Assembly (NCBI GenBank): GCA_965261665.1
Contig: OZ253467.1
Location: forward strand, 1,217,926-1,281,925
Direction of reading: 5' to 3'
DNA length: 64,000 bases
Source of the DNA: Dehalococcoidia bacterium
GTDB taxonomy: Bacteria > Chloroflexota > Dehalococcoidia > Lucifugimonadales > GCA-2712585
Part shown: positions 1 to 64,000 of the stretch, piece by piece
Layout: each line of letters opens with the position of its first letter
How positions within the stretch are numbered: position 1 is the first letter of the stretch
The notes under the pieces: model-generated
Database searches by the model: none
Told to the model about the DNA's origin: nothing
What the model saw: the letters and a program-made list of their open reading frames with translations, nothing else
Position numbers and translations under genes: made by a program

Positions 1-33
1 AGGACAAGGGAGGGAGGGGGTGGTGGTCTGGTG

Positions 34-42
34 TGATAGAAT
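34..42 (+). promoter_or_regulatory. candidate extended -10 promoter element
   Basis: TGATAGAAT (TGn + TAGAAT) lies 36 nt upstream of the GTG start at 78. An AAGGAG RBS is at 62-67. Confidence 0.3.
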
Positions 43-77
43 GGGCGGCAATTGGACAGAAAAGGAGTTAGATTTTC

Positions 78-1973
78 GTGACGCATTTCAATAGAGGAGC
101 CACTTTCACTGAAGAGGTACAGTTGCCGGACGACCCGCTCATTGACCTTCTGGCACAAACCAATGCTAAGGTGGAGCACTTCGACCTTTCGTCGGACGGC
201 CAGAAGATAACGTACACATCCGCCGAGTCCGGGGGGTATGACCTCTGGGTGTGCGACATCGACGGAGGGAACAACCGTCGGGTGGTGGCGATGTACCCCG
301 AGGAGTGTCTGAACCCTTCTTGGTCTCCCGACGGGGAGTGGATTGCCTATACGTCCCGTTATGACGCCTTCAAGGTTCGAGCCGACGGGTCGGAGCCGCC
401 CATCAATCTTAGCTACGGCCACGGCCCTTCTCGCGGACACGAGTTCATCCGGTGGACTCCCGACGGCAAGCGCATCGTCTACGTGATGGGAGGCCCAAAC
501 GGATACAACCAGGTGGTCTCGCTGTCTACGGACATTCCTACTGGCAAGGTTCAGCCTCACTACATCACCAACGAGGAAGCCAATAGTACGGACGTATTCG
601 TGTCGCCGGACGGTCGCCACGTGACCTTCATGTCGGACCGCTCGATCTATGAAGACTTCAAGCGGATGGACGTTTGGATTGCGCCCATTGAAGGCGGGCC
701 AGCCCGGAACATGACTCCGAATACTATGAACAATTATGAGTACCGCCCCCGGTGGTCTTCGGACGGCTCAAAACTGGTCTTCACGTCGGACCGCTCCGGC
801 TGGCGTCGGGTGGGGACCATAGAGGTGGAGAGCGGTGAGATCACTTTCCTGACGGACGAGGAATGCGACCAGTACAACCCTCGCTTCTCGCCCGACGGCA
901 AGTGGGTCGCGTACGTGGCAAACAAGCAGTGGAGCTTCCACATAATGAAGGTCCGAGCCGACGGCTCCGGTGAGCCGGTGCAACTGACCGAGGGGGATGG
1001 CATTCACGGCGGCTTCGACGCCTACCAGGTTAGGGGGTCGATACGTTGGACTGCCGACAGCAAGAGCATACTGTATGCGCACATGGACCACGCCACGACA
1101 TCCGACCTTTGGCTGATTTCCGCCGAAGGGGGCGAGCCGAAGCAGGTTACGCACCACATGCCCCAGTCGTTGGAGGACTTCCCGTTCGTAAAGCCCACGC
1201 TGATCCACTACCGCTCGAAGGATGGGTTGGAGGTTCCGGCCTGGCTTTACCGGCCCGAAGGAGCGGAAGGAAAGACGCCGCTGGTCATATATGCCCGCGC
1301 GAATACCAAGGGTCTGCACGTTCGGGCTTTCTATCCGTACATACAGTATTGGGTGCACAAGGGCTACTCGGTTATTGCGCCCTTAGTAAGGGGATCGGCG
1401 GGTCAGGGCAAGCAGTACGAGTTCTTGAACTTTGGCGATTGGGGCGGGGGAGACATCGACGATTTCGCCTACGGCGCATATCACCTGATTGAACAGGGAC
1501 TGGCTGACCCAGATAAGGTGGTGATGCACGGCGGGTCGACGGGGGGATACTTCACCTTGTGCATGATTTACCAGTACCCGGACCTGTTGAATGCGGCGGT
1601 CTGCTTCTATGGGCCGCCGGACCTAATTCACTCCGATAGGTACTCCAGTGGCGGAGGCAAACCGGTTCTTGGGGACGTGGTGGCGGGTGACCGGGGCGGG
1701 CCGGATATGGCGCCGGACCACTGGCGGGAGCGTTCTGCCATCTTTAACCTGGACAAGGTCAAGACGCCGCTGCTGATTCTTTGGGGTGACCGGGACGGGG
1801 TGCGAATCAGCATGGCGGACGACTATTTCCGCGCCGCAAAAGAACGGGGCTTGTACACAGAGTACATCCAGTACAACTGCGAGCCTCACGGCTGGTACCA
1901 TTGGCGGCCGGAGAACGTGCGGGACTCGATGCGCCGAATGGCGGCGCACTTCAAGAAGTTCACCGGGGTTTAG
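78..1973 (+). CDS. S9-family serine peptidase (prolyl oligopeptidase / dipeptidyl aminopeptidase-like) with N-terminal TolB-type beta-propeller
   Basis: 631-aa ORF. It has repeated SPDG/TPDG/SSDG propeller-blade motifs. The C-terminal alpha/beta-hydrolase region carries a GGSTGGY nucleophile elbow and later WGDRDGVR and EPHGW (Asp/His region). Confidence 0.9.
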   Translation: MTHFNRGATFTEEVQLPDDPLIDLLAQTNAKVEHFDLSSDGQKITYTSAESGGYDLWVCDIDGGNNRRVVAMYPEECLNPSWSPDGEWIAYTSRYDAFKVRADGSEPPINLSYGHGPSRGHEFIRWTPDGKRIVYVMGGPNGYNQVVSLSTDIPTGKVQPHYITNEEANSTDVFVSPDGRHVTFMSDRSIYEDFKRMDVWIAPIEGGPARNMTPNTMNNYEYRPRWSSDGSKLVFTSDRSGWRRVGTIEVESGEITFLTDEECDQYNPRFSPDGKWVAYVANKQWSFHIMKVRADGSGEPVQLTEGDGIHGGFDAYQVRGSIRWTADSKSILYAHMDHATTSDLWLISAEGGEPKQVTHHMPQSLEDFPFVKPTLIHYRSKDGLEVPAWLYRPEGAEGKTPLVIYARANTKGLHVRAFYPYIQYWVHKGYSVIAPLVRGSAGQGKQYEFLNFGDWGGGDIDDFAYGAYHLIEQGLADPDKVVMHGGSTGGYFTLCMIYQYPDLLNAAVCFYGPPDLIHSDRYSSGGGKPVLGDVVAGDRGGPDMAPDHWRERSAIFNLDKVKTPLLILWGDRDGVRISMADDYFRAAKERGLYTEYIQYNCEPHGWYHWRPENVRDSMRRMAAHFKKFTGV

Positions 1974-1975
1974 GG

Positions 1976-2239
1976 GGACGGGCGCCCACAAGGGACGCCC
2001 CTACAGGGGATTGCTGAAGGTCTAGAGGGACGGGCGCCCACAAGGGACGCCCCTACAGGGGATTGCTGAAGGTCTAGAGGGACGGGCGCCCACAAGGGAC
2101 GCCCCTACGGGGGATTGCCGAAGGTCTAGGGGGATGGGCGCCCACAAGGGACGCCCCTACGGGGGAAGGGGAGTGGGAGAGGCGGATTTCTATGACGACG
2201 AGATCTCCCAAGGACGGGCGGTTCCCGAACCGCCCCTAC
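1976..2239 (+). repeat. tandem REP-like hairpin array (4 units of 52 bp plus one variant hairpin)
   Basis: GGGCGCCCACAAGGGACGCCCCTAC occurs at 1980, 2032, 2084 and 2136, each followed by a conserved tail (aggggattgctgaaggtctagag). GGGCGGTTCCCGAACCGCCCCTAC is at 2216-2239. Confidence 0.9.
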
Positions 2240-2290
2240 GAGAATGACATTTGGGGACGCTAGGCGCGGGATGGCATCCAGTTAAAGAGG

Positions 2291-2625
2291 GGGATGGGTC
2301 CCCGCATTCGCGAGGACAACGGAGGGGAGGGCGCCCACGAGGGACGCCCCTACAAGGGATTGCCGGGGTCAGAGGGACGGGCGCCCACAAGGGACGCCCA
2401 TACAAGGGATTGGCGGGGTTTAGAGGGACGGGCGCCCACAAGGGACGCCCCTACAAGGGATTGGCGGGGTTTAGAGGGACGGGCACCCACAAGGGACGTC
2501 CCTACAAGGGATTGCCGGGGTCTAGGGGGGACGGGCGCCCACAAGGGACGCCCCTACAAGGGATTGCCGAAGGTCTAGGGGGACGGGCGCCCACAAGGGA
2601 CGCCCATACAGGGGGATTGGCGGGG
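2291..2625 (+). repeat. tandem REP-like hairpin array (6 units of about 52 bp), preceded by a gggtccccgcaTTcgcgaggacaacgg element
   Basis: GGGCGCCCAC(A/G)AGGGACGCCC(C/A)TAC copies run from 2329 to 2609 with a conserved inter-hairpin tail. There are no unique spacers. Confidence 0.9.
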
Positions 2626-2913
2626 TTAGTCGGCCAGTTGGAATCGCTCCGACTTCGGCGGGCGGGACCATAGAGCGCCGGCGCCGGCCATGGCGGCGGA
2701 TCGCTCCGGGCTGGCGCGCCACTGATCGTAGATTTCGCTGCTCTCCCACGTGACTAGGGTCGTTATCTTCGTGGGGTCGGTGAGGGAATAGAGGGTCGTC
2801 CTCGCGCCGAAGCCCGGGGCTTGGCTCTGGGCGCGTCCGTTGCCCTCGAGCAGCCTTCGCGCCTCGTCGATTTTATCGTCCTTGGCCCAGTGGTGAGTCA
2901 AAACGCCAATCAT
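2626..2913 (-). CDS. antibiotic-biosynthesis-monooxygenase (ABM) domain protein
   Basis: 95-aa ORF of typical ABM size. The pattern is VLTHHWAKDDK...TLVTWESSEIYDQW. Confidence 0.7.
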   Translation of the reverse strand: MIGVLTHHWAKDDKIDEARRLLEGNGRAQSQAPGFGARTTLYSLTDPTKITTLVTWESSEIYDQWRASPERSAAMAGAGALWSRPPKSERFQLAD

Positions 2914-2949
2914 GTTTTCTCCTTTCGTCCGTGGGGTTGGGAATTCGGG

Positions 2950-3411
2950 TCACTTGGCCAGTAGGAATATGGCCCCACCGGCCAGAATGACGCCGGCTAT
3001 TCTTTCGATGCTTATGGGTTCCTTGAGGATGAGGAATCCGAGGACTGCAACTATGGCGATATTCATGCCGAAGAGGGGCGAAACGGTGGAGATGGGCCCC
3101 CGGCTAAGGGCCATGTACAGGCTGATGATGCCGATGCTCAGGGCGACGCCGGAGAGGACGAGGAAGAGGGTGGGTTGGTTGAAGGCCAGATGGTCCGTAA
3201 TCTTCACACCTCGGTAGAGGGCCCAGAGGAGGGCGGCGGCCACCAGAAAGAAGTTGGTCACGAATACGGCGGCTTCCGGCGGGATGCTCTTCAGGGAGAA
3301 CTTCAGCAGAATTATCATGACCGCGTATGCGGACATGGCGATTAGGGTCCAGACGATATAGTGCACCGGTCGACTCTCCTGCGTTGGCAGATTGCTGGCC
3401 CTATTGTACAT
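2950..3411 (-). CDS. small EamA-like (DMT superfamily) membrane protein
   Basis: 153-aa ORF that is almost entirely hydrophobic with 4-5 predicted TM helices. The family call is from memory of the pattern only. Confidence 0.6.
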   Translation of the reverse strand: MYNRASNLPTQESRPVHYIVWTLIAMSAYAVMIILLKFSLKSIPPEAAVFVTNFFLVAAALLWALYRGVKITDHLAFNQPTLFLVLSGVALSIGIISLYMALSRGPISTVSPLFGMNIAIVAVLGFLILKEPISIERIAGVILAGGAIFLLAK

Positions 3412-3508
3412 GAGGGCTGGCGCTATTGACTCTAAGGTTAGGTTGGTTCAAAATCCAACCGGAAGATGGGTGTGGGAGAGGCGGTAGAGTAACAGTTGTG
3501 GAGGGGAG

Positions 3509-4858
3509 ATGATTTACGATTCAGCCCAGGGGAATATAACCATCGCAGTGGCAGGGGATGCCATGATAACCCGTCCCATGCGGATGTTTCGGGAGCAGTC
3601 CTTCTTGAGTCTGGTGGAGCTTCTGAAAGGCGCCGACGCAAGCGTGGTGAATCTGGAGATGCTCTTCCACGACTACGAGATGAGTTGGGAATACAAGGAT
3701 ACGGTGTCATTCCAAGTGTCGGACCCTACCAACATAACCGAGCTTCAGTGGATGGGCTTCAACGTGGTGACAACGGCGAACAACCACTCCTATGACTACT
3801 CGGAGGCGGGGTTCGTAAAGACGCTGGAGCACTGTAAGAAGAAGGGGCTGAAGCAGGCGGGGGGCGGCAGGGACCTGGACCACGCCAGGGCTCCGGCGTA
3901 CCTGGACACTGCCGGCGGACGAGTGGCGGTGATGAGTGCAACGACGACGTTTTCGAAGGACTCGCCGGCGGGATTCGGCAGGCCTGATTTTCCCGGCAAG
4001 CCGGGGGTAAACGCGCTGCGGCATAACGTCATGCATCACGTGGAGAGTGACGTCTTCGACGCCCTTCACAAGGCGAACCGGAATTTGGGATTGCAGGAGC
4101 GAGAGATGGCCGGTCGCCGGTTCCACCCCGTGAACGTGGACGAGTACGATCCGCGTAGGGAGCTGCGGTTCATGGGCGGGAAGTTTTCCCTTGCCGAGGA
4201 GTACGGCATCACGACGGCGTGCAACAGGGACGATCTGGCGGGCATCAGCAATTGGATAAGGGGAGCAAAGAAGGCCGCCGACTGGCCGATTTACGGGGTG
4301 CACTGCCACGAAAGCGGCGAGGAAGGCGAATACCACGGGGGGTCCCGGATTGCGCCGCCAAAGTTCCTGGAGGAATTTGCCCATTTCAGTATTGACCAGG
4401 GGTGCAGCCTCTTTTTTGCCCACGGGCCGCACTTTCTGAGGGGCATAGAGATATACAAGAACCGGCCTATCTTCTATAGCCTGGGGAACTTTATTTTCCA
4501 GAACGAGACGGTCCAGTGGGTGCCAGAGCCGGTGTATCGGGGTCTAAATCTTGGCGACGAGCATAATCCTGGAGACTGGGGGTTGGCTCGTTCGGGCGGG
4601 GGACAGTTTGGCTTTGCCGCAGACCCGGTCTTCTACCGGAGTGTGGTTGCCCTCTGCGACTACGTGAACGGGGAACTGAAGGAGATCCGGCTGCATCCCA
4701 TCGACCTGGGGTTCCAGCAGCCTATGAGCCAACGGGGGAGGCCGGTGATGGCCTACGGGCCCGTGGCGCAGCAGGCGCTTCGGTGGCTACAAGAGGTGTC
4801 GAAGCCGTATGGCACGGAGATAAGTATCGAGGGGGACGTGGGTGTCATCAGGCTTTAG
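3509..4858 (+). CDS. CapA/PGA_cap-family metallophosphatase-like protein
   Basis: 449-aa ORF. It has GD at the N-terminus, TANNHSYDY, GVHCHE and a GNFIF motif typical of the CapA family. Confidence 0.8.
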   Translation: MIYDSAQGNITIAVAGDAMITRPMRMFREQSFLSLVELLKGADASVVNLEMLFHDYEMSWEYKDTVSFQVSDPTNITELQWMGFNVVTTANNHSYDYSEAGFVKTLEHCKKKGLKQAGGGRDLDHARAPAYLDTAGGRVAVMSATTTFSKDSPAGFGRPDFPGKPGVNALRHNVMHHVESDVFDALHKANRNLGLQEREMAGRRFHPVNVDEYDPRRELRFMGGKFSLAEEYGITTACNRDDLAGISNWIRGAKKAADWPIYGVHCHESGEEGEYHGGSRIAPPKFLEEFAHFSIDQGCSLFFAHGPHFLRGIEIYKNRPIFYSLGNFIFQNETVQWVPEPVYRGLNLGDEHNPGDWGLARSGGGQFGFAADPVFYRSVVALCDYVNGELKEIRLHPIDLGFQQPMSQRGRPVMAYGPVAQQALRWLQEVSKPYGTEISIEGDVGVIRL

Positions 4859-5002
4859 GGACAAAGCGGTCACGTGCAGAAGCATGTCAGCATTGCATAC
4901 TGACTCGGTTATCTAAGACGGCAGAACTATTATGTGCAGAAGCAAGTCAGTTTTGCCGTCAACGCGATCATCTGGATCGATCATCTAGGATAGTGTTTGA
5001 TC

Positions 5003-5230
5003 ATGTGTAGAAGTATCAAAAGGCTGAGGCAGGCTGAGGCAGTGGCCGCCCCTGAGGAGATAGAGGCGGCGGCGTTGCAGTACGTCCGGAAGATAAGCGG
5101 GTACCGGCAGCCCTCCAAGGTGAACGCAGCGGCTTTTGACGAGGCGGTGCTGGAGGTGACTGAGGCGTCGCGGCGGTTGTTGGGGAGACTGCGGGTTCTT
5201 TCGAGTCCGGCGGGTCGCGCCGAGGCCTGA
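5003..5230 (+). CDS. DUF2277-family small protein
   Basis: MCRSIKRLR...EEIEAAALQYVRKISGYRQPSKVNAAAFDEAV matches the remembered DUF2277 N-terminal consensus (MCRNIK...AALQYVRKISG). The ATG at 5003 is preferred over the TTG at 4997. Confidence 0.7.
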   Translation: MCRSIKRLRQAEAVAAPEEIEAAALQYVRKISGYRQPSKVNAAAFDEAVLEVTEASRRLLGRLRVLSSPAGRAEA

Positions 5231-5293
5231 GAGACAGCAGGGAATCTACGAGACCTCGAATCGCAAGAATGAATCGCAGTTGATGGCCCGTCC

Positions 5294-6589
5294 GTGATAG
5301 TTGGCTGGTTCTTAGCCCAACCGAAGAGGCTCTTCTACGGCTGGTGGATAGTCATTGCCGGCCTGGTGAGCATGACGCTGTCTTCCGGGTTGTTCTTCAA
5401 CGGGTTCGGGTTTTACTTTCTACCGATACAGTCTCAGTTCGGCTGGAGCAGTACGGCGATGTCCGGGGCAGTTTCCCTATCCAGGCTGGAGAGTGGGCTG
5501 CTGGGGCCGTTGGAGGGGTACTTGATCCAGCGGCACGGCCCGCAGAGGGTTATGCTGGTGGGGTTTGTGGTGTTTGCGCTGGGGTTCGCGTTTCTGAGCC
5601 AGGCCAACAACATTTTTGTCTTCTACGTGGCGATTCTGGTGATGGCGTTGGGTTCAGGCTTGGCGGGGTTTGCGGCGGTGGTGGCGTCCATCAACAACTG
5701 GTTCCGCCGGAACAGAAGCAAGGCGTTCGGGATATCGATGTTGGGACTGGGATTGGGGGGCGTTATTTTTTCCTCGTTGCTTGCCTGGTCGATAGCGGCG
5801 TATGGATGGCAGTTAACGGCTTTGGCTTCGGGGGGGCTTCTGCTTGTTTTGGGCATACCCATTTCTCGGGTAGTTCGCTTCAGCCCGGAACCATACGGCT
5901 ACCTACCGGACGGAGACGACCCTAATGAGGAGGCTGAATCGCCCACAGACGAGAAGCCGAGGCGACGGTTGGAGCCGCCGGCGGATGAGGATTTCACGTG
6001 GCGGGAAGCGTTGCGAACGCCGGCATTCTGGATAATCTCGGTATGTCATGCGCTGGCGCTGGTAGCCATCTCCGCAACGGGAGTACATCAGGTGGCATAC
6101 ATGGAGGAGGACCTGGGCTTGTCCGGGACTAGTGCGGCGTTGGTGGTGGTGGTCCTTTCATCGGTGATGATGGTGTGCCAGCCAATGGGGGGCTTTCTGG
6201 GCGACCGGTATTCCAAGAGGCATATCGCGGCGGTGTGTCTGTTGGGTCACGGGGTGGCGATGGTGCTGCTGGCGATGGCGACGGGATTCGGGTCATTGAT
6301 GGTGTACGCGGTGGTGCAGGGGCTTGCTTGGGGGACTCGCGGGCCGATAATTACGGCGATGCGGGGGGACTACTTCGGGCGGAAGGATTTTGCCCTGATC
6401 AACGGGTACTCGCAGGTGATTATGATGATGGGGATGATAGTGGGGCCGCTTCTGGCGGGATTCATGGCGGACAACTATAGCTATAGCGGCGGCTTTCTGA
6501 TCATTTCGGGAATGGTGGGCGCGGGATCGATTCTTTTTCTGGTGATGCGGAAGCCCATCAAGAAGAGTGCGGAGGGGGTCGTAGGGTGA
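5294..6589 (+). CDS. MFS transporter
   Basis: 431-aa ORF with about 12 TM helices in 6+6 organisation and a charged central loop (PDGDDPNEEAESPTDEKPRRR). Confidence 0.85.
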   Translation: MIVGWFLAQPKRLFYGWWIVIAGLVSMTLSSGLFFNGFGFYFLPIQSQFGWSSTAMSGAVSLSRLESGLLGPLEGYLIQRHGPQRVMLVGFVVFALGFAFLSQANNIFVFYVAILVMALGSGLAGFAAVVASINNWFRRNRSKAFGISMLGLGLGGVIFSSLLAWSIAAYGWQLTALASGGLLLVLGIPISRVVRFSPEPYGYLPDGDDPNEEAESPTDEKPRRRLEPPADEDFTWREALRTPAFWIISVCHALALVAISATGVHQVAYMEEDLGLSGTSAALVVVVLSSVMMVCQPMGGFLGDRYSKRHIAAVCLLGHGVAMVLLAMATGFGSLMVYAVVQGLAWGTRGPIITAMRGDYFGRKDFALINGYSQVIMMMGMIVGPLLAGFMADNYSYSGGFLIISGMVGAGSILFLVMRKPIKKSAEGVVG

Positions 6590-6620
6590 GCAAGGAACTT
6601 AATCCAGAAGGAGGAGTGCG

Positions 6621-7127
6621 TTGATAAGGAGCCTCGGAGAAAAGACGCCCCGCATTGCGGAGACAGCTTGGGTCAGTGAGTTTGCCTACGTGATTGGCGA
6701 CGTGGAGATTGGGGAGCATTCCAGCGTTTGGCCCGGCGTTACGATTCGCGGAGACGGGGACGGCCCGGTAGTGCTGGGCAACTACGTGAACGTGCAGGAG
6801 GGGTCGGTCATACACGGGAGTCACATGGTCATTGAGGATAACGTGACGGTGGGGCACTGCGTGGTGGTGCACTGCCAGCGCATCGGATCGGGGTCGCTGA
6901 TGGGGAATAACAGCACGATCCTTAACGGCACGACGGTGGGGAGGCGGTGTTTGGTGGCGGCTAACGCTGTGGTGTTGGCCAATAGCGAGGTGGCGGAGGG
7001 TTCTTTTGTGACGGGGGTGCCCGGCAAGGTGAAGAGGCCGGTTACGGAGGCTCAGGTTGAGAGGATGATGCGGACGGCCCGGAGCCTGGCAGACAAGGCA
7101 AAGGTGTTCAAGGACAGCGGGGTCTAG
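6621..7127 (+). CDS. gamma-carbonic-anhydrase-like / hexapeptide-repeat (LbH) protein
   Basis: 168-aa ORF. KTPRIAETAWVSEFAYVIGDVEIGEHSSVWPGVTIRGD plus hexapeptide repeats. An AAGGAGGAG RBS precedes the TTG start. Confidence 0.85.
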   Translation: MIRSLGEKTPRIAETAWVSEFAYVIGDVEIGEHSSVWPGVTIRGDGDGPVVLGNYVNVQEGSVIHGSHMVIEDNVTVGHCVVVHCQRIGSGSLMGNNSTILNGTTVGRRCLVAANAVVLANSEVAEGSFVTGVPGKVKRPVTEAQVERMMRTARSLADKAKVFKDSGV

Positions 7128-7136
7128 TTATTGCAT

Positions 7137-7235
7137 GACGGGTCATTGCATGACGGCAAGTTTTGCTATGTTGGGTGAGGGCTAGGTTGGCACTCGGGAT
7201 ATGGCGACGGGTCATTGCATGACGGCAAGTTTTGC
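7137..7235 (+). repeat. two 30-nt direct repeats containing the palindrome GTCAT-TGC-ATGAC
   Basis: gacgggtcattgcatgacggcaagttttgc occurs at 7137-7166 and 7206-7235. A partial extra copy of attgcatgacgg lies just upstream. The locus sits between two convergent gene ends. Confidence 0.85.
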
Positions 7236-7275
7236 AGCGTAGAGCCGTATCCCGGGTTGGCGTGAGATTCCAGGC

Positions 7276-7300
7276 GGGCGCCCACAAGGGACGCCCCTAC
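7276..7300 (+). repeat. solitary REP-like hairpin
   Basis: GGGCGCCCACAAGGGACGCCCCTAC. Confidence 0.9.
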
Positions 7301-7313
7301 GGTAGGGTTGTTG

Positions 7314-8174
7314 CTAGCTGAGGTGGGATTCCGACCAGAAGGCGGCGGCCCCTAGCAGGCCAACGTCGTCGCCGGTTTCTGCCCTGACCACACGGACGCT
7401 GGAGGCGAGGCGGTAGGGGCCGGCCCGGGCGAGCATAGCCCGCATGGGTTCCAGCAGCGGCTCGCCGGCGGTGGTCATACCGCCGCCAACTACAACCAAT
7501 TCGGGGGAGAAGCAGTGGACAAGGTTGTAGATGCCAATGGCGAGGTCCCTGCGTAGCTGTTCGAAGACTCTTGTGGCTTCGGGGTCTCCCTTGCCCGCGC
7601 GTTCGGCGAGTTCTGAGACGTCGAGTCCCATGGAGCGGCGCAGGGCGATGCCGGAGGCAAGTTCCTCGACGGTTCCGCCGGTGGACCTGTCGATGATGGT
7701 GTGGCCGATTTCGCCGAGGGAGAATCTACCCTTGAGGAGGCGTCCGTTGAGGACGACGCCGCTGCCGACGCCGGTGCCGGCGGCCACGTATACGATGTCC
7801 TGGCTGCCCCGGCCGGCGCCGTAGCGGTATTCGCCGAGGGCGGCCAGGTCGGCGTCGTTGGCGAGGAGGGTTTCCAGGCCGAGGGCGTCGGACAACTGCT
7901 GCCCGCTGATGGTGCCCTCCCATGCCGCCAGATTCGGGAGTTTAACGACCTCCTGGTTGTGGTAGTCGACCATTCCGGGCACGCCTATCACTGCTCCTTC
8001 CACCTTGCCGGGAGCCTGCTCAAGGGCGGTGCGGAGGGCGTCTATGAGGGTATTGGGGTTATTGTCGAGGCTGAGTACGACTTGCTTGTCGTGGACGTGA
8101 CCTTGGAGGGAAACCAGGGCGATCCGCATACGGGTGCCGCCAAGGTCGCAGGCCAGAATCTGATGGTCGAGCAA
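7314..8174 (-). CDS. ROK-family sugar kinase (glucokinase-like)
   Basis: 286-aa ORF with an N-terminal LACDLGGTRMR ATP-binding motif, NDADLAALGE and GTGVGSG motifs. Confidence 0.85.
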   Translation of the reverse strand: MLDHQILACDLGGTRMRIALVSLQGHVHDKQVVLSLDNNPNTLIDALRTALEQAPGKVEGAVIGVPGMVDYHNQEVVKLPNLAAWEGTISGQQLSDALGLETLLANDADLAALGEYRYGAGRGSQDIVYVAAGTGVGSGVVLNGRLLKGRFSLGEIGHTIIDRSTGGTVEELASGIALRRSMGLDVSELAERAGKGDPEATRVFEQLRRDLAIGIYNLVHCFSPELVVVGGGMTTAGEPLLEPMRAMLARAGPYRLASSVRVVRAETGDDVGLLGAAAFWSESHLS

Positions 8175-8184
8175 GGCGTTTCGT

Positions 8185-8682
8185 CTAGGCTGGACGGGAA
8201 TGGGGAGTTTTGAGATAGGAGCGTTCCAGGGAGAGGACTTTATCCAGGCGACGCTGATACTTTTCCTCGGTGAGGAAGCCGGCGTTCAGGAACTCGATGA
8301 CGAGATTCTTGGCCAAGTCGGCTGAGATGATGCGAGCGCCGAGGCAGAGGACGTTCATGTCGTCATGCTCCACGCCCTGGCGGGCGGAGTATGCGTCGTG
8401 GCAGACAGAGGCGCGAACACCGGGGACTTTGTTGGCGGCGACGCTGGCCCCGACGCCGCTACCGCAGATGACGATGCCGCGCCATGCCTGGGCGGAGGCC
8501 ACTCTTTCGGCGACGGCTTTGGTGAAGTCCGGGAAATCGTCCAGGGGATCGAGGGAGTGTGCCCCCACGTCGTAAACCTGGTGGCCGAGGGACTGCAGGA
8601 ATGGGAGGAGATGCTGCTTCAGCTCAAAGCCGCCGTGGTCGGCACCGAGGGCGAGTTCTTTAGTTGCTAGTGGGTTGGTCAT
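8185..8682 (-). CDS. rpiB: ribose-5-phosphate isomerase B (RpiB/LacAB family)
   Basis: LGADHGGFELK...VICGSGVGASVAANKVPGVRA...ARQGVEHDDMNVLCLGAR. The start is taken at the ATG at 8682. The ORF extends to a TTG at 8709. Confidence 0.85.
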   Translation of the reverse strand: MTNPLATKELALGADHGGFELKQHLLPFLQSLGHQVYDVGAHSLDPLDDFPDFTKAVAERVASAQAWRGIVICGSGVGASVAANKVPGVRASVCHDAYSARQGVEHDDMNVLCLGARIISADLAKNLVIEFLNAGFLTEEKYQRRLDKVLSLERSYLKTPHSRPA

Positions 8683-8705
8683 AGGGGTGGATATGAGAGT
8701 GGGGT

Positions 8706-8846
8706 TCAATGCTGACGAGATTCTTCGCTGTGCTCAGAATGACAGGTGGTGGGCGCAGAATGACAGGTTGGGGGGTAGAGTGACAGTTGGGGTGCAGAGT
8801 GACATATGGGGTGGGCAGAGAGGGCGGGTTTGAAACCCGCCCCTAT
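8706..8846 (+). repeat. mosaic of a gagattcttcg...gaatgac element, about 20-bp tandem (c)aga(a/g)tgaca units x4, and a REP-like hairpin
   Basis: gagattcttcgctgtgctcagaatgac is at 8717-8743, followed by cagaatgacagg / agagtgacag / cagagtgacat units. GGGCGGGTTTGAAACCCGCCCCTAT is at 8822-8846. Confidence 0.85.
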
Positions 8847-8938
8847 GGAATGGGTTGCAACGTCGGAGTCAACAGCACGCTTACGGTATATTCTCATGGC
8901 AATGGAGAGTCTATTTTAGTGGAGTGTGGTGGGGGATT

Positions 8939-10309
8939 TCAATTGGGCTGGTAGATTTCGGTATCGGGGTAGAAATCCTTCCAGCCGAACCAGAAGGAGA
9001 GGGTGGTGGGTATCTGCTCCAGGTTCTTTCCGGCTAGTTCTCCCTCGACGGCTTCTCCGGTGAGGGCAAGCCAGCGAGTTTGCGTCTCGGTGTCTTGCAC
9101 GTATAGCGGTTCATCAGGTGAGGCTGCTTCGGGATTGAAAGGCTCGAAGGTGAGGGTCTGGTCGTCAACAACCCTGCTGAATACCACGCCGGCGCCGGAA
9201 TTAGCATCGAATGTTACCAGCACCGGCTCATCCCCTATGGCGTCGTTCACCACGGGCGTGTCGTTCAGGACGCTGAAGGGGTAGGCGCGGATTATGTCGT
9301 TATGGACCAGGCCGACGACATACTCTTTTGTGTACAGGCGGTTGTCGGTCCTGGTTTCGCCCAGAACGCCGGCGTCAGCGGCCTCATAGTATCGCGCATA
9401 CGGGTCGTTGCTTGATCTGCTTCCCTTTTCGAGGACGAGAGTGTCGGGGTGGAGCTCTGCCCACGTTTTCCAATCGGTCATCAGGGCGGGGAGGAGCTCC
9501 AGTTCGGTTTCCTTTAATTCTCCCTGGATGCCTCGACTCAAGAACTGGCTCCAGAGGGTATCAGTCTGGTGGTCGTACATGACGAGGGTGTTCATGACGA
9601 GCTTGCCGGATACGCCAAAGGTGAGGGTTTGGCTACCGATGTCGCGGGCAAAAACCATGCCCGTAAAGCAGAGGGGTCACCAGGTGGCCGCAATGGCCAC
9701 GCCTCCCAACTCGTCGTTGACGATTTCTCGGGAACTGAGGTAGGGAACGGAGTAGGCCTTGTGCTCACCGTTAATTGATACGCCGAGGACGGGTTCGTCG
9801 GCCAGGTACTGTTCCCACGCTTTGGTGGCGTCGATGAAAGTAGGGTCCAGGATGGCGGGGATACCGTCCTTGGGCAGGAGGGTGATGATTCTGAGGTTGG
9901 CGTCAGGGTTGTCGTCGGAGGGTGTGGGCGCCGGCGTTGGCGCAGGGGTTGTGGTTTGAGTGATGGGTTTGGGGGTGGCGGTAGTGGCTGCCGGCGTCGG
10001 GGTGCGCGGGGTTGTGGTGGGGGAAGGGGTAGAAGTAGAAGTCGTGGTAGGGCTGGAGGTGGAAGTGGGGGAAGGCGACGGCAGCGACGTGGGGCGGCTT
10101 TCGGGGGTTGGGGATGGCGATGGGCTTGTCGGTGGGACGGGGGTTGTGTCGGTGATGGAGAGCGTCGCCGGCGGAGGCGACGTGGATTCAACCGGCTGCG
10201 TCTGTGCTATGGGCTCCGGCGTGGGGGCTTGGCCGCATCCGCCTAGCGTCAGGGTTGACGCCAGGGCCAGCAGCGCGGCGGCCAGGGTGATTCCGCGAAA
10301 GTTCGTCAA
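8939..10309 (-). CDS. DUF3179-family lipoprotein with an in-frame UGA (9677-9679); candidate selenoprotein, or a pseudogene if there is no Sec decoding
   Basis: ORFs 9677..10309 and 8939..9658 share one frame and are separated only by TGA. Read-through gives ...VAIAATW[UGA]PLCFTGMVFARD.... The N-terminus has a lipobox (LTLGGC) and a roughly 110-aa Pro/Thr/Ser linker. The core carries PKDGIPAI...NGEHKAYS...LVMYDHQTDTLWSQ, typical of DUF3179. Confidence 0.6.
9645..9663 (-). promoter_or_regulatory. SECIS-like hairpin downstream of the in-frame UGA
   Basis: The mRNA reads UGA + 13 nt + CGGGCA-UGGUUUU-UGCCCG, a 6-bp perfect stem with GGU in a 7-nt loop. Confidence 0.45.
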
Positions 10310-10667
10310 TGGAGACCTCTCATTAGGGGAAAGGTGGTTGTGTTTGAAAGGGAAGCGTGGGCGCTTCGTGAAAGTCTATACGGAATCATTGAAAGAATGG
10401 ATGGGTTGGGAAGCTTTGGGGACTCATTTTTTTCGTTTTCGGTTGTTGCCGACTGGGAGGCATTCGATTTGGAAATCGAATCCGTGCCTGAGATCAATCG
10501 TTTTAGGCGTGGGATTCGTTTGAAAAAAGTCGGGGAATGAATCATGGGCGGAGGCAGCAGTGGGTCCGGGATGGTTGGAATTTATAGCTATTTGGAGGGT
10601 ATGCATGGATTTGTGGGAGGAGGGTAGCAGGGAAGGGGGATTTCGGCAATTGGAGGATGGCAGTGGG

Positions 10668-11100
10668 GGAGGGGTTCCTGCCCCCGTTTTCACGAGGGCA
10701 GGCTCTACGTGGGAACAACGGAGGGAGGGATGGGTCCCCGTCCCCCGTCTTCACGGGGCAGGATCTCGACGCGAGGACAAGGTGGGGAAGGGCGACAAGA
10801 TTTCTCGACTCCGCTGCGCTGTGCTCGGAATGATATGTGTGAGGTGGGGAAAGAGGATGGGGATGGATTTCCGCCGCGGCGGGAACAACGGAGGGAAAGA
10901 TGGGTCCCCGCATGCGGAGACCTTTGCATAACTACCGAAACGCATTCAGATAGTGGTGTGGGACGACTCTTGCCATAGCTAAATCATGGGATTCTGGATT
11001 CCGGCCTTCGCCGGAATGACGGATATGCAAAGGTCTCCATGCGCGAGGACACTGGAGGGTGCCCCCCTGAAGGGGGAGGGAAAGAGGGGGAGGGGATGAA
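10668..11100 (+). repeat. mosaic of short hairpin repeat families with a nested MITE
   Basis: ggttcctGCCCCCGttttcaCGAGGGCaggctct...gggaacaacgg is at 10671-10725, with related copies at 10727-10782 and 10858-10895. A gatttctcgactccgc...ggaatga element is at 10794-10836. A gggtccccgcatgc...gcgaggac element is split by the MITE. Confidence 0.85.
10916..11038 (-). mobile_element. 123-bp MITE, copy 1
   Basis: The terminal inverted repeats are GGAGACCTTTGCATAAC (10916-10932) and GATATGCAAAGGTCTCC (11022-11038). It is flanked by a 4-bp direct repeat ATGC (10912-10915 and 11039-11042). Removing the element and one ATGC restores gggtccccgcatgcgcgaggac. The internal gtcattccggc..ggaatccag hairpin is inverted relative to copy 2. 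Confidence 0.8.
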
Positions 11101-11210
11101 GGTGCCAATTTGTTAGGAAAGGGCATAGAATGTAGGTGTACGGTTGCGGACGCGCTCGGAAGGGCAACTTCCTTGTTACGACGGGACAGAGAAAAAGCAA
11201 GAAAGGTGGA

Positions 11211-12356
11211 ATGAACCTGATGGCAAAGGACGGCTTCAAGGTGGTGGACAGCGACATGCACGTGATGGAGCCCCACGACCTTTGGCAGAACTACATCGAC
11301 CCCAGCTACAAGGACCGTGCCCCCGTGTTTCGGGGTGACCCGCTGAGCCAGGGATTTGCCAATCGCTGGCACGTGGAGGGGAAGGTCTTTCCGGCTCACT
11401 CGGAGACCAAGGCCCGAACCGGGAGCCTCGCGGGCCGTCACGAGAACATCACGGACAGGTTCGCCGATGCCCGCGCTCAACGCTTCGACCCACCCTCACA
11501 GCTTCAGGCCCTGGAGGTGGAGGGTATAGACGTGGCAGTGCTTTTCCGAACCTTTGGCGCCCACGTAATTGCACTGGACGGCATGGACGGTGACTTGGCG
11601 TCGGCCATCTGCCGCGCCTTCAATGACTGGCTGTACGATTTCTGCGCCATTGACCGGCAGCGACTCAGGATGACGGCCCAGATGCCCTTGCAGGACGTTG
11701 AGTTGGCTGCTACGGAAGCTCGTCGGACCGTGAAGGACCTGGGCGCGGTGGCGCTGGTACTGCCATCCAATCCCGTGAATCGCCGTCCCTGGTATCATCC
11801 CTATTACGAACCCTTGTGGGCTGCTGCCGAGGAGTTGAATGTGCCCGTCTGCTTCCACGGAATCCACGGGGCGTATCAGCAGCACATTGGGAACCGCTTT
11901 CTGGATTCCTTTGTCGTCGCGCACGCCGCAACTCACCCAATGGAGCTGATGCTGGACCTGGCGGGGGTAATCTGTGGAGGCGTCTTGGAGCGCCACCCGA
12001 AACTTAGGGTGGGATTTCTAGAGGGGAATTGCAGCTGGCTGCCCTGGTGGTTGTGGCGGCTGGACGAGGAGCGAGAGATTTTTGGTCCCTGGGAGGCGGC
12101 CGACCTTGAGTACACACCTACGGAGTACTTCAAGCGGCAGGGGTACGCCTCGGTGGACGTGGACGAGTACCTGGGCGCTCATACGGTGGAACAGCTTGGG
12201 CCGGACAATCTGGTGCTGTCGACGGACTACCCGCACCACGATTCGGCATACCCACATGCTCTTGACGAATTTCTGGCAATGGACGGGTTTAGCAGGGAGA
12301 CGAAGAAAAAGATATTGTGGGACAACTGCGTAAGGCTCTATAATCTGCCAAGCTAA
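11211..12356 (+). CDS. amidohydrolase-2 family protein (ACMSD-like metal-dependent hydrolase/decarboxylase)
   Basis: VVDSDMHVMEP...NY, a later FHGIHG, and LSTDYPHHDS near the C-terminus. An AAAGGTGGA RBS precedes the ATG at 11211. The ORF extends to 11136. Confidence 0.8.
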   Translation: MNLMAKDGFKVVDSDMHVMEPHDLWQNYIDPSYKDRAPVFRGDPLSQGFANRWHVEGKVFPAHSETKARTGSLAGRHENITDRFADARAQRFDPPSQLQALEVEGIDVAVLFRTFGAHVIALDGMDGDLASAICRAFNDWLYDFCAIDRQRLRMTAQMPLQDVELAATEARRTVKDLGAVALVLPSNPVNRRPWYHPYYEPLWAAAEELNVPVCFHGIHGAYQQHIGNRFLDSFVVAHAATHPMELMLDLAGVICGGVLERHPKLRVGFLEGNCSWLPWWLWRLDEEREIFGPWEAADLEYTPTEYFKRQGYASVDVDEYLGAHTVEQLGPDNLVLSTDYPHHDSAYPHALDEFLAMDGFSRETKKKILWDNCVRLYNLPS

Positions 12357-12384
12357 AAATCGGAATCCAGGAGGCGAAAAGCCC

Positions 12385-14013
12385 TTGCAGCAAGGCGGAT
12401 ACAGAGCGGACCTAAGACAGTACGCGCCCGCCGTTGAGTCTGCTTTACAGGAAATCCAGGCGGGGGAAGTAGTCCCCCGCATCTGGGCCAAAGACCACAC
12501 GGTCTGGAGCCCGGACCCGACGGAGATCACGGACCGACTGGACTGGCTCCATGCCCCTCAAGGGATGCGGCGGCGGCTTGCTGACTTGGAGAGGCTGTCT
12601 GGGGAGATTAGGGGCGAGGGATACCGGCATATTGTGCTAGCGGGGATGGGGGGCAGCAGCGTGGGGTCGGAGGTGCTGCGAAGGGTGATAGGCTCCGGCG
12701 AGGGATATCCGCAGCTACTGATGTTGGACTCGACTTTCCCCGAATGGATTGACGGTCTGGTTCAGGAGATCGATCCGTCCAAGACTCTTTTTGTCATTTC
12801 ATCCAAATCCGGATCTACCCTCGAGACCGCGTGCTTCTACAGGTTCTTCCGGAAGCTGGTGGAGGACAAGACCGACGCGCCAACGCAGAATAGCTTCGTC
12901 GCCATAACCTGCCCCGGTACGCCGCTGGACCGGTTGGCACAGGACGATGGATTTCGGGAGATCATTTACAACCCGGAGGACGTGGGAAGCCGGTATTCCG
13001 GACTCTCTCCTCTTGGGCTGGCTCCGGCTGTGCTGGCGGGGATGGACGTGGCGCAGATCATCGGGTGGGCCGAATCTATGGCGGACACGTGCAAGCCGGG
13101 GACGTGTATATCTGAGAATCCCGGGGCGTGGCTTGGCGTCGTCATGGCAGTGATGGCCATGCAGGGACGGGACAAGCTGACGCTGGTGACTTCGCCCGCT
13201 CTGGAAAGCTTCGGGCTGTGGGTGGAGCAGATGCTAGCCGAGAGCACTGGTAAGGAAGGCAAGGCCATCGTTTCCGTGAGGGGTGAATCACCGCTCAGTC
13301 CGGAGAAGTACGGCCCCGACAGATTCTTCGTGTTCATGCAGTCGGCGGATGACAAAGACTCTGCATTGCACGAGACTATGAGGGCCGTGAAGGAATCGGG
13401 CCATCCCTGGGTGAGCATTGCGGTAGACAATCTTTACCAGGTGGGGGCCGAATTCTTTCGTTGGCAATTTGCCACGGCGGTGGCGGGCGCGGTGATGGGG
13501 GTCCATCCCTTCGACCAGCCCAACGTGCAGTTGGCCAAGGATATGACAAACTCAGTGCTGTCGGAGTACCGCAAGTCGGGAAGTCTGCCCGAGAGACAGG
13601 CGAGTGGGTCGGTGCCGGAACTGCTGGCCGATGGCGGTCCTGGGAGCTATGCGGCGGTGATGGTGTACGCTCGCCAGACGCCTGAGATGGATGAGGCGCT
13701 GGCTACGCTGCGGCGTAGAATCACGGACCGGTACGGGGTGCCGGTGACGTTGGGTTACGGCCCGCGGATTCTCCACTCGACGGGACAGATGCACAAGGGT
13801 GGGCCCGACGAGGGACTGTTCATCCAGATAACGTGCGACAGCCAGATCGACTTGGAAATTCCTGGTGAGGATTACAGTTTTGGTACGCTGGTTGAGGCTC
13901 AGTCCCGGGCAGACATTCGGGCGTTGCGGGCCATTGACCGTCGGGTGGCGCACATGCACTTAGGCGAGGTGAGCCCTGAATCGCTGAAGCGGCTGGCGTA
14001 CATGGCGATTTAG
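12385..14013 (+). CDS. pgi: glucose-6-phosphate isomerase (PGI of the type often fused to transaldolase)
   Basis: 542-aa ORF with IVLAGMGGSS, VISSKSGSTLET and GYGPRILHSTGQMHKGGP motifs. Confidence 0.8.
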   Translation: MQQGGYRADLRQYAPAVESALQEIQAGEVVPRIWAKDHTVWSPDPTEITDRLDWLHAPQGMRRRLADLERLSGEIRGEGYRHIVLAGMGGSSVGSEVLRRVIGSGEGYPQLLMLDSTFPEWIDGLVQEIDPSKTLFVISSKSGSTLETACFYRFFRKLVEDKTDAPTQNSFVAITCPGTPLDRLAQDDGFREIIYNPEDVGSRYSGLSPLGLAPAVLAGMDVAQIIGWAESMADTCKPGTCISENPGAWLGVVMAVMAMQGRDKLTLVTSPALESFGLWVEQMLAESTGKEGKAIVSVRGESPLSPEKYGPDRFFVFMQSADDKDSALHETMRAVKESGHPWVSIAVDNLYQVGAEFFRWQFATAVAGAVMGVHPFDQPNVQLAKDMTNSVLSEYRKSGSLPERQASGSVPELLADGGPGSYAAVMVYARQTPEMDEALATLRRRITDRYGVPVTLGYGPRILHSTGQMHKGGPDEGLFIQITCDSQIDLEIPGEDYSFGTLVEAQSRADIRALRAIDRRVAHMHLGEVSPESLKRLAYMAI

Positions 14014-14031
14014 CGGCGGGGAATGGGAGGA

Positions 14032-14056
14032 GGGCGACCACGAGGGTCGCCCCTAC
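14032..14056 (+). repeat. solitary REP-like hairpin
   Basis: GGGCGACCACGAGGGTCGCCCCTAC has a perfect 8-bp stem. Its CTA (14053-14055) serves as the TAG stop of the minus-strand CDS 14053..15015. Confidence 0.9.
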
Positions 14057-15015
14057 GAAGGGGAGAGAAGGAGGTCCGTGAGGGCTTGTTCCAGGTCTTC
14101 GTCTGTGATCAGCCCTTCGAACCTGTCGTGGATACGACGTTGGGCGTTGATGACGAAGACCCACGGCTCCGTGGTCAATCTCCACTCCAGAAACGCTGGT
14201 GTGGGAACCAACCGGCCCTGGTTCCGAGCCGTTTCGAGGTCCCACGGCTCTATGTGGATGAAATTCACCCTGTCGCCGAACCGTTCCTGAACGCGAACCG
14301 CCGCATCCAACACGGGGCCGCAGATGGCGCTGGTGCAGAACATGGGCGCACTCCATACGAGGACGAAGGGTTTTTCCTCCTGCAAGGCCTGGGCTACAGA
14401 TAGGGAATGCATGTTGTCGGGAGGTTCCCGGCTTTCTATCTCCTGGATGCTTGAAACGTCGTGCACGGTGAGATTTTGGATAGGCGGTGCAGCTTCCCCC
14501 ACGCCCGGAGCGGAGGGATCAGGCAAAACATTGAAGGCGAGGTCGCCCACCGCCGGTCCGGGAGCGTCGCCATTCGCCAAGGCGAATCTTGCCTGCCAGA
14601 CACCGGGGCTTTGGAAGTTAACTCTCGCTATGTATTGTCCGCGAACGTCCTGGTGCTTATGGACAAAATCGTCGTCGTGGAGATGGGGCGTCACTCCTTC
14701 CACTTCGCGATATTCTGTGTCTCTGCGGAACCTGTAGCGCCACTCCATATCCTGGAGGTAGAAGAAGCTAACGGAAATGTCAGCGTCTGCCAGGGGTTCT
14801 CCTTCCATGGACGCCAGGGCGAAGGGGAACCGGTTTTCGCCCACGACGAATTCGCTGGCGCCAAGAAAGGAGTTGTATTGGGGGAGCTGCTGCGAGGGGG
14901 CGCTGGGGGTGTCTAAGAGAAGCCAAACTGAAACTACAGCCACAAGTGCAAGAGTAATGGTCAGAACGGCTAGCCAGGGGCGACGGAGGTGCGCCCTTTT
15001 GAGTCTAGTCAACAT
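14053..15015 (-). CDS. membrane-anchored exported protein with a C-terminal thioredoxin-fold-like domain (CTSAIC)
   Basis: 320-aa ORF with an N-terminal TM anchor (WLAVLTITLALVAVVSVWLLL). The C-terminal region reads FVLVWSAPMFCTSAICGPV. The family is not identified precisely. Confidence 0.6.
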   Translation of the reverse strand: MLTRLKRAHLRRPWLAVLTITLALVAVVSVWLLLDTPSAPSQQLPQYNSFLGASEFVVGENRFPFALASMEGEPLADADISVSFFYLQDMEWRYRFRRDTEYREVEGVTPHLHDDDFVHKHQDVRGQYIARVNFQSPGVWQARFALANGDAPGPAVGDLAFNVLPDPSAPGVGEAAPPIQNLTVHDVSSIQEIESREPPDNMHSLSVAQALQEEKPFVLVWSAPMFCTSAICGPVLDAAVRVQERFGDRVNFIHIEPWDLETARNQGRLVPTPAFLEWRLTTEPWVFVINAQRRIHDRFEGLITDEDLEQALTDLLLSPS

Positions 15016-15450
15016 TAGGTTATAGGAACGGAGGATTTCTCGAATTGCTGGAAGGCACGGAGATGAGGCGAACTGACTAAGGCCACGCGAGAAAGTGAAA
15101 ACTGCAACTCCGCTTTAAGCAGGCAGTTGTTGTTTGTAGTGGGGTTGCTAGTGGTGATGGCCGCCCGAACCGGGCGGGGAGTCGGTGGGCTTTCAACAAC
15201 CGGGCTGGCCGTGGTTTCCGCAGCACAATTGAAGTCCAAATATCTTGGTGCAGTTGTTTCTCACGATTAGGCGAGTCTTTTCTGACAAGGGAACGGAGGC
15301 AAAGAGGTTTATGAGGAAACGACTTACTATCGCGACTACGCTCTTGAGAAACGACAAAGGAACGCCTTTCGAATGGTTCGTTCAATGATAACACGCTATG
15401 GTCGAAGGTGGCGGATTGAGGGTGTTTCAGGCCAAATGGAAAGGAATAAT

Positions 15451-15627
15451 GGATTCCTGCACCCGTCTTCATGGGGGGCAGGCTCTTCGTGGGAATGATG
15501 GGTGTGAGTTGGGAGGTTAGGGGGGTGACTTACGACGGGCGACCACGAGGGTCGCCCCTACAGGAGAGGGGGAAGGGTTCCCGCCCCCGTCTTCACGGGG
15601 GCAGGCTCTTCGCGAGAACAACGGAGG
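15451..15627 (+). repeat. composite repeat: GCCCCCG-hairpin element / linker / REP hairpin / GCCCCCG-hairpin element
   Basis: ggattcctgcacccgtcttcatggggggcaggctcttcgtgggaa; then gggaggttaggggggtgacttacgac; then GGGCGACCACGAGGGTCGCCCCTAC (15537-15561); then gggttcccGCCCCCGtcttcaCGGGGGCaggctcttcgcgagaacaacgg. The architecture matches the 133-bp unit at 57055-57650. Confidence 0.85.
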
Positions 15628-15800
15628 CGGGGGCGTGGGATGGGTGGCGCTCAGGATGACTTGTAGAGGATCTGGGAAGACGGGCGAGGGGGAATTTAGG
15701 GTTTGAGGTGGCGGATGGAGGGCAGGGCGCGACGGAGCAGAAACTCTATTGGTAATGACTATGGAGGGCGGGAGGCCATACGCCGAGGTTTTCCAGCGCT

Positions 15801-16832
15801 TCAGGTAGCGAGGGCACGGATTGAGGAGAGGGCGCGGATGGAGTCCAAGGATCTGGACCGGAGGATGCGGCTAAGGTCACGGTTTATCTTCTTGACCAGC
15901 CCGGGACCTTCGTAGACTAGGGCGGTGTAAATCTGGACCGTATCGGCGCCGTTTTCAAGGGCTTGGACCACGCCTTCGGCGCTGGAGATGCCGCCACAGG
16001 CGTTGACGGTCATGGCATCGCCGACTTCCCTTCGCACGTCGGCCACTATGCGGAGGGTGTCTGGGAGGAGGGGTTTGCCGCTGAGACCGCCGCGTCCCAT
16101 TTTTACTGCTGGTTCCTCCACGGGCCTGGTGTTGGCGGCGGTAATGCCGTCTATGCCCAGTTGGCGGGCGATGCGGACAAGGGTCAGGACGCCTTCCTGA
16201 TCGTGGGCGTCGTAGTAGGGTGGAATCTTGACGAAGAGGGGCGTAGTTCGGTGGCGGTTGATGCTCTCGAGAAGCTGTCGAAATTCCTGCGGGTCGTGGA
16301 ACACGCGCAGGCCGGCGGTGTTGGGGGAACTTACGTTGAGCTCGATACCTTGAGCTAACGGAGCGGCCCTTCGGTAGCACTGGGCGAATTCGTCGACGGT
16401 GAGACCGGAGACGCTGAGAATGAGGGGATTGGCCGAGTGTTTTCGAAGATTGGCTTCGACGGCGTCAATGCCACGGCTGGGGAAGCCGAGGGCGTTGACG
16501 AGGGCTTGCTGCCGGGGTCGGCGGAGCAGCCGGGGCCGGGGATTCCCGGGGTGGGGGTGGAGGGTTACGGTGCCGCCCACTACGTAGCCGAAGCCGAGGT
16601 TCTTGAGGGAATCGAGGTAGGTGCAGTCTTTGTCGCAGCCAGCGGCTACGCCCAGGGGGTTGGCGATGGGGATGCCGGCGATTGTTGTGTTGAGGGTGGG
16701 GTCCTGGGTTTTGTGAATGGGAGCCAGAAGCTTCCAGAGGAGCTTTCTTCGTAACGCCCACTCTCCCAAGGCGTGGGCGCGCTCGGGAGGGAGGGACAAG
16801 AGCAGAGGCCGCAACAGGCCCTTGTAGAGCAT
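15801..16832 (-). CDS. pyrD: dihydroorotate dehydrogenase (quinone), class 2
   Basis: 343-aa ORF with an N-terminal LLSLPPERAHAL helix region, GVAAGCDKD, GGTVT, NVSSPNT and a GGLSGKPL motif. Confidence 0.9.
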   Translation of the reverse strand: MLYKGLLRPLLLSLPPERAHALGEWALRRKLLWKLLAPIHKTQDPTLNTTIAGIPIANPLGVAAGCDKDCTYLDSLKNLGFGYVVGGTVTLHPHPGNPRPRLLRRPRQQALVNALGFPSRGIDAVEANLRKHSANPLILSVSGLTVDEFAQCYRRAAPLAQGIELNVSSPNTAGLRVFHDPQEFRQLLESINRHRTTPLFVKIPPYYDAHDQEGVLTLVRIARQLGIDGITAANTRPVEEPAVKMGRGGLSGKPLLPDTLRIVADVRREVGDAMTVNACGGISSAEGVVQALENGADTVQIYTALVYEGPGLVKKINRDLSRILRSRSLDSIRALSSIRALAT

Positions 16833-16891
16833 GGCCTAATTATGCCGTGTCAGGCCAGGATGTAAAGGGGCTACGAATTGCAGGGTTGGAA

Positions 16892-18274
16892 CTAGATTCC
16901 CGTTTCGTAGACGCCGAAGGTGAAGGCGAACAGGGAAAAGTCCGAGGAGTTGGAACTGAGCTCCAGGTCGTAAGTACCGTACTCCGGCGCTTCGACTACG
17001 GCGTAGAGGCGGGCCTTATCCACGATGAGATAGCTCTTGCCATCGTCCTCGATAACGACGTCTTCGCCCTTGTTGAACTCGTTGAGATATTCGCCGTCGA
17101 GCTTGACCATGACTTTGAAGGTCTCGTCGCGCTCCGGGGTAAGCACCACGTTGACACTCTTGGCGGCGAAGCGCAGAAGCATATAGTCTTCGTAGTTGTT
17201 GGTATCGCGGGCGTGCCGCAGGCTCTCCCTTTCGGCCAGCCAGGAGCCCTGGAGATAGAGGCTGTGGGTGTCTCGATCGCCGGCGTCGGTGTATTCGACG
17301 ATCTGGTCCTTGGACTTGCAGTAATCCTGGGCGGCTATGGAGCTGTTGGCGTAGAGGCTGTAGAGGCTGCAGCTCCGGTCGTAGCCGCCGTAGAGTTCGG
17401 CGGTTATCTCTGCGCCGATGGAGTTCTTGAAGGCGAAGTCCAAGTCCTGGTTAGGGGCGGCCAGAGGGGCAACAGCGGAGAGGTTGACACCCGTCTCTTC
17501 TATGAGCTCGCGAATCATGGTCTCGGTTTCAGCGTAGGCTCCTTCGCCGTAGTGCTGGTAGCGGATAACGCCGTTCTGGTCGATGAGGTACTTGGCGGGC
17601 CAGTAGCGGTTGTTGAAGGCGTCCCAGGTGTCGAAGTTGTTGTCCTGCACAATGGGCCAGGTGAGGCTGTAGTCGGAAACGGCCTGACGGACGTTGTCAA
17701 TGTCATGCTCGAATTTAAACTCCGGGGTGTGGACACCGATGATAACGAGGCCATCGTCGGCGTACTTGGAATGCCAAACCTTGAGGTAGGGAAGAGTGCG
17801 GATGCAGTTGACGCAGGTGTAGGTCCAGAAGTCTATGAGGACTACTTTGCCGCGCAGTTCTTCTAGCTTCAGGGGGTCCGAGTTGACCCATTCCTGGGTA
17901 CCCACCAGTTCCGGGGCTAAGGGGCCCGTCGGCGGGGGTGGCTTTGGAGCGGGCTCGGGCGTCGATGGGGTGGGAACGGCGGTGGCGGTGATTGCTGGGG
18001 CTTGCGTGGGTGCAGACGTGGGGGCGGGGGTAGAAGCGGACGCTTGAGTGGGTGCGGGGGCCGGTGTTGAAGCGGATGTTTGAGTGGGGACGGAGGTGGG
18101 GGAGGGCATGGCTGTGGCCGCGGCGGCAGCGGTGGGACTGGCAGTTTGGGTAGATTGGGGCGCCGGGGTGGAAGTGGGGCGCTCGGACGAACAGGAGGCG
18201 ATGAGAAGGAGCGCCAGGGTGAGTAGGGAAGCAGCTAGAAGCAGGGTAACCTTCGGTATGCGGGCAGTTGTCAT
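16892..18274 (-). CDS. DipZ-like exported thioredoxin-domain lipoprotein
   Basis: It has a lipobox (LLIASCSS) and a roughly 100-aa Pro/Thr/Ala linker. The thioredoxin domain reads VVLIDFWTYTCVNCIRTLPY (CxxC), followed by a C-terminal beta-rich domain as in the DipZ C-terminal region. Confidence 0.8.
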   Translation of the reverse strand: MTTARIPKVTLLLAASLLTLALLLIASCSSERPTSTPAPQSTQTASPTAAAAATAMPSPTSVPTQTSASTPAPAPTQASASTPAPTSAPTQAPAITATAVPTPSTPEPAPKPPPPTGPLAPELVGTQEWVNSDPLKLEELRGKVVLIDFWTYTCVNCIRTLPYLKVWHSKYADDGLVIIGVHTPEFKFEHDIDNVRQAVSDYSLTWPIVQDNNFDTWDAFNNRYWPAKYLIDQNGVIRYQHYGEGAYAETETMIRELIEETGVNLSAVAPLAAPNQDLDFAFKNSIGAEITAELYGGYDRSCSLYSLYANSSIAAQDYCKSKDQIVEYTDAGDRDTHSLYLQGSWLAERESLRHARDTNNYEDYMLLRFAAKSVNVVLTPERDETFKVMVKLDGEYLNEFNKGEDVVIEDDGKSYLIVDKARLYAVVEAPEYGTYDLELSSNSSDFSLFAFTFGVYETGI

Positions 18275-18367
18275 AATTCTCCGCCTATGTTTGCAGTTTC
18301 TGCTAGTGATACGTGTTTAGTGAGCCGGTGGATTTGCACTCGGACATGGGAGCAGGCCTGCCCGGGG

Positions 18368-19930
18368 TTAGAGGGGGATGTTGCCGTGCTTCTTGGGAGG
18401 AAGGGTGTCCTTCTTGTCCTTGAGCATCTCAAGGGCGGCGATGATGCGGGGGCGGGTCTCGCTGGGGTCTATCACGTCGTCCAAGAACCCATAGCCTGCG
18501 GCCACGTAGGGGTTTGCCAGTTCTTCCTCGTACTCACGAATGAACTCAGCCCTGGTCTTCTCCGGGTCGGGGGAGTTGGCGATGGCTTCCCTGAAGATGA
18601 TGTTGACGGCACCGTCCGGCCCCATGACGGCAATTTGAACGGTGGGCCAGGCGAGGTTAACGTCGCCACCGAGGTGCTTGCTGCTCATTACGATGTAGGC
18701 GCCGCCGTAGGCCTTGCGGATCATGACGCTGACCTTGGGCACGGTGGCTTCGGCGTAGGCGTAGAGGAGCTTTGCGCCGTGTCGGATGATGCCGCCGTGC
18801 TCCTGGTCGGTCCCCGGAAGGAAGCCCGGCACGTCGATGAAGGTGACGATGGGGATGTTGAAGGCGTCGCAGAAGCGGATGAAGCGGGCGGACTTAATGG
18901 AGGCGTCGATGTCGAGGACTCCGGCGAGGTGGGAGGGCTGGTTGCCGACGAGGCCCACGGGTTTTCCGGCCATGCGGGCGAAGGCCACAACGATGTTGGG
19001 GGCGAAGCTCTGGTGCACTTCCATGAGGCCGCCTTCGTCCACCACGCGAGCCATAACCTCCCTAACGTCGTAGGCCTTGTTGGGTTCGGTCGGGACAACG
19101 TCCAAGAGGCCGGGATCGAGTCGGTCTGAAGGGTCGTAGGGTTCTTCGAAGGGGGGGTCTTCCATGTTGTTGCTGGGAAGGAAGGAGAGGAGACTTCGGA
19201 TCTCCTTCATACATTCCTCTTCGGACTCGTGGACGAAATGGGCTACGCCACTGCGGGCGGCGTGGGTGGACGCGCCGCCAAGTTCTTCGTGGGTGACCTC
19301 TTCGCCCATTACGGCTCGGATGACGTCGGGGCCGGTGATGTACATCTGGCCCACGCCTTGGACCATGAAGACGAAGTCGGTGATGCCGGGGGAGTAGACG
19401 GCGCCGCCGGCGCTGGGGCCGAGGATGGCGGAGATTTGGGGGACGACGCCGGAGGCCATGGTATTGCGGAGGAAGATGTCGCCGTAAGCGGCCAAGCTGA
19501 GAACGCCTTCCTGAATGCGTGCGCCGCCTGAGTCGTTGATGCCTATGATGGGGGCACCGACCTTCATGGCGATGTCCATGACCTTGCAGATCTTCTTGCC
19601 CACGGCCTCGGAAACGGAGCCGCCCAAAACGGTGAAGTCCTGGGCGTAGGAAAAGACAAGGCGGCCATTCACTTTGCCGTGGCCTGCAACCACTGCATCT
19701 CCGGGAGGGCGGTTCTTCTCCAGGCCGAAGCTGGTGGTGCGATGGGTAGCGAAGGGGTCGATCTCCTGGAAGGAACCCGGGTCGAAGAGCAGGTTCAGCC
19801 GCTCGCGAGCAGTGAGCTTTCCCTTGGCATGCTGCTGCTGGATGCGCCTCCGTCCCCCGCCGAGACGGGACTGGTGTCGGAGGTCATCCAGCTTCTTGAG
19901 CCGCTGGTCTGATTTGGGTTCAATGGCCAT
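18368..19930 (-). CDS. acyl-CoA carboxylase carboxyltransferase subunit (propionyl-CoA carboxylase beta / methylmalonyl-CoA carboxyltransferase family)
   Basis: 520-aa ORF with KLTARERL, INDSGGARIQEG, GPSAGGAVYSP and AYGGAYIVM motifs. Confidence 0.9.
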   Translation of the reverse strand: MAIEPKSDQRLKKLDDLRHQSRLGGGRRRIQQQHAKGKLTARERLNLLFDPGSFQEIDPFATHRTTSFGLEKNRPPGDAVVAGHGKVNGRLVFSYAQDFTVLGGSVSEAVGKKICKVMDIAMKVGAPIIGINDSGGARIQEGVLSLAAYGDIFLRNTMASGVVPQISAILGPSAGGAVYSPGITDFVFMVQGVGQMYITGPDVIRAVMGEEVTHEELGGASTHAARSGVAHFVHESEEECMKEIRSLLSFLPSNNMEDPPFEEPYDPSDRLDPGLLDVVPTEPNKAYDVREVMARVVDEGGLMEVHQSFAPNIVVAFARMAGKPVGLVGNQPSHLAGVLDIDASIKSARFIRFCDAFNIPIVTFIDVPGFLPGTDQEHGGIIRHGAKLLYAYAEATVPKVSVMIRKAYGGAYIVMSSKHLGGDVNLAWPTVQIAVMGPDGAVNIIFREAIANSPDPEKTRAEFIREYEEELANPYVAAGYGFLDDVIDPSETRPRIIAALEMLKDKKDTLPPKKHGNIPL

Positions 19931-20072
19931 GCTCGCCTCTCGGTTGAGGAATGCTATCAGATGAGTTTGGGCGGTGCAAGGAAAAGGGCGGGATGCTACA
20001 CTGACCGCCAGTGCTTATGCTGGAAAGTCTAACACAGCCCATGGGAAGTATGGCAGGAATTGAGGGGCTGCC

Positions 20073-20936
20073 TTGATTGATGAAGCGGTTGGCATTGGTG
20101 GGGCCATGATTTGCGGTGGGCGGGAGTTCCGATGGGGAAGCCGCACGTACATTATGGGGGTGGTTAACGTAACGCCGGACTCGTTTTCCGGCGATGGGAT
20201 GGCGGGCCGACTGGAGGATGCGGTGGAGCAGGCATTGTCGTTCGAGGCGCAGGGCGCGGACATCATAGACGTGGGGGCGGAGTCGACGCGACCGGGCCAT
20301 GCGCCGGTGTCGGTGGAGGAGGAGTTGTCCAGGCTGCTGCCGGTATTGGAGGGGATAGTGGCAGCCGTTTCGATTCCGGTGAGCGTGGATACTTACAAGC
20401 CGGAGGTGGCTCGGCGGGCCGTGGAGTGCGGGGCTGCCATGATTAACGACGTTTGGGGGCCAAGGGTGGGAGAAGGGATGGCAGCGGCGGCTGCGGAGGC
20501 TCGGGCGCCCCTGGTTTTGATGCACAATCAGAATGGCACGGAGTATGGAGACGTGGTGCCGGAGGTTGCAGCCAGCCTAGCAAGGGCGGCGGAGACGGCG
20601 ATGGCGGCGGGGGTTCCGAAGGAGGCGCTGATTCTGGACCCGGGCATCGGCTTCGGCAAGACGGCGGACCACAACCTGGAGATTCTAAGCCGGTTGGGGG
20701 AGTTGAAGGCTCTGGGGTATCCACTGATGGTTGGGACATCGCGAAAGTCTACGATTGGGCTGGTGCTGGACTTGCCCGTTGAGGAGCGGCTGGAGGGAAC
20801 GGCGGCTACGGTAGCGCTTGCCATAGCGGGCGGGGCGGACATTGTGCGGGTGCACGACGTTGAAGCCATGGTGCGGGTGGCGCGCATGAGCGACGCGGTG
20901 GTGCGAGGGTGGAGGCCCCAGGGTTGGAGCCGGTAA
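20073..20936 (+). CDS. folP: dihydropteroate synthase
   Basis: IMGVVNVTPDSFSGDG, ADIIDVGAESTRPG, DPGIGFGKT and GTSRKS motifs. The start is uncertain (TTG at 20073 or ATG at 20106). Confidence 0.9.
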   Translation: MIDEAVGIGGAMICGGREFRWGSRTYIMGVVNVTPDSFSGDGMAGRLEDAVEQALSFEAQGADIIDVGAESTRPGHAPVSVEEELSRLLPVLEGIVAAVSIPVSVDTYKPEVARRAVECGAAMINDVWGPRVGEGMAAAAAEARAPLVLMHNQNGTEYGDVVPEVAASLARAAETAMAAGVPKEALILDPGIGFGKTADHNLEILSRLGELKALGYPLMVGTSRKSTIGLVLDLPVEERLEGTAATVALAIAGGADIVRVHDVEAMVRVARMSDAVVRGWRPQGWSR

Positions 20937-21439
20937 GGGTTTATTTGGGGTTGGGGTCGAACCTGGGAGACCGGCTGGCTAACCTTGAGCGGGGCCTGCA
21001 GATTCTGGGGAAGCGGGTGAGGTTAGTGAAAGTGTCTTCGATTTATGAGACGGAGCCGTGGGGGTTTGTGGAGCAGCCGGCATTTTTGAATTGCGTTGTT
21101 GAGGGCTTTTCGACGGTTTCGCCGGGGGGGTTGTTGGAGATTATCAAGGAGACGGAGCGGCTGGTGGGGCGGGAGGCTACTTTTCCCGGGGGGCCGCGGG
21201 TCTTTGACGCGGACTTGTTATTCTACGGCGACCGGACTGTGGACTTGCCCCATCTGAAAGTGCCGCATCCGCGGATACCGGAGCGGGCCTTTGTGCTCGT
21301 GCCTATGGCGGAGATTGCGGCTGATTTGTTGCATCCTACGTTGGAAGTGACGGTGGAAACGCTTACGGCGCGGGTTCAGGGTCGGGCGGGGGTACGTTGG
21401 TACGGGCGACCGCCGGAATTGCCGGGGACGATGGGCTAG
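20909..21439 (+). CDS. folK: 2-amino-4-hydroxy-6-hydroxymethyldihydropteridine diphosphokinase
   Basis: VYLGLGSNLGDR...SSIYETEPWG...DADLLFYGD...PHPR motifs. It overlaps the folP stop. The start is GTG at 20909 or TTG at 20924. Confidence 0.85.
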   Translation: MEAPGLEPVRVYLGLGSNLGDRLANLERGLQILGKRVRLVKVSSIYETEPWGFVEQPAFLNCVVEGFSTVSPGGLLEIIKETERLVGREATFPGGPRVFDADLLFYGDRTVDLPHLKVPHPRIPERAFVLVPMAEIAADLLHPTLEVTVETLTARVQGRAGVRWYGRPPELPGTMG

Positions 21440-21445
21440 GACCGG

Positions 21446-21631
21446 CTAGATGGTGCGCAGGTGGGGAGGGAGGAGGTTGGGGATAGAGTCGCGGATGGGG
21501 TAGGTCTCGCTGCACTTCCCGCACGTCAGGGAGCCGGTGACGATGCGCTCGTCTCGTTCTTCTTCCACCTTCAGGTTGAGCCGGCCCTTGCATTGAGGGC
21601 AGGCGAGGATGTCCATGATTTCTCTTCTCAT
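21446..21631 (-). CDS. Trm112/UPF0434-family small zinc-ribbon protein
   Basis: 61-aa ORF: ILACPQCKG...LTCGKCSETYPIRDSIPNLL. Confidence 0.75.
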   Translation of the reverse strand: MRREIMDILACPQCKGRLNLKVEEERDERIVTGSLTCGKCSETYPIRDSIPNLLPPHLRTI

Positions 21632-21664
21632 TTGAGTTCCTTCGGATTGTTATATGGGCGGGGA

Positions 21665-22126
21665 TCAGCCTTTGAGGCCCTGTTCGAAGAGGGAGCTGAG
21701 GACGTCGGCCAGGAGAAGTACGATGACTCCCAGAATCACGACGGCGGTGGCGTTTGAGATGGCGGGCAACCATCGGCGGGAGGGCGGCGCAGCGTCCTTG
21801 GAGCGGCGGGACGGGAGGAATCTTACCAGGTAAAACATGCAGAAGGCCAGGAAGATTTTCACGGCCAGCACGGCTACGTAGGGCACGCCGATGAAGCCGG
21901 AGGTGATGCGGTGGAAGGTGAGGACGGCGCCGGTGACCAGCAGGATGCCAAAGGCGGTGTTGACGAGGGAGAGGTAGTCTTGGCCGGGATTGGGGGTGTC
22001 CTGGGGAGAGCGGCGAAGGCGGGGACGGAGGATGAGAAGGTAGTAGATGCCGCCGCCTACCCATGCCACGGCTGCGATGTTGTGGAGCCAGCGCATGACC
22101 AGAAAGAGGACGTCGTTAAGGCTCAT
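21665..22126 (-). CDS. hypothetical integral membrane protein (about 4 TM)
   Basis: The hydrophobic portion of ORF 21665..22345 begins at the ATG at 22126 (MSLNDVLFLVMRWLHNIAAVAWVGGG...). It overlaps the upstream stop by 11 nt. Confidence 0.55.
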   Translation of the reverse strand: MSLNDVLFLVMRWLHNIAAVAWVGGGIYYLLILRPRLRRSPQDTPNPGQDYLSLVNTAFGILLVTGAVLTFHRITSGFIGVPYVAVLAVKIFLAFCMFYLVRFLPSRRSKDAAPPSRRWLPAISNATAVVILGVIVLLLADVLSSLFEQGLKG

Positions 22127-23402
22127 GGGTGATTTCGGAGTGGGGCGCTTGTTCGGGAACCTCATCGGTTGGGTCGTCGTCCAAGAGTCCCTTGGCGTAG
22201 GAGATGAGTTTCTCACGCCGCCGTGAATCGGTGTTGCGGCTTTCCAGATAGTGGGAGAGTGCGGTGATGGTGTTGAGGTTTCGTGCGGCGTCGGCGGGGA
22301 GGCGGGCGCGGCGTTCGTCGGTGACCTGGGGTTGGATGGAGGCAACGTGGTGGGCGGCGCTGAGGGCTTCGCGGATTTCGCCCATTCTGAGTTGGATGGA
22401 CTGCTCTGCGGTCAGGGAGATGCGGAGTCGGACGATGGCGTCGGCGACGTTGCTGCGTTGGATTGCGCGGAGGACTTGTTTTGTGGGGTCTGGGGTGCTG
22501 GGGGGAAGGTCGACGTCGATGGTGGTGAAGGTCCGGGCGTCTACGGTCTGGAACCGGAAGCCATTTTTGCCAACTCGTTTGCCGACGGGAGCATCGGGAT
22601 CGATGTCCACGACGCAGAAGCCTTTGGTGTCGTTTTCTTCGCCAAAGTCCACTCGCTGAAGGCTGCCGGCGTAGACCATGAGGGGATTCTCCCGCACGAC
22701 CTGGTGCTTGTGGATGTGGCCGAGGGCCACGTAGTCGTAGGCGGGCAGATGGAGGTCGCTGGGGCGGAGCTTGTGATCCTGGCCGAGCATCATGGCGCGT
22801 TCGGATCCGAGCTGAGCGCCGTCGACGGATACGTGGGCGGCGAGGATGGCGGGGACGTTGGGGTCGATACGCTGGGCGGCAGCGCGGATGCCCTGGGCGA
22901 GGAGGGCTTCGAGTCTCTTGTTTACCTGTTCGATGGAGAGGCCGCGGGTGTCCTCGCGGGTGAGGAGGGCACTGCGCTTGGGCCAGGGGAGGGCGGTTAT
23001 CTGGAGGGGGCCGCTTGGGGTCTCGACGAGATAGGTCTTGATTTCGTCGCCGACGTAGAGGCGGGGAACTTCCAGGGTGTTGAAGATTTCTATGGCGGTG
23101 GCGCGGCCCATGGCGTTGGGCAGGTCGTGGTTGCCGACGAGGAGGAAGATGGGGATGCCGGCGGCGGATAGGGCTGACAGCCGACGGGCGAATTCCCGCT
23201 GCTGGGTCTGGTTGGGGTCGCGGCTCTTGTAGGCGTCACCGGCGAGGAGAACGAGGTCGGCCTTATGGGAGATGGCGTATTCGACAAGCTGGTCGAGGGC
23301 TGAGAGGAAGTCGAGGAGGCGGGTGGAGAGGCCAGTTTCGGGGTCGGTGCGGCTGTAGTTTTCGACGCCTATGTGGAGGTCGGCAAAGTGGATGATACGC
23401 AT
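22116..23402 (-). CDS. Mre11/SbcD-type metallophosphoesterase DNA-repair exonuclease
   Basis: MRIIHFADLHIG, AGDAYK, LVGNHD and ALGHIHK motifs. No SbcC/Rad50-like partner is adjacent. Confidence 0.8.
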   Translation of the reverse strand: MRIIHFADLHIGVENYSRTDPETGLSTRLLDFLSALDQLVEYAISHKADLVLLAGDAYKSRDPNQTQQREFARRLSALSAAGIPIFLLVGNHDLPNAMGRATAIEIFNTLEVPRLYVGDEIKTYLVETPSGPLQITALPWPKRSALLTREDTRGLSIEQVNKRLEALLAQGIRAAAQRIDPNVPAILAAHVSVDGAQLGSERAMMLGQDHKLRPSDLHLPAYDYVALGHIHKHQVVRENPLMVYAGSLQRVDFGEENDTKGFCVVDIDPDAPVGKRVGKNGFRFQTVDARTFTTIDVDLPPSTPDPTKQVLRAIQRSNVADAIVRLRISLTAEQSIQLRMGEIREALSAAHHVASIQPQVTDERRARLPADAARNLNTITALSHYLESRNTDSRRREKLISYAKGLLDDDPTDEVPEQAPHSEITHEP

Positions 23403-23405
23403 GGG

Positions 23406-24746
23406 CTACCAGCCATGACGCAGCTTGTCTTCGATGGCGGGGACTATCCGGTTGATGGGGATGCGGAGTTGGATCATGGTGTCGCGGTCGCGGAGGGTGA
23501 CCTGTTCGTCGTCGAGGGTGTCGAAGTCCACGGTGACGCAGAAGGGGGTGCCGATTTCGTCCTGGCGACGGTAGCGGCGTCCGATGCTCTGGGCGTCGTC
23601 GAAGAGGGTGTTGAAGTGCTGGCGGATGAGCCCGTCGACGCGGCGGGCGGTGGGCACGAGGCGCTGGTTGCGGCTGAGGGGGAGGACGGCGACGGTGACG
23701 GGGGCCAGCGAACGGTGGAGGCGAAGCAGGTTTCGGGTTTCGGTTTTGCCCGTGGGCTTGGCGGGAGGAACGGTTTCCTCTTTGTAGGCGTCGATGAGGA
23801 AGACCAGGGCGGCCCGGTCTGCGCCGCAGGAGGGTTCGATTACGTAGGGGTAGAATCGTTCCTTGGTTTGGTCGTCGAAGTAGGTGAGGTCCTGTCCGCT
23901 GTGCTCGGCGTGCTGGCGGAGGTCGAAGTCGGTGCGGTTGGCGATTCCCTCCAGTTCGGCCCAACCCCAGGGGAAGCGGTATTCGATATCGTAGACTTCC
24001 TTGGCGTAGTGGGCGAGCTCGTCGGACTCGTGCTTGCGGAGGCGGAGGTTGTTCCGGTCGACGCCGAGGGATACGAACCATTCCAAACGCTGTTCAACCC
24101 AGTATTGGAGCCAATCGTCGTCGTCGCCGGGCTTGACGAAGAACTCCAACTCCATGATTTCGAACTCGCGGGTGCGGAAGGTGGAGTTGCCGGGGGTAAT
24201 TTCGTTGCGGAAGGCCTTGCCGATCTGGGCGATGCCGAAGGGGAGCTTGCGGCGGGCGCTGTTGAGGACGTTTTTGAAGTTGACGTAGATGCCCTGGGCG
24301 GTTTCGGGCCGGAGGTAGATTTCGGAGGCGGTGTCTTCGACGGCGCCCATGAAGGTCTTGAACATGAGGTTGAATTGTCGAGGGTCGGTGAGTTCGCCTT
24401 GGCAGTTGGGGCAGGCTTGGGAGTCGACGTGGTCGGCGCGGAATCGCTGGTGGCAGGAACGGCACTCGACGAGGGGATCGGTGAAGTTGCCGAGGTGTCC
24501 GCTGGCCTGCCAGGTGTCGGGATGCATGAGGATGGCGGCGTCGAAGGCGACGGTGTCGTCGCGGAGTTGAAGCATGGAGCGCCACCAGGCGTCTTTGACG
24601 TTGCGCTTGAGTTGGGCGCCGAGGGGGCCGTAGTCCCAGGTGGCGTTGAGGCCGCCGTAGATTTCGCTGCTCTGGAAGAGGAAGCCGCGGCGCTTGGCGA
24701 GGGAGAGGAGCTTGTCCATGGTGACGGGCTGGGGGTTGGTAGGCAA
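23406..24746 (-). CDS. glyQS: glycine--tRNA ligase (class II, dimeric GlyQS type)
   Basis: 446-aa ORF: LAKRRGFLFQSSEIYGGLNATWDYGPLG..., FRNEITPG..., and a C-terminal anticodon-binding domain. Confidence 0.9.
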   Translation of the reverse strand: MPTNPQPVTMDKLLSLAKRRGFLFQSSEIYGGLNATWDYGPLGAQLKRNVKDAWWRSMLQLRDDTVAFDAAILMHPDTWQASGHLGNFTDPLVECRSCHQRFRADHVDSQACPNCQGELTDPRQFNLMFKTFMGAVEDTASEIYLRPETAQGIYVNFKNVLNSARRKLPFGIAQIGKAFRNEITPGNSTFRTREFEIMELEFFVKPGDDDDWLQYWVEQRLEWFVSLGVDRNNLRLRKHESDELAHYAKEVYDIEYRFPWGWAELEGIANRTDFDLRQHAEHSGQDLTYFDDQTKERFYPYVIEPSCGADRAALVFLIDAYKEETVPPAKPTGKTETRNLLRLHRSLAPVTVAVLPLSRNQRLVPTARRVDGLIRQHFNTLFDDAQSIGRRYRRQDEIGTPFCVTVDFDTLDDEQVTLRDRDTMIQLRIPINRIVPAIEDKLRHGW

Positions 24747-24835
24747 GGCGTATCCCCTGTGTTTGAAGGTGGATTCAGGGTATCAAGCGGGTTGTTGGGT
24801 GTAAAGGGGAGGGAGACGCGAGGGCGGCGGATTTG

Positions 24836-24864
24836 TTGACAGTGGGGGTAGGGTTGCTTAGGCT
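24836..24864 (+). promoter_or_regulatory. candidate sigma70-type promoter for the tRNA
   Basis: TTGACA (24836-24841), a 17-nt spacer, then TAGGCT (24859-24864), ending 9 nt before the tRNA 5' end. Confidence 0.4.
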
Positions 24865-24873
24865 ATGAGGGTT

Positions 24874-24948
24874 GGGCCCGTAGCTCAGCGGTAGAGCGTC
24901 CGGCTCATAACCGGTTGGTCGTAGGTTCGAACCCTGCCGGGCCCACCA
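24874..24948 (+). tRNA. tRNA with CAU anticodon (elongator Met or Ile2/lysidine type), CCA encoded
   Basis: Hand-folded cloverleaf. The acceptor is GGGCCCG/CGGGCCC and the D arm is GCTC-agcggta-GAGC. The anticodon loop is CTCATAA and the T arm is GTAGG-ttcgaac-CCTGC. The G1:C72 pair excludes an initiator. C4:G69 and C5:G68 resemble tRNA-Ile2. Confidence 0.9.
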
Positions 24949-25160
24949 AACTGGATAAAATTAAGAACTATCACATTGAGGTTCAGTTTAGACCTATGAT
25001 GCGAGGCTCAGATTGGCCAAGCTATGAATAAGTTGAACCGACGGTCGGGAAAGGTCACAGATTGACCTTCAACGGCCTCAATACTAGGATTAGCCATGAG
25101 TTCGCTTGCGACAGATTATCGGACGTACGATTCATACATGCCTGAGACCGCGACTTTGAC

Positions 25161-26585
25161 GTGCGAAGGGGTCGCCGAGGTTCTGAAGGACGTTACAGCC
25201 CGGAGATCACTTTGAGTGTTGTGGATCTCAGCCGCGTGTACGAACTACAGATTGACGACGGCGACAACCGCCTCGGCGCGACGCGCGCAGCACTGGGCGC
25301 AAACTTGGATTTCCACGGCACGGACGGCAGCTACGGCTCCCACGCTTGGCACCCCTTCCCCGCGAAGTTCCCGCCGCAGTTGCCGGAGTTCATGATCCGC
25401 CATCTCTCAGACCCCGGAGACCTCGTTTTCGACCCAATGGTTGGCTCTGGGACTACGCTCGTCGAAGCCGTACGGCTCGGACGTCGAGCCGTTGGCTGCG
25501 ATATCGACCCGTTGGCGCGAATGATTACAGCAGCCAAGTTGACCCCGATTGACCCGTTTGCCGTCCTATGGGAGGGAAACGGGATCATAGCTGGTGCTAG
25601 TGACGACTATCACCGATTCCGTTGGAGGCTGGAAAGGGACTTTAGTCTGCGGTTCGACTCGAGGACAGAGCAGTTCATCCACTACTGGTTCCCGCCGCAG
25701 CAACAGCTTGAACTTCTTGCTCTAGTGCAGCGCATCGAAGCGCTGCCCAAGGGAGGCACTCGAGACTTCCTCAAGGTCGTATTCTCATCAACCATCATTG
25801 CCAAATCTGGCGGAGTATCTCTGGCGCGAGACCTAGCACACACCCGTCCTCACAGAGACACAGAAAAAACGCCAAAATCGGCCTTCGTAGAGTTTGGTAA
25901 GCGCCTACAGCGAAATGTGGCGGCTTTCGCCAAGAACAAGCTGACCGACAACATGATACCCTCCCGTCTCAGCGGGGCCGGTGAGGCTCGGGTATCTGCT
26001 CCCTTTATATCCATACACGCCGCAAGCGCTGCTGACACTGGCCTGCCGCCAGCTAGTGTAGACCTGATCGTGACATCGCCACCCTATGCGAACAATGCTA
26101 TCGACTATATGCGCGCGCACAAGTTCTCGCTAGTGTGGTTTGACTGGAAGATCGCCGACCTTGCCCGGATTCGCGCTCAATATGTAGGGCACGATGCGAT
26201 AGCTGGTCTGCGCTGCGACGGGCTGCCCAGTCAATGCGAAGAAACATTGGCAAAACTGGCGGAGCGTGACGAACGGAAGGCACTGGTATTGCGTCGCTAC
26301 TTCGAGGAGATGAAGACCGTGATTTGGGAGATGCTGCGAGTGTTGAAAAGAGGTAGGCCGGTTGTGATAGTCGTAGGGTCCTCGAGGTTACGAGGCTTGG
26401 ACGTAGAGACACATAAGGGACTCGCCGCCATTGGCGAAAATGCAGGTTTCATCCTAGCCGGAATTGGCACCCGCTTACTTGATCGGGACAAACGGATGAT
26501 GCCAGCGCGATGGGGCCGGCTACAGCAGTCACAGATCGAAGAGCGCATGTACAAAGAGTACGTGCTTGGATTTGTGAAGCCGTAA
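25161..26585 (+). CDS. DNA methyltransferase with SPPY catalytic motif (N4-cytosine/N6-adenine class, motif I before motif IV)
   Basis: Motif I is VFDPMVGSGTTLVEA at about residue 95. Motif IV is DLIVTSPPYANNAIDY at about residue 300. The stop overlaps the start of the downstream endonuclease (TAATG). The 5' start is uncertain. Confidence 0.8.
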   Translation: MRRGRRGSEGRYSPEITLSVVDLSRVYELQIDDGDNRLGATRAALGANLDFHGTDGSYGSHAWHPFPAKFPPQLPEFMIRHLSDPGDLVFDPMVGSGTTLVEAVRLGRRAVGCDIDPLARMITAAKLTPIDPFAVLWEGNGIIAGASDDYHRFRWRLERDFSLRFDSRTEQFIHYWFPPQQQLELLALVQRIEALPKGGTRDFLKVVFSSTIIAKSGGVSLARDLAHTRPHRDTEKTPKSAFVEFGKRLQRNVAAFAKNKLTDNMIPSRLSGAGEARVSAPFISIHAASAADTGLPPASVDLIVTSPPYANNAIDYMRAHKFSLVWFDWKIADLARIRAQYVGHDAIAGLRCDGLPSQCEETLAKLAERDERKALVLRRYFEEMKTVIWEMLRVLKRGRPVVIVVGSSRLRGLDVETHKGLAAIGENAGFILAGIGTRLLDRDKRMMPARWGRLQQSQIEERMYKEYVLGFVKP

Positions 26586-27421
26586 TGACAGGCAGGATCG
26601 AAGCTCTCAGACAGAATTATCACCGTCGAATTTGTAGTGAAGTGTTGAGGTTGCCTGCGTCAGGAATTCCTAGCAACGCCGATAAAGGAAGTACTTCGAG
26701 TGTCCGAATCGCTAAGGGTATTGTAGAGAACATTGGGCTTCCGCTGAAATCCGAAAGATTGCCAGGACAGACGGCGGGGCGTCGGTTCGAGGATGAGACA
26801 AGGCGCTTCTTGTGCGACGCATTTGGATTACTTTCTCATTTACGCCCGGGGAAATGGGATTTCTCGCTGGGCGGAGACATACGTGACTATGAGCAATACC
26901 TGCATTTGTCCGATGTGCGACGAGTAGTCGAACAGCATGAGGAGTTGCGTGTCATCTTCGGCGACTATATTGTCACGCCTGACATTGTTGTTTGCCGAGA
27001 GCCGGTTACAGATTCAGAGATCAACGAGAGCGAAGCCCTACTGAATGACGACGCCGTGGCTACCTACACGCCACTGCGACGCGTAAATTCGCAAGCGAAG
27101 ATCCTGCATGCGAGCGTGTCCTGCAAATGGACGATTCGCAGCGACCGGTCTCAAAACGCACGTACAGAGGGTCTGAACCTTGTGCGTAACCGAAAAGGCA
27201 AGACGCCGCATATAGTCGTCGTCGTAGGGGAACCTCTGCCTGGACGAATTGCGTCGCTTGCCTTTGGCACGGGTGATATCGACTGCATCTACCATTTCGC
27301 CCTGAGGGAACTGAGGGCCGCAGCTATGGATTGCGATTCGGACGCTGACATGTTGGACACACTCGTCACTGGCAGGAGGCTACGCGATATCAGTGACTTG
27401 CCATTTGACTTGGCTGCCTGA
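26585..27421 (+). CDS. type II restriction endonuclease, NgoMIV/Cfr10I-like
   Basis: 278 aa from the ATG at 26585. Along its length it resembles my recollection of R.NgoMIV: SERLPGQT, YIVTPDIVV, LHASVSCKWTIRSDRSQNARTEGLNLVRNRKG, PHIVVV, GTGDIDCIYHFAL, RLRDISDLPFDLA. This needs a REBASE/BLAST check. Confidence 0.7.
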   Translation: MTGRIEALRQNYHRRICSEVLRLPASGIPSNADKGSTSSVRIAKGIVENIGLPLKSERLPGQTAGRRFEDETRRFLCDAFGLLSHLRPGKWDFSLGGDIRDYEQYLHLSDVRRVVEQHEELRVIFGDYIVTPDIVVCREPVTDSEINESEALLNDDAVATYTPLRRVNSQAKILHASVSCKWTIRSDRSQNARTEGLNLVRNRKGKTPHIVVVVGEPLPGRIASLAFGTGDIDCIYHFALRELRAAAMDCDSDADMLDTLVTGRRLRDISDLPFDLAA

Positions 27422-27753
27422 GCTTCCAACTGTGCCCTGCTTTTCTTAGAGTGTGTCTAATAAATCCCTTTGTTACCCCGAGCGCTCCATGTCACCTTGA
27501 GTGAAGCCGAAGGGTCTGGAGTTGGAGGGGCGGACTTCGTTGCCTAACAGACGTTTATGCTTCGCTCCACCGACGCCCTTTTTAGACACCCTCTTAGATC
27601 GTGATACGTACTTGGCTGTACGCAGGCTGTTAGAGAAATGCTGCGGGTATATTGGAGTAGTGCTGGGAATTCTTAACGGCGGGTGATTCTTTGGGGGATG
27701 GGATGGGGGGATGGGTGTTGCGGAGGGGGATTGTGTGCTGGCATAATGCTGTC

Positions 27754-27990
27754 ATGCCGGTTCAGATTACGATAAGGAATGTTCCAGAGGAAGTTAGGGA
27801 CGAGCTCGCCGCTCTCGCCGCACTTAAACGTCAGTCGATGCAGGAATTCTTGCGAGGCGAGTTGGAACGCATCGCGTCAAGACCTTCCATCGACACATGG
27901 CTGCAAGTCGTCCGTGAGCGGAAGGCGGTATACAAAACACGGGTGACGTCGGACGACATACTGGGTGCACGCGACGAAGACCGGAAGTGA
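27754..27990 (+). CDS. vapB: VapB/FitA-like ribbon-helix-helix antitoxin
   Basis: MPVQITIRNVPEEVRDELAALAALKRQSMQEFLRGELERIA. It overlaps vapC by 4 nt (GTGA). Confidence 0.75.
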   Translation: MPVQITIRNVPEEVRDELAALAALKRQSMQEFLRGELERIASRPSIDTWLQVVRERKAVYKTRVTSDDILGARDEDRK

Positions 27991-28391
27991 CGACGGTTGT
28001 CGACGCGTCCGTACTAGTAGCGGCGCTGGTGGAGCCCGGGGGCGATGGCAGGTGGGCGGAATCTACGCTTGCCGAGGGCAATTTGGCCGGTCCGGAGTTG
28101 GCTATGGTAGAGGCCAGCAACATCCTGCGCCGTTTGGAGAGGCGTGAGCAGATATCTCGGTTGAAGGCTACCAGCGCTCATAAGGACCTGCTTCGGCTGG
28201 AGATCGAGCTGTTTCCCTTTGCACCTTTCGCTGAGCGTGTATGGGCGTTGCGTGGAAATCTGACCAGCTACGACGCATGGTACGTTGCACTGGCAGAGGC
28301 GCTGAATTGTCCGTTGGCGACGCTGGACCGGAGGCTGAGTCGCGCTCGCGGGCCAGTCTGTGAGGTTGTTGTTCCGCCCCGTTCCCGATAG
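27987..28391 (+). CDS. vapC: PIN-domain toxin VapC
   Basis: 134 aa with an N-terminal VVDASVLV (first acidic residue), EASN, and a DAWYVALAE...LATLD pattern. Confidence 0.8.
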   Translation: MTTVVDASVLVAALVEPGGDGRWAESTLAEGNLAGPELAMVEASNILRRLERREQISRLKATSAHKDLLRLEIELFPFAPFAERVWALRGNLTSYDAWYVALAEALNCPLATLDRRLSRARGPVCEVVVPPRSR

Positions 28392-28436
28392 GGGGAATCA
28401 ACCGCATGGAGATAAGACTATCTTGGAGGTTTGGTT

Positions 28437-28910
28437 ATGAAGAGTGATGCGTCGACGGTGGAGGAGTATATTTCTGAGTTGAGTGAGGAGCGTCGGGAGG
28501 CGGTTACGACGGTGTGGGAGGTGGTGTTGGCGAATCTTCCTTCGGGGTACGAGGAGGTGATGGACTTCGGGATGATCGCCTACGTGGTGCCTCTTTCCGT
28601 CTGCCCCAAGACTTACAACGGGCATCCGCTGATGTACGCGGGCATTGCGTCGGAGAAGAACTACGTGTCGGTGCATCTGATGAACATCTACGCCAACCAG
28701 GATACGCAGCGGTGGTTTGTGGAGAGCTACGAGGCGACGGGGAAGCGGATGAACATGGGGAAGTCTTGCGTGCGGTTTCGGAAGTTGGAGGACCTGCCGT
28801 TGGAGCTGATTGGGGAGGCGGTGGGCAAGACGTCTATGGAGGATTGGATTGCGGTGTACGAGGCGTTGCGTCGGCCGCGTCGTCGTCGGAAAGTTAGGGG
28901 GAAAGAGTAG
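28437..28910 (+). CDS. DUF1801 (YdhG-like) domain protein
   Basis: STVEEYISELSEERREAV...KNYVSVHLM...MGKSCVRFRKLEDLPLELIGE. The C-terminal tail is basic. Confidence 0.65.
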   Translation: MKSDASTVEEYISELSEERREAVTTVWEVVLANLPSGYEEVMDFGMIAYVVPLSVCPKTYNGHPLMYAGIASEKNYVSVHLMNIYANQDTQRWFVESYEATGKRMNMGKSCVRFRKLEDLPLELIGEAVGKTSMEDWIAVYEALRRPRRRRKVRGKE

Positions 28911-28937
28911 GAAGGTGGGTGGATAGGGACGGGCGTG

Positions 28938-29170
28938 GTGGTGACGAGATTCCTCAAGGGACTTGGAATGACATGCAACGAGATTCTTCGGCTGCGCTCT
29001 GGATCACAGGTGTGTGATGAGGGAGAATGGGCAGGTTTGAAACCTGCCCCTACGGAGAAGGGGTTGGTGGATGTGAGGACATGGGAAAGATGGGTCCCCG
29101 CCCCCGTCCCCTGTCTGCACGGGGGCAAGCTTTCGACACGAGGGCAGGCTATGCGCGAGGACAAGGGGTG
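28938..29170 (+). repeat. mosaic of hairpin repeat families
   Basis: Two gagattc(c/t)tc...g(g)aat(g/c)ac elements are followed by GGGCAGGTTTGAAACCTGCCCCTAC (29029-29053) and a gggtccccGCCCCCGt...CGGGGGCaagc element (29089-29166). Confidence 0.85.
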
Positions 29171-29174
29171 GGGG

Positions 29175-30416
29175 TTAGTATTCGAAGAGGACGGTTTCGA
29201 CGTCTTCGATGTCGGCGTTGGCGGTGAAGCGCCAGACGCCTATGTAGCCGCGGCTGAGGTCGCCGTTGGCGTCCCAGTCGGCGGAGACGGCGGCACCTTC
29301 GTAGTCTATTTCTTCCCCATTGCTAAGGAGTTGGAGGGCGTTGGCGATGTCGTCGGGGGTGGCTTGGACTACTGTCCCGGGCGGGGAGCCGATGGCTCGC
29401 AGGTGGTCGCGGATGGACGCTCCTTCTATGGCGCCTGCGGCTTGGGTGGCTAGGGCGATGCCTACTACGGCGTCGTAGGTCTCCTTCATGTAAGGAACGT
29501 GGGGGAGTGAGCCGTACTCGTCGATGAAGGCCTGGTCCCATGCTTGGGTGGCCTCGCTTTCCGGGGCGGGTTCGCCGGCGGTGCCGTACATTCCGGCGAG
29601 ATGCTCCGCGCCGACACCCTGGATAAGGCTGAGCCGCTTTGCGGCGTCGCCGAAAGTGAAGTTCTCGTAGAGGCCGCTGCTGACGGCTTCCTTCACCAAA
29701 GGCAGGGCGACGGACTCGGAGGCGATGACAACGAGGGCTTGGGGGCTGTTGGCGGCGCTTTCTCGCAGTTGGGGCAGGAAGGAATCTTGCTGTAGCTCGA
29801 CGGAGACTGGGCGGATTTGGCCAGTCCACGCATCTTGGAAAGTCTCGGCGAGACCTCGACCCCAAGCGTCGTTTTGGTAGATGAGGCCGACGTTGTCGAA
29901 GCCCTGATCGCGGGTCACCTGAGCTAGGACCGGTCCCTGGGCGATGTCGGAGAGGGCGGTACGGAAGAAGAAGTCGTCGTCCTCAACGTGGGAAAGGAGG
30001 GGCGAGGTGGCGGAGGGGCTGATGGTGGGGATTTGCCGGGGGCCGGAGATTTCCCTGGCGACGGGGAGGGAGGCGGAGCTGGTGTTGGGGCCGACGATGG
30101 CTTGGATGCCTACGATGTCCACGAGCTCGAGGACTCTTTCGAGGGCGACTTCGGGGTCGCTGGTTGCGTCGATGGCGAAGCCTTGAACGGGTTGTCCGAG
30201 GATGCCGTCGGCCTGGTTTAGCTGATTGACGGCGAGGTCGAAGGCTTGCTGTCGGGCCCGAGAGGCTTCCGGGGAGTCGGTGAAGTTCAGCACGAGGCCG
30301 ATTTTCAGGGAATCCTGGGTTGGGGGAGCGTCGGCGTCGTTGGCGCAAGCAAGGATGAGGCCGACGGCGAGGGCGAGAAGGAGGGCGGCGACGGTTTTTG
30401 TGAGGGTCGGAGGCAT
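29175..30416 (-). CDS. ABC transporter periplasmic substrate-binding lipoprotein (LivK/Peripla_BP_6-like)
   Basis: The start is taken at the ATG at 30416 (MPPTLTKTVAALLLALAVGLILACAN, lipobox). It shows the type I periplasmic-binding-fold pattern. The ORF extends to 30548. Confidence 0.75.
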   Translation of the reverse strand: MPPTLTKTVAALLLALAVGLILACANDADAPPTQDSLKIGLVLNFTDSPEASRARQQAFDLAVNQLNQADGILGQPVQGFAIDATSDPEVALERVLELVDIVGIQAIVGPNTSSASLPVAREISGPRQIPTISPSATSPLLSHVEDDDFFFRTALSDIAQGPVLAQVTRDQGFDNVGLIYQNDAWGRGLAETFQDAWTGQIRPVSVELQQDSFLPQLRESAANSPQALVVIASESVALPLVKEAVSSGLYENFTFGDAAKRLSLIQGVGAEHLAGMYGTAGEPAPESEATQAWDQAFIDEYGSLPHVPYMKETYDAVVGIALATQAAGAIEGASIRDHLRAIGSPPGTVVQATPDDIANALQLLSNGEEIDYEGAAVSADWDANGDLSRGYIGVWRFTANADIEDVETVLFEY

Positions 30417-30562
30417 CTCTTTCACCGAAGAGGGAATTGGGGATGATGATAGAGGGTAGGGGGTTGGTGTTTCAATGGCTGTGGCGTGGTTAGTCGAGGG
30501 CAGGCGAGAACGTGGTGATATACTCGGGAGCGTCAGAGGACATGGCACGGAGGTGTTGTGAG

Positions 30563-31117
30563 ATGAGATTTTTGGCGGTATTGATGTGTCTAGCGTTGAT
30601 GGCGTTGGGCTTGACGGCCTGCGGCGGTTCCGAGGGTCCTTCGGCTGAGGAGAAGAATGTGCCGCCGGATATTACGCTGCTGCAGGCGATAGACTTCGAT
30701 AACGTTAAGATGGTGCAGCGTCACATGGAATACGGAACGGACCCCAACGAGGTGTTCATTCCGGAGGGCTACCCCTTCGCTGGCGCGTCGGCGCTTCACC
30801 AGGCGGTATTGAAGAACAATGTGGAGATTGTGCGGCTGCTGTTGGAGAGCGGGGCGGATCTTGAGATAAGGGCGAGGGATGAGTTCAAGGGGACGCCCCT
30901 CATTTGGGCTGCCTACTGGGGACTGTTCGACATGGCGAAGCTGCTGTTGGAAGAGGGAGCGGACGTCAACATACCGGATTCCTACGGGAGTACGCCGCTG
31001 GATGCGGCCAGCGTGGAGAATCCCTTCATCGGCAAGGAAGACGCGGATGGGTTCATTGAGAACCGGGAGAGGATTCGGACGTTGCTACGGGAGAATGGGG
31101 GAACTGGGGGCAAGTAG
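30563..31117 (+). CDS. ankyrin-repeat lipoprotein
   Basis: MRFLAVLMCLALMALGLTACGG is a lipobox. At least 3 ANK repeats follow (SALHQAVLKNNVEIVRLLLESGADLE; TPLIWAAYWGLFDMAKLLLEEGADVN; TPLDAA). A GGAGGTG RBS precedes the ATG at 30563. Confidence 0.8.
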   Translation: MRFLAVLMCLALMALGLTACGGSEGPSAEEKNVPPDITLLQAIDFDNVKMVQRHMEYGTDPNEVFIPEGYPFAGASALHQAVLKNNVEIVRLLLESGADLEIRARDEFKGTPLIWAAYWGLFDMAKLLLEEGADVNIPDSYGSTPLDAASVENPFIGKEDADGFIENRERIRTLLRENGGTGGK

Positions 31118-31131
31118 TTGGAGAGAGGTTG

Positions 31132-31498
31132 GGGGATGGATTCCCGCCTTCGGAGACCTTTACATAACCGTCATTCCGGCCCTGAGCCAGAATCCAGAGG
31201 TGGGGATTTAGGATTGAACCCCATGCCTATTCTGTCCAATATGGTCTCTCACTAGCAGTTATGCAAAGGTCTCCCTTCGCGGGAAAAACGGATAGGGAGG
31301 GCAACCATAAGGGTTGGACCAGCGGGGCCAGGCATGGATTTCCGCCGATGTCTTTACGGGGGTGGGCTATGTGGGGAATGGATTCTCGCCCCAGTCTTCA
31401 CGAGAGCAGGCTCTTCGCGGGAAAAACCGGGGGGGAGAAGAGTATCGTGAGGGGGACGATATTCCGCGGGAATGTCAGTGGGGGTGAAGGGTGGGGGA
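31132..31498 (+). repeat. mosaic of hairpin repeats with a nested MITE
   Basis: A ggattcccgccttc...cttcgcgggaa hairpin is split by the MITE. gggaatggattctcgccccagtcttcacgagagcaggctcttcgcggg is at about 31375. Confidence 0.8.
31152..31274 (+). mobile_element. 123-bp MITE, copy 2
   Basis: The terminal inverted repeats are GGAGACCTTTACATAAC (31152-31168) and GTTATGCAAAGGTCTCC (31258-31274). A 4-bp direct repeat CTTC is at 31148-31151 and 31275-31278. Removing the element restores the hairpin TTCCCGC-CTTC-GCGGGAA. Confidence 0.8.
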
Positions 31499-32283
31499 GG
31501 GCGACCACAAGGGTCGCCCCTACAGAAGAGGGGACGGAGCGGCATGATGTTGGAGGGGGAAGGGTGGTTCACGAACCGCCCCTGCGGGGGGTTGGTCGCA
31601 CGGTCGCATGTAACGGGCGACCACAAGGGTCGCCCCTACGGGAAGGGGGGACGGAGTGGGATGATGTTTGAGGGAAGGGCGGTTCACGAACCGCCCCTAC
31701 GGGGGGTTGGTCGCACGGTCGCATGTAACGGGCGAGCACAAGGGACGCCCCTACGGGAAGAGGGGACGGAGAGGCATGATGTTGGAGGGGGAAAGGCGGT
31801 CCCCGAACCGCCCCTACGGGGGGTTGGTCGCACGGTCGCATGTAACGGGCGACCACAAGGGACGTCCCTACGAGAAGAGGGGATGGAGAGGCATGATGTT
31901 GGAGGGGGAAAGGCGGTTCCCGAACCGCCCCTACGGGGGGTTGTCGCACGGTCGCATGTAACGGGCGATCACGAGGGACGCCCCTATGGTAAGGGGGGAC
32001 GGAGTGGGATGACGTGGGAAGGGGAAGGGTGGTTCCCGAACCGCTCCTATGGGGGTTGGCCGCACGGTCGCATGTAACGGGCGATCACGAGGGACGCCCC
32101 TACGGGAAGAATGGACGGAGTGGGATGACGTGGGAGAGGAAAGGGCGGTTCCCGAACCGCCCCTACGGGGGGTTGGCCGCACGGTCGCATGTAACGGGCG
32201 ACCACGAGGGACGCCCCTACGGGAAGAATGGACGGAGTGGGATGACGTGGGAGAGGAAAGGGCGGTTCGGGAACGGCCCCTAC
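31499..32283 (+). repeat. higher-order tandem array: 7 units of about 116 bp, each with two different REP-like hairpins
   Basis: GGGCGACCACAAGGGTCGCCCCTAC-type hairpins start at 31499, 31615, 31730, 31847, 31963, 32079 and 32196. They alternate with GGG(C/T)GGTTC(A/C)CGAACCGCCCCTAC-type hairpins. The linkers are conserved (..acggagyggsatgatgttggaggg.. and ggggggttggtcgcacggtcgcatgtaac). Confidence 0.9.
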
Positions 32284-32393
32284 GAATTGCCAAGAACGTC
32301 GGCGTCAAGAGCATAGTGGCGGTCTATTTGCATAGTAATGGCGGGTATGGAGTTGTGAGGGGATTGGGCCGGAATTGCGGATGGGCCAGCTTG

Positions 32394-32402
32394 TGATAAA
32401 AT
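32394..32402 (+). promoter_or_regulatory. candidate extended -10 element upstream of the repeat-protein gene
   Basis: TGATAAAAT (TGn + TAAAAT) lies 36 nt upstream of the ATG at 32438. A GAGGAGGA RBS is at about 32426. Confidence 0.3.
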
Positions 32403-32437
32403 TAGAGAAATTAGATATGTAGAAATGAGGAGGAAAG

Positions 32438-33805
32438 ATGCCGCTAGGCAATCTAGGAAATAGCATTAGGAATAGTATCGTTGGGACAATCAGGGGCGTG
32501 GGGGATGTGGTGGGTTCGACTATTGACACTACTAAAGACACCACCGTGAAGGCCCTTCAGGGCGTGAGGGACATAGGGAAGGAAGCAACGGGCACAGTGA
32601 CAGAAGTGGTAACTGGGGTGATTCACGGGGCGGTGGAAGTGGGCGCCGACGTGGGGGGGGCGGCCAAGGGGGCCGTGATAGGGACTATTCTGGGAGTGGG
32701 AGAGGTGACGACGGTTACCGCCGGAACGCTGAGCGACACTGTGCGGGCGGCCATCAGGGGCACCCGTGAGGTAGGTGGAGACGTGGCGGAGGCGGGCCGT
32801 GGCGCGGCTGAAGGGGCGATTTCCACGACGAAGTCTTTGACGTTGAGTCTGGAGGACGCGGCGTCCAGCGTGGCCGTGGGGGCTATCAGGGGAGCGAATG
32901 ACGTGGGGAGCGAGTTGACGATAACGGCCAAATCGATAGTTGTGGGGACCGCGAACGGCGCAGAGGAGGCCGGGGCCAGCGTTACAGGGGCGATTTTCAA
33001 CAGTGCGCGGGGTCTGATCAAAGGCACTTCCGAAGTGGGCGGCGACGTGGCAGGGGTAGCCCAAAGCGCCGCAGAGGGCGCGATAACCACCAGCAAGTCG
33101 TTAGCAATCAGCTTGGAAGACGCCGCGTCCGGCGTGGCTCGAGGAGCCATTAACGGGGCGCACGACGTGGGGAGCGACCTGGGCAATACGGCCAAGTCTG
33201 TAGTTGTGGGGAGCGTTAGCGGCGCGGAAGAGATTGGCGGCAGCGCGACGTCGGCCATCTCCAACAGCGCCCAGGGGTTGATAAGAGGCGCATCCGACGT
33301 GGGCGGCGACGTAGCCGGTGTGGCCCGCAGTGCCGCCGAGGGCGCGATTAGCACCAGCAAGTCGGTGGTAGTCAGTCTGGAGGATGCGGCGTCCAGCGTG
33401 GCTCGTGGGGCCATCCAAGCCACCCATGAGGTAGGCGCAGACGTGATCGAAACGGCCAAGTCGGTTGTAGTGGGGAGCGCCAACGGGGCTGAGGAGATAG
33501 GCGGTAGCGTGACCGTGGCAGTCTCCAACAGCGCCCGAGGCGTGATTCAGGGAACGTCCGACGTGGGCGGCGACCTGGGCACGGCGGCACGTAGCGCGGT
33601 GGAGGGCGCTATTGATAGCGCGAAGTCCGTGAGCGTAAAGGCCGAGGATGCGGCATCGGCCGCGGCTACAGGAGCCATTGAGGCGGCAAGCGCCATCAGC
33701 GATTCCGCCGGCCAGACGGTGCGGAATGCCGTGACCGGAACTATCGGCGGCGTGTCGGTGGTCGTGAAGGCTCCCTTCAACCAGGGCGAAGAGAAAAAGT
33801 CTTAA
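32438..33805 (+). CDS. Gly/Ala/Val/Ser-rich protein made entirely of 22-residue (2 x 11-mer) repeats; function unknown
   Basis: 455-aa ORF with no signal peptide or TM segment. The 88-aa super-repeat starts at residues 106, 194, 282 and 370 (I(R/K/Q)G(T/A)S(E/D)VGGD(V/L)). The DNA period is 264 bp from 32753 to about 33697. The RBS is strong. Confidence 0.8.
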   Translation: MPLGNLGNSIRNSIVGTIRGVGDVVGSTIDTTKDTTVKALQGVRDIGKEATGTVTEVVTGVIHGAVEVGADVGGAAKGAVIGTILGVGEVTTVTAGTLSDTVRAAIRGTREVGGDVAEAGRGAAEGAISTTKSLTLSLEDAASSVAVGAIRGANDVGSELTITAKSIVVGTANGAEEAGASVTGAIFNSARGLIKGTSEVGGDVAGVAQSAAEGAITTSKSLAISLEDAASGVARGAINGAHDVGSDLGNTAKSVVVGSVSGAEEIGGSATSAISNSAQGLIRGASDVGGDVAGVARSAAEGAISTSKSVVVSLEDAASSVARGAIQATHEVGADVIETAKSVVVGSANGAEEIGGSVTVAVSNSARGVIQGTSDVGGDLGTAARSAVEGAIDSAKSVSVKAEDAASAAATGAIEAASAISDSAGQTVRNAVTGTIGGVSVVVKAPFNQGEEKKS

Positions 33806-33857
33806 CCAAGGGCGCGGGAAATCCGGGCGAAAGTCCGTCAGAAATAGGAAATAGTTT

Positions 33858-33900
33858 GGGGCCAGTCGCACGCGATTCTTGCGGCTGGCCCCTTCTGTTG
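33858..33900 (+). terminator. candidate intrinsic terminator
   Basis: GGGGCCAG(tcgca)...(tgcgg)CTGGCCCC forms a hairpin followed by ttctgttg, 53 nt after the stop at 33805. Confidence 0.45.
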
Positions 33901-33974
33901 AACTTTTGGAGTTGGCGGTTGACTCGGAGCGAAGTTGCAGGGCGGAAATTGTCGGAAACACAAAGGCGTAAGAA

Positions 33975-34964
33975 TTGAAGCATCCTAGAAGAAGACGCGT
34001 AACCGTTCCAGTATCCAGCAGGTTTCTGCGGATGGTCCAGAGGATCCAGCTGATGGCTGAGATCTTTGGGCTAGGGCTTGCAAAGCTCAAGCGGGAACTG
34101 GGGGTTACCAGGCTGGGCAGAACTTTCGTGGCGCGTCTGACCGTTCGGGTGGTCCAGGAATTGGGGGACGACGACGCGACGCACATGGCGGCCAGCGTGA
34201 GCTACTACGCCGTGCTTTCGCTCTTTCCGCTGGTGCTGGGGTTGAGTACCATCATTAGCACGGTGGCCAATTCTCCGGGCCGGCAGGACCAAGTAATAGA
34301 GTTCATTGTAGACTATCTGCCCGGCTCGGAGGCATTTGTGCGCGATACGCTGTCCAGCCTGGCAAAGTACAACGCGGCCTTCGGCATCGTTTCCTTCTTC
34401 AGCTTGTTGTGGGCGGGCAGCGCCGTGTTCGGGGGCATTACTCGAGCGGTGAACCGGGCGTGGGACGTGGAGAAGGACCTGCCATTCTACAAAAATAAGC
34501 CGAGGCAGATGTTGATGGCCGCCGGGGTTTCGCTGCTGTTCTTTCTCTCTGTTGGCACCACCTCGTTGTTTCGATGGGCGGCGTCCATAGACGTTGGGGG
34601 CGCCCCCTTAGAACAGCAGATCGGTGGAGTGATGACGGTGATTCTGATGGAGATTCCGGTGCTGCTGGTGAATTTCCTCATCTTCGCGATCATCTATAAA
34701 TTCCTGCCCAACACCAAGACTCACTGGCGGTATATTTGGCTGGGAGCGGTAATTGCGGCGGGGCTATTTGAAGCGGGGAAGCACCTGTTCATCTGGTATT
34801 TAGACAACTTTGCCGACTACAGTGAGTTGTACGGAAGTGTGGCATCGGTGGTGGTTCTGATGGTCTGGGCTTACTTCTCAGCCTTCATCCTGATATTGGG
34901 CGCGGAGATTGCTTCCGAGTACCGCAGGTTGAAGTTGGCGATTGAGCGGGGCCATGAGGATTGA
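33975..34964 (+). CDS. YihY/BrkB (ribonuclease BN-like) family membrane protein
   Basis: AASVSYYAVLSLFPLVLGL, multiple TM helices, and a C-terminal WAYFSAFILILGAEIASEY. The start is uncertain (TTG at 33975, ATG at 34032 or 34053). Confidence 0.8.
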   Translation: MKHPRRRRVTVPVSSRFLRMVQRIQLMAEIFGLGLAKLKRELGVTRLGRTFVARLTVRVVQELGDDDATHMAASVSYYAVLSLFPLVLGLSTIISTVANSPGRQDQVIEFIVDYLPGSEAFVRDTLSSLAKYNAAFGIVSFFSLLWAGSAVFGGITRAVNRAWDVEKDLPFYKNKPRQMLMAAGVSLLFFLSVGTTSLFRWAASIDVGGAPLEQQIGGVMTVILMEIPVLLVNFLIFAIIYKFLPNTKTHWRYIWLGAVIAAGLFEAGKHLFIWYLDNFADYSELYGSVASVVVLMVWAYFSAFILILGAEIASEYRRLKLAIERGHED

Positions 34965-35008
34965 CGTCCTATTTTCTCTCAGAAAAAGCAACGTAAAGGA
35001 GGTTTATC

Positions 35009-35797
35009 ATGCCCTACCTAGTAACGACCGACGGCGTACCTCTCTATTTCGAGGATGAAGGGCCGAGGAACAACAGCGCCATATTTCTGATACATGCCGA
35101 GCCTTTCAACACCAAGTTCTGGCAGAAGAACATCGGCCCGATGGCCAAAGAGGTGCGGGTGGTTTCTATGGACGTGAGGGGACGGGGAGAGTCCGGCAAG
35201 ACGGACCAGGGTCACAATCTAGCCCAGTACGCCCGCGACTTCCGGTTCATGCTTGAAAGTTTGGGACTAGAACGCGTGGTGGCGGCGGGCTGGTCTATGG
35301 GGAGCGCCATTTTGTGGCGCTACGTGGAGATGTTCGGCGAAGACAGGATGGCGGGATTTGCAGACGTGGACCAGCGGCCGTACCGGTTTCGATCCTTCGA
35401 CGACCTGCTGGAGAAGTTAGAGGCGATCCGGAATTTCCGGCTTGAGGACCATCGGAAGGCAGTTGTGGACTATTTCGGGCCGGAGGCGAAGGTCTCGGAA
35501 GGGTTGATAGACTGGATGGCCTACGAGTGCATGAAGACGCCAACGTCGACACACCGGGCGGCGGCGTGGGAGTCGTACTTTGCCGACTTCCGGCCTGTGC
35601 TGAAGACAATGGACGCGCCCAGCAGAGTATTTTGGGCGCGGTACGGAGTTATTGACGAGCCGACGGCCCGGTTGCTGCTGGGGGGTTTGAAGAACTCAAA
35701 GGAAGTATTTTTTGAGCATAGCGGGCACCTGCTGTCGTGGACGGAGAAGGAGAAATTCAATGCGGCAATGCTGGATTTTGCGAGGGAGGTTCTTTAG
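35009..35797 (+). CDS. alpha/beta-fold hydrolase
   Basis: 262 aa with an LIHAEPFN oxyanion region, a GWSMGS nucleophile elbow (GxSxG) and a C-terminal HSGH. Confidence 0.8.
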   Translation: MPYLVTTDGVPLYFEDEGPRNNSAIFLIHAEPFNTKFWQKNIGPMAKEVRVVSMDVRGRGESGKTDQGHNLAQYARDFRFMLESLGLERVVAAGWSMGSAILWRYVEMFGEDRMAGFADVDQRPYRFRSFDDLLEKLEAIRNFRLEDHRKAVVDYFGPEAKVSEGLIDWMAYECMKTPTSTHRAAAWESYFADFRPVLKTMDAPSRVFWARYGVIDEPTARLLLGGLKNSKEVFFEHSGHLLSWTEKEKFNAAMLDFAREVL

Positions 35798-35893
35798 GGT
35801 CGTAAGCGTGGTTTGGCGCGTGTCAATGTAATTTCACTGAGTGGGGTGGTGGGGTTGTATGAAAGACGACGAGATTCTCCTGGCTTGGAAAAC

Positions 35894-36559
35894 TTATAAC
35901 TCGTACTCTTTCAAGTCCTGCGCAACCTTTAACGTCGGCTCCGTCAGGGCCTGCACAGCCGCCGCCGTCCAATCGGGCGCGATCTCCCTCAGAATCATTC
36001 CTGCGGGCGTAACCTCTATCACCGCCAAGTCCGTCACCACCAGGCTTACGCACCCTCGCCCCGTCAGCGGAAACGTGCATTCTCTCACCACTTTGGGCCG
36101 ATTCCGACGGTCGGTGTGCTCCATCGCCACGATGACTCGCTTCGCCCCCACCGCCAGGTCCATCGCCCCGCCGATGTTTCCCACTCCTCTCTGCGGCAGC
36201 ATCCAGTTCGCCAGGTCGCCCCTCTCCGAGACCTGCAGCGCCCCCAGCACCGTAACATCGACGTGGCCCCCCCGAATCATCGCAAACGCCTCGTCCGACC
36301 CAAAGAAGGACATCCCGGGCACCCAACTCAGGAACTGCCCGCCCGCGTTGATTAAGTCGTAGTCCTTCTCGTAATCCTCCGCCAGCGGGCCGTAGTTCAG
36401 CACCCCGCTTTCGCTGTGATACGACACGGACTGCTCTCCCTCCAGGTAGTTGGACACCAGTGTAGGAATACCGATTCCCAGGTTCACCACCGCGTTGGCG
36501 GGCAGCTCCTTGGCCACCCGCATTGCGATTACGTCCCTCGGCAGACGCTCCTTATCCAA
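35894..36559 (-). CDS. 3-oxoacid CoA-transferase subunit B
   Basis: 221 aa with VNLGIGIPT, SESGVL (catalytic Glu region) and MGGAMDL motifs. Confidence 0.85.
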   Translation of the reverse strand: MDKERLPRDVIAMRVAKELPANAVVNLGIGIPTLVSNYLEGEQSVSYHSESGVLNYGPLAEDYEKDYDLINAGGQFLSWVPGMSFFGSDEAFAMIRGGHVDVTVLGALQVSERGDLANWMLPQRGVGNIGGAMDLAVGAKRVIVAMEHTDRRNRPKVVRECTFPLTGRGCVSLVVTDLAVIEVTPAGMILREIAPDWTAAAVQALTEPTLKVAQDLKEYEL

Positions 36560-36560
36560 G

Positions 36561-38012
36561 CTAAGCCTCCCCCACGGGCCGGAATGAGGAAAACCCCGCC
36601 GGGCGCTGTACTATCCTGTCCACGTACAGCCCAGGCGTCACCACTGCATCCGGGTCCAGCGTCCCCGCCTCTACAATCTCGTCCACTTCTGCTATCGTAA
36701 TCTCCGCCGCCGTGGCCATGGCAGCGTTGAAATTCCGCGACGTTCCCCGGTACACCAGGTTGCCCGCGGTGTCGGCCTTGTGCGCCCGGATGAAGGCGAA
36801 GTTCCCACGAATCGCCCGCTCTAATACGTACTCCCGCCCGTCGATTATCTTTGTTTCCTTGCCCTCCGCCACCACCGTGCCTGCTCCCGTGGGCGTGAAA
36901 AACGCCGGAATCCCTGCGCCCCCCGCCCGGAGCCGTTCCGCCAGCGTCCCCTGTGGCGCTAACTCCAACGTAACCTCGCCCCTCCGATACGCCTCCTCGA
37001 AGGCCGAGGGCCTCGATGGTGAGGGGGATACGGGGAAGGAAGCTATTGCATGCTTTATCTGCCCACGCTCTACCAGAATGCTGTGGTCGATGGCCTGCAG
37101 CCCTGGCGAAGGCGGCTGGCCGAACGTGGACACCCGCGCGATACCCACCGTGTTGCCGACCACCGTCAACTCCCGCGCCCCCTGGTCCCGCAGCGCCAGC
37201 ATCAGATAGTGCGCCATCCCTCCTATTCCCCCGAACCCGTCCATCAGAATAACCGCGCCGTCGGGGATGTCGGCCACTGCCGCCGCGGCGCTGGGAAACA
37301 CCTTGCTCAGAGGAGACTCCTCCAGAACGCCGAAGTCCATCTCCTTCACCGGCTCCGTCACGTCTAGCCGGGCTTCCGTTTCCGACTGAATCTCCGCCGC
37401 CGACCACCCCGGCGCTCGTTCTTTCAGGACCAGGCCCTCCGCGGTGACTTCAATGACGGCGATGTCTGTGACGATGAGATTTACCCGTCCGGCCACCGTC
37501 AACGGGTAGTCGCACCGTCGGAGAATCTTGGGCGCGCCCCTGTTGGAATGCTCCATAATGGCTATCAGCCGCTTTGCGCCGGCGGCCATGTCCAGACCCC
37601 CGCCAGGACTGCCGATTCCCTTGCTGGGAACCATCCAGTTTGAAAGGTCGCCCCGCTCCGATACCTGCAATGCTCCCAAGACCGCCACGTCCAGACGACC
37701 GCTGCGGACGATGCTGAAGGCGTCGGTATGACTGATTACGGCGCCCCCCGGATGCCAGGTAGTATGCTCACCGCGGGCGTTGATGAAATCCAGGTCCTCG
37801 GCTCCCTCCTCCGCATGAGGCCCGTATCGCAGAATTCCGTTCTCCGAGTGAAGAACGACTCCCCGACTCGCCGGCACGTAGTTTGCCACCAGCGTTGGCA
37901 TTCCGATGCCCAGGTTTACGACTTCCCCCGGCCGCAGCTCCGCCGCCACTCGCAGGGCCATCAACTCCCGGCTTAGCCTCTCAGCCATCTCACCCTCATC
38001 CTCCGACCACAA
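36561..38012 (-). CDS. fused CoA-transferase: subunit B domain (N-terminal) joined to subunit A domain (C-terminal)
   Basis: 483-aa continuous ORF. Residues 1 to about 215 carry the B pattern (VNLGIGMPT, SENGIL, PGGGLDM). From about residue 235 the A pattern appears (KVFPSAAAAVADIPDGAVILMDGFGGIG ... GAGIPAFFTPTG). No stop or start lies between the two domains. Confidence 0.8.
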   Translation of the reverse strand: MWSEDEGEMAERLSRELMALRVAAELRPGEVVNLGIGMPTLVANYVPASRGVVLHSENGILRYGPHAEEGAEDLDFINARGEHTTWHPGGAVISHTDAFSIVRSGRLDVAVLGALQVSERGDLSNWMVPSKGIGSPGGGLDMAAGAKRLIAIMEHSNRGAPKILRRCDYPLTVAGRVNLIVTDIAVIEVTAEGLVLKERAPGWSAAEIQSETEARLDVTEPVKEMDFGVLEESPLSKVFPSAAAAVADIPDGAVILMDGFGGIGGMAHYLMLALRDQGARELTVVGNTVGIARVSTFGQPPSPGLQAIDHSILVERGQIKHAIASFPVSPSPSRPSAFEEAYRRGEVTLELAPQGTLAERLRAGGAGIPAFFTPTGAGTVVAEGKETKIIDGREYVLERAIRGNFAFIRAHKADTAGNLVYRGTSRNFNAAMATAAEITIAEVDEIVEAGTLDPDAVVTPGLYVDRIVQRPAGFSSFRPVGEA

Positions 38013-38670
38013 TCCGGTTAACGTATATCCCGGGCGTAACCACCCGCTCCGGGTCTATCTCTCCTACCTCAACCACCTCCCGCACCTCCGCGACAGTAGT
38101 CTTTGCGGCGGCAGCCATCGTGGGATTGTAGTTTCGCTGCGCGAGCCTGTACGTCAGGTTGCCCAGCCTGTCGGCCTGATGCCCGCCAATCAGGGCTAAG
38201 TCTGCTCCCAGGGGCGACGCTAGGACATACTCCCTGCCCTCAAACGATTGGGTGTCCTGCTCCTCGAACACGGTGCCTACGTAGTTGGGGACGTAGACGC
38301 TGCCCAATCCCGCACCTGCCGCCCGCATCCTCTCTGCCAGAATCCCCTGCGGCACAACCTCCACCTCCAGCTTTCCCTTGCGCCACAACTGCAGGGCCGG
38401 AATTTCCTGGTTGGGCCGCCCGAAGAAGGTTGTTATCAGCTTTCGGACCTGCCCGCGCTCCACCAGGCGGGCGACGTCATACTCGCCGGGCTTCGGCTCG
38501 AAGCAGGTGTTGCAGATGAACGTCAGATTCCGAGGCCCCAACTCCATGAGCGCCTTCACCAAACTCTGAGGCAGGCCAGGCTTGCCGAAGCCACCCAGCA
38601 TGATGACGGCTCCGTCGGACACGTCCTCCAACGCCTCAACCGCTGACGAATAGACCTTCCCATGAGCCAT
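37996..38670 (-). CDS. 3-oxoacid CoA-transferase subunit A
   Basis: 224 aa: KVYSSAVEALEDVSDGAVIMLGGFG..., QGILAERMRAAGAGLG. Confidence 0.85.
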   Translation of the reverse strand: MAHGKVYSSAVEALEDVSDGAVIMLGGFGKPGLPQSLVKALMELGPRNLTFICNTCFEPKPGEYDVARLVERGQVRKLITTFFGRPNQEIPALQLWRKGKLEVEVVPQGILAERMRAAGAGLGSVYVPNYVGTVFEEQDTQSFEGREYVLASPLGADLALIGGHQADRLGNLTYRLAQRNYNPTMAAAAKTTVAEVREVVEVGEIDPERVVTPGIYVNRIVVGG

Positions 38671-38798
38671 AGCAGGCGATTCCCCCCAACAACGCTGACC
38701 GCATTCTACCAGCCCCCGCCCCTCCTAGAAACACCACTACCCACCCCGTATACACTGCCAGCCCTTCTGATGCCGCGCGTCATTCTCTAAAGTCACAT

Positions 38799-38837
38799 GT
38801 CATTCTGATCGCAGCGAAGCGGAGTCGAGGAATCTCG
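38799..38837 (-). repeat. gtcattctga...gaatctc short repeat (opposite orientation to the copies at 8717, 46989 and 59155)
   Basis: gtcattctgatcgcagcgaagcggagtcgaggaatctcg. Confidence 0.8.
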
Positions 38838-39072
38838 TGGCACGCCCTCATATTTCATACACGAACTCCCAGCCTCCTCTCCAGTTGGACCATCCCGTGA
38901 AGCGTTTTGGCTCCATGATCGTCGCACTGAGGCAGTTGATAGCCGAAGAAGAGGCCGACATAATAGAACATGGACGGGAATTGGTCGCCTATGGGCTCCT
39001 AGTTATCGTACAAAGGCTTACACTCCATCCCCCTCATAATTTTTGCAATTCTAGAACCACGAAAGGAGCCTC

Positions 39073-39393
39073 ATGTCCATCTCCACTGCACCGCAAATGT
39101 TCATTCCTGCATACATTAGTCGTGTACCTGAAACCTCCGGCGTCTATGCGCTGAATGACGGCTTTAACATCATCTACTACGGCAGCGCCGAACATTCCAT
39201 CAGAGATAGTCTTATGGGTCATCTCAATGGCAAAGACGGTCCTTGCTCACAAAGAGCAATATGGTTCCTCTACGAAACAACGTCATCGCCGATAAAGAGA
39301 GAAAAAGAGCTGCTGGCCGAATTCCAGCAAGACTTCGGCAGACTCCCTGAATGCAACGAGGAGGCCTCACCCACCCTGGAAGAAGACAGCTAA
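39073..39393 (+). CDS. small GIY-YIG domain protein
   Basis: 106 aa: SGVYALNDGFNIIYYGSAEHSIRDSLMGHL gives GIY...YIG spacing with the following Arg. It lies in a lower-GC stretch. Confidence 0.6.
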   Translation: MSISTAPQMFIPAYISRVPETSGVYALNDGFNIIYYGSAEHSIRDSLMGHLNGKDGPCSQRAIWFLYETTSSPIKREKELLAEFQQDFGRLPECNEEASPTLEEDS

Positions 39394-39444
39394 CCCCCTC
39401 TTGTTCCTGCGAAGGCAGGAATCCACTCCTCTCCCACTCCACCC

Positions 39445-39555
39445 GTCATTCCGGCGAAAGCCGGAATCCAGACCCCACATTAGCCATGCCCTTTGTGCTC
39501 CCCACGACGCTAACCAAAACCCCACCGGTGGGGGCGGGTTTCAAACCCGCCCATT
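39445..39555 (+). repeat. gtcattccggcgaaagccggaatccag hairpin plus a degenerate REP-like hairpin
   Basis: 39445-39471 holds the stem CCGGC-gaaa-GCCGG. GGGCGGGTTTCAAACCCGCCC is at 39532-39552, followed by ATTC instead of CTAC. Confidence 0.8.
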
Positions 39556-39717
39556 CCCTCCCAATCTCATCATCACACGATCCGAAATCATCCTGAAACG
39601 AACGCGAAATGAAACCCTCCATTTTGACCACTTTCACGCCTAATATCCGGAAATGAACTTGAAATAAACTCGGATATACTCACCGCGTCCAATTTACGAT
39701 GTACCGCCCGTAAAGGC

Positions 39718-40218
39718 TCAGATAGCGGACACGGAAATAGCCACACCCTCCTCCCTTGGGTGCGATGTGTCCGGTAAGCGATGAATAAGCAACGTCCGAA
39801 AGTTGGAGTCGTCGTAATTCCAATGCTGTAAGGTGAAGGGATCTGTGCCATCCGAGCAAAACAATCCGGCGGCCACGGAGTCAAGAACGGGCTTAATGAA
39901 ATTCTCAACGTCCAGCTTGGCCTGGCCGCCCACCTTCCGATTACCGTGGTTCGACGGATGGAACGCCATCCCTAGCGAAATTGTGTACTGGAGAGTCTCG
40001 CTCCAAGAGCCTTCTCCTCGAACGGCCTTCACCTCCGAAGTTACCCAACGCTTCCAGTCCTTCTGCCCTGCTGTGTTCTCCGTGATACTGTTGATGATGT
40101 TTCCCCTCACTAGAGTGCACAGCCTCATCCTAGATTCAGCGAACTCAACAATAGGCACGTCCCATCCCCCTATGCTCTCTACCCGATACATAAGCTCACA
40201 CCTCACCATCTCTGTCAT
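39718..40218 (-). CDS. hypothetical protein with RusA-like Holliday-junction resolvase motif
   Basis: 166 aa. KLDVENFIKPVLDSVAAGLF....DD resembles the RusA D-x-(D/E)-N-x-x-K-x-x-x-D-x-(L/V) core. This is a weak assignment from memory only. Confidence 0.35.
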   Translation of the reverse strand: MTEMVRCELMYRVESIGGWDVPIVEFAESRMRLCTLVRGNIINSITENTAGQKDWKRWVTSEVKAVRGEGSWSETLQYTISLGMAFHPSNHGNRKVGGQAKLDVENFIKPVLDSVAAGLFCSDGTDPFTLQHWNYDDSNFRTLLIHRLPDTSHPREEGVAISVSAI

Positions 40219-40326
40219 TCAAAACCTCCTAATCTTGTTGTGAGCGCAACGAAGAATCTCGTCACCTCTACCAATCAGCATGGGCCTATCCCTTCCCCCC
40301 TTGTCAATCCTCTCCCCCTCCCCCCC

Positions 40327-40365
40327 AAAAAGAGGGGCGGCCCTGTGTGGGCCGCCCCTCTTTTG
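40327..40365 (-). terminator. intrinsic terminator downstream of groEL (bidirectional-looking)
   Basis: A perfect 13-bp stem AGAGGGGCGGCCC-tgtgt-GGGCCGCCCCTCT is flanked by A5 on one side and T4 on the other, 36 nt after the groEL stop. Confidence 0.8.
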
Positions 40366-40400
40366 TTTGCGCTCTTTTTAGGAAGCGGAAACTTTCTTGT

Positions 40401-42032
<1,632 letters not shown>

Positions 42033-42084
42033 TCAAAATTTCTGAATAAATGGGTTCGAAATCCGTGGCGATATGTCGTCCAGC

Positions 42085-42378
42085 CTATCTGTTAACCTTG
42101 GCCAGAACGTCGCTCTCCCGCAGAATCAGGTACTCCTGACCATCGTCCTTGTACTCGGTGCCTGCGTATTTGGAATAGATGATCCTATCCCCGGTCTGTA
42201 TCTCCATGGGTACGCGCGCACCTTCGTCTGTGACCCGGCCGGGTCCCACCGCCACAACCTCACCCTCCTGCGGCTTCTCTTTGGCAGTATCCGGAAGGAT
42301 TATTCCTGATGATGTGGTCTGTTCCTCCTCCAGTGGCTTGACTATCAACCTCTCTCCTAAAGGCGTGAATTTCACCAA
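42085..42378 (-). CDS. groS: co-chaperonin GroES
   Basis: 97 aa: [43 protein letters not shown]. Confidence 0.95.
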
Positions 42379-42435
42379 CGCTTCCTCCTCAAATTTTGGT
42401 TGTTTTGGGTCTGTCTACATTATTATGACTACTAA

Positions 42436-42462
42436 ATTAGCAGTCAAATCAATAGAGTGCTA
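42436..42462 (-). promoter_or_regulatory. CIRCE operator (HrcA binding site)
   Basis: TTAGCAGTC-N9-GAGTGCTAA versus the consensus TTAGCACTC-N9-GAGTGCTAA (1 mismatch). It sits between the promoter and groES. Confidence 0.85.
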
Positions 42463-42472
42463 AAACCTCGCT

Positions 42473-42502
42473 TATGATAGACTACGTCCTGAATGCTGTC
42501 AA
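42473..42502 (-). promoter_or_regulatory. sigma70-type promoter of groES-groEL
   Basis: On the minus strand: TTGACA (42497-42502), a 17-nt spacer, then TATCAT (42473-42478), immediately upstream of CIRCE. Confidence 0.75.
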
Positions 42503-42557
42503 TAGACCAATTTTTCAGCGAAAATCGTAACCCCAAGGCCTTGTATTCCATTTACTA

Positions 42558-43343
42558 ATGTTGATTCGGAAACTTATCCTGCTCGAAATGCATGACGCCG
42601 TGGCCGTCATTCGCGTTGATCTGCTGGACGACGACGACGACGACACCCGAAATCCGTCGCCGGCCGAGGAGATTGAAAGCGTCTGCCAATTACTGAATGA
42701 AGACGCGAACCTTCGAGCCGTCGTCCTCACCAACACCGGAGGAAACTTCTGGTCCGAGGACGTCAAACCCTGGCCCCAGGACACGCCCGTTAGCGACCCA
42801 GAATCGGTCCTCCAACGTCGACGCGTTGCAACCCACGTGGCCAACCTCAAGGTTCCAACCATCGCCGCCATCCAGGGTCGAGCGTGGAATCAGGGCTTGG
42901 AACTCGCCCTCGGCTGCGACCTGCGATTGGCGGCAGAAGGGTCAACCTTCGGTTTCTCATGTCTGGTCGAAGGATACATTCCTTGGGACGGCGGCTCCCA
43001 GAGACTGCCACGGCTCATCGGACGCACCCGGGCTCTGGAGCTTCTTCTCACGGGCCGTTCCGTTTCTGCATCGGAGGCCCACGAAATGGGGCTGGTCAAT
43101 ACCGTCACTTCCGGCCAAACTTTGGAGGCTACTGCTATCGATCTGGGTCAGACCATCGCCGCCGCCGCTCCAATTGCGGTGCGCTACGTCAAAGAGGCGG
43201 TCTACAAGGGCCTTGATATGTCCTTGGCGCAAGGGCTGAACCTGGAGGCCGACCTTAGCTTCATCCTTCAGACCACCCAAGACCGCCGTCGTGGGATTCA
43301 AGCCTTCCTCAATAAGAAGAAACCGCAATTTACAGGAGAATGA
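42558..43343 (+). CDS. enoyl-CoA hydratase/isomerase (crotonase) family protein
   Basis: 261 aa with AAIQGRAWNQGLELALGCDLRLA, a GGSQRLPRLIG pattern and a C-terminal RRGIQAFLNKKKPQF. Confidence 0.85.
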   Translation: MLIRKLILLEMHDAVAVIRVDLLDDDDDDTRNPSPAEEIESVCQLLNEDANLRAVVLTNTGGNFWSEDVKPWPQDTPVSDPESVLQRRRVATHVANLKVPTIAAIQGRAWNQGLELALGCDLRLAAEGSTFGFSCLVEGYIPWDGGSQRLPRLIGRTRALELLLTGRSVSASEAHEMGLVNTVTSGQTLEATAIDLGQTIAAAAPIAVRYVKEAVYKGLDMSLAQGLNLEADLSFILQTTQDRRRGIQAFLNKKKPQFTGE

Positions 43344-43534
43344 CCGCTATCCTCTCCCCGCGGATATCCTCCCTCGTGTAATACATCTTGTTTTGAATGC
43401 GATTCTTGTGAGGGGGGATGACGTGTGGGGCGCGTAGGTCAGGAAGCACGGTAGGGGTGTGACGGGAGGAGGATGCCCGCCAGGGACGCCCTATAGGGGG
43501 GAGAATGGGTGTTGGTGGCTGGGTCTTGCTGCGG

Positions 43535-43906
43535 CTAGGCCCAGAATTTCCACTTGGGTTGTTCGGGAGTGGGGGAAGGTTTGATGAGGGCTGCGAGGGA
43601 TATCTTGAGGGCTGCCTGATTCTGTTCCAACCCGAATAACCTTTCGCTGGTTTGGGCGTGGTACTTCTGCAATTGCAGCAGGCTCGCAACCGCCTCGGTG
43701 TGGTCCTGGTGGATGCCGAACATGGTTTCCCGCAGTTCTTCCTGCAACTTTTGGACCCGTCCTATCATCTCTCGCAGCTGAACCTGGTCTTGCTCAATGT
43801 GTGCCAGGGACTTTTTGAGTTTGACGTGTTCCCGCTGAATTTCTATGACGGTAGATGTTAGAGACTTGTAGATTTTCTCTTTGTCTTCTGCCTGCTCGCG
43901 CTCCAA
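43535..43906 (-). CDS. small coiled-coil protein, function unknown
   Basis: AGGAGGTGA is followed 4 nt later by a TTG start at 43906. The 123-aa product is heptad-rich (KSLTSTVIEIQREHVKLKKSLAHIEQDQVQLREMIGRVQKLQEELRE). The longer ORF to 44428 overlaps the amidase and was trimmed. Confidence 0.5.
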   Translation of the reverse strand: MEREQAEDKEKIYKSLTSTVIEIQREHVKLKKSLAHIEQDQVQLREMIGRVQKLQEELRETMFGIHQDHTEAVASLLQLQKYHAQTSERLFGLEQNQAALKISLAALIKPSPTPEQPKWKFWA

Positions 43907-44044
43907 GAGATCACCTCCTGCTAAGATAATTTGACCCCAAAGAGGGAAAGTTGTCAATTGGGCGGTGGTGGCGTTGACGGGATGAGTGACAGCCCTTAGC
44001 GTATGGAAGGGCATCGAATCTCCGTTAGGCGAGGAGTAATTGGC

Positions 44045-45448
44045 ATGAGTGGAATGGATCTGGCAAATGGCACTGTTGCGGGCTTTGCGGGCCCGTTGAA
44101 GTCCGGGGAGCTTTCTTCGGTGGAGTTGACGCGGGCGACCCTTGAGCGCATTGATCGAGTAGACGGGCCGCTGAAGGGGTTCACAACGGTCACGGGGGAC
44201 TATGCGCTTGAGCGGGCGCGGGCCGCGGAGGAGGAGATCCGGAGAGGCCAGTATAGGGGGCCGCTTCACGGCATTCCATACACTCTCAAGGACCTCATAG
44301 ACACGGCGGGGATTCGCACCACCTATGGGTACGAGAGCCACGAGGACTACGTGCCACGGACGAGTGCGCGGGTGCACGAACTGATGGAAAAGGCGGGCGC
44401 TATTCTGGTGGGGAAGGTGAATTGCCACTTCCGCCGGGACGTGGTGGTGACGTGTTTTAACCCGTGGGACATAAGCCGGTCACCGGGGCATTCGAGCGCG
44501 GGTTCGGGGTTGGCGGTTGCAGCGTCGATGGGGCTAGTGTCCATCGGGTCCGACACGGGCGGGTCGGTGCGGATACCGGCGGCTTGGAGTGGGGTAGTGG
44601 GATTGCGGGCAACATTTGGACTTATCAGCCGGCACAATCTCTTTGGCCCGTCCTGGTCCTTCGATCAAGCCGGCCCCCTAGCCAAAACGGTGGAGGATAC
44701 GGCGCTGGCATTGCAGGCGCTGGCGGTGCACGATCCCGAGGATCCGGTGAGTCTGACGGGGCGGTTCCCGGACTATCGGGCGGCGCTGGAAGGCGATATT
44801 GAGGGCGTGAAGGTTGGGGTGTTGGAGGAGTACGTGGGCGGTGGCTGCACGGAGGAAGTGGAGCGGGCGGTGCGAAGGGCCGTGGCGGTCCTTTCGGACA
44901 TGGGTGCAGAGGTGGAGGAGGTATCCATTGAAGGAGCGGCAGGGGTTTCGGACATTCACAACACGATTGTGGAGCCGGAATCCGCCGTCTACTATCGGGA
45001 GACATTTTCTCCAGAGAGATTGGCGAGGATAGACGCAGACATGAAGTTGCGGCTGGAGCGGGGGGCCGCCATACCCATGGCCGATTATCTGGATGCTCAA
45101 CGACGGTTGGCGCTTCTCAAGAGGGAGACGGCGCGGGTGATGAGGCAGGTGGACGTGGTGGTCTCGCCAACGTCTTTAACGACGGCGTTGAAAGTGCCGG
45201 AGACGCGGGGGATGACTGAGGTCCGAGGACGCCGGGTGCCGGCGGGGTCTTTGAGTCTGGCGTGTACGGCCATAGCGTCGGACGTGGGACTGCCGGCGAT
45301 TTCCGTTCCGTGCGGATTTGGAGAAGGGCCTCTGCCCATCGGTCTGCACATAATGGGCAGACACCGTGAGGAAGGGTTGGTGCTGCGGGTGGCCCATGCT
45401 TACGAACAGGCGACGGGGTGGCATAGGTTTCGGCCATCGTTGGGTTAG
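44045..45448 (+). CDS. amidase (amidase-signature family, GatA-like)
   Basis: LHGIPYTLKDL and GHSSAGSGLAVAASMGLVSIGSDTGGSVRIPAA (GGSS/GSD signature). The start is at the ATG at 44045 or 44054. Confidence 0.9.
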   Translation: MSGMDLANGTVAGFAGPLKSGELSSVELTRATLERIDRVDGPLKGFTTVTGDYALERARAAEEEIRRGQYRGPLHGIPYTLKDLIDTAGIRTTYGYESHEDYVPRTSARVHELMEKAGAILVGKVNCHFRRDVVVTCFNPWDISRSPGHSSAGSGLAVAASMGLVSIGSDTGGSVRIPAAWSGVVGLRATFGLISRHNLFGPSWSFDQAGPLAKTVEDTALALQALAVHDPEDPVSLTGRFPDYRAALEGDIEGVKVGVLEEYVGGGCTEEVERAVRRAVAVLSDMGAEVEEVSIEGAAGVSDIHNTIVEPESAVYYRETFSPERLARIDADMKLRLERGAAIPMADYLDAQRRLALLKRETARVMRQVDVVVSPTSLTTALKVPETRGMTEVRGRRVPAGSLSLACTAIASDVGLPAISVPCGFGEGPLPIGLHIMGRHREEGLVLRVAHAYEQATGWHRFRPSLG

Positions 45449-45454
45449 GGGAGA

Positions 45455-46075
45455 GTTGGGTGGGGGTGCTACGGGATGGCGTGGGGGAACGGGCGGTTCG
45501 CGAACCGCCCCTACCAGATGGTTGTCAGAGGGAATGGGGGATGGGTCCCCGCATGCGCGAGGACAACGGAGGGGAGGGGGCGATGGGTGAGGCGGGACGT
45601 GATGGCGGGGGGAACGGGCGGTTCGCGAACCGCCCCTACCAGATGGTTGTCAGAGGGAATGGGGGATGGGTCCCCGCATGCGCGAGGACAACGGGGGAGG
45701 GGGGCCGATGGGTCGAGGCGGGACGTGATGGCGGGGGGAACGGGCGGTTCGCGAACCGCCCGTTCCAGATGGTTGTTAGAGGGAATGGGGGATGGGTCCC
45801 CGCATGCGCGAGGACAACGGGGGGAGGGGGGCCGATGGGTCGAGGCGGGACGTGATGGCGGGGGGAACGGGCGGTTCGCGAACCGCCCGTTCCAGATGGT
45901 TGTTAGAGGGAATGAGGGGATGGGTCCCCGCATGCGCGAGGACAACGGAGGGGAGGGGGCGATGGGTGAGGCGGGACGTGATGGCGGGGGGAACGGGCGG
46001 TTCGCGAACCGCCCGTTCCAGATGGTTGTCAGAGGGAATGAGGGGATGGGTCCCCGCATGCGCGAGGACAAGAGG
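45455..46075 (+). repeat. higher-order tandem array: 5 units of about 126 bp (REP hairpin plus gggtccccgcatgcgcgaggac element)
   Basis: GGGCGGTTCGCGAACCGCCC starts at 45491, 45616, 45742, 45869 and 45995. It is followed by CTAC or GTTC, then cagatggttgt(c/t)agagggaatg(a/g)gggatgggtccccgcatgcgcgaggacaa. Confidence 0.9.
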
Positions 46076-46147
46076 GAAAGACGGGTGACGGTGGTTTGGA
46101 TGACTGATATATTTGAGGTCAATCGGTAACTTACAACGGGAGGGGTT

Positions 46148-46963
46148 ATGGCACAGGGCAAAGGGCGTCTGAATGGCAAGGTAGCCATCGTCACGGGGTC
46201 GGGTTCCAGCGGGCCGGGAGTGGGGAACGGAAAGGCAACGGCGGTACTGTTTGCCAGGGAGGGGGCGAAGGTCCTTTTGGCAGACCACGTGGAGGCCCGC
46301 GCCCGAGAGACCCTGAAGGTTATCCAAGGAGAGGGCGGAACAGCGTCGGTGTTCGAGGGGGACGTTACCCGTTCAGACGACTGCCGCGCAATGGTGGAGG
46401 CGGCTGTGGAGAGGTATGGGCGGCTGGACGTGTTGGACAACAACGTGGGGATATCCCATCGCGCAAGGGTGGTAGAGGTCAGGGAAGACGAGTGGGATAG
46501 GGTGATGGAAGTGAACGTGAAGAGTATGATGCTGACGAGTCGCTTCGCCATTCCGGCGATGATTGAAAGCGGAGGCGGGTCGATTATCAACATTTCGTCC
46601 ATTGCGGGACTGAGGGCCAACGGCACAACCCCGTATAGTACGTCCAAGGCGGCTGTAATCGGACTAACCTTCTCCATGGCGGGAGACCACGGACGGGACA
46701 ATATAAGGGTGAACTGCATCGCACCCGGGTTGGTGTACACGCCGATGGTGGCCCCACGGATGGACGACGCCCTGCGACGCACGCGTCGGGAGGCGGCGCC
46801 ACTGGGGACGGAGGGGACGGCGTGGGACGTGGCTTGGGCTGCGGTGTTTCTAGCTAGTGAAGAGTCGCGATGGGTGACAGGGGTGGTTATTCCGGTGGAC
46901 GCGGGATTGAGTGTTACGACGCCCGTAACGGGGACGCCGTTGGCGCAGCATCGGGTGTATTGA
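46148..46963 (+). CDS. short-chain dehydrogenase/reductase (SDR)
   Basis: VAIVTGSGSSGPGVG (TGxxxGxG-like), NNVG, and SSIAG...YSTSKAAV (catalytic S/Y/K). Confidence 0.9.
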   Translation: MAQGKGRLNGKVAIVTGSGSSGPGVGNGKATAVLFAREGAKVLLADHVEARARETLKVIQGEGGTASVFEGDVTRSDDCRAMVEAAVERYGRLDVLDNNVGISHRARVVEVREDEWDRVMEVNVKSMMLTSRFAIPAMIESGGGSIINISSIAGLRANGTTPYSTSKAAVIGLTFSMAGDHGRDNIRVNCIAPGLVYTPMVAPRMDDALRRTRREAAPLGTEGTAWDVAWAAVFLASEESRWVTGVVIPVDAGLSVTTPVTGTPLAQHRVY

Positions 46964-46988
46964 TGACGGGGGTGGCGGGAAGTCTGAC

Positions 46989-47021
46989 GAGATTCTTCGA
47001 CTCCGCTACACTCAGAATCAC
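46989..47021 (+). repeat. gagattcttcg...gaatcac short repeat
   Basis: gagattcttcgactccgctacactcagaatcac. Confidence 0.8.
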
Positions 47022-47328
47022 TATGTCCAAGAAAGGCCACATAAGGCGATGAAAATGGATGCAGGAAGAGGGCTGGATTCCGGCTTTTTCCGAAATGATG
47101 GTTGGGATCGGGGTCTTGTAGCGGATGAAGGGGGGCGCGAACCTCCACTACGGGGGAGAATGTTGTCGGGCACAGGGTTCACCCCCATCCTAACCTTCCC
47201 CCATCAAGGGGGAAGGGATTTGCAGGCGCGGAACGGGCTATTTGCATAGTAATGACAGATATTATGGTTCGGAATGACCTGAAATTGATTTGGGGAGGAT
47301 GGGAGGAAAATGAAATGGAGGAAAGGTT

Positions 47329-48747
47329 ATGAATAGCGGTGAATTGGCGTTTGCGCCGGCGTATGAGTTGAGGGGGCTTTTGGACTCGCGAGAGGTCTCG
47401 TCGGTGGAGCTTACGGAGATGTTTCTGGGGCGGATTGAGGAATTGAATCCTATTCTCAACGCTTTTCTGACGGTTTGCGGCGAGGAAGCGGTGGCGTCTG
47501 CTCGGCAGGCGGACGAGCGGATAGGTCGAGGAGACGGAGGCGAGCCGCTGTTGGGGATTCCGGTGTCCATCAAGGACCTGGAGGTTACGAAGGGGATACG
47601 GAGCACTATGGGGTCTCTGGCCTATAGAGATTATGTGCCGGAGATAGACTCGATAACATCGGAGAGGGTGCGCAGTTCCGGGGCGGTGATTCTTGGGAAG
47701 ACGAATACGCCGGAGTTTGGACTTCTGGGCACGACGGAGAACCGGTTGGGAGACGCGTGCCGGAACCCGTGGAACACGAATCGAACCAGCGGGGGTTCGA
47801 GCGGCGGCGCGGCGGCGGCACTGGTAGCGGGTCTGTGTACGCTGGCAACGGGCAGCGACGGGGGAGGGTCTATCCGCATACCGGCCAGCTTCTGCGGCGT
47901 ATATGGCATCAAGCCCACGCTGGGACGGGTGGCGAAATATGGCGGTGTGGGAAATGCTTCGCCCAACTTCACGTCGCAGTCGGGACCATTGGCGCGGAAC
48001 GTCCGCGATGCCGCCACGCTGCTTCAGGCCCTAGCGGGCTACGATTCGAGGGACATGACAGCCATGCGGGAGGAGCCACCGGACTTCGTAGCGGCGGTTG
48101 CGCAGAGCCTGGAGGGGCTACGGGTGGCTTGGAGCGTTGACCTGGGATATGTTGCAGTGGATGCGGAAGTGGCGCGCATCGCTGCTGAAGTGGCGCGGGT
48201 ATTCGAGGATTTGGGTTGCGTTGTTGAGGAGCCGCAGATTTCTCTCCAGCATCCCATCGAATACTTTATGACTATTTTTTCCACGGGCGCATACGTTTCC
48301 TACAAGGAGTTGTACGAGCAGAAGAGGGGATTGCTTACTAACTACGTGCGCGGCAACCTGTCTTTGGGCGAATCCACTACTGGTGAGGAGTTCGTCAAGG
48401 CAATGCTGGCGTACCAGAGGGTTCGGAGCCAGGCGGACGACATTATGGAGGAGTACGACCTGCTGCTGACGCCGACTATGTCGGTGCCTGCCTTCCAGGT
48501 AGGGCAATTTCCTCGGGTGATAGACGGGCAGGAGGTGGACCCACGGCTGGGCTACATGCCCTACACGCCGGTGTTCAATCTGACGGGACAGCCGGCGGCG
48601 TCAGTACCCTGCGGGTTCACAGAGGACGGCATGCCAATTGGACTGCATATCGTTGGGCGCAGAGGGGAAGAGGAGACGGTACTGACAGCGTCGGCGGCTT
48701 TCGAGGAGGCGCGGCCCTGGGCGCATCTGCGACCGCCGGTGTGCTGA
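47329..48747 (+). CDS. amidase (amidase-signature family), paralogue of 44045..45448
   Basis: LLGIPVSIKDL and NRTSGGSSGGAAAALVAGLCTLATGSDGGGSIRIPAS. Confidence 0.9.
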   Translation: MNSGELAFAPAYELRGLLDSREVSSVELTEMFLGRIEELNPILNAFLTVCGEEAVASARQADERIGRGDGGEPLLGIPVSIKDLEVTKGIRSTMGSLAYRDYVPEIDSITSERVRSSGAVILGKTNTPEFGLLGTTENRLGDACRNPWNTNRTSGGSSGGAAAALVAGLCTLATGSDGGGSIRIPASFCGVYGIKPTLGRVAKYGGVGNASPNFTSQSGPLARNVRDAATLLQALAGYDSRDMTAMREEPPDFVAAVAQSLEGLRVAWSVDLGYVAVDAEVARIAAEVARVFEDLGCVVEEPQISLQHPIEYFMTIFSTGAYVSYKELYEQKRGLLTNYVRGNLSLGESTTGEEFVKAMLAYQRVRSQADDIMEEYDLLLTPTMSVPAFQVGQFPRVIDGQEVDPRLGYMPYTPVFNLTGQPAASVPCGFTEDGMPIGLHIVGRRGEEETVLTASAAFEEARPWAHLRPPVC

Positions 48748-48870
48748 CCGGCAAGTAGCGTGGCTGGGCCATCTAGCTGAGGGGTGAACTTCTTCATATT
48801 CCCTTAAAAGTTGACCTTTATTCTCCTCCACGGTAAGGCAACGCCTTAGACAGTGGGAAGGAGGAGTTAG

Positions 48871-49452
48871 ATGGGCAAGAGAGGCTGGATTTTAGCGGTA
48901 ATTCTGGCGGGGCTGATGGTTGTGTGTGTCGGTGGCGGGGTCATCCTGGCCCACGGGGGCGTCAAGGGTATCGGCGGCTTCGGTAAGGGCGCTGTGGAGG
49001 GGATGAGTCTGACGGAGCGGGTGGCGGAGATCTTGGGCTTGGAGGAGAGCGCCGTCAGCGACGCTATTGAGGAGGCCAAGGAGAGTTGGGATGGGGAAGG
49101 GAGCTTCGTTGCCGAGATTGCGGAGATTCTCGGTGTGGAGGAGTCGGCCTTAGAGGATGCTTTGACGCAGGCCAAGCGCGCGATGGCAAACGACGTCGTG
49201 AGAGCCCGGATGGACGCAATGGTTGCGAAGGAGCTAATTGCCCAGGAAGAGGCGGACGAATACGTGGAATGGTTCGAGAGCCGGCCGGAGTTTCTGGATA
49301 GAGGCGGTTGGGTAGAGAGGGCCGGAATGGACAATGGCACATCGAAAAGCGGTCGGCAGGGTGGAGGACATTGGGGCAATCGGGGCGGCAATCGGGGCGG
49401 CAATCGGGGAGCCGGGCATGAGAATTCTTGGAAGGGCTATGCTAGGCCTTAA
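48871..49452 (+). CDS. membrane-anchored protein with internal duplication and a C-terminal GGNRG repeat; unknown function
   Basis: An N-terminal TM segment (WILAVILAGLMVVCVGGGVIL). The duplicated motif is (V/I)AEILG(L/V)EESA(V/L)(S/E)DA(I/L)..AK. The C-terminus reads HWGNRGGNRGGNRGAG, encoded by 3 x 12-bp ggcaatcggggc. It lies directly upstream of the two-component pair. Confidence 0.6.
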   Translation: MGKRGWILAVILAGLMVVCVGGGVILAHGGVKGIGGFGKGAVEGMSLTERVAEILGLEESAVSDAIEEAKESWDGEGSFVAEIAEILGVEESALEDALTQAKRAMANDVVRARMDAMVAKELIAQEEADEYVEWFESRPEFLDRGGWVERAGMDNGTSKSGRQGGGHWGNRGGNRGGNRGAGHENSWKGYARP

Positions 49453-49560
49453 GGCTTGTCGCGCACAGTTCGAAGGCGGGGAGGCCTTTACCCCCTGGTC
49501 TCCCCGCCTTTCGACATTCATCGGGCCGCCAGAGCGACCGACAAGGGCAAAGATTACAAG

Positions 49561-50256
49561 ATGACCAGTACAGTTCTTATAGTAGAGGATGACACGCACG
49601 TAGTTAAGCTGCTGCGGCTGTACCTGGAGCGCGACGGACACGACGTGCTTTCGGCGGGCGACGGGCCCACCGGTCTGCGGTTGGCGCGGGAGAAGCAGCC
49701 GGACCTGGTCGTTCTTGACCTGATGCTGCCGAAGCTGGACGGGATGAGCGTTTGCCGCATCCTTCGCGAAGAGTCGGACGTACCCATTGTTATGCTAACG
49801 GCGCGGGCGGACGAGCCTTACAGGCTGGAAGGTCTGGACATGGGGGCGGACGACTACGTGACGAAGCCCTTCAGTCCGCGGGAGTTGGCGGCCAGGGTGC
49901 GAGCCGTACTGCGCCGCACCGCCAGAGAGAAATCAGAAGAGGGGCCTTCGACGATAACGTGCAACGGGTTGAAGCTAAATCTTCTGAGCCGCAAGGTCTG
50001 GGTTGAAGGCAAAGAAATCTCGCTGACGCCGACGGAGTTCAGGATATTGGCGATGTTAATGAAGGAGCCGGGGAGGACCTTCACGCGGGACCAGATTATC
50101 GACAGAGTGTTTGGGTACGATTTCGACGGATTCGACAGGACTATTGACGTGCACGTTTCGAATCTGAGGAAGCGGATTTCCGATGGCAAGGGTGGAAGGG
50201 GGCAGGGACGCATCCGGACGGTTTACGGAGTGGGATACAGATTCGGAGATGGTTAG
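49561..50256 (+). CDS. OmpR/PhoB-family response regulator
   Basis: VLIVEDD...DLVVLDLMLPKLDG...YVTKPF receiver domain plus a winged-helix C-terminus (LTPTEFRILAML...VYGVGYRF). Confidence 0.9.
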   Translation: MTSTVLIVEDDTHVVKLLRLYLERDGHDVLSAGDGPTGLRLAREKQPDLVVLDLMLPKLDGMSVCRILREESDVPIVMLTARADEPYRLEGLDMGADDYVTKPFSPRELAARVRAVLRRTAREKSEEGPSTITCNGLKLNLLSRKVWVEGKEISLTPTEFRILAMLMKEPGRTFTRDQIIDRVFGYDFDGFDRTIDVHVSNLRKRISDGKGGRGQGRIRTVYGVGYRFGDG

Positions 50257-51619
50257 ATGGTTCCGGGGGCTCCAGTTTCGTCTCATATTGGGGTTCACCC
50301 TGGCGCTGGGGCTGGCTCTGTCTGCGGTGGGCGTATACACGGGGTACGCGGCTAATAGGGAGGTGGAGCAGTTTTCGGAGCGGCTGGAGGAGGCTCGTGC
50401 AGCGCGGGTGGAGGAGATGATTTCCCTGTCCTACTCCCAGAGGAGGGACTGGAGCGGGATTCAGGGCATTGTGGAAAGGGCCGGCTCTCTGTATGGGAAG
50501 CGAATAGTGGTGAGGGACGCGCAGGGGCGTCTGATTGCAGACTCGCAAATGGAATATGGCAGGCTACCTCTTTCGTTGCGGAGCGGTGACAGATACAGAC
50601 CTATTCGCACGGGGAGCGAGGAGATAGGATTTCTCACGCTGGCTCCCGGCCAGTTAGAATCGGAGTTGGCGGAACCGGCGATTTCCAGGGTGGTGTCTGC
50701 GGTTAATTGGTCGCTGGTGTGGGCGGGGCTGGCGGCGTGGATCGGCGGAGTGTTGCTGGTTACGATGCTTTCTCGTCGGATTCTGTCGCCGGTGAGGGCG
50801 TTGACGGGGGCGGCGACAAGGCTGGGGCTGGGGAACCTGGATGAACGGGTGGAGGTCTCGTCTTCGGATGAGATGGGGCAGTTGGGCCGGACTTTCAACA
50901 CAATGGCGGACCGCTTGCAGGGGGCGGAGCGACAGCGGGTGAGGCTAATGTCGGACGTGGCTCACGAATTGCGAACGCCGTTGACGAACGTGCGGGGCTA
51001 TCTTGAGGCGATGCGGGACGGGGTGTTGACGCCCACACCGGCGGCGATAGACGTGGCGCACCAGCAGGCGATGCATCTAGGGCGGTTGGTGGAAGACCTG
51101 GGGTTGATTGCCCAGGCGGACGCGGGGGCATTGACGCTGGACTTTGATGAGTCTTCGCTGTCTGAGTTGGCGACAAGCTCGGTGGAGGCGTTCCGTCCGG
51201 CGGCGGAAGGGAAGGGGATTTCGCTGAGGCTGGAGGCGCCGTCGGAGTTGCCATTGGTGCGGATGGACCGAACGCGGATAGCCCAAGCGCTGGGGAACCT
51301 GTTGGATAACGCAGTGAGGCACACGCCGGAGGGAGGTGAGGTGTTGGTCTCGGTGGAAGTAGTGGGCGAGTCGATGCGGGTGTCGGTGGAAGATACTGGG
51401 GAGGGGGTGCCGGAGGAGGAGTTGGGGCAGATCTTTGATCGGTTCTACCGGGTGGACCCTTCGAGGAGCAGGGCCACGGGCGGAACGGGGTTGGGACTGA
51501 CGATTGCGAGGCAGCTGGTGGAGGCGCACGGGGGGTCTATTTGGGCGGAGGGTAGGCAGGAAGGGGGGAGCAGGTTTGTGTTTGAGCTGCCGGGGCTAAG
51601 AGAGAAGGATGGGAATTAA
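50249..51619 (+). CDS. sensor histidine kinase (2 TM, HAMP, HisKA, HATPase_c)
   Basis: H-box SDVAHELRTPLT, N-box LGNLLDNAVRHT, and G-boxes DTGEGV and GGTGLGLTIA. The start ATG at 50249 overlaps the response regulator stop. Confidence 0.9.
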   Translation: MVRWFRGLQFRLILGFTLALGLALSAVGVYTGYAANREVEQFSERLEEARAARVEEMISLSYSQRRDWSGIQGIVERAGSLYGKRIVVRDAQGRLIADSQMEYGRLPLSLRSGDRYRPIRTGSEEIGFLTLAPGQLESELAEPAISRVVSAVNWSLVWAGLAAWIGGVLLVTMLSRRILSPVRALTGAATRLGLGNLDERVEVSSSDEMGQLGRTFNTMADRLQGAERQRVRLMSDVAHELRTPLTNVRGYLEAMRDGVLTPTPAAIDVAHQQAMHLGRLVEDLGLIAQADAGALTLDFDESSLSELATSSVEAFRPAAEGKGISLRLEAPSELPLVRMDRTRIAQALGNLLDNAVRHTPEGGEVLVSVEVVGESMRVSVEDTGEGVPEEELGQIFDRFYRVDPSRSRATGGTGLGLTIARQLVEAHGGSIWAEGRQEGGSRFVFELPGLREKDGN

Positions 51620-52380
51620 CTCATGAAGCCGCCGCATGGAATCGACTCCACGCCGGAGTTGTTGCGGTTGGCGTCGTAGAAGTTCCGGACTCGTTCGTCC
51701 GTGAGTTCCGAGATCGAGAACTCGTCCTTCCACCCCCATGAGGTGAGGGCAATCCGACCCGTGTCTATCTTGGAGTAGGGGCGCATTATCATCCAACTGC
51801 GATGTCCGAGAAGGGTCCTCGCAATCTCCCTCAACTGCTCAATCTCGTCCTCGTCCGAAAGGTTGTAGCTGATGACCACCTGTCCATGCTCCATGTTGTG
51901 AACCACCTGCTCGTCGGGCATCTCCTCCACGAAGAAGCCGCACCCGGCCCAACCTGAGTCCCAGTGGGGGCCGGAGGTTGGCGGCGTGGAGTTGTACTCC
52001 CCCTCAAAGGTGCTGCCGGGGCGGATGTGGTTGCCGGGTGGGTAGATGAGAGGCATGAGAGGAACGCGCTCTGCCATGAAGCCAAGTTCTACATCTGTGA
52101 CTTCCGTTGATGCCACGAATAGGAAGATCCAGAGAATCACAACGACAATGGCAACGACATTGGTAACGATGCCGGCGATGGCCATGCCGTATCCCCTGCC
52201 GCGCTTTCGGTTTTGATGGAGGCCAATTATGGATAAGGGCAGTCCTATCAGCAGGCAGGGAATGGAAATGATCCAGCCGATGATAGGGATGATGGCGAAC
52301 ACTACGGCAAGGACGCCGAGTATCATTCCCGCAATGCCCATCAGATTCCTCCAGACGCTTTCGGTTTGTTCGGCGGGCAA
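51616..52380 (-). CDS. DUF4190-like membrane N-terminus fused to a DUF3105-like domain
   Basis: 254 aa. The N-terminus MGIAGMILGVLAVVFAIIPIIGW...GMAIAGIVTN has 2-3 TM segments. The C-terminus reads PPTSGPHW...HNMEHGQVVISY...ALTSWG. Confidence 0.7.
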   Translation of the reverse strand: MPAEQTESVWRNLMGIAGMILGVLAVVFAIIPIIGWIISIPCLLIGLPLSIIGLHQNRKRGRGYGMAIAGIVTNVVAIVVVILWIFLFVASTEVTDVELGFMAERVPLMPLIYPPGNHIRPGSTFEGEYNSTPPTSGPHWDSGWAGCGFFVEEMPDEQVVHNMEHGQVVISYNLSDEDEIEQLREIARTLLGHRSWMIMRPYSKIDTGRIALTSWGWKDEFSISELTDERVRNFYDANRNNSGVESIPCGGFMS

Positions 52381-52519
52381 TTATAGAGGAATGTCTGGGC
52401 GTGACGCATAGGAGTAAACGGCGGGATTGTGGGAGCAACGGGAAGCTGAGACGGTGAATCTAGTGTTCAACCGGATTAGAATTCAGAAATACGTAACCAG
52501 AGGTTTACCCCGGATCGTA

Positions 52520-52843
52520 TCAGCCATTGTAATCCCCGAGGAAATAGGCCCAGAGAGCTATGACAACTATGACAGCGATGTTGGCGGCGATGCCCAGGAT
52601 GGCGGTTCTGTGATCTTGGGTTCCCTGGCGATAGCGCATGAGGCCGAAGGCTGAAAGGGACGTTCCGGTGACGAGGCTGATGATGGTAAGTGGCCATCCG
52701 ATGGTGGGGATTATGGGGAAAGCCAAGGCTAAAACGGCGAAGATTATTCCTGCGATGCCCATCTGCTTCCTCCAGATGCGGGAAGTTTGTTCTTTGGGCA
52801 AGTATAGCGGAATTGCGTATCTGACGGGGAGGGCCCAGGGCAT
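52520..52843 (-). CDS. DUF4190-like small membrane protein (paralogue of the N-terminus of 51616..52380)
   Basis: KEQTSRIWRKQMGIAGIIFAVLALAFPIIPTIGW... parallels AEQTESVWRNLMGIAGMILGVLAVVFAIIPIIGW. The start is uncertain. Confidence 0.65.
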   Translation of the reverse strand: MPWALPVRYAIPLYLPKEQTSRIWRKQMGIAGIIFAVLALAFPIIPTIGWPLTIISLVTGTSLSAFGLMRYRQGTQDHRTAILGIAANIAVIVVIALWAYFLGDYNG

Positions 52844-52861
52844 CTTGGGAGGCGATGCCTT

Positions 52862-53443
52862 TTGGGGCGTTGGACAGTTATAATGGGGGCGATGACGCCC
52901 TTAAATAGACGCAGAGATGTACTGGGCGATGAACCGGGGACAGCAGCGGCGGGACTGCTCGCCGGTTCCGTTGCGGCCATTGCCGCCGTTGCGTTGAGCA
53001 TCCCGCTTGAATCGCCAAGCGACGCATATTTCAACAGCGTTTCGGTTGCGGTGGCATCGCTGGGGCTGGGTTTGGGTGCGGGGGTGTTGTGGCGTCTTCT
53101 GGTGGTGGTTGGGGAAAATCGGATGCTTTTCTTCAACGTGGTTATGGCAGCCCTCTCCGTGGTTGTGTGTGCGGGAGCGCTGGCGATGGATACCTACCTG
53201 GACAGGTCCGTATCATTCATCGTCCCCGTGGCGTCATTGTCGCTGGCGGTGACTTGGTCGTTGACGGTGGTGCTTGTGCGGATGGGGCGGGCGCTACCCT
53301 GGCGGCTGGCCTTCGCGACGGCGGCAATCGCCCTGGCGCTGGGGTTTGCATTAGCGGGTCAGGGCGACCAGAGGGACGGGCGGTTGGAGCTTCCGCCCCG
53401 GAATTCGATGATAGTTCAGGGAATGGGAGCTGGCGTGTTATGA
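52862..53443 (+). CDS. hypothetical integral membrane protein
   Basis: 193 aa with 4-5 hydrophobic helices. The stop overlaps the next start (ATGA). Confidence 0.55.
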   Translation: MGRWTVIMGAMTPLNRRRDVLGDEPGTAAAGLLAGSVAAIAAVALSIPLESPSDAYFNSVSVAVASLGLGLGAGVLWRLLVVVGENRMLFFNVVMAALSVVVCAGALAMDTYLDRSVSFIVPVASLSLAVTWSLTVVLVRMGRALPWRLAFATAAIALALGFALAGQGDQRDGRLELPPRNSMIVQGMGAGVL

Positions 53444-54357
53444 AGAAACTCAGGGGCTTGGCTTTGAATGGTAGGATGCCGGCGATTGTGGTGTCGCTTA
53501 TTTTGTGTCTGGCGATTGCGGGTTGCGCGGGAGCGACACAGGAGGGATGGGACGGGCCTGGCACCGAAGGATGGTCTACGCCAGCAACGGAAGGGTGGGA
53601 AACGCCGCCTACGTCGGCACCGCAGACGGTTGTGCCGGTGGAGACGGCAACGCCCCTCGTCACAGCCACTCCTCTGGCTACGGCGACGCCACCTAGAGTG
53701 ACGCCTTTGGCTACGGCGACTCCATTGCCCACGGCAACGCGAATGGCGGCGACTACCCTGGCCACAGCTACACCACTGGCCACGGCTACGCCGTTGGCTG
53801 CTGATACGTCGGAGGGGAAATCTCGCGAAATGGGCGAATACGAGGGGGTGACGTTCGTGGTGTCAGAGGGGTCGGAGGCGACGTTTACGGTTACGGAAAA
53901 GCTGGCGAGCTTGTCGCTTCCCAACGACGCGGTGTTGGGAACGGAGTCGATTACAGGCGTGGTGCGGTTGGACGGAGGGGCTTCGGTGTTTGAGATAGAC
54001 TTGCATTCGCTGTCGAGCGACCAGGCGAACCGGGACAGGTACGTGCAGACGCGAATGTTTGGAGACCATCCCACGGCGACGTTTACGGTGCCCTCGGTGT
54101 TGGATATTCCTGATGGTTTTGCCGAAGGCTCAGAAGTGGAGACGCAGGTGTCGGGGAGTTTGGAGATTCGAGGAATCACGGTGCCGTTGGTGTTTGACAT
54201 CGAAGTGCGGGACGACGGGGACCGGGTGGTGATATTGGGCAGGACGACGTTTACGTGGCAGCAGCTGGACATTACGCCACCGAAGGCCGGGCCGGTTTCA
54301 AGCATAGAGGACGAGGTGCGGGTGGAGGTTCTGCTTTCGGTGGAGCCGGGAGGTTAG
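53440..54357 (+). CDS. YceI-like domain lipoprotein with a Thr/Ala/Pro repeat linker
   Basis: The start at the ATG at 53440 gives MKKLRG...LCLAIAGCAG (lipobox). A TATPL(A/V)TATPL repeat linker follows. The C-terminus has a YceI-like pattern (EATFTVTEKL...VTGVVRLDG...SDQANRD...TFTV...GSLEIRGITVP). The ORF extends to 53089. Confidence 0.75.
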   Translation: MKKLRGLALNGRMPAIVVSLILCLAIAGCAGATQEGWDGPGTEGWSTPATEGWETPPTSAPQTVVPVETATPLVTATPLATATPPRVTPLATATPLPTATRMAATTLATATPLATATPLAADTSEGKSREMGEYEGVTFVVSEGSEATFTVTEKLASLSLPNDAVLGTESITGVVRLDGGASVFEIDLHSLSSDQANRDRYVQTRMFGDHPTATFTVPSVLDIPDGFAEGSEVETQVSGSLEIRGITVPLVFDIEVRDDGDRVVILGRTTFTWQQLDITPPKAGPVSSIEDEVRVEVLLSVEPGG

Positions 54358-54483
54358 GGGTCTGCGGTGGGAGTGTGGGGGAGGTCCGTATCGTTGGTCT
54401 GAACGGAGTGAGGCGGAATGAGGGCGACGATATTCCTTGCGGAGCCTCGGAATGACATGTGGGAGTGTATGGGTGTGAAGGGG

Positions 54484-54550
54484 AGGGGATGGGTCCCCGC
54501 ATGCGCGAGGACACGGGGAGGGGGACGGGCGGTTCGCGAACCGCCCGTAC
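54484..54550 (+). repeat. gggtccccgcatgcgcgaggac element plus REP-like hairpin
   Basis: ggggatgggtccccgcatgcgcgaggacac, then GGGCGGTTCGCGAACCGCCCGTAC (54527-54550). Confidence 0.9.
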
Positions 54551-54613
54551 GAGGAACGGCGGGACAATGAGCACGGACGGTGGGTTGTGGAAGAAAGTTG
54601 GAGGATTAGGATT

Positions 54614-55564
54614 ATGAAGTTTGGGATTAGCTTGCAGAATCGGGGGGCGGGGGCTTCGCCGGAGAATTTGGCGTTGGTGGCGCGGCGGGCGGAGGAGTTG
54701 GGCTTCGACTCGGCCTTTGTGGGGGATCACGTGGTGATTCCGGATTCCTCTGTTTCGGAGTACCCGTACAGCGCCACGGGCGAATTCACGGGGATGGCCT
54801 CGGGGGAATGGCTGGACCAGCTGACGACGCTGACCTTCGTGGCTGCGGTGACGGAGCGTATCCGTGTTGGTTCCGGGGTGCTGATTCTGCCCCATCGGAA
54901 TCCGGTGGTTACGGCGAAGATTCTGTCCAGCATGGACGTATTATCGAAGGGGCGGTTGATTGTCGGTGTGGGGGTGGGCTGGCTGCGAGAGGAGTTCGAT
55001 GCGCTGGGGCTTCCGCCATTCGAGGAGCGGGGCGCTGTGGGGAATGAGTATTTGCGGGCGTTCAAGGAGTTGTGGACGCAGGAGAATCCGAGCTTTCAGG
55101 GGAAGTATTGCAACTTCTCTAACATCCGGTTTGAGCCGAAGCCGGTGCAGAAGCCGCATCCGCCCATCTGGGTAGGTGGAGAAAGCGGCCCGGCGCTGCG
55201 TCGGGCGGCAGCCTTGGGGGACGCGTGGCACCCCATCGGGTCGAACCCACGGTTTCCGCTGGTTACGGTGGAGCAGATGCGGCGGGCGGTGGAGCGGTTG
55301 GGGGGTTATGCCGAGAAGGCTGGGCGGGACCCCTCGGCGATTGAGGTGGCGTACCGGGCGCCGCGCTACCTATTGGGGGCCGCTGAGGATCGGACGCAGC
55401 CCTTTATGGGGACGGCGGAGCAGGTAGCGGAGGACGTGGCGGAATTTGCGGAGGTGGGAGTGAGTCACGTGGTGTTCGACTTTCGGAGTGAGGACGTAGG
55501 GGGCACGGTGGCGACGATGGAGGAGTTTGCCCAGAGGGTGATGCCGTTGGCGGCGGGGAGTTAG
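54614..55564 (+). CDS. luciferase-like monooxygenase (LLM) family, F420-dependent-type oxidoreductase
   Basis: MKFGISLQNRG...LGFDSAFVGDHV...RIRVGSGVLILPHRNPV...GRLIVGVGVGW. The ATG at 54614 follows a GGAGGA RBS. Confidence 0.85.
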   Translation: MKFGISLQNRGAGASPENLALVARRAEELGFDSAFVGDHVVIPDSSVSEYPYSATGEFTGMASGEWLDQLTTLTFVAAVTERIRVGSGVLILPHRNPVVTAKILSSMDVLSKGRLIVGVGVGWLREEFDALGLPPFEERGAVGNEYLRAFKELWTQENPSFQGKYCNFSNIRFEPKPVQKPHPPIWVGGESGPALRRAAALGDAWHPIGSNPRFPLVTVEQMRRAVERLGGYAEKAGRDPSAIEVAYRAPRYLLGAAEDRTQPFMGTAEQVAEDVAEFAEVGVSHVVFDFRSEDVGGTVATMEEFAQRVMPLAAGS

Positions 55565-55977
55565 GAGACACGGATGGGGGAGGTTGTGCGCGGGGGGCAC
55601 TAGGGGAAGGGAGTATGGGGTGGGAGACGAGATGAACTTGGGGAGCCTAGTCTGGTCCCGCTGAACTTGGCGTAATTTCTTCGTGTTCCCTTACAGGTTT
55701 GGGAGTTATAGCTTTAACTTCGCATTGACACAACTCAAACTCCCTGGACATTATGCATTTGCAATGGTTTCCGTATGTAAGGGTCCAACACTGTCATGGG
55801 TGAAAGTAGGCTCCTATGTTCCTTAACGGCTCATAGTGGACAAAATTAACGGTCGCGAGCACATAATTCTATCTTTAGGGTCTTCGCAAGTGAAATCTTA
55901 GTGGGACAAGGAAGTAATTTACAAGAGCATTTCTAGCGGTAAAGAAAAGGGCCGCAATCTGGGACTACCAATGAGCG

Positions 55978-56411
55978 ATGAGATCTAGACGCAACGGCTC
56001 AGAGGAGCGACGAAGGAGTCTGCTGTACGTCTTATTCAGCTATGACGGAAGAATTAATCGCTCAACTTTCTGGCTCAAGGATATCCTGCCGTTAGTGGGC
56101 CTATCGTTGTTGAGTTATGGGATGCTTTCCTAGTTTCATTTGTCTATGGCTATAGTAACCCCGATATATCGGACGCAGAGTGGGAGAGTTTCGTTGATGT
56201 GATGTCTGCCGTTGGGCTTTTGGTATTCATGCCTTTGTTCGCCTGGATGTCCTTCGCAATTTACGCTAAGCGCTGGCATGACCTGGGCAAATCGGGCTGG
56301 TACTCGCTCGCACTGCTCATTCCTCTCGTTGGGCTTTTGGTATTCATAGGCTGGCTTGCTCTTGACGCTGGAAGTGGCGAACCCAATCAATACGGACTGC
56401 CGGTTGATTAG
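55978..56411 (+). pseudogene. DUF805 (YhaH-like) membrane protein gene interrupted by a frameshift
   Basis: The 55978-56133 frame gives ...FSYDGRINRSTFWLKDILPLVGLSLL then TAG. The rest of the domain (...AKRWHDLGKSGWYSLALLIPLVGLLVF...GEPNQYG) continues in the +1 frame (ORF 56199..56411). The region is AT-rich. Confidence 0.5.
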
Positions 56412-56440
56412 CTTGTATTTAAGCTTACCATTAGGACTTC

Positions 56441-56522
56441 GGGCGGTTCCTGAACCGCCCCTACACGTTGCCTAGGGGTGGCGTGGCTGATGGGAGAGGG
56501 CAGGTTTGAAACCTGTCCCTAC
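56441..56522 (+). repeat. two REP-like hairpins
   Basis: GGGCGGTTCCTGAACCGCCCCTAC (56441-56464) and GGGCAGGTTTGAAACCTGTCCCTAC (56498-56522). Confidence 0.9.
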
Positions 56523-56696
56523 GCTTGAAAGGGCAACGGGAAAGGGTGTTGGAAGGATAGGGGTGATCTGGGGAGGGCAGTGTGGCACGTCCGGCGTTGT
56601 CTGGATGCAGGCCTGATTTGGTTCCGGGTGGAAATTGACTTGTGGGTTTTGGTGAACTATGTTGCTGGGAGACTATCTAGCGGATAGAGGGAGTTT

Positions 56697-56915
56697 ATGA
56701 ACGAGAAGCCCAGTGTTCCACTAATAAGAGATATTCTCATACACCTCCCTGTTGGATTCGCCGCCGGAGTCATCAGTGGTGTGATCAACGGCATGCTGAA
56801 CGACGACCTGACTTTCGGCGGTTTGCTTGTTCACACCGTTATCTTCGGGGCGATTTTTGGCGCAGCTTATGGTTATGCGAATAACCGGTGGTTTCGGAAG
56901 AGAAGAAGTAAGTAG
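56697..56915 (+). CDS. small 2-TM hypothetical protein
   Basis: 72 aa with two Gly-rich hydrophobic segments, a basic C-terminus and a GGAG-type RBS upstream. Confidence 0.4.
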   Translation: MNEKPSVPLIRDILIHLPVGFAAGVISGVINGMLNDDLTFGGLLVHTVIFGAIFGAAYGYANNRWFRKRRSK

Positions 56916-57054
56916 GCAGGATGGTGGGTGCTTTATGGTCACTCACCAGATGACTAGCTAGCAGCCCCATTTCACCCTCCTTCCTAATGTGCGTGGGTGG
57001 TCCTATTTTTTGCGGCTCAGAACCCGGGTGAGAAGTTGGGGTAAGGATAATGAG

Positions 57055-57729
57055 ATTCTTCGTCTTCACAAGGGCGGGCTCTGCGCGGGAACAACGGAAG
57101 GGGGCGGGAGGTTAGGGGGTGTCTTAAGACGGGCAGCCACAAGGGCTGCCCCTACGGATAGGGGGGGAAGGAGCGAGGAGGGGTTCCGGCCCACGTTTTC
57201 ACAAGGGCAGGCTCTGCGTGGGAACAACGGGTGGGGGCGGGAGGTTAGGGGGTGTCTTAAGACGGGCAGCCACAAGGGCTGTCCCTACGGATAGGTGGGC
57301 GAAGGAGCGAGGAGGGGTTCCGGCCCCCGTCTTCATGGGGCGGGCTCTGCGCGGGAACAACGGAAGGGGCCGGGAGGTTAGGGGGTGTCTTAAGACGGGC
57401 AGCCACAAGGGCTGCCCCTACGGATAGGGGGGTGAAGGAGCGAGGAGGGGTTCCTGCCCCCGTCTTCACTGGGGCAGGCTCTGCGCGGGAATAACGGAGG
57501 GGGGAGGGAGGTTAGGGTGTGTCTTAAGACGGGCAGCCACAAGGGCTGCCCCTACGGATAGGGGGGCGAAGGAGCGAGGGTGGGTTCCCGCCCCGTCTTC
57601 ACGGGGGGGCAGGCTCTGCGCGGGAACAGCGGAGGGGGCAGGATGACAGGTGGGAGGGCGTTGACGAAGTGACAGAGGAGTGAGGATAGGGTGTCGATGA
57701 TGGAGGGCAGGTTTCAAACCTGCCCCTAT
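57055..57729 (+). repeat. higher-order tandem array: 4-5 units of about 133 bp (GCCCCCG-hairpin element plus REP hairpin), then one extra REP hairpin
   Basis: GGGCAGCCACAAGGGCTG(C/T)CCCTAC starts at 57131, 57264, 57397 and 57531. It alternates with ggttcc(g/t/c)gcccccgtcttca(c/t)ggggcaggctctgcgcgggaa(c/t)aacgg. GGGCAGGTTTCAAACCTGCCCCTAT is at 57705-57729. Confidence 0.9.
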
Positions 57730-57750
57730 GTGGGGAAGAGGTTGAAACAG

Positions 57751-59106
57751 TTAGGGGGATGGGGGTGGTTGGAGAAGGGTGGTGAGGGTTCGGACGTCTT
57801 CCAGTTTGGAGAGGTTGGCGGTGGTGCGGATGGTGCCTTCGGTCCTTTCGCGGCCCAGGGTCTCGTAGGCCAGGAATCGGAATTTGTTTTCAAGCTCCTG
57901 GCGGCTACGCCTTCGCTGAAAGTCGCCTCTGTGGTAGGTGGTTGATTCGGATAGGGTGCGTCCGTCGGATAGGGTAACGTCGACGCGTGCGCAGGGTTTG
58001 TCGGGGTTCTGAACGTTCATGGACGAGTCGGAGATGATAGCTACGCGTCCAGCCAATTCCTGTATAGCGGGGTTGTCGACGGCATCCGGGTAGAAGGCGG
58101 TTATGTCGCTGCGTCCTGATACGAGGAGGGCGGCAACGGCGTAGGGGACGTGGAACTTAGCCGAGAGCATGTTTGAGGGGTAGTCCTGGGCCATGCGCTG
58201 GGCGAAGGGCACGGTTGTTACGGTGACATCCCGGATGCTGGAGTGGTCAAGACCTTCGCGGTTGGCGATGGACTCGACGGCGTCGAGGACAGGGTGGTTG
58301 TAGAGGCAGCAGGCGTGGAACTTGAAGTAGTTTTGCTCAATGCGCAGGGGGTCGTTGCCGAGACCGGCGACTGTGGCCTGGGGGTGGAATTTGTCGCCGA
58401 GAATGGTTGTATAGACGTCGGTGGGGGCGTCGGTGGGAGGGGTGAAGCCGCAGAGGAGCAGCTGGGGGGCAAGGACGCCCTGCATTCCTGAGCGTCCGGG
58501 GTAGATGTTGCGGATGGTGGCGCCTTCGAAGCATGGGGTCCAGGTGTTGGCGGGGCTCATGGAGGCGGCGAGGTTGATGACGCCGCGCATCTGAGGGGGG
58601 TCGAAGTCCATGAGCCTGGCGACGGCGACGGCGGTGCCGATGGTGCCCCAGGTGCCGTGGGAGTGGACGTTTGGACGGGACTGGGTGGCGCCGCCGATGC
58701 GGGAGGAAACCTCGTAGCCGGCGATGAGGGCTTCGGCTAGCTGGGGGCCGCTGCTGGCGAGGTCTTCCGCCACGGCAAGGGCGCCGGGTAGGACGTGTAT
58801 GGCGGGATGGCCGCCGCCGAGTCGGGAGCCTTCGTCCATTTCCAGGGCTACGCCGGCGGTGGCGTTGGCGAGGCCGGCCATGGGCGGTTGGGCTTTGAGG
58901 TTGTGACCGAGGAGGGTGGCTGTGCCACTGTCGTTGCCGGCGGCGAATCGGGCGAGGTTGGCGTTTTCGGGCAGGCGGCTACCGCCGATGATTGCGCCGA
59001 TGGTGTCCATGAGTACGGAAGCAGCGGCGGTGCGGGCGGATTCGGTGAGGCGGTTATAGGAGACTTGGCAGGCGAATTCGGAGAGTTGGGTAAGGTAGTC
59101 GTTCAT
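57751..59106 (-). CDS. MmgE/PrpD-family protein (2-methylcitrate dehydratase-like)
   Basis: 451 aa with the typical N-terminus (LTQLSEFACQVSYNRLTESARTAAASVLMDTIGAIIGG) and family-wide pattern. Confidence 0.85.
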   Translation of the reverse strand: MNDYLTQLSEFACQVSYNRLTESARTAAASVLMDTIGAIIGGSRLPENANLARFAAGNDSGTATLLGHNLKAQPPMAGLANATAGVALEMDEGSRLGGGHPAIHVLPGALAVAEDLASSGPQLAEALIAGYEVSSRIGGATQSRPNVHSHGTWGTIGTAVAVARLMDFDPPQMRGVINLAASMSPANTWTPCFEGATIRNIYPGRSGMQGVLAPQLLLCGFTPPTDAPTDVYTTILGDKFHPQATVAGLGNDPLRIEQNYFKFHACCLYNHPVLDAVESIANREGLDHSSIRDVTVTTVPFAQRMAQDYPSNMLSAKFHVPYAVAALLVSGRSDITAFYPDAVDNPAIQELAGRVAIISDSSMNVQNPDKPCARVDVTLSDGRTLSESTTYHRGDFQRRRSRQELENKFRFLAYETLGRERTEGTIRTTANLSKLEDVRTLTTLLQPPPSP

Positions 59107-59131
59107 GGTTTGGGCACCTCGGCGGTTGTTG
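59071..59131. repeat. 61-bp direct repeat, copy 1 (functional 5' end of the PrpD-like gene plus its upstream 25 nt)
   Basis: ggcgaattcggagagttgggtaaggtagtcgttcatggtttgggcacctcggcggttgttgg. It matches 59697-59757 at 58 of 61 positions. Confidence 0.9.
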
Positions 59132-59154
59132 GGTTTGAGTAAGCGGTGAACGGC

Positions 59155-59227
59155 GAGATTCTTCGACTCCGCTTCGCTACGCTCAGAATGACATGTGGGG
59201 GCGCTTTGCTGCGTTCAGAATGACATG
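59155..59227 (+). repeat. gagattcttcg...gaatgac short repeat with a partial tandem second tail
   Basis: gagattcttcgactccgcttcgctacgctcagaatgac, then gcgttcagaatgacatg. Confidence 0.8.
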
Positions 59228-59402
59228 AACCGGATGGTATGACAAGGGGAAAGCTAGGTGGAGGAAGAGTATGGGGTGACGTTTTTGGTCGCCAAGAGCC
59301 ACTGGATGACATGTTAAGGAATTCACGGGACCCGTGGAGTGGGGAAAAGGGAGAGCGGGCCAATTAGCCCGCTCGTACGGAAATCGTAGATCTACTTTGC
59401 TG

Positions 59403-59609
59403 CTATGATATGGCTCTGACGATGGTCGCAGTGGCGACTATACCAACCACCAACGTCCCAACCATCCACTTGATTAGTTCTGCCTTTAGACTCGCCATGT
59501 CGGCCCTTAAATCGGCTATGTCGACCTTAAGAATCCCAAAGTCGGACTTGGTAGCCAAGTGTTCATAGGCTCCTTCGAGCCTGCTAACCCTTTCCTCCAC
59601 GGTCGCCAT
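59403..59609 (-). CDS. small tail-anchored coiled-coil membrane protein
   Basis: 68 aa: MATVEERVSRLEGAYEHLATKSDFGILKVDIADLRADMASLKAELIKW followed by a TM segment (MVGTLVVGIVATATIV). Confidence 0.5.
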   Translation of the reverse strand: MATVEERVSRLEGAYEHLATKSDFGILKVDIADLRADMASLKAELIKWMVGTLVVGIVATATIVRAIS

Positions 59610-59696
59610 TGAGTTTCTCCTTCTGCCCGATAAGAACGTTAGTATACATCACTCTGGGGTACATAAGCAAACAAGATGGAGGGAGAGGGGTTAGCG

Positions 59697-59757
59697 GGCG
59701 AATTCGGAGAGTTGGGTTAGGTAGTCGTTCATGGTTCAGGCACCTCGGCGGTTGTTG
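59697..59757. repeat. 61-bp direct repeat, copy 2 (decayed duplicate of the PrpD-like 5' end)
   Basis: On the minus strand it encodes MNDYLTQLSEFAR then a stop, so it is a truncated pseudo-start. Confidence 0.9.
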
Positions 59758-59842
59758 GTGGTTGCCATGCGAGGTTGAGGTTACTCGCGGAGACGAGGGA
59801 TGACAAGGGGGGAGCTGGGAAGAGGAAGGGGGTAGGGTGGAG

Positions 59843-60298
59843 TTAAGACCGCAGAGGCATAATCTCGGACAGGAGTTGGGACAACGACTCCGAATTGCGA
59901 GTTTGGCATTCCCAGACAATCACCACCTGCCATTCTTTAAGGCGGAGCTCATTGTAATTCTTCTTCGCCCTTGAGATGTTGCGGTCGAACTTTTTCCGCC
60001 AGTAGTCTATGTTTGTTCTTGGAGTAGAAGCCTGTTTGCAACCCGGGTGCCTATGCCAGAAGCAACCATTGACAAATACCGCTGTACGATGCTTTCGCAG
60101 GACGATGTCCGGGGTGCCCGGCAGTGATTTCACGTGGAGCCTGAAGCGGAATCCGGCACGATGGAGGATTGAACGCACACGAATTTCCGGACTTGTGTCT
60201 TTGCTGCGGACCCGACTCATTACCCAACTGCGATATTCGCGCGACTCGGGGTTCCGCTTGGTCTCACTATGGGCAACTAGGCTTGAATCTGAATCCAC
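59843..60298 (-). CDS. vsr: very-short-patch repair endonuclease
   Basis: RSWVMSRVRSKDTSPEIRVRSILHRAGFRFRLH...PGTPDIVLRKHRTAVFVNGCFWHRH. Confidence 0.9.
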   Translation of the reverse strand: MDSDSSLVAHSETKRNPESREYRSWVMSRVRSKDTSPEIRVRSILHRAGFRFRLHVKSLPGTPDIVLRKHRTAVFVNGCFWHRHPGCKQASTPRTNIDYWRKKFDRNISRAKKNYNELRLKEWQVVIVWECQTRNSESLSQLLSEIMPLRS

Positions 60299-61011
60299 GA
60301 ATCCTCGTAATTAATATTGGTCAATATGGTTTCAGGGTCGACAACTGGCACTTGAGGCGCAATCGAAAATCTGCGCGCTGAACTTGGCACATCTCGAATC
60401 ACAGTAAATTGGCTTCCATGAGGCTGCCAAGTGAAGCGGTGAACACCGTTAGACTTGTCGGTACCCCACAAAGTACCTCGATGATTGAATTCCCAGCTGT
60501 AGTTCGAATTAACGAATCTCCGAGCTTCATCCTCGAAAAGCAGGAATTCCCTGTTGGCCATGTTTCTTACCAAAACGGCTATCCTAAGGTCGTTGAATTC
60601 GTCTAAAGCTTCATTGACCCTGGCATTCCAAATGTCCAGAACCGCTTTTCCGGTTTTATTGGCACTGGCGCGCGGGTCTGAAATTCCATGTGAATAGTCA
60701 GGAGAGTTTCGGCCGGAAATCAGTCGTACGGTTTTTGTCGAAAAAGGCTTTGCGGACTTGACTATTTTCAGGGACCAAGCGCACCGTTGGAGAAAAACGT
60801 CTGCAATACCTAAAGGAGTAGCTCTGTCAATGCCACCAACGGCTTTGGCGAAGAACTCGTCAAATTCCCCGGAACGCAAGTCGCGAAATCCGACTGCAAG
60901 CCTGTGGACAATTTGCTTGCCTAGCTCAAGGAGTACGGAATCGGGTATCTGTCCAAGTTCGTACGGTCCAGTGCGACGTTTCCGCTGGCCTCGTAACCGC
61001 GTCTTCCTCAA
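60277..61011 (-). CDS. putative type II restriction endonuclease (partner of the C5-methyltransferase)
   Basis: 244-aa ORF between dcm-like and vsr on the same strand with overlapping ends. A possible PD-(D/E)xK-like core is IADV...AWSLKIVK. No family was recognised and the start is uncertain. Confidence 0.5.
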   Translation of the reverse strand: MRKTRLRGQRKRRTGPYELGQIPDSVLLELGKQIVHRLAVGFRDLRSGEFDEFFAKAVGGIDRATPLGIADVFLQRCAWSLKIVKSAKPFSTKTVRLISGRNSPDYSHGISDPRASANKTGKAVLDIWNARVNEALDEFNDLRIAVLVRNMANREFLLFEDEARRFVNSNYSWEFNHRGTLWGTDKSNGVHRFTWQPHGSQFTVIRDVPSSARRFSIAPQVPVVDPETILTNINYEDSWIQIQA

Positions 61012-62032
61012 TTACCTTCACCACCTGCTCAATAACTGCCTGAACCATCGGAACAGGCACGGCGTTGCCAGCCTGCTTCCGGGTTTGAGAGTCGTTGCAA
61101 AGTATTTGCCATGAATCCGGGAATCCCTGTAATCGCAGCAATTCCCGGGGCGTCGGGCGACGTTCGCCGTCTAAAAGCAAGTAATTGTAAGAAGCATTCG
61201 CTCGCAAGGCGCAAGACCATTCGTGACTCGAAATGTTGCCACCCTTATTTTCGTGCCAGATTGCGGGAGATACTGACGCGGAATGAGCCGCCTTGCGCTT
61301 AGCGCGAATCTTCTCTGATGCGAAGTGCTTTGGGTCCGGATTCGGTTCCAAGAGATCCGCCAACGGGCGCATTGGCATTTGTTCCTCTGGCCACTGGAAT
61401 CTTGTGAACGGGACTTGGGTGGCGACGATAATTGTCCGCTCTCGTTTTTGTGGAAGTCCGAAGTCTAGAGCGTTCAGCACCTTGGACTCAACTGTATACC
61501 CGAGGTTGTGGAGGTCAGTAATGATGCGAAGCAACACTTGCCCTCTCTGAGCGGTCGACAGTTGCTTCACATTTTCCAGGACAATTCCCTGAGGGCGTTT
61601 CGCTTGGATTACTCGCAGAATCTCAAAAAATAATGTCCCCCTAGGGTCTTCAAAACCTTTCCGTTGACCGATAATGGAGAAGGGTTGGCACGGAAAGCCG
61701 GCGAAAAGCAAATCGTGGTCTGGCACGTCGGAGGCGTCCAAAGCCGCAATGTCACCTGCGGGTTCAAGTGCAAAGTTGTGCTCGTATGCTTTCCGAGTCT
61801 CTGGATCTATGTCACACGCAAAGACGACATCAAGACCCAAGTTGCGGGCGGCTACGTGGAATCCACCGATGCCGCTAAAGAAATCCGCACACCTTAGCGG
61901 CAATTTGTCGTCTGCAACTGGAAACTCCAGCAACGCAGTTGCGTGGTTTGCTGCATGGCCGTTGCTTCGCACGGCATCCTCCACTTCATCAAGCCTCTGT
62001 TGGATGATATATCTTGCATTCCGAGCCGTCAA
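60926..62032 (-). CDS. DNA (cytosine-5)-methyltransferase
   Basis: Motif I is DFFSGIGGF, motif IV GFPCQPFS, motif VI LENV, motif VIII QKRERTIIV and motif X GNAVPVPM. Confidence 0.92.
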   Translation of the reverse strand: MTARNARYIIQQRLDEVEDAVRSNGHAANHATALLEFPVADDKLPLRCADFFSGIGGFHVAARNLGLDVVFACDIDPETRKAYEHNFALEPAGDIAALDASDVPDHDLLFAGFPCQPFSIIGQRKGFEDPRGTLFFEILRVIQAKRPQGIVLENVKQLSTAQRGQVLLRIITDLHNLGYTVESKVLNALDFGLPQKRERTIIVATQVPFTRFQWPEEQMPMRPLADLLEPNPDPKHFASEKIRAKRKAAHSASVSPAIWHENKGGNISSHEWSCALRANASYNYLLLDGERRPTPRELLRLQGFPDSWQILCNDSQTRKQAGNAVPVPMVQAVIEQVVKVIEEDAVTRPAETSHWTVRTWTDTRFRTP

Positions 62033-62093
62033 GGGGTTTTCTTACAAAGGTTCGGATGCGTTTTCCTATTAGGCTTTGCATGCGTAGTGGGGG

Positions 62094-63512
62094 TTAGCGG
62101 ACGGGGCCGCCGAGGGGGGGAGTGGGGCTACCGCTGGCGAGGAAGCGTCCGTAGCCGGGTTTTTGCTCGAGGCGTCCCTGGTTGAGGAGGACTTGGCCCC
62201 GGAGCAGGGTCATCCAGGGCTTGCCGTTGACCTTCCAGCCCTCGTAGAGGGTGAATCCTGAGTTGCCGTGGTGGTCTTCGGCGCGTACTACGGTTTCGCC
62301 TTGGGGGTCGATGATGGTGATGTCGGCGTCGGTGCCGACTTGGAGGGAACCCTTCTGGGGGTAGAGACCGAAGATGCGGGCGGGGTTTTCCGACATGCAG
62401 CGGGCCAGCCATGTGATGGGGAGGTCGCGACCGACGACGCCTTCGCTGTAGGCGAGGGGGGCTAGGGTCTCGATGCCGGGGGAGCCGAAGGGGACGGGAC
62501 TGCCGTCGGGGTTGACGAAGATATTTTTCCAGCCGGGCTGCTTGAGGGCCTTGAAGTGGGGAGCGTGGTCGCTGCCGATGGTGGAGATGTAGCCAAGCTC
62601 AAGGCCCTTCCACATGGCTGGCTGGTCGGGGCCGTCCTTGGGACGGAGGGGCGGGCCGATTTTCGCAAGGGGGCCGACTTTGGCCATTTCCTCGTCGGAC
62701 AGGAGGAGATACTGTGGGCAGGTCTCGGTCCAGACTCGTTGGCCCTGGCCCTGGGCCTGTTTGATTCGCTCCATGCCAACATCGGTGCTGAGGTGGACGA
62801 CGTAGACGGGGCAGTTGGTTACGTTGCCCATTTTGATGGCGCGGTTTATGGCTTCTTCTTCGGCCCAATCGGGGCAAGCGGAGGGAAAGTCGGTGGGGTG
62901 GACACAGCCCTGGCTGATGAGCTGGTTCTCGAGATAGTCGATGATGTTGCCGCTTTCGCAGTGGAGCTGGACGATGCCGCCGCCCTTGGAGACGGTCTCC
63001 ATAACCTGGCAGATGAAGTCGTCGGTGCACATTCGAATCTGGTTTTTCTTGTATGACATAAACATCTTGAAGGAGGTGACGCCCATTTCCAAGGCCTGAG
63101 GGAGGCTCTTGAGGATGTAGGGGCGGTTGTTGAGGATATAGTGGAAGGCGAAATCGACCACGGCGGTGGACTCGATTTCTTCGCGGTGGCGGTTGATGGC
63201 AGAGGGGAGAGTCTCTTCGGCCTCAACGTCGTAGGTGCCAAAGGGCAGGAGGGTGGTGAGGCCGGAATGGGCTGCAGCGATGGAGCCGAGCTCATAAGAA
63301 TCGCAGCGGTCGAGGTGGACGTGACAGTCGATGAGGCCAGGGAGGACGAACTTGCCGGAGGCGTCGATATAGCGGTCGGCGGGAGGGAGAAGGTGATCGG
63401 GGCCAATGGCGACTATCTTCTCGTCTGAAATGGCTATGGCGGCGTCGAAGACTTCGGAAGAGGTGACGATTTTTCCGCCGGCGATGATGGTGTCGACTCT
63501 GATGTCTGGCAT
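62094..63512 (-). CDS. cyclic amidohydrolase (dihydropyrimidinase/hydantoinase/dihydroorotase-like)
   Basis: 472 aa: DTIIAGGKIV...DASGKFVLPGLIDCHVHLD, a later FKMFMSYK, and GSDHAP. Confidence 0.85.
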   Translation of the reverse strand: MPDIRVDTIIAGGKIVTSSEVFDAAIAISDEKIVAIGPDHLLPPADRYIDASGKFVLPGLIDCHVHLDRCDSYELGSIAAAHSGLTTLLPFGTYDVEAEETLPSAINRHREEIESTAVVDFAFHYILNNRPYILKSLPQALEMGVTSFKMFMSYKKNQIRMCTDDFICQVMETVSKGGGIVQLHCESGNIIDYLENQLISQGCVHPTDFPSACPDWAEEEAINRAIKMGNVTNCPVYVVHLSTDVGMERIKQAQGQGQRVWTETCPQYLLLSDEEMAKVGPLAKIGPPLRPKDGPDQPAMWKGLELGYISTIGSDHAPHFKALKQPGWKNIFVNPDGSPVPFGSPGIETLAPLAYSEGVVGRDLPITWLARCMSENPARIFGLYPQKGSLQVGTDADITIIDPQGETVVRAEDHHGNSGFTLYEGWKVNGKPWMTLLRGQVLLNQGRLEQKPGYGRFLASGSPTPPLGGPVR

Positions 63513-63606
63513 GATGTGCCTCCTGGGGGGATGGGGCTATTATAGGGCAGAATGGGAAGGTTGGCACGTTTGGGGTGGCAGGGGGGTAGTGTGGGGAGAG
63601 TAAGAC

Positions 63607-63687
63607 GGGCGCCCACGAGGGACGCCCCTACGGGGGATGTGTTCATGGGTTGTAGAGGGGGAAGGGCGGTTCGCGAACCGCCACTAC
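63607..63687 (+). repeat. two REP-like hairpins
   Basis: GGGCGCCCACGAGGGACGCCCCTAC (63607-63631) and GGGCGGTTCGCGAACCGCCACTAC (63664-63687). Confidence 0.9.
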
Positions 63688-63747
63688 CGGGGGATGGCGG
63701 GCGTTGGGGACGAGAGAGTCGTAGGGGATTGGGATGATATGTGGGGG

Positions 63748-64000
63748 CTACAATTCCAGGATGGGCTTATACGTGCGGTAGCAGTCTATACAGAGGGGGT
63801 GCTTCTTGGAGGTGTCGAACGATTGACCGCAGAAGTGGCAGAACTTCTCTGGATAGGCGTCTTTCTTGAACCGGTTCCATGACCGCCAGTCCTTTTTGCA
63901 GAAGGGCCTGCTCTCTATGGCCTCGGACATTGGGCCGCCGCAGCGGATGCAGTGGCCAGAGGAGGGTCGTTCCAGGGTGAGTGTGGTGGTCTTGGTTTTG
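63748..64000 (-). CDS. Cys-rich zinc-ribbon-like protein, 5'-truncated by the window edge
   Basis: The open frame runs to position 64000: ...GHCIRCGGPMSEAIESRPFCKKDWRSW...EKFCHFCGQSFDTSKKHPLCIDCY, with four CxxC-type pairs. Confidence 0.45.
   Translation of the reverse strand, partial: KTKTTTLTLERPSSGHCIRCGGPMSEAIESRPFCKKDWRSWNRFKKDAYPEKFCHFCGQSFDTSKKHPLCIDCYRTYKPILEL

Follow-up and report, generated by a model that had tools for sequence, protein, structure and literature searches.

Co-oriented GTAG-tagged REP-type hairpins and their head-to-tail arrays in a 64-kb segment of a Dehalococcoidia genome

The window, a 64-kb stretch from a SAR202/Dehalococcoidia-like MAG lineage, carries a family of short hairpins placed between called genes, chiefly convergent or co-directional pairs. 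An exact search for GGGC-N12-13-GCCC-CTAY returned 30 matches, every one on the + strand, against a shuffle expectation of 0.07, and none of 100 shuffles reached 30. A permissive scan that also admitted degenerate copies, tolerating up to 2 mismatches across tag and anchors and requiring 6 or more of the 8 stem pairs, identified 45 elements from 1980 to 63683, or about one copy per 1.4 kb, in agreement with the 45-50 copies and the range given in an earlier note on this DNA. As that note had proposed, each element read on the other strand is GTAG followed by a palindrome with a G-C foot, which is the architecture of GTAG-tagged REPs, small mobile hairpins that a RAYT transposase ordinarily moves. 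Its constant GGGC...GCCC flanks with CTAC or CTAT are real, but the tags also include ATAC (2), GTAC (1) and GTTC (3), and in the GTTC copies the tag extends the palindrome. The elements occupy about 15 independent sites (Table 1), four of them between convergent genes and many copies just 3' of genes; however, 31 of the 45 (about two thirds) are not dispersed but lie in five tandem arrays with periods of 52, 51, 117, 126 and 133 bp. Repeats internal to the window amount to 5.9% of it by self-BLAST, below the 8-10% estimated earlier. The single-stranded DNA folding energy is -9 to -10.7 kcal/mol for all stem classes, and a comparison of the window hairpins with Rfam families gave no match. The hairpin at 40335-40357 was rejected as a family member, being a groEL terminator with A and T runs on both sides.

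Table 1. Hairpin elements and arrays along the window, with the strand that carries the tag.
Feature	Position	Strand	Details
Head-to-tail array	1967..2166	-	3.8 copies of a 52-bp unit, one class A' hairpin per unit, GTAG-GGGCGTCC-cttgt-GGGCGCCC, with a G.T wobble on the GTAG strand; begins 7 nt past the stop codon of gene 78-1973
Singleton class B REP	2216..2239	-	GTAG-GGGCGGTTCGGGAACCGCCC
Head-to-tail array	2325..2626	-	5.9 copies of a 51-bp unit, class A' hairpins; GTAT tag in two copies; one degenerate copy (2481)
Singleton class A' REP	7276..7300	-	Between convergent hexapeptide transferase (+) and ROK kinase (-) genes
Singleton class C REP	8822..8846	-	ATAG-GGGCGGGTTTCAAACCCGCCC; flanked by two minus-strand genes
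Singleton class A REP	14032..14056	-	GTAG-GGGCGACCCTCGTGGTCGCCC; 39-bp gap between convergent genes; stop codon of minus-strand ORF 14053-15015 is the TAG of the GTAG tag
Singleton class A REP	15537..15561	-	Between minus-strand genes
Singleton class C' REP	29029..29053	-	GTAG-GGGCAGGTTTCAAACCTGCCC; between convergent genes
Composite head-to-tail array	31499..32284	-	6.8 copies of a 117-bp unit that combines a class A-type with a class B-type hairpin (7 of each, several of them degenerate)
Class C hairpin	39528..39552	+	Sole plausible tag GTGG, on the + strand
Head-to-tail array	45471..46071	-	4.8 copies of a 126-bp unit, class B hairpin GGGCGGTTCGCGAACCGCCC; GTAG tag in two copies; GAAC/GTTC flanks in three, palindrome arm extended to 15 bp
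Singleton class B REP	54527..54550	-	GTAC tag; flanked by two plus-strand genes
Two adjacent co-oriented REPs	56441..56522	-	Class B (56441-56464) and degenerate class C' (56498-56522)
Composite head-to-tail array	57061..57643	-	4.4 copies of a 133-bp unit of one class A'' hairpin, GTAG-GGGCAGCCCTTGTGGCTGCCC, and a second, unrelated hairpin-like segment; downstream of a minus-strand MmgE/PrpD gene
Singleton class C' REP	57705..57729	-	ATAG tag
Class A' REP and degenerate class B REP	63607..63687	-	63607-63631 and 63664-63687; upstream of minus-strand gene 62094-63512

Several stem classes co-exist in the window, including all those named previously (GACC/GGTC, AGCC/GGCT, GGTT..AACC, AGGTTT/AAACCT and GGGTTT/AAACCC), and the claim that their variation preserves base pairing held under shuffling: among 25 distinct variants, 93 of 100 cells at stem positions 5-8 pair, compared with 66.9 +/- 3.7 for shuffled stems, and none of 10,000 shuffles attained 93. 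Two or three kinds of Watson-Crick pair are represented at each of these positions. The form GGGCGCCC-acaag-GGACGCCC had been set apart as imperfect, and it does have a C/A mismatch on the + strand; read on the - strand, however, the mismatch becomes a G.T wobble, and the form is the commonest in the window, with 12 fully paired copies. The class A pattern also turns up in species-representative genomes of many phyla (at least 120 stretches) and in JGI metagenomes (at least 120 contigs). Stem positions 5 and 6 were left unconstrained in that search, and they pair in 96-97% of the cross-genome matches, versus 75% and 44% expected. The stem variants are separate subfamilies, each with multiple copies and each met again in many phyla, rather than the drift of a single lineage.

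All copies in the window but one carry the GTAG tag on the minus strand, and this orientation is unchanged whether the flanking genes are on the plus strand (31.5, 45.5 and 54.5 kb) or the minus strand (8.8, 15.5 and 57 kb). The host lineage has a very strong replication-type GC skew, with third-codon-position values of about +0.2 to +0.7 on the + strand for most native genes, whichever strand encodes them; a segment of inverted skew at 35.9-43.3 kb departs from this, and the only oppositely oriented copy (39528..39552) lies within it. The GTAG strand is the C-rich strand irrespective of gene direction, and REP orientation tracks replication asymmetry rather than transcription. Co-orientation with GC skew was also found in other Chloroflexota loci (14:0), whereas the elements as found in other phyla form inverted doublets and show no skew bias. 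A test for such doublets (REPINs/BIMEs) in the window found none, which counts against a RAYT/REP reading insofar as Pseudomonas and E. coli REPs are believed to move as such doublets.

Between strains 90-96% identical, one set of REPs gives way to another at the same intergenic site. In the amidase/adh_short spacer, REP sets differ among 15 orthologous loci of related strains, which hold B arrays, C plus B, or a GGGCTGGTTT class, with 32 tagged copies co-oriented and none opposite; such different classes at one spacer require the gain of new elements. The 45471..46071 site carries different REPs in other strains, and the 31499..32284 array is present in L121 but reduced to a single half-unit in L122, like which L124 aligns.

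As the earlier note had stated, no RAYT gene was found in the window, where neither tblastn with E. coli RayT, the L010 RAYT and ten cognate RAYTs nor a profile HMM built from about 120 RAYTs gave a match. Sixteen orthologous loci (1-22 kb) yielded none either, and these two absences stand against a RAYT/REP reading. No known contig of the lineage was recognized among the best 120 matches of each of two RAYT searches, which is weak evidence since these 240 come from more than 3,000 homologues. The suspected RAYT link is borne out in other genomes rather than in this one: the same hairpins flank, and lie inside, Y1_Tnp (PF01797) genes (L010, L108, L060, L066, L089, L128 and L261), and RAYT genes with this Pfam domain adjoin or enclose hairpins in 5 of 120 8-kb loci. 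One RAYT clade carries the window class B sequence GTAGGGGCGGTTCGCGAACCGCCCCTAC in-frame past the HUH motif, with compensatory variants, and a Dehalococcoidia RAYT contains the window class A sequence GGGCGACCACAAGGGTCGCCCCTAC; these intragenic REPs match window classes A and B letter for letter.

Among known systems, the description of TnpAREP subclass 2.4, or RAYT group 4, fits both the hairpins and their RAYT association (Quentin et al. 2018, PMC6006769; Bertels et al. 2017, PMC5581495). Shared features are a 5' GTAG directly at the stem foot, a stem bottom with at least three G-C pairs, a distribution scattered over many phyla including Chloroflexota, sequences identical to the in-frame intragenic RAYT REPs, and 'double-foot' variants (GTAG...CTAC), seen here in related strains L130 and L131. 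Unlike that subclass, the window lineage shows no RAYT in the loci inspected, a single orientation with one exception, head-to-tail composite arrays instead of inverted pairs, and a very high density. E. coli REPs and BIMEs (TnpAREP subclass 2.2, group 2) also have GTAG before a GC-rich palindrome, are intergenic and often at gene 3' ends, have published tandem amplification models, and are single-stranded DNA substrates of a Y1 HUH enzyme cutting at CT (PMC3333891, PMC8266576); their stems, however, are longer and bulged where ours are perfect over 8-10 bp, and BIMEs alternate in orientation as the window elements never do. Pseudomonas REPINs (RAYT group 3; Bertels and Rainey 2011) resemble the family as high-copy, non-autonomous REP populations with several subfamilies per genome, but a REPIN is an inverted doublet. 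By description, the clustered GTAG-23 repeats of Thermomicrobium roseum, also a Chloroflexota host, are comparable, and the same study (Di Nocera et al. 2013, PMC3733652) reports GTAG families that coexist, G.T pairs, and clusters in which adjoining DNA is reiterated together with the repeat, but it describes head-to-tail dimers, the rule in the window, as uncommon or lacking in most genomes. IS200/IS605 elements (IS608, ISDra2) resemble the family in their single-stranded DNA hairpin and 5' guide tetranucleotide, in strand-specific chemistry and in a genome-wide replication-tied orientation bias (PMC3971601; Ton-Hoang 2010 via PMC3333891), but they are autonomous and have their active strand on the lagging-strand template. 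The IS608 analogy moreover predicts an active GTAG strand on the lagging-strand template, the G-rich strand, whereas by GC-skew inference the window tag is on the other strand, a point against the RAYT/REP reading. CRISPR arrays are alike in their short palindromic repeats at regular spacing, but here the 'spacers' are repeated too (90-96% identity across the whole period), the repeats are GTAG-tagged, and no cas genes were noticed in the window.

We consider it probable, at roughly three chances in four, that these are GTAG-tagged REPs of the TnpAREP/RAYT subclass 2.4 type (Bertels group 4), short non-autonomous DNA hairpins subject to a strand-specific, replication-coupled process and served by a transposase encoded elsewhere. 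Going by the published biochemistry of other RAYTs, the element would be recognized as single-stranded DNA through its constant features, the 5' GTAG tetranucleotide and the invariant GGGC/GCCC stem foot; stem variation would be restricted to hairpin-keeping changes because the hairpin is the thing recognized. A Y1 HUH transposase, presumed to be encoded elsewhere in the approximately 3.1-Mb genome, would cut next to the hairpin, at CT or CA dinucleotides, and rejoin the strands, and repeated cut-and-join or primer-extension may add, remove and tandemly reiterate units, each a REP with a piece of flanking DNA. The single orientation and arrays, the GTAG tag on the C-rich strand and the replacement between strains together point to such a process being ongoing.

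An unlikely alternative is that the REPs are relics, seeded long ago by a since-lost RAYT, with host slippage at hairpins, unequal recombination and deletion shaping the arrays and strain differences. The local lack of a RAYT agrees with it, some strains are known to have lost REPtrons (Di Nocera et al. 2013, PMC3733652), and about two thirds of the copies lie in tandem arrays with non-hairpin DNA in each unit, which slippage or recombination can produce. Growth of the arrays by slippage or unequal recombination, without a transposase, is also a consideration against the RAYT/REP reading. Nevertheless, strains differ at one spacer in REP class, beyond copy number, singletons occur at many unrelated sites, and the RAYT inspection covered about 2% of the genome.

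Two further readings appear highly improbable. Hairpins acting chiefly in transcripts, as 3' stabilizers, attenuators or terminators, with spread secondary, would suit the copies just 3' of genes and the four convergent sites, as well as the bias of G.T pairs to one strand across phyla (21 vs 6), since Di Nocera et al. (2013, PMC3733652) took such pairs as a sign of RNA function. Yet with orientation constant beside plus- and minus-strand genes, transcripts would carry different strands at different sites; unlike the groEL terminator (40335-40357), the hairpins have no T-run after them on either strand, Rfam holds no matching family, and a terminator needs no arrays of 4-7 units. Equally hard to credit is a polar chromosomal signal in which the constant part would serve as a strand-oriented binding motif for a protein, in the manner of KOPS or Chi, and be held by selection in co-orientation with replication. 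It would account for the strict co-orientation with GC skew in the window, in related strains and in other Chloroflexota, but KOPS- and Chi-like motifs are short duplex words that need no hairpin, whereas this stem covaries; the copies are clustered in arrays rather than evenly spread, and the unbiased inverted doublets of other phyla do not fit.

Under the RAYT-type reading, the kind of element is ordinary and known. Three features are unusual: strict one-strand orientation, head-to-tail composite arrays without inverted doublets, and rapid strain-level REP replacement, REPs of this lineage being known solely as single-orientation singletons and head-to-tail composite arrays. Of these, the orientation rule is the one part that merits pursuit.

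A search of the whole window for GGGC-N12-13-GCCC-CTAY returned 30 matches, all on the plus strand, against 0.07 expected from dinucleotide-preserving shuffles, and a permissive scan (at most two mismatches in tag and anchors, at least six of eight stem pairs) recovered 45 REP elements from 1980 to 63683, in agreement with the roughly 45-50 copies that the earlier note had counted by eye and with the extent it gave them. The hairpins, 20-21 nt long with a stem of 8-10 bp, fall into several classes (Table), all of which have folding energies of -9 to -10.7 kcal/mol as single-stranded DNA. Their variation preserves pairing, as had been claimed: at stem positions 5-8, 93 of 100 cells across 25 distinct variants are paired, compared with 66.9 +/- 3.7 in shuffles, none of 10,000 of which reached 93. 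G-C pairs occupy stem positions 1, 2 and 3 in 42, 45 and 41 of the 45 copies and C-G occupies position 4 in 44 of them, while the tag reads GTAG in 33 copies and otherwise ATAG, GTAT, GTAC, GCAG or GTGG, with GAAC in three. The elements thus have the features of the GTAG superfamily, namely a short, many-copy palindromic stem-loop, a terminal GTAG or variant and a predominantly extragenic placement, in most cases separating genes that are convergent or co-directional. The variant with a C/A mismatch, described in the earlier note as imperfect, does exist, but it is the commonest form, class A', and carries a G.T wobble on the minus strand, which bears GTAG. With DNA parameters, class A' folds nearly as well on one strand as on the other (-9.3 vs -9.0 kcal/mol), so this G.T/A.C asymmetry is weak evidence for which strand matters. 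Repeats within the window amount to 5.9% of the sequence, below the 8-10% first proposed; the original observation and its interpretation were otherwise essentially right.

Far from being dispersed, 31 of the 45 copies, or about two thirds, are grouped in five head-to-tail arrays. Every copy is located outside ORFs with coding-type codon-position GC, a pattern that array-overlapping ORFs lack; three such ORFs are long (Table), and in related contigs the array ORFs are called as 54-118-aa proteins without a Pfam hit. One minus-strand ORF takes the TAG of a REP tag GTAG as its stop codon, and this REP nearly fills the 39-bp gap separating two convergent genes. Neither the window nor the related strains scanned contain inverted REP pairs (the REPIN or BIME unit); such pairs are common in other phyla. 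Double-foot forms, with a 5' GTAG and a 3' CTAC, number zero in the window and two in related strains (L130 at 6621 and L131 at 14412), and others lie inside RAYT genes. CRISPR was ruled out by whole array periods that are 90-96% identical and hold no unique spacers, and known RNA families were also ruled out. The REP flanks, CTACRGGG on the plus strand and GTCYYY on the minus strand, contain no T-run after the hairpin, which excludes intrinsic terminators; in this they are unlike the groEL terminator hairpin, which has A and T runs and was rejected as a member of the family.

Of the 45 copies from the permissive scan, 44 have their tag on the minus strand; GTAG itself is always on this strand, and the copies represent about 15 independent sites (two-sided p ~6e-5). 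The orientation is the same between convergent genes (2.0-2.6, 7.3, 14.0 and 29.0 kb), with plus-strand genes on both sides (31.5, 45.5 and 54.5 kb) and by minus-strand genes (8.8, 15.5 and 57 kb). In most native genes the third-codon-position GC skew of the plus strand is unusually strong, about +0.2 to +0.7, and because it has the same sign for genes of either coding strand, it does not arise from transcription; as a usual rule, such a skew marks the plus strand as leading-strand sequence. The segment at 35.9-43.3 kb, in which genes of both orientations show negative skew, looks like an inversion relative to the direction of replication, and its gene order is common to all related strains fetched. 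Its sole family hairpin (39532) has one plausible tag, GTGG, on the plus strand. REP orientation tracks replication asymmetry, not transcription.

Skew is near zero in the genes of restriction-modification islands, which are probably recent arrivals; it is also low in a few ordinary genes and, weakly and as window-level skew, in a toxin-antitoxin pair. One probable island adjoins tRNA-Met; near-zero skew is seen in its two restriction-modification genes, and GC across 24-28 kb is lower, at 0.564. A second zero-skew block carries a further methylase with a repair endonuclease (Table). Separately, the window contains members of the other published REP superfamily, that of CGTC-tagged hairpins, and the same element is present in the unrelated genomes of loci L010 and L128; its two clear copies are oppositely oriented, the plus-strand one lying within the inverted-skew segment. 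Two more features complete this inventory: an ORF of 455 aa without a Pfam match, kept in all related strains, contains a 264-bp tandem repeat, and strains differ in what follows groEL, some having a Fic-domain gene (338-420 aa) there, the window and others small unannotated ORFs.

Features of the window and of compared loci (positions refer to the window unless a locus is named)
Feature	Location	Strand or period	Description
REP class A		minus	GGGCGACC-ctygt-GGTCGCCC
REP class A'		minus	GGGCGTCC-ctygt-GGGCGCCC
REP class A''		minus	GGGCAGCC...GGCTGCCC
REP class B		minus	GGGCGGTT-cgcg-AACCGCCC
REP classes C, C'		minus	GGGC(G/A)GGTTT-c-AAACC(C/T)GCCC
Head-to-tail array	1967-2166	52 bp
Head-to-tail array	2325-2626	51 bp
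Head-to-tail array	31499-32284	117 bp	unit of one A-type and one B-type hairpin
Head-to-tail array	45471-46071	126 bp
Head-to-tail array	57061-57643	133 bp
Long ORFs across arrays	2251-2673; 31472-32396; 45460-46129
ORF ending in a REP tag	14053-15015	minus	stop codon 14053-14055; REP tag at 14053-14056
Probable island	24874-28391		tRNA-Met 24874-24948
N6/N4 DNA methylase	25161-26585
NgoMIV-type restriction enzyme	26510-27421
Fragment	27444-27601		matches an L122 fragment resembling an IS transposase remnant
FitA-like/PIN toxin-antitoxin pair	27691-28391
Second zero-skew block	59843-62032
Vsr very-short-patch repair endonuclease	59843-60298
C-5 cytosine DNA methylase	60926-62032
Inverted-skew segment	35894-43343		CoA-transferase genes, 166-aa ORF, groEL-groES, enoyl-CoA hydratase
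groEL terminator	40335-40357
Polymorphic region	38700-40300		compared in L123, L124, L130, L131, L134
CGTC-tagged element	11000-11025	minus	CGTC-ATTCCGGC-gaaR-GCCGGAAT
CGTC-tagged element	39444-39467	plus	CGTC-ATTCCGGC-gaaR-GCCGGAAT
CGTC-related pieces	31151-31203; 47178-47217
ORF with tandem repeat	32438-33805		repeat at 32846-33574, 2.8 copies, 75% identity
Amidase/dehydrogenase spacer	window; L121; L130		five, four and three class B units, respectively
Amidase/dehydrogenase spacer	L129, L131-L133, L135-L137		class B and a class C element
Amidase/dehydrogenase spacer	L122, L123, L125		GGGCTGGTTT(C/G)AAACCAGCCC element, unrelated surroundings
Interrupted class A REP	L122 20440-20640		GGGCGACCACGAGG / AAGGGTCGCCCCTAC; ~185-bp insert with terminal inverted repeats (...catgtttcaaaagtc / gacttttgaaacag...)
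RAYT genes with own in-frame REP	L108 103-747, 1832-2419; L128 10001-10573; L261 10001-10588; L139; L140

A class A pattern in which stem positions 5 and 6 were free to be any base matched at least 120 stretches in species-representative genomes, of phyla and groups including Acidobacteriota, Chloroflexota, Bacteroidota, Gammaproteobacteria, Latescibacterota, Planctomycetota and Oscillospiraceae; JGI metagenome contigs gave at least another 120 matches. The free positions are paired in 96-97% of matches, against 75% and 44% expected, and among the non-Watson-Crick pairs G.T occurs 21 times on the GTAG strand and 6 times on the other. Y1 transposase genes adjoin or enclose hairpins in L010, L108 (two copies), L060, L066 and L089, the L010 protein matching Pfam Y1_Tnp; with L128 and L261, there are seven loci at which Y1_Tnp genes are flanked by or contain GTAG-GGGC hairpins, and the REPs there include window classes A, A'' and B. 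The REP/RAYT-type reading of the earlier note is thereby supported, the same REPs being found with Y1_Tnp genes in other genomes. An in-frame REP directly follows the HUH motif of these transposases, and in nearly all of the 120 top-ranked homologues (of 2,869) it reads as (C/G/R/S)-RGGSRTAPT; the sequence corresponding to RGGSRTAPT, GTAGGGGCGGTTCGCGAACCGCCCCTAC, is window class B tagged on both strands, with confirmation at the DNA level in L128, a locus that has this intragenic REP yet no other in 20 kb. The RAYT gene of L139 has a compensatory variant, GDSRIAPT (GAT...ATC), and that of L140 a G.T variant. Amino-acid pairs of the intragenic REPs covary (G..T, D..I, A..S, A..C, G..S) with the DNA palindrome preserved, and some RAYT proteins contain tandemly duplicated inserts. 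The Dehalococcoidia RAYT P0153, encoded in L261, includes a class A doublet with the exact GGGCGACCACAAGGGTCGCCCCTAC of the window, and two further class A REPs follow just downstream of its gene.

The homologues, of 177-243 aa, share the motifs PNH[LI]HG, LWQRNY and YI(R/H)(D/N)NP. TnpAREP subclass 2.4 (Bertels group 4) has proteins of ~194 aa with NH[IFV]H, WQ and YIxNNP, in-frame REPs within tnpAREP between HuH and Y, long REPs with three G-C foot pairs, double-foot forms and a scattered multi-phylum distribution (Quentin 2018). The NHLH of the clade found here differs slightly from the published NH[IFV]H and the clade otherwise agrees with the subclass; the window REPs likewise have three G-C pairs at the stem bottom and GT[AG]G at the foot. 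The window elements are REPs of the type found together with subclass 2.4 RAYTs. An in-frame intragenic REP with covarying residues is no novelty, having already been published for this subclass (Quentin 2018), and coexisting GTAG families, G.T pairs and clusters tandemly reiterated with flanking DNA have also been reported, with head-to-tail dimers being rare (Di Nocera 2013). The kind is already well described, and the window elements add a member to it.

Neither tblastn with 12 queries nor a profile HMM of about 120 RAYTs (positive controls, 189-322 bits) detected a RAYT in the window or in 16 orthologous loci, a search covering ~2% of the ~3.1-Mb genome and consistent with the earlier statement that the window has none. 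Among the 240 homologues listed for two L108 RAYT queries, a fraction of all homologues, none matched, by length of its longest contig, a known contig of the lineage (3,111,307; 3,055,267; 2,851,146; 701,900; 229,301 bp and others). The protein P0004 was considered as the RAYT of the lineage, with which it shares a sample, but its contig is unrelated.

Contigs in several ENA long-read metagenome assemblies (among them 3,055,267 bp, circular; 2,851,146 and 3,111,307 bp) encode GroEL and GroES proteins identical to those of the window, and the nearest named GroEL relatives, at 86-88% identity, are Dehalococcoidia/SAR202. The 16 related loci fetched are 90-96% identical to the window, none of them being its source, and in the 15 scanned, all 32 tagged REPs are oriented as in the window. 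The elements recur, identically oriented, in assemblies made independently in at least seven ENA analyses, which rules out the assembly artefact that the earlier note had considered. Between the amidase gene and that for the short-chain dehydrogenase, the spacer holds REPs that differ by strain (Table), which indicates fast turnover of REP content, and the 117-bp array is a single half-unit in L122. Comparable orthologous spacers show wholesale replacement, with no clean filled-versus-empty insertion site among them; the protein of ORF 14053-15015 has no exact counterpart on record. REP gain, loss and amplification take place within the time over which strains diverge. In L122, a MITE-like element has landed inside the loop of a class A REP.

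The orientation bias was also assessed at species-representative loci with an absolute skew of at least 0.08, where the GTAG strand lies on the C-rich versus the G-rich strand in a ratio of 18:3, made up of 14:0 in Chloroflexota and 4:3 in other phyla. Independent JGI metagenome contigs, few of which are strongly skewed, gave 4:6, that is, no bias, so an orientation rule fails for the REP class as a whole. The bias is a property of this lineage, and apparently of skewed Chloroflexota too, rather than of all REPs of the class. By analogy with IS608 (PMC3971601), one would expect to find the active strand on the G-rich strand, the template for lagging-strand synthesis, whereas the GTAG strand of the window REPs lies on the other one. 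Judging from GC skew, the C-rich strand would be the template of the leading strand, which corresponds to the nascent lagging strand. In the mechanism proposed by analogy with other, characterized RAYTs (PMC3333891, PMC8266576), a RAYT encoded elsewhere would bind the GTAG strand as single-stranded DNA, GTAG would guide its choice of CT or CA cleavage sites, and cleavage, strand transfer and priming would add or remove units and so build arrays. A bolder reading, to which we assign a probability of about one in four, is that where Chloroflexota are strongly skewed, as in this SAR202-like lineage, REPs may arise or be retained solely with the GTAG strand on the C-rich strand. Two speculative routes could lead to the orientation: REP copies exposed on the lagging-strand template may be preferentially or efficiently excised, or RAYT strand transfer may join new REP copies to the 3'-OH ends of Okazaki fragments, which would also account for the head-to-tail arrays.

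Other explanations bear on the same observations. If the REPs were relics, amplified only by slippage or recombination, the replacement of one REP class by another at one site would be poorly accounted for, and we consider this unlikely. A function at the RNA level seems very improbable as the primary explanation, given that transcripts would bear different strands of the element at different sites and that the hairpin lacks a following T-run. Equally improbable is a polar motif like KOPS or Chi, against which stand both the covariation of the stem and the inverted doublets of other phyla.

In practical terms, REP elements break assemblies, create spurious ORFs such as 2251-2673 and 31472-32396, and account for the odd peptides 'GGSRTAPT' and 'ATTRVAPT' in MAG annotations. 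What deserves to be retained is an orientation strictly linked to replication, whose polarity is the reverse of that in IS200/IS605, an organisation that is exclusively head-to-tail, and the supply of many co-occurring strains in which REP dynamics can be studied. REPs are among the commonest bacterial repeats, and to our knowledge their movement in living cells has never been directly observed. Either of the two routes, if true, would be evidence, from within the genome, of a coupling between REP dynamics and the replication fork. This single uncultured SAR202 lineage combines many co-occurring strains of different REP content, a very high REP density and a very strong strand-marking skew, and is therefore a natural setting in which to ask whether REPs are gained and lost in step with one strand of the fork.

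Follow-up and report, generated by a model that had tools for sequence, protein, structure and literature searches.

Hairpin repeats of uniform polarity track strand asymmetry in an uncultured Dehalococcoidia genome

Genome Features

The window, the whole 64-kb stretch of DNA that was analysed, comes from an uncultured Dehalococcoidia/SAR202-related bacterium with a genome of ~3.1 Mb and an unusually strong replication-type strand asymmetry. Pfam matches confirm genuine genes on both strands. REP-type hairpins, in which CTAC follows a GGGC...GCCC foot, number at least 36 and are distributed over 12 intergenic sites, a density of about one site per 5 kb. Six different REP families are found among these sites, and five tandem arrays hold most of the copies. 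The repeats and the segment that bears on their interpretation are listed below.

1967..2166, + strand: head-to-tail array of 52-bp units with four family-A REPs (1980, 2032, 2084, 2136); family A is GGGCGCCCACAAGGGACGCCC followed by CTAC, with the canonical 5'-GTAG form of the REP on the - strand
2216..2239, + strand: lone REP of family B (GGGCGGTTCCCGAACCGCCC followed by CTAC)
2299..2322, + strand: hairpin of the second family, TCCCCGCATTCGCGAGGACAACGG, whose - strand reads as a 5'-CCGTTG-hairpin of the CGTC/CGTT-tagged REP type
2325..2626, + strand: head-to-tail array of 51-bp units with six family-A REPs, two of the six with decayed tails (CATAC)
7276..7300, + strand: lone family-A REP between convergent genes for a hexapeptide transferase (+) and a ROK kinase (-)
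8822..8846, + strand: lone REP of family G (GGGCGGGTTTGAAACCCGCCC followed by CTAT), flanked by rpiB and a DUF3179 gene, both on the - strand
14032..14056, + strand: lone REP of family D (GGGCGACCACGAGGGTCGCCC followed by CTAC), its tag overlapping the TAG stop of a - strand ORF (14053-15015)
15537..15561, + strand: lone family-D REP, 3' of a - strand dihydroorotate dehydrogenase gene, in a tandem - context
29029..29053, + strand: lone REP of family F (GGGCAGGTTTGAAACCTGCCC followed by CTAC), with convergent genes on either side
31499..32284, + strand: 6.8 composite 117-bp units, head-to-tail (REP D/A, linker, REP B, linker), flanked by two + genes
35894..43343, no strand: skew-reversed segment with genes for CoA-transferases, groES/groEL and enoyl-CoA hydratase
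38794..38836, - strand: one copy of the third family of repeats, which is not palindromic (GAGATTCTTCGACTCCGCT...CTCAGAATGACATGTG)
39527..39552, - strand: opposite-polarity REP, GGTGG plus GGGCGGGTTTCAAACCCGCCC and then ATTC, with the GT[AG]G head on the + strand
45471..46071, + strand: 4.8 head-to-tail units of 126 bp (REP B plus CGTT-type hairpin), flanked by two + genes; CTAC follows the first two REPs, and the last three are untagged GAAC...GTTC palindromes
54494..54550, + strand: CGTT-type hairpin (54494), then REP B with a decayed GTAC tail (54527), flanked by two + genes
56441..56522, + strand: REP B (56441) and REP F (56498), head-to-tail
57061..57729, + strand: 4.4 head-to-tail units of 133 bp with four family-C REPs (GGGCAGCCACAAGGGCTGCCC followed by CTAC) and a REP F with CTAT at 57705; the 3' end of a - strand prpD-like gene lies downstream
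63607..63688, + strand: REP A (63607), then a REP B-like hairpin with an ACTAC tail (63664), upstream of a - strand amidohydrolase gene

Hairpin Structure and Identity

A strand-symmetric hairpin caller returned 39 hairpins with a GGGC/GCCC foot, 36 of them REP-type. The exact 3' CTAC tail is present in 26 of the 36 and a tail with one mismatch (CTAT, ATAC or GTAC) in six; three (45742, 45869, 45995) are untagged symmetric GAAC...GTTC palindromes, one (39532) combines a GTGG head on the 5' side with ATTC on the 3' side, and none has a 5' GTAG head on the + strand. The original prediction, that every copy carries CTAC on its 3' side on the + strand and that the + strand has no GTAG-palindrome copy, is thus correct in its second part, whereas its first part holds for the 26 exact copies, holds only in degenerate form for the six one-mismatch copies, and fails for 39532 and the three untagged ones. 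The hairpins that it listed are real; the tags are less regular, with no CTAC at 39532, CTAT at 8822, GTAC at 54527 and ACTAC at 63664, and in the array at 45491-45995 only the first two units have CTAC.

The strand bias was also evident by other means. The sequence GGGACGCCCCTAC, allowing at most two mismatches, matched the window 26 times against 2.9 expected: 25 times on the + strand and once on the -, the latter a non-hairpin inside a gene. When the 34 nt 5' of every CTAC on both strands were folded, the + strand yielded 30 hairpins with CTAC (27 REPs and three chance in-gene matches) and the - strand two, both in genes and unrelated to REPs. Called REPs numbered 28 on the + strand, at 12 sites, versus none on the -. 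Counted by site, all 12 are on the + strand (two-sided binomial p ~5e-4).

The families all have the same foot, loop and tail and the mid-stem co-varies, with stem pairs 5-17 and 6-16 alternating between G-C and A-T (compensatory changes); 90.6% of the cells pair, and none of 500 shuffles reached the observed values. These short GC-rich hairpins, whose GGG/CCC foot never varies and is preceded by GTAG (CTAC on the 3' side when the other strand is read), are GTAG-type REPs, of the class that goes with RAYT/TnpA_REP Y1 HUH transposases of subclass 2.4 in many phyla. They share with the GTAG REPs, BIMEs and REPINs of E. coli, Pseudomonas and Stenotrophomonas (PMC2817692, PMC3333891, PMC3116915, PMC3733652) a 20-25-nt GC-rich imperfect palindrome, a 5' GT[AG]G foot, an intergenic location, many copies, several families per genome and tandem clusters with linker DNA. 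They differ in lacking the inverted pairs (BIME/REPIN), in keeping one orientation, linked to strand asymmetry, for 64 kb or more, and in the absence of a RAYT from the sampled DNA of this lineage. With the subclass 2.4 REPtrons (Quentin et al. 2018, PMC6006769) they share the foot of three G-C pairs and a scattered distribution across many phyla, as well as double-foot copies (GTAG...CTAC) in related loci L128 and L129; that paper describes the REPs around the transposase gene and does not report replication-strand polarity, and a RAYT of the window's own would be a candidate member of the subclass. Elsewhere, identical 25-mers immediately adjoin or fall within genes that best match NF047646 (REP-associated tyrosine transposase) and PF01797; the family has more than 2,000 members, many named RayT. 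The window and ~190 kb of related loci yielded no RAYT or other Y1 transposase gene, and none of the best 120 of the >2,000 RAYT homologues is on a contig of this lineage.

Orientation and Gene Context

REP orientation is independent of the direction of transcription. The same polarity is found between convergent genes (1980-2609, 7276, 14032, 29029, 56441-57729), between tandem + genes (31499-32284, 45471-46071, 54527) and between tandem - genes (8822, 15537), in agreement with the earlier claim for these three contexts; the site at 63607 is left out of the tandem - count because its neighbouring gene lies beyond the window end. Relatives add further tandem - sites (L125, L129) and the fourth context, divergent spacers (L128, 6.6-11.1 kb; L129, 2.8-3.4 kb), again with the same polarity.

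These contexts already contradict the reading of the hairpins as RNA-level elements of the upstream gene (terminators or 3' mRNA stabilisers) that all point one way simply through the orientation of the genes, which we regard as very improbable. Many sites do lie at gene 3' ends or between convergent genes, and E. coli REPs stabilise upstream mRNA (PMC3733652). Against this, orientation is identical 3' of + and of - genes and is kept in divergent promoter spacers, genes are split about evenly between the strands, no T-run follows the hairpins and an Rfam search of the region found no RNA family.

Strand Asymmetry

Read on the + strand, GC skew at third codon positions (GC3 skew) reaches +0.29 in + genes and +0.53 in - genes, and T exceeds A on this strand as well; the asymmetry is a property of the DNA strand and not of the genes. 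The G+T-rich (leading-type) strand carries the hairpin-CTAC; the strand with 5'-GTAG, which RAYT recognises, is the C-rich one. We take the G-rich strand to be the leading strand, as general knowledge would have it; gene orientation offers no corroboration, with ~64 genes on the G-rich strand versus ~70 on the other.

An internal control lies within the window. In the 7.5-kb segment 35894..43343, genes on either strand have a GC3 skew between -0.17 and -0.23, a reversal that identifies the segment as an old inversion; its arrangement is common to all related strains. The sole REP inside it (39532) most likely has inverted polarity, to judge by its 5' GTGG head, and is probably the one inverted REP. 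The non-palindromic 44-bp module is likewise on the - strand inside the segment (38794) and on the + strand in all copies outside (10797, 28980, 46989, 59155 and others). Except in this segment, cumulative skew across the window is monotonic, as would be expected if the window lies in one replichore, and the co-variation of orientation with strand skew, irrespective of gene direction, lends some support to the proposal of a DNA-strand-specific process.

Mutational decay was rejected as the cause of the polarity: the C-containing tag is on the C-depleted strand and decays there, CTAC to CTAT or CATAC being seen on the + strand.

Related Genomes and Other Repeats

Four independent loci from uncultured Dehalococcoidia/SAR202-like genomes (L124, L125, L128, L129) were compared with the window. 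All four were found through ORFs along the CTAC strand, so that only their skew sign is an independent test. The five loci together contain 88 copies of one polarity versus three of the opposite, two of the three being double-foot copies, and skew sign agrees with REP polarity in all five. REP orientation and skew co-vary across the window as a whole, within the inverted segment and at each of the four other loci. Array length differs between close strains (L124, L126, L127, L251, L252), and strains that are 93-96% identical have unrelated REP families in the same spacers, always with the polarity kept.

These data make chance, ascertainment or purely local tandem amplification from a few founders a scarcely credible explanation. 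Copies of one array share their orientation by construction, most copies are in five such arrays, and the related loci were found through CTAC-strand ORFs; nevertheless, the 12 concordant window sites span six families, ~18 further sites occur in the four other loci, some outside the ascertained arrays, the non-ascertained skew sign agrees throughout, and the sole exception sits in the skew-inverted segment.

The second hairpin family has a polarity of 24:0, matching the GTAG REPs, a match that has not been described before. Its reverse complement reads CCGTTG-TCCTCGCG-CATG-CGGGGA, with a CGTY tag at the 5' foot as in the CGTC-tagged REP superfamily (Di Nocera et al. 2013, PMC3733652), although the tag in the window is CGTT, not CGTC; at other Dehalococcoidia loci (L039, L069, L096), GTAG REPs have exact-CGTC relatives as neighbours. 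At least three unrelated repeat families are thus polarised alike: GTAG REPs, CGTT-tagged hairpins and the 44-bp module. A 123-bp TIR element is found both ways round, at positions 20 kb apart that share one strand background.

Possible Mechanisms

The results suggest that a replication-coupled process underlies the spread or survival of the REPs, and a replication-linked single-strand mechanism is plausible. RAYT requires single-stranded DNA and a 5' tetranucleotide (PMC3333891, PMC3971601). IS200/IS605 elements (IS608, ISDra2; Ton-Hoang 2010 via PMC3333891, PMC6006769, PMC3971601) offer several points of likeness: hairpin ends, a guide of 4 nt on the 5' side of the foot, a Y1 HUH enzyme that works on a single strand only and a genome-wide orientation bias relative to replication; the elements of the window are 25-nt hairpins without a transposase gene. 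In IS608-type elements the active, guide-bearing strand is on the lagging-strand template and so has the G-rich, leading-strand sequence (PMC3333891, PMC3971601), whereas the GTAG-bearing strand here is C-rich. This reversal counts against the specific analogy proposed with IS200/IS605 transposition; a replication-linked mechanism, if there is one, does not simply repeat the IS608 rule.

Since the polarity is the reverse of IS200/IS605, differential retention is the most likely version and fits the data better than IS608-like insertion. Copies whose 5'-GTAG strand is on the exposed lagging-strand template would be excised and lost, the protected orientation would accumulate, and protected copies might then expand locally through tandem amplification. 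We put at about even the chance that these are GTAG REPs whose polarity is locked to the strand by a replication-linked process, most likely in this form. The opposite polarity to the precedent means that an added assumption, loss-dominated dynamics, is needed. The like polarity of at least three unrelated families also counts against a replication-linked transposase, as a general selective constraint could suffice without one. Further points against this reading are the lack of a RAYT in the sampled DNA, the sample of five independent loci, and the behaviour of the same REPs in other phyla, where they have no link to skew and where one Latescibacterota locus has a uniform orientation of the opposite polarity.

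Such a constraint might be selection on chromosome architecture, in which inverted dispersed repeats within a replichore promote inversions, which move genes and other sequence to the wrong strand of a strongly asymmetric chromosome, and only direct arrangements survive; copies in the opposite replichore would be inverted, giving only the tolerated ori-ter symmetric inversions. This is unlikely, though it is the strongest of the alternatives. It predicts polarised unrelated families, and misoriented DNA may be costly where strand asymmetry is so extreme. It also accords with the sampled DNA of this lineage, which has singletons and head-to-tail arrays and no inverted REP pairs, yet the same REPs pair inverted in other phyla. 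However, a single REP of ~25 bp is too short for efficient homologous recombination, the persistence of the skew-inverted segment in all related strains indicates that inversions are tolerated, the TIR element is present in two orientations, and the persistence of a tag disfavoured by mutational bias is left unexplained.

KOPS, Chi and architecture-imparting sequences are leading-strand-skewed 8-nt motifs that also occur inside genes and have known reader proteins. The REP and its tag could similarly be a polar signal for a strand-asymmetric machine (a translocase, helicase/nuclease or replisome), with selection fixing its orientation relative to the fork. Like KOPS and Chi, the repeats would have an orientation fixed relative to replication and independent of genes; their density is high, and the invariant foot, loop and tail with a co-varying mid-stem are as expected of a recognised structure. 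Unlike them, the repeats are intergenic hairpins with the hallmarks of mobile elements and rapid turnover: copy number per site varies widely among close strains and spacer content is replaced wholesale, which resembles selfish turnover. RAYT recognition explains the same invariance and no candidate reader protein was identified, so we consider a polar signal improbable, more so than selection on architecture. Identical REPs are also unpolarised in other phyla. Exact 25-mers occur in at least 119 MAG stretches from many phyla, often as inverted pairs.

Structure and Copy Number of the REP Elements

At the positions named in the original prediction the hairpins have a constant layout, consisting of a GGGC...GCCC stem, a loop of 4–5 nt, and CTAC abutting the foot on the 3' side of the + strand. 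Read on the - strand, the same hairpins have the form 5'-GTAG-hairpin, the defining layout of GTAG-type REPs, and with stems of 8–9 bp and a dG of -9 to -11 kcal/mol (DNA folding) they are short imperfect palindromes. Six sequence families with a common foot and tail were distinguished.

REP sequence families
Family A: GGGCGCCCACAAGGGACGCCC
Family D: GGGCGACCACGAGGGTCGCCC
Family C: GGGCAGCCACAAGGGCTGCCC
Family B: GGGCGGTTCNNGAACCGCCC
Family F: GGGCAGGTTTGAAACCTGCCC
Family G: GGGCGGGTTTGAAACCCGCCC

Among 16 sequence variants of the A/C/D class in this lineage, the foot (GGG/CCC), the loop, and CCTAC are invariant, and two internal stem pairs show compensatory changes, being G-C in some variants and A-T in others, with a change on each side. 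Stem cells are paired in 90.6% of cases, against 41–56% with slid partners, and the observed values were reached in none of 500 shuffles. The central base of the loop (TTTGAAA versus TTTCAAA) was considered as a marker of orientation and rejected, both forms being present in + oriented, CTAC-tailed copies (57705 in the window; 4120 and 17582 in the related locus L128).

The tail motif, allowing up to two mismatches, was found 26 times in the window (2.9 expected), with 25 of the 26 on the + strand, and folding of the sequence upstream of each CTAC yielded 27 true REPs on the + strand and none on the - strand. A strand-symmetric hairpin caller identified 36 REP-type hairpins, none with a 5' GTAG on the + strand: 26 have an exact CTAC tail and six a tail with one mismatch, three are untagged symmetric palindromes that form the last units of the array at 45.5–46.0 kb, and one, at 39532, has a 5' GTGG head. 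In most of the window REPs, GT[AG]G lies 5' of the foot, with CTAC at the 3' side on the complement. At least 36 copies are spread over 12–13 sites of the 64 kb, none of them within a Pfam-supported gene, a high-copy, intergenic distribution. Because many of them belong to five head-to-tail arrays (periods of 52, 51, 117, 126, and 133 bp), the site rather than the copy is the honest counting unit; counted in this way, 12 of 12 sites in the window are on the + strand (p ~5e-4). It had been predicted that every copy would carry CTAC on the 3' side of the + strand; no copy with a 5' GTAG exists on that strand, but 39532 carries ATTC and several tails have decayed. A - strand open reading frame (ORF) at 14053–15015 takes its TAG stop from a GTAG tag (14053–14056), that of the REP at 14032–14056.

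The window elements are canonical GTAG REPs with an unusual organization: inverted pairs (BIME/REPIN) were found neither in the window nor in its relatives, the elements being only singletons and head-to-tail arrays of uniform polarity. GTAG REP families dominated by singletons and head-to-tail copies are already known (PMC3733652).

Gene Context

Genes lie on both strands of the window (roughly 25 on + and 22 on -, by Pfam), and REP sites occur between convergent, tandem +, and tandem - genes, the last represented by 8822, between rpiB and DUF3179, and by 15537, after the dihydroorotate dehydrogenase gene. Related loci add divergent-promoter contexts, such as the 4.5-kb REP-filled spacer from dnaX to sdhA in L128. 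The same polarity across all of these contexts, after + and - genes alike, bears out the original claim that orientation is independent of transcription direction, and rules out transcription-level roles for the REPs. A role as intrinsic terminators was likewise rejected, given this constant orientation and the sequence that comes after the hairpins, CTAC and G-rich DNA rather than a T-run. Rfam covariance models gave nothing above the gathering score in the window except one tRNA (24874–24945).

Strand Asymmetry and an Inverted Segment

The window has a G+C content of 60%, and the GC skew of its + strand is strongly positive, at 0.14–0.31 per 4 kb, except at 36–44 kb. Read on the + strand, GC skew at third codon positions (GC3 skew) amounts to +0.29 in + genes and to +0.53 in - genes, and T exceeds A in both; as the sign is the same for genes of both strands, the asymmetry belongs to the DNA strand and not to transcription. 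Single genes reach a GC3 skew of 0.7 (window and loci L124–L129). An excess of G and T is the usual signature of the leading strand, and the G+T-rich strand of the window is here assumed to be leading, an assignment that gene orientation does not corroborate, gene-strand bias being essentially absent (about 64 versus 70 genes over five loci). Near absence of such bias is unusual for bacteria with strong skew.

Between 35894 and 43343 (7.5 kb), GC3 skew is reversed for genes of both strands. This segment contains three CoA-transferase genes, groES/groEL, and enoyl-CoA hydratase, in an arrangement common to strains that are 93–96% identical (L120–L123, L130), and it looks like an old inversion whose skew has yet to re-equilibrate. 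A skew driven by transcription was rejected for this region, in which the + strand ECH gene is also reversed in GC3 skew and the intergenic repeats are inverted. The sole REP within the segment, 39532, lacks CTAC; its head, read on the + strand, is a canonical GT[AG]G, and its polarity is therefore most likely opposite to that of the other REPs.

REPs in Related Genomes

The GroEL protein encoded here is present on contigs 93–96% identical to the window, and its named neighbors at 86–88% identity belong to Dehalococcoidia and SAR202-cluster bacteria. Related loci were found by searching protein databases with the translated REP array, the spurious ORFs that matched leading to the loci. Five of the ten ORFs so traced represent the same orthologous locus (L124, L126, L127, L251, and L252) and one the window's own region (L130); the new independent loci number four, namely L124 with its orthologues, L125, L128, and L129. 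Arrays in these loci are + by construction, but the local skew could have had either sign, and the remaining REP sites of the 20-kb flanks either orientation. Both agree in all related loci, which hold 7–26 REP copies per 20 kb. Over the window and the four related loci, hairpin-CTAC lies on the G-rich strand in 88 copies versus 3 that do not, the exceptions being the two double-foot copies of the relatives (L128, 3068–3092; L129, 10379–10405) and one unrelated hairpin. REP orientation thus tracks strand asymmetry in five of five independent loci, none of them spanning ori or ter, and in the inverted segment.

In two of the closely related strains (L121 and L122) the spacers flanking a short-chain dehydrogenase gene have been wholly replaced, with different REP families in the same polarity. 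Compared with 46964–47328 of the window, these spacers are non-homologous, though the flanking genes are 93–95% identical, and each is a mosaic built from small repeat modules. This indicates an intergenic turnover between strains that is very fast and wholesale. One protein (P0024), which carries a transposase domain of the IS110 family (PF02371), shares a REP-encoded peptide with the array ORF, which hints at an IS110-type element adjoining or within a REP in a related contig.

Distribution Across Phyla and Association With RAYTs

For families A and D, the exact 25-mers are present in at least 119 MAG stretches from many phyla, including Chloroflexota, Acidobacteriota, Latescibacterota, Gammaproteobacteria, Bacteroidota, Planctomycetota, and others; in the stretches listed they are often paired, in inverted orientation, with a REP of a second family. 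Family B is as widespread as A and D among the matches listed, and exact REPs of 25 to 28 nt (A, D, and B) are common to MAGs of more than 10 phyla (L001–L119, L131–L250). REPs are usually described as species-specific. Exact sharing across phyla suggests either strong constraint from a conserved subclass of RAYT, the Y1 HUH transposase (TnpA_REP) associated with REPs, or horizontal spread.

In five loci (L033, L079, L104, L116, and L117) a REP 25-mer adjoins a RAYT gene or lies in frame within it. These five genes match two models best, NF047646 (REP-associated tyrosine transposase) and PF01797, and the family to which they belong has more than 2000 members (2042 homologue matches), many annotated as RayT. 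Two of the genes have the REP in frame just past the HUH motif.

RAYT genes with an in-frame REP
L104, ~7189–7800, - strand: NHVHGIVRIVGATLVVAP
L116, 1701–2384, + strand: VGAPLVGARP

Three G-C foot pairs, double-foot variants, and a REP within tnpA_REP between HuH and Y are features of subclass 2.4 (Quentin et al. 2018; PMC6006769). The elements accord with the cognate REPs of a subclass 2.4 TnpA_REP, a likeness that concerns the REP class and not the source genome's own RAYT. With an approximate Escherichia coli RAYT sequence as the query, tblastn gave nothing at E<1e-3 and, at E<5, leads that were then verified with NCBIfam and Pfam. Neither the window nor ~190 kb of related loci yielded a RAYT gene, and none of the best 120 of the 2042 homologues is on a contig of this lineage.

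REP orientation showed no association with skew in other phyla. One Latescibacterota locus (L073; OZ242195.1, 3,888,001–3,896,000) has seven dispersed REPs in one orientation at a skew of -0.2 to -0.39; its polarity is opposite in sign to that of the window lineage, that is, IS200/IS605-like.

Other Repeat Families

A second hairpin family, TCCCCGCATGCGCGAGGACAACGG, is a CGTT-tagged REP when read on the - strand; all of its copies are + in the window, and the ratio across the lineage is 24:0. A third intergenic family, non-palindromic, has the form GAGATTCTTCGACTCCGCT...CTCAGAATGACATGTG; the motif AGAATGACA recurs in it, and it is polarized like the REPs.

Copies of the third (non-palindromic) repeat family
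10797–10839, + strand
28980, + strand
46989, + strand
54446, + strand
59155–59229, + strand
38794–38836, - strand, in the skew-inverted segment
8735–8813, tandem 19-mers, entered with this family

An all-against-all comparison of the intergenic DNA of the window pointed the same way, with 143 direct versus 26 inverted HSPs, the latter being palindromic stems or involving the spacer located at 38.7–39.7 kb. That unrelated repeat families are polarized alike is a weak point of a replication-linked mechanism, as it could also come about if inverted repeats in one replichore were selected against. A small counter-example to any blanket constraint on repeat orientation is a 123-bp element (terminal inverted repeats GGAGACCTTTGCATA), the two copies of which (10916–11038 and 31152–31274) have opposite internal orientations. 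Each copy is inserted precisely into the loop (4 nt) of a hairpin with a CGTY tag, and 4 bp of the target are duplicated (ATGC in TCCCCGC|ATGC|GCGAGGA; CTTC in TTCCCGC|CTTC|GCGGGAA), which resembles IS elements that target REP loops.

A Possible Link to Replication

Mutational decay fails as a cause of the polarity: CTAC lies on the C-depleted strand, where it erodes to CTAT and CATAC, so that decay predicts survival of the opposite tag. With transcription-level roles excluded as well, what is left is a process that treats the two DNA strands differently. The 5' tetranucleotide is what RAYTs use to bind REPs in single-stranded form, and for their IS200/IS605 relatives the lagging-strand template is the site of both excision and insertion, the active strand having the leading-strand (G-rich) sequence (PMC3333891; PMC3971601; PMC6006769). 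In all of our loci, the strand bearing 5'-GTAG is the C-rich, A-rich one. The strand link of IS200/IS605 type that was originally proposed is plausible insofar as orientation follows strand asymmetry, but the polarity is the reverse of the active-strand rule, if the G+T-rich strand is taken as leading.

The version of a strand-asymmetric process that we consider most likely is differential retention. Copies with the substrate strand exposed on the lagging-strand template would be excised and lost, and REPs in the protected orientation would accumulate and then be amplified in tandem. More tentatively, and at somewhat less than even chances in our estimation, dissemination or survival of REPs in this lineage may be strictly coupled to the replication fork, all GTAG and CGTY REPs being oriented by replichore in the sense opposite to IS200/IS605. 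If so, they would be the first genomic evidence of strand-specific processing of a RAYT-type element in vivo.

RAYTs cleave and join REP DNA in vitro, and the model unit of the field is the symmetric inverted pair, which masks any strand preference. To our knowledge, how REPs spread is an open question, and the pathway of their mobilization in vivo has yet to be demonstrated. The use of lagging-strand single-stranded DNA was speculated on by Ton-Hoang et al. (PMC3333891); no report of replication-polarized REPs was found in the literature searched. A lineage with single, asymmetric REPs, essentially 100% polarized along a replication-type asymmetry, lays such a strand preference bare and offers a simple comparative test, several complete MAG chromosomes being available for the group. 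Should polarity flip at ori and ter, REP dynamics would be tied to the replication fork, and the sign, being the reverse of the IS200/IS605 one, would speak for a dominance of loss from the exposed strand over targeted insertion. Should it not flip, selection on repeat orientation in an extremely asymmetric chromosome would be indicated instead.

Genes Without Strand Skew and an Internally Repeated ORF

A few genes in the window are without strand skew and are probably recent acquisitions, among them two restriction-modification islands.

Restriction-modification islands
24874–27421: N6/N4 methylase and NgoMIV-like endonuclease, directly after the tRNA gene
59843–62032: Vsr, an unknown ORF, and C5 cytosine methylase

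Pfam gives no match for the ORF at 32438–33805 (455 amino acids), which has a 264-bp tandem repeat inside it, in 2.8 copies (32846–33574), and is kept at equal length in all related strains.

Follow-up and report, generated by a model that had tools for sequence, protein, structure and literature searches.

On the minus strand of the 64-kb stretch of DNA analyzed here (hereafter the window), two open reading frames follow each other in one frame with a single TGA between them, and the question arises whether they are two genes, the remains of a broken one, or one gene in which UGA encodes selenocysteine (Sec). The upstream ORF (10309->9680) comprises 210 codons from a TTG start and ends with W210 at 9682-9680; the downstream ORF (9658->8939) comprises 239 codons from an ATG start and has its stop at 8941-8939; the sole intervening stop is TGA 9679-9677. 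Direct reading of the minus strand bears out this arrangement, which the first-pass annotation of the window had described, and the read-through peptide quoted there, ...ELGGVAIAATW-[UGA]-PLCFTGMVFARDIGSQ..., matches the translation. We conclude, with a probability of about 0.93, that the region 8939-10309 is one functional gene, a Sec-containing member of the DUF3179 family (PF11376) whose UGA is decoded as Sec. The coordinates of the relevant features are collected in Table 1.

Table 1. Features of the DUF3179 locus and positions of a dispersed repeat in the window (the Sec and SECIS assignments are the proposed ones).
Feature	Position	Strand	Remark
Proposed selenoprotein gene, complete	8939..10309	minus	456 codons plus terminal TGA stop at 8941-8939
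Start codon TTG	10309-10307	minus	first codon of the DUF3179 gene
Putative Shine-Dalgarno-like GAGAGG	10316..10321	minus	6 nt upstream of the TTG start
Predicted lipoprotein signal peptide, residues 1-25, lipobox L22-G23-G24-C25	10235..10309	minus	sequence
Pro/Thr/Ser-rich low-complexity linker, residues ~26-140 (~115 residues)	9890..10234	minus	composition
DUF3179 (PF11376) domain, residues 147-450	8960..9871	minus	profile match, spans the UGA
In-frame UGA, proposed Sec211, first position of U-P-L-C	9677..9679	minus	Cys column in homologs; TGA in 79/79 loci
Cys214 (TGC), proposed Sec partner in U-x-x-C	9668..9670	minus	invariant in the family alignment
SECIS-type hairpin, 6-bp stem CGGGCA/UGCCCG, 7-nt loop UGGUUUU	9645..9663	minus	13 nt after the UGA
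Copies of the ~22-nt repeat	8723-8744, 10814-10835, 38798-38819, 59172-59193, 59204-59225		dispersed, intergenic

One gene interrupted by one codon

When Cys is placed at the UGA, the merged 456-aa product matches the complete PF11376 profile (positions 1-292 of 292, E = 1.7e-85) with a score of 287.5 bits against a cut-off of 27. Because this match runs across the UGA, we regard the two ORFs as one gene interrupted by one codon. Both halves had been described as undamaged, and the lipobox, the Pro/Thr linker and the complete core are indeed all present. Upstream of the gene, GAGAGG looks like a Shine-Dalgarno element when read off the sequence; no convincing sigma-70 promoter was found there.

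The non-coding stretch upstream of the gene (10310-11135) is unusually long and contains the short repeats GGGAACAACGGAGGGA..GATGGGTCCCCG at 10711-10740 and 10881-10910. A further intergenic repeat of ~22 nt, TGTCATTCTGAGCACAGCGAAG with its variants, occurs in five copies in the window, compared with none expected by chance; two of these copies flank the DUF3179 gene.

The UGA position in homologs

A search of 5.8 billion proteins yielded 2,544 relatives. About half of the best 120 of them are only 230-245 aa long and cover just the C-terminal ~73% of the query, and such entries of ~235 aa are what gene callers would produce on meeting a common in-frame stop. The full-length homologs carry Cys at the UGA column, within VTWCPLC in the nearest relatives and ITYCPLC in others; one homolog (P0059) has Ser. 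The family motif (V)TYCPLC given in the first-pass annotation is thus right in substance, and the Cys that it placed at this column is found. In an alignment of 52 sequences, P79, L80 and C81 (numbering of the query) are invariant, C81 being the second Cys of the motif.

For a comparison at the DNA level we used 80 loci from a collection with one genome per species. TGA occupies the identical codon (W-[TGA]-P-L-C) in all 79 informative loci, the 80th being cut off before the site; in all, there are 83 TGA sites. The 79 loci span protein identities from 95% down to ~45%, with intact reading frames on both sides of the TGA. They belong mostly to Chloroflexota (Dehalococcoidia, Anaerolineae, Ardenticatenaceae, Promineifilaceae, Caldilineae, SAR202) and include several complete long-read Dehalococcoidia chromosomes as well as one SAR202 single-cell genome. 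Very close to the window are the complete chromosome OZ250180.1 and the contig CBDCSX010000002.1, with 94-95% protein identity. Two Sec-form loci bear labels from outside the Chloroflexota: L020 (JBLIMP010000013.1, Cellvibrionaceae) and L066 (RFHZ01000846.1, Nitrospinota). L020 encodes a protein of the kind usual in the Anaerolineae clade (56% identity, same SECIS type), and the odd label of this locus could reflect a binning error or a horizontal transfer.

These data bear directly on the idea that the gene is a pseudogene, or that an error in sequencing or assembly put TGA in the place of TGC or TGT. Cys forms with TGC or TGT, which differ from TGA by a single nucleotide, do occur in the family, and gene callers split the gene in two, both of which would fit such an origin. 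Against it stands the recurrence of this TGA at one and the same codon in the independent assemblies of 79 species, long-read chromosomes and a single-cell genome among them. Furthermore, purifying selection on the two intact halves is obvious, decayed halves were found in none of the 79 species-level loci, and the downstream hairpin described below is conserved together with the TGA and is eroded in Cys forms. Both versions of this rival are therefore effectively refuted, and we assign them next to no probability.

A hairpin downstream of the UGA

The hairpin CGGGCA-UGGUUUU-UGCCCG, previously proposed to lie at 9645-9663 after a 13-nt spacer and to expose GGU, is found at exactly these coordinates, with the GGU of the loop at 9656-9654. 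Single-sequence folding of a 63-nt segment gives z = -0.86, and 43 of 200 shuffled sequences fold as well; since this test is not significant, it was dropped and a comparative analysis was used instead. At the gathering threshold, Rfam recognizes only a tRNA in the window and no SECIS family.

The 80 sequences align without gaps, and counted from the U of UGA they have in common a stem at nt 17-23 and 29-35. The dinucleotide GU at +25/+26 is invariant in all 80. Two versions of the stem-loop can be distinguished: in the clade of the window (peptide TGMVFAR) 6 bp enclose a 7-nt loop, and in the clade with TGIVY(A/S)R 7 bp enclose the 5-nt loop CGUGU. When the structure is imposed in register, 89.4% of the cells are paired, compared with at most 62% in any slid register, and the observed covariation score is reached by none of 500 shuffles. 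Alignment columns 27 and 37, for example, pair as CG in 57 sequences, AU in 13, GU in 5, and UA and UG in one each. Where C-G has given way to A-U in this stem, a silent change in a Gly codon (GGC->GGA) goes together with the replacement of Ala by Ser (GCC->UCC), and one locus (L032) displays a double compensatory change (GCUAU...AUAGC). RNAalifold, applied to the alignment of 80 sequences, returns only the central 4 bp; the pair counts given here therefore refer to an explicit structure of 7+3 bp and not to the RNAalifold output. The outer helix of 3 bp, formed by columns 19-21 and 43-45, is weak, each of its pairs being open in 9-23 of 78 sequences, and is not claimed.

Part of the conservation of the stem is due to coding constraint, because the stem overlaps the sequence that encodes the conserved peptide. 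The comparison of sequences strongly supports the hairpin as a putative SECIS element. Bacterial SECIS elements are hairpins right after the UGA, with the apical loop ~20 nt downstream and GU in the loop; in E. coli fdhF, a minimal stem-loop begins ~11 nt after the UGA and is characterized by G23/U24 and a bulged U17. Like the fdhF element, the hairpin of the window lies inside the coding sequence directly 3' of the UGA, has G and U in the apical loop, and places this loop ~20 nt from the UGA. Unlike it, the DUF3179 stem is short (6-7 bp), perfect and without a bulged U in its upper part, and the loop is UGGUUUU or CGUGU rather than of the GGUC type.

An alternative reading takes the UGA as a true stop, so that an N-terminal lipoprotein fragment would be released and a C-terminal fragment re-initiated at the AUG of 9658, with the hairpin serving termination and re-initiation or mRNA stability. 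Indeed, the clade of the window has an ATG 19 nt beyond the TGA, and public databases hold many C-terminal entries of ~235 aa. Yet most of the family has no counterpart of the AUG at 9658: the I-V-Y clade lacks one there, and gene callers begin its entries at other codons. No conserved Shine-Dalgarno sequence precedes 9658, where the stretch in question is the SECIS stem. At the protein level, the C-terminal fragment would be left without the signal peptide and without the invariant Cys214, one predicted fold would be divided within a beta-hairpin, and the stop would sit exactly on the Cys column. We consider separate translation of two fragments extremely improbable.

Sec and Cys forms compared

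If the hairpin serves the decoding of UGA as Sec, the natural controls are homologs with Cys at the same position. In fixed register, the Sec forms (n=84) have on average 6.6 of 7 stem pairs, the Cys forms (n=10) 4.0 of 7. For the Thr in the 5' arm, whose codon is four-fold degenerate, 80 of 84 Sec forms use ACG, compared with only 2 of 10 Cys forms. By Mann-Whitney tests that are not corrected for phylogeny, the two groups differ in the number of pairs (p = 1.8e-8) and in local folding energy (2.6e-5).

Two loci contain tandem arrays of DUF3179 genes in which Sec and Cys forms are mixed: L081 (3014-8569) with three TGA copies and one TGC copy, and L083 (4802-7179) with one of each. Both arrays have pheST on one side and, on the other, a very large permease with an FtsX domain together with ABC ATPases. 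The TGA and TGC paralogs of L081 all encode PLCFTGIVYARE, but the stem is a perfect 8 bp in the TGA copies and contains a mismatch in the TGC copy. The hairpin thus tracks the UGA and not the peptide. That the TGC copy still retains 6 of 7 SECIS pairs suggests a recent conversion from Sec to Cys.

The SECIS-like hairpin proposed from the single sequence is accordingly kept in register, covaries and is degraded in Cys forms. Together with the Cys column and the TGA in 79 of 79 loci, the hairpin comparison supports the original proposal of Sec decoding over that of a pseudogene.

Selenocysteine machinery and genetic code

UGA could also be read through without any Sec pathway, either by genome-wide reassignment to Trp or Gly, as is known from some uncultured bacterial lineages, or by near-cognate suppression inserting Cys or Trp. 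What speaks for this explanation is that the Sec machinery was not found in the 64-kb window: ARAGORN and Rfam detect no tRNA-Sec, and Pfam detects no SelA, SelB or SelD domains among the 30 largest ORFs. ARAGORN likewise detects no tRNA-Sec in the flanks of 60 related loci, ~0.4 Mb in total. However, TGA terminates 17 of the 62 ORFs of the window, and only in the DUF3179 gene does protein-like sequence flank a TGA on both sides; as TGA works as a normal stop in the rest of the window, the code is not reassigned. A scan for in-frame TGA codons gave only spurious high-GC antisense frames and no second selenoprotein gene in the window. Moreover, the UGA stands for Cys specifically, a SECIS-type hairpin follows at the canonical distance, and DUF3179 is catalogued as a selenoprotein family (see below). 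Read-through without Sec is thus very improbable in our view.

The use of Sec is documented for Dehalococcoidia and Anaerolineales. BSepDB lists Dehalococcoidia metagenome-assembled genomes with 46 and 49 selenoprotein genes (PMC13326102), Anaerolineales single-cell genomes contain SelB and Sec-containing formate dehydrogenases (PMC4959059), and selenoproteins of Chloroflexi were already counted in 2006 (PMC1794560).

Domain architecture and predicted fold

The predicted signal peptide ends in ...LASTLTLGG followed by C25, which fits the lipobox pattern [LVI][ASTVIG][GAS]C. In the linker behind it, the fraction of Pro, Thr and Ser reaches 0.93 in a 40-residue window. Linkers this rich are limited to the Dehalococcoidia clade of the window itself, where the fraction is 0.68-0.85 in L001-L011 with the exception of L009. 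Among the N-termini of Sec forms, 50 of 84 possess a lipobox and 12 more a signal-anchor helix, according to a crude heuristic of regular expression and hydrophobicity; Cys forms, too, have lipoboxes or N-terminal transmembrane helices. Judging from these sequences, the localization of the family looks extracytoplasmic throughout.

We generated an AlphaFold2 model for a Cys homolog (P0027) that is 49% identical to the protein of the window (mean pLDDT 86.9, >95 across the domain, pTM 0.80). The model consists of two beta-rich halves with an identical order of secondary-structure elements, and it places U/C-P-L-C on a turn between two strands, i.e. on a beta-hairpin. The duplication is visible in the sequence as well, where GG-P-[IV]-AVTW-CPLC-FTG-IVY-R of the first half corresponds to VV-FD-xxxx-TG-VF-R of the second. 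The Cys pair is confined to the first half, the second being without it. We accordingly predict that the DUF3179 domain is a beta-rich module duplicated in tandem.

No PDB entries related to DUF3179 by sequence were found, and NCBIfam has no match to the product. Genomic context is equally unspecific. There are no universally conserved neighbor genes around DUF3179 loci; the synteny with genes for a PGI-like protein, an amidohydrolase, RpiB and a ROK kinase is kept only within the clade of the window, and for this reason context gives no functional clue. FtsX and ABC transporter genes are neighbors at L081 and L083 but not in general.

Some other genes of the window may be mentioned here. A minus-strand gene at 16895-18274, 7 kb from the selenoprotein gene, encodes a 460-aa protein with AhpC/TSA-Redoxin and Thioredoxin_10 domains, probably a thiol-disulfide oxidoreductase; it has no in-frame TGA. 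Restriction-modification genes occur at 25161-27418 and 60929-62032: an N6/N4 DNA methylase adjoins an NgoMIV-type restriction enzyme (E = 2e-102), and a C-5 cytosine methyltransferase is encoded separately.

Relation to known selenoproteins and folds

The first-pass annotation had left it an open question whether a Sec form of DUF3179 had been described. The answer is yes: the DUF3179 domain-containing protein (PF11376, motif UxxC/T) is an established prokaryotic selenoprotein family (PMC9312934, Biomolecules 2022; PMC13188914, Appl Environ Microbiol 2026), with MBW1804167.1 and MDJ0986319.1 as example accessions in these two papers. Both catalogues credit Zhang & Gladyshev 2007 (NAR 35:4952; PMC1976440), who presented six new families from the metagenome of the Olavius algarvensis symbionts with Sec/Cys alignments and SECIS predictions. 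Judging by the order of the tables rather than by any statement in the papers, DUF3179 is probably the 'OS_HP1' of 2007. The gene of the window is consequently a member of a known selenoprotein family, whose Sec form has been known since that year. It shares with the catalogued proteins the Pfam family, Sec as the first residue of U-x-x-C, the existence of Cys homologs, and a SECIS-like hairpin immediately 3'. The catalogued form derives from a deltaproteobacterial symbiont, whereas the copy of the window lies in a Dehalococcoidia-type genome and has a long Pro/Thr linker; this is no difference in kind. None of the papers found by our literature search addresses the function of DUF3179, and none of them reports experimental incorporation of selenium into a DUF3179 protein.

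Other selenoproteins with UxxC or CxxU include DsbA-like and thioredoxin-like proteins, the heavy-metal-associated (HMA) domain of cation-transporting ATPases, and proteins similar to MerT or mercuric reductase (PMC9312934). In these, as in DUF3179, Sec and Cys form a pair two residues apart, and homologs with Cys in place of Sec exist in other organisms. The DUF3179 fold, in contrast, is neither thioredoxin-like nor of the ferredoxin-like HMA type, so that no functional annotation can be transferred from these proteins.

Foldseek searches of the PDB with the P0027 model yield weak partial matches of ~100 residues, all of them to beta-domains of the Rieske/NirD type (E = 0.016-0.27, probability 0.9-1.0, target-normalised TM-score up to 0.58). 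These domains (PDB 3c0d, 4aiv, 8hn2, 5cxm) are three-sheet beta-domains, and their likeness to the model is weak, with E-values above the confident threshold. In the model, U/CxxC would be located on a hairpin turn as in metal-binding knuckles. The Rieske ligands CxH...CxxH are absent: no His is found among the invariant residues, and there is only one U/CxxC pair. With the ligands missing and the fold likeness weak, identity as a Rieske [2Fe-2S] protein was rejected.

Proposed mechanism and function

According to our model, UGA 9679-9677 would be decoded as Sec during translation, with the hairpin 9663-9645 acting as a bacterial SECIS element that recruits SelB with Sec-tRNA(Sec), by analogy with known bacterial Sec insertion. 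The product would be a prolipoprotein of 456 aa that, as its sequence suggests, is exported and carries its lipid anchor at Cys25, on the outer side of the cytoplasmic membrane, where the Pro/Thr-rich linker would hold the domain away from the membrane. The U-P-L-C motif is present in the first module only, on the turn of the predicted beta-hairpin.

Sec/Cys pairs, as a general rule, mark catalytic redox cysteines, and to our knowledge no member of the DUF3179 family has been characterized. Because of this rule, and given the weak fold match, we propose by analogy that the protein most likely performs redox chemistry on an extracytoplasmic substrate by means of a selenol/thiol (selenenylsulfide) pair. 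Alternatively, the Sec/Cys pair could bind a soft metal or metalloid.

Consequences for annotation and for the family

In terms of annotation, the DUF3179 gene should be recorded as one selenoprotein and not as two ORFs. The correction extends beyond the window, as dozens of public DUF3179 entries of 230-245 aa (P0001-P0022, P0071 and others) appear to be C-terminal fragments of Sec forms, cut short at the UGA. P0071, for instance, is an NCBI entry from a SAR202 single-cell genome, and the matching locus L012 has TGA. The absence of an NCBIfam model may explain this systematic split.

The comparison of loci also supports, with unusual clarity, a SECIS element that lies inside conserved coding sequence, with natural controls in the form of Sec and Cys paralogs. 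For the Chloroflexota, it shows that this orphan family is very widespread in the phylum as an extracytoplasmic selenoprotein. As a tentative suggestion, which we ourselves regard as rather unlikely, the Sec form may prevail over the Cys form in DUF3179 of Chloroflexota, and the protein may represent an uncharacterized class of membrane-anchored extracytoplasmic selenol enzyme, or metal(loid) handler, whose fold would be a duplicated Rieske-like beta-structure that presents U-x-x-C on a hairpin knuckle. If true, this would be a combination of chemistry and fold that is absent among the characterized selenoproteins.
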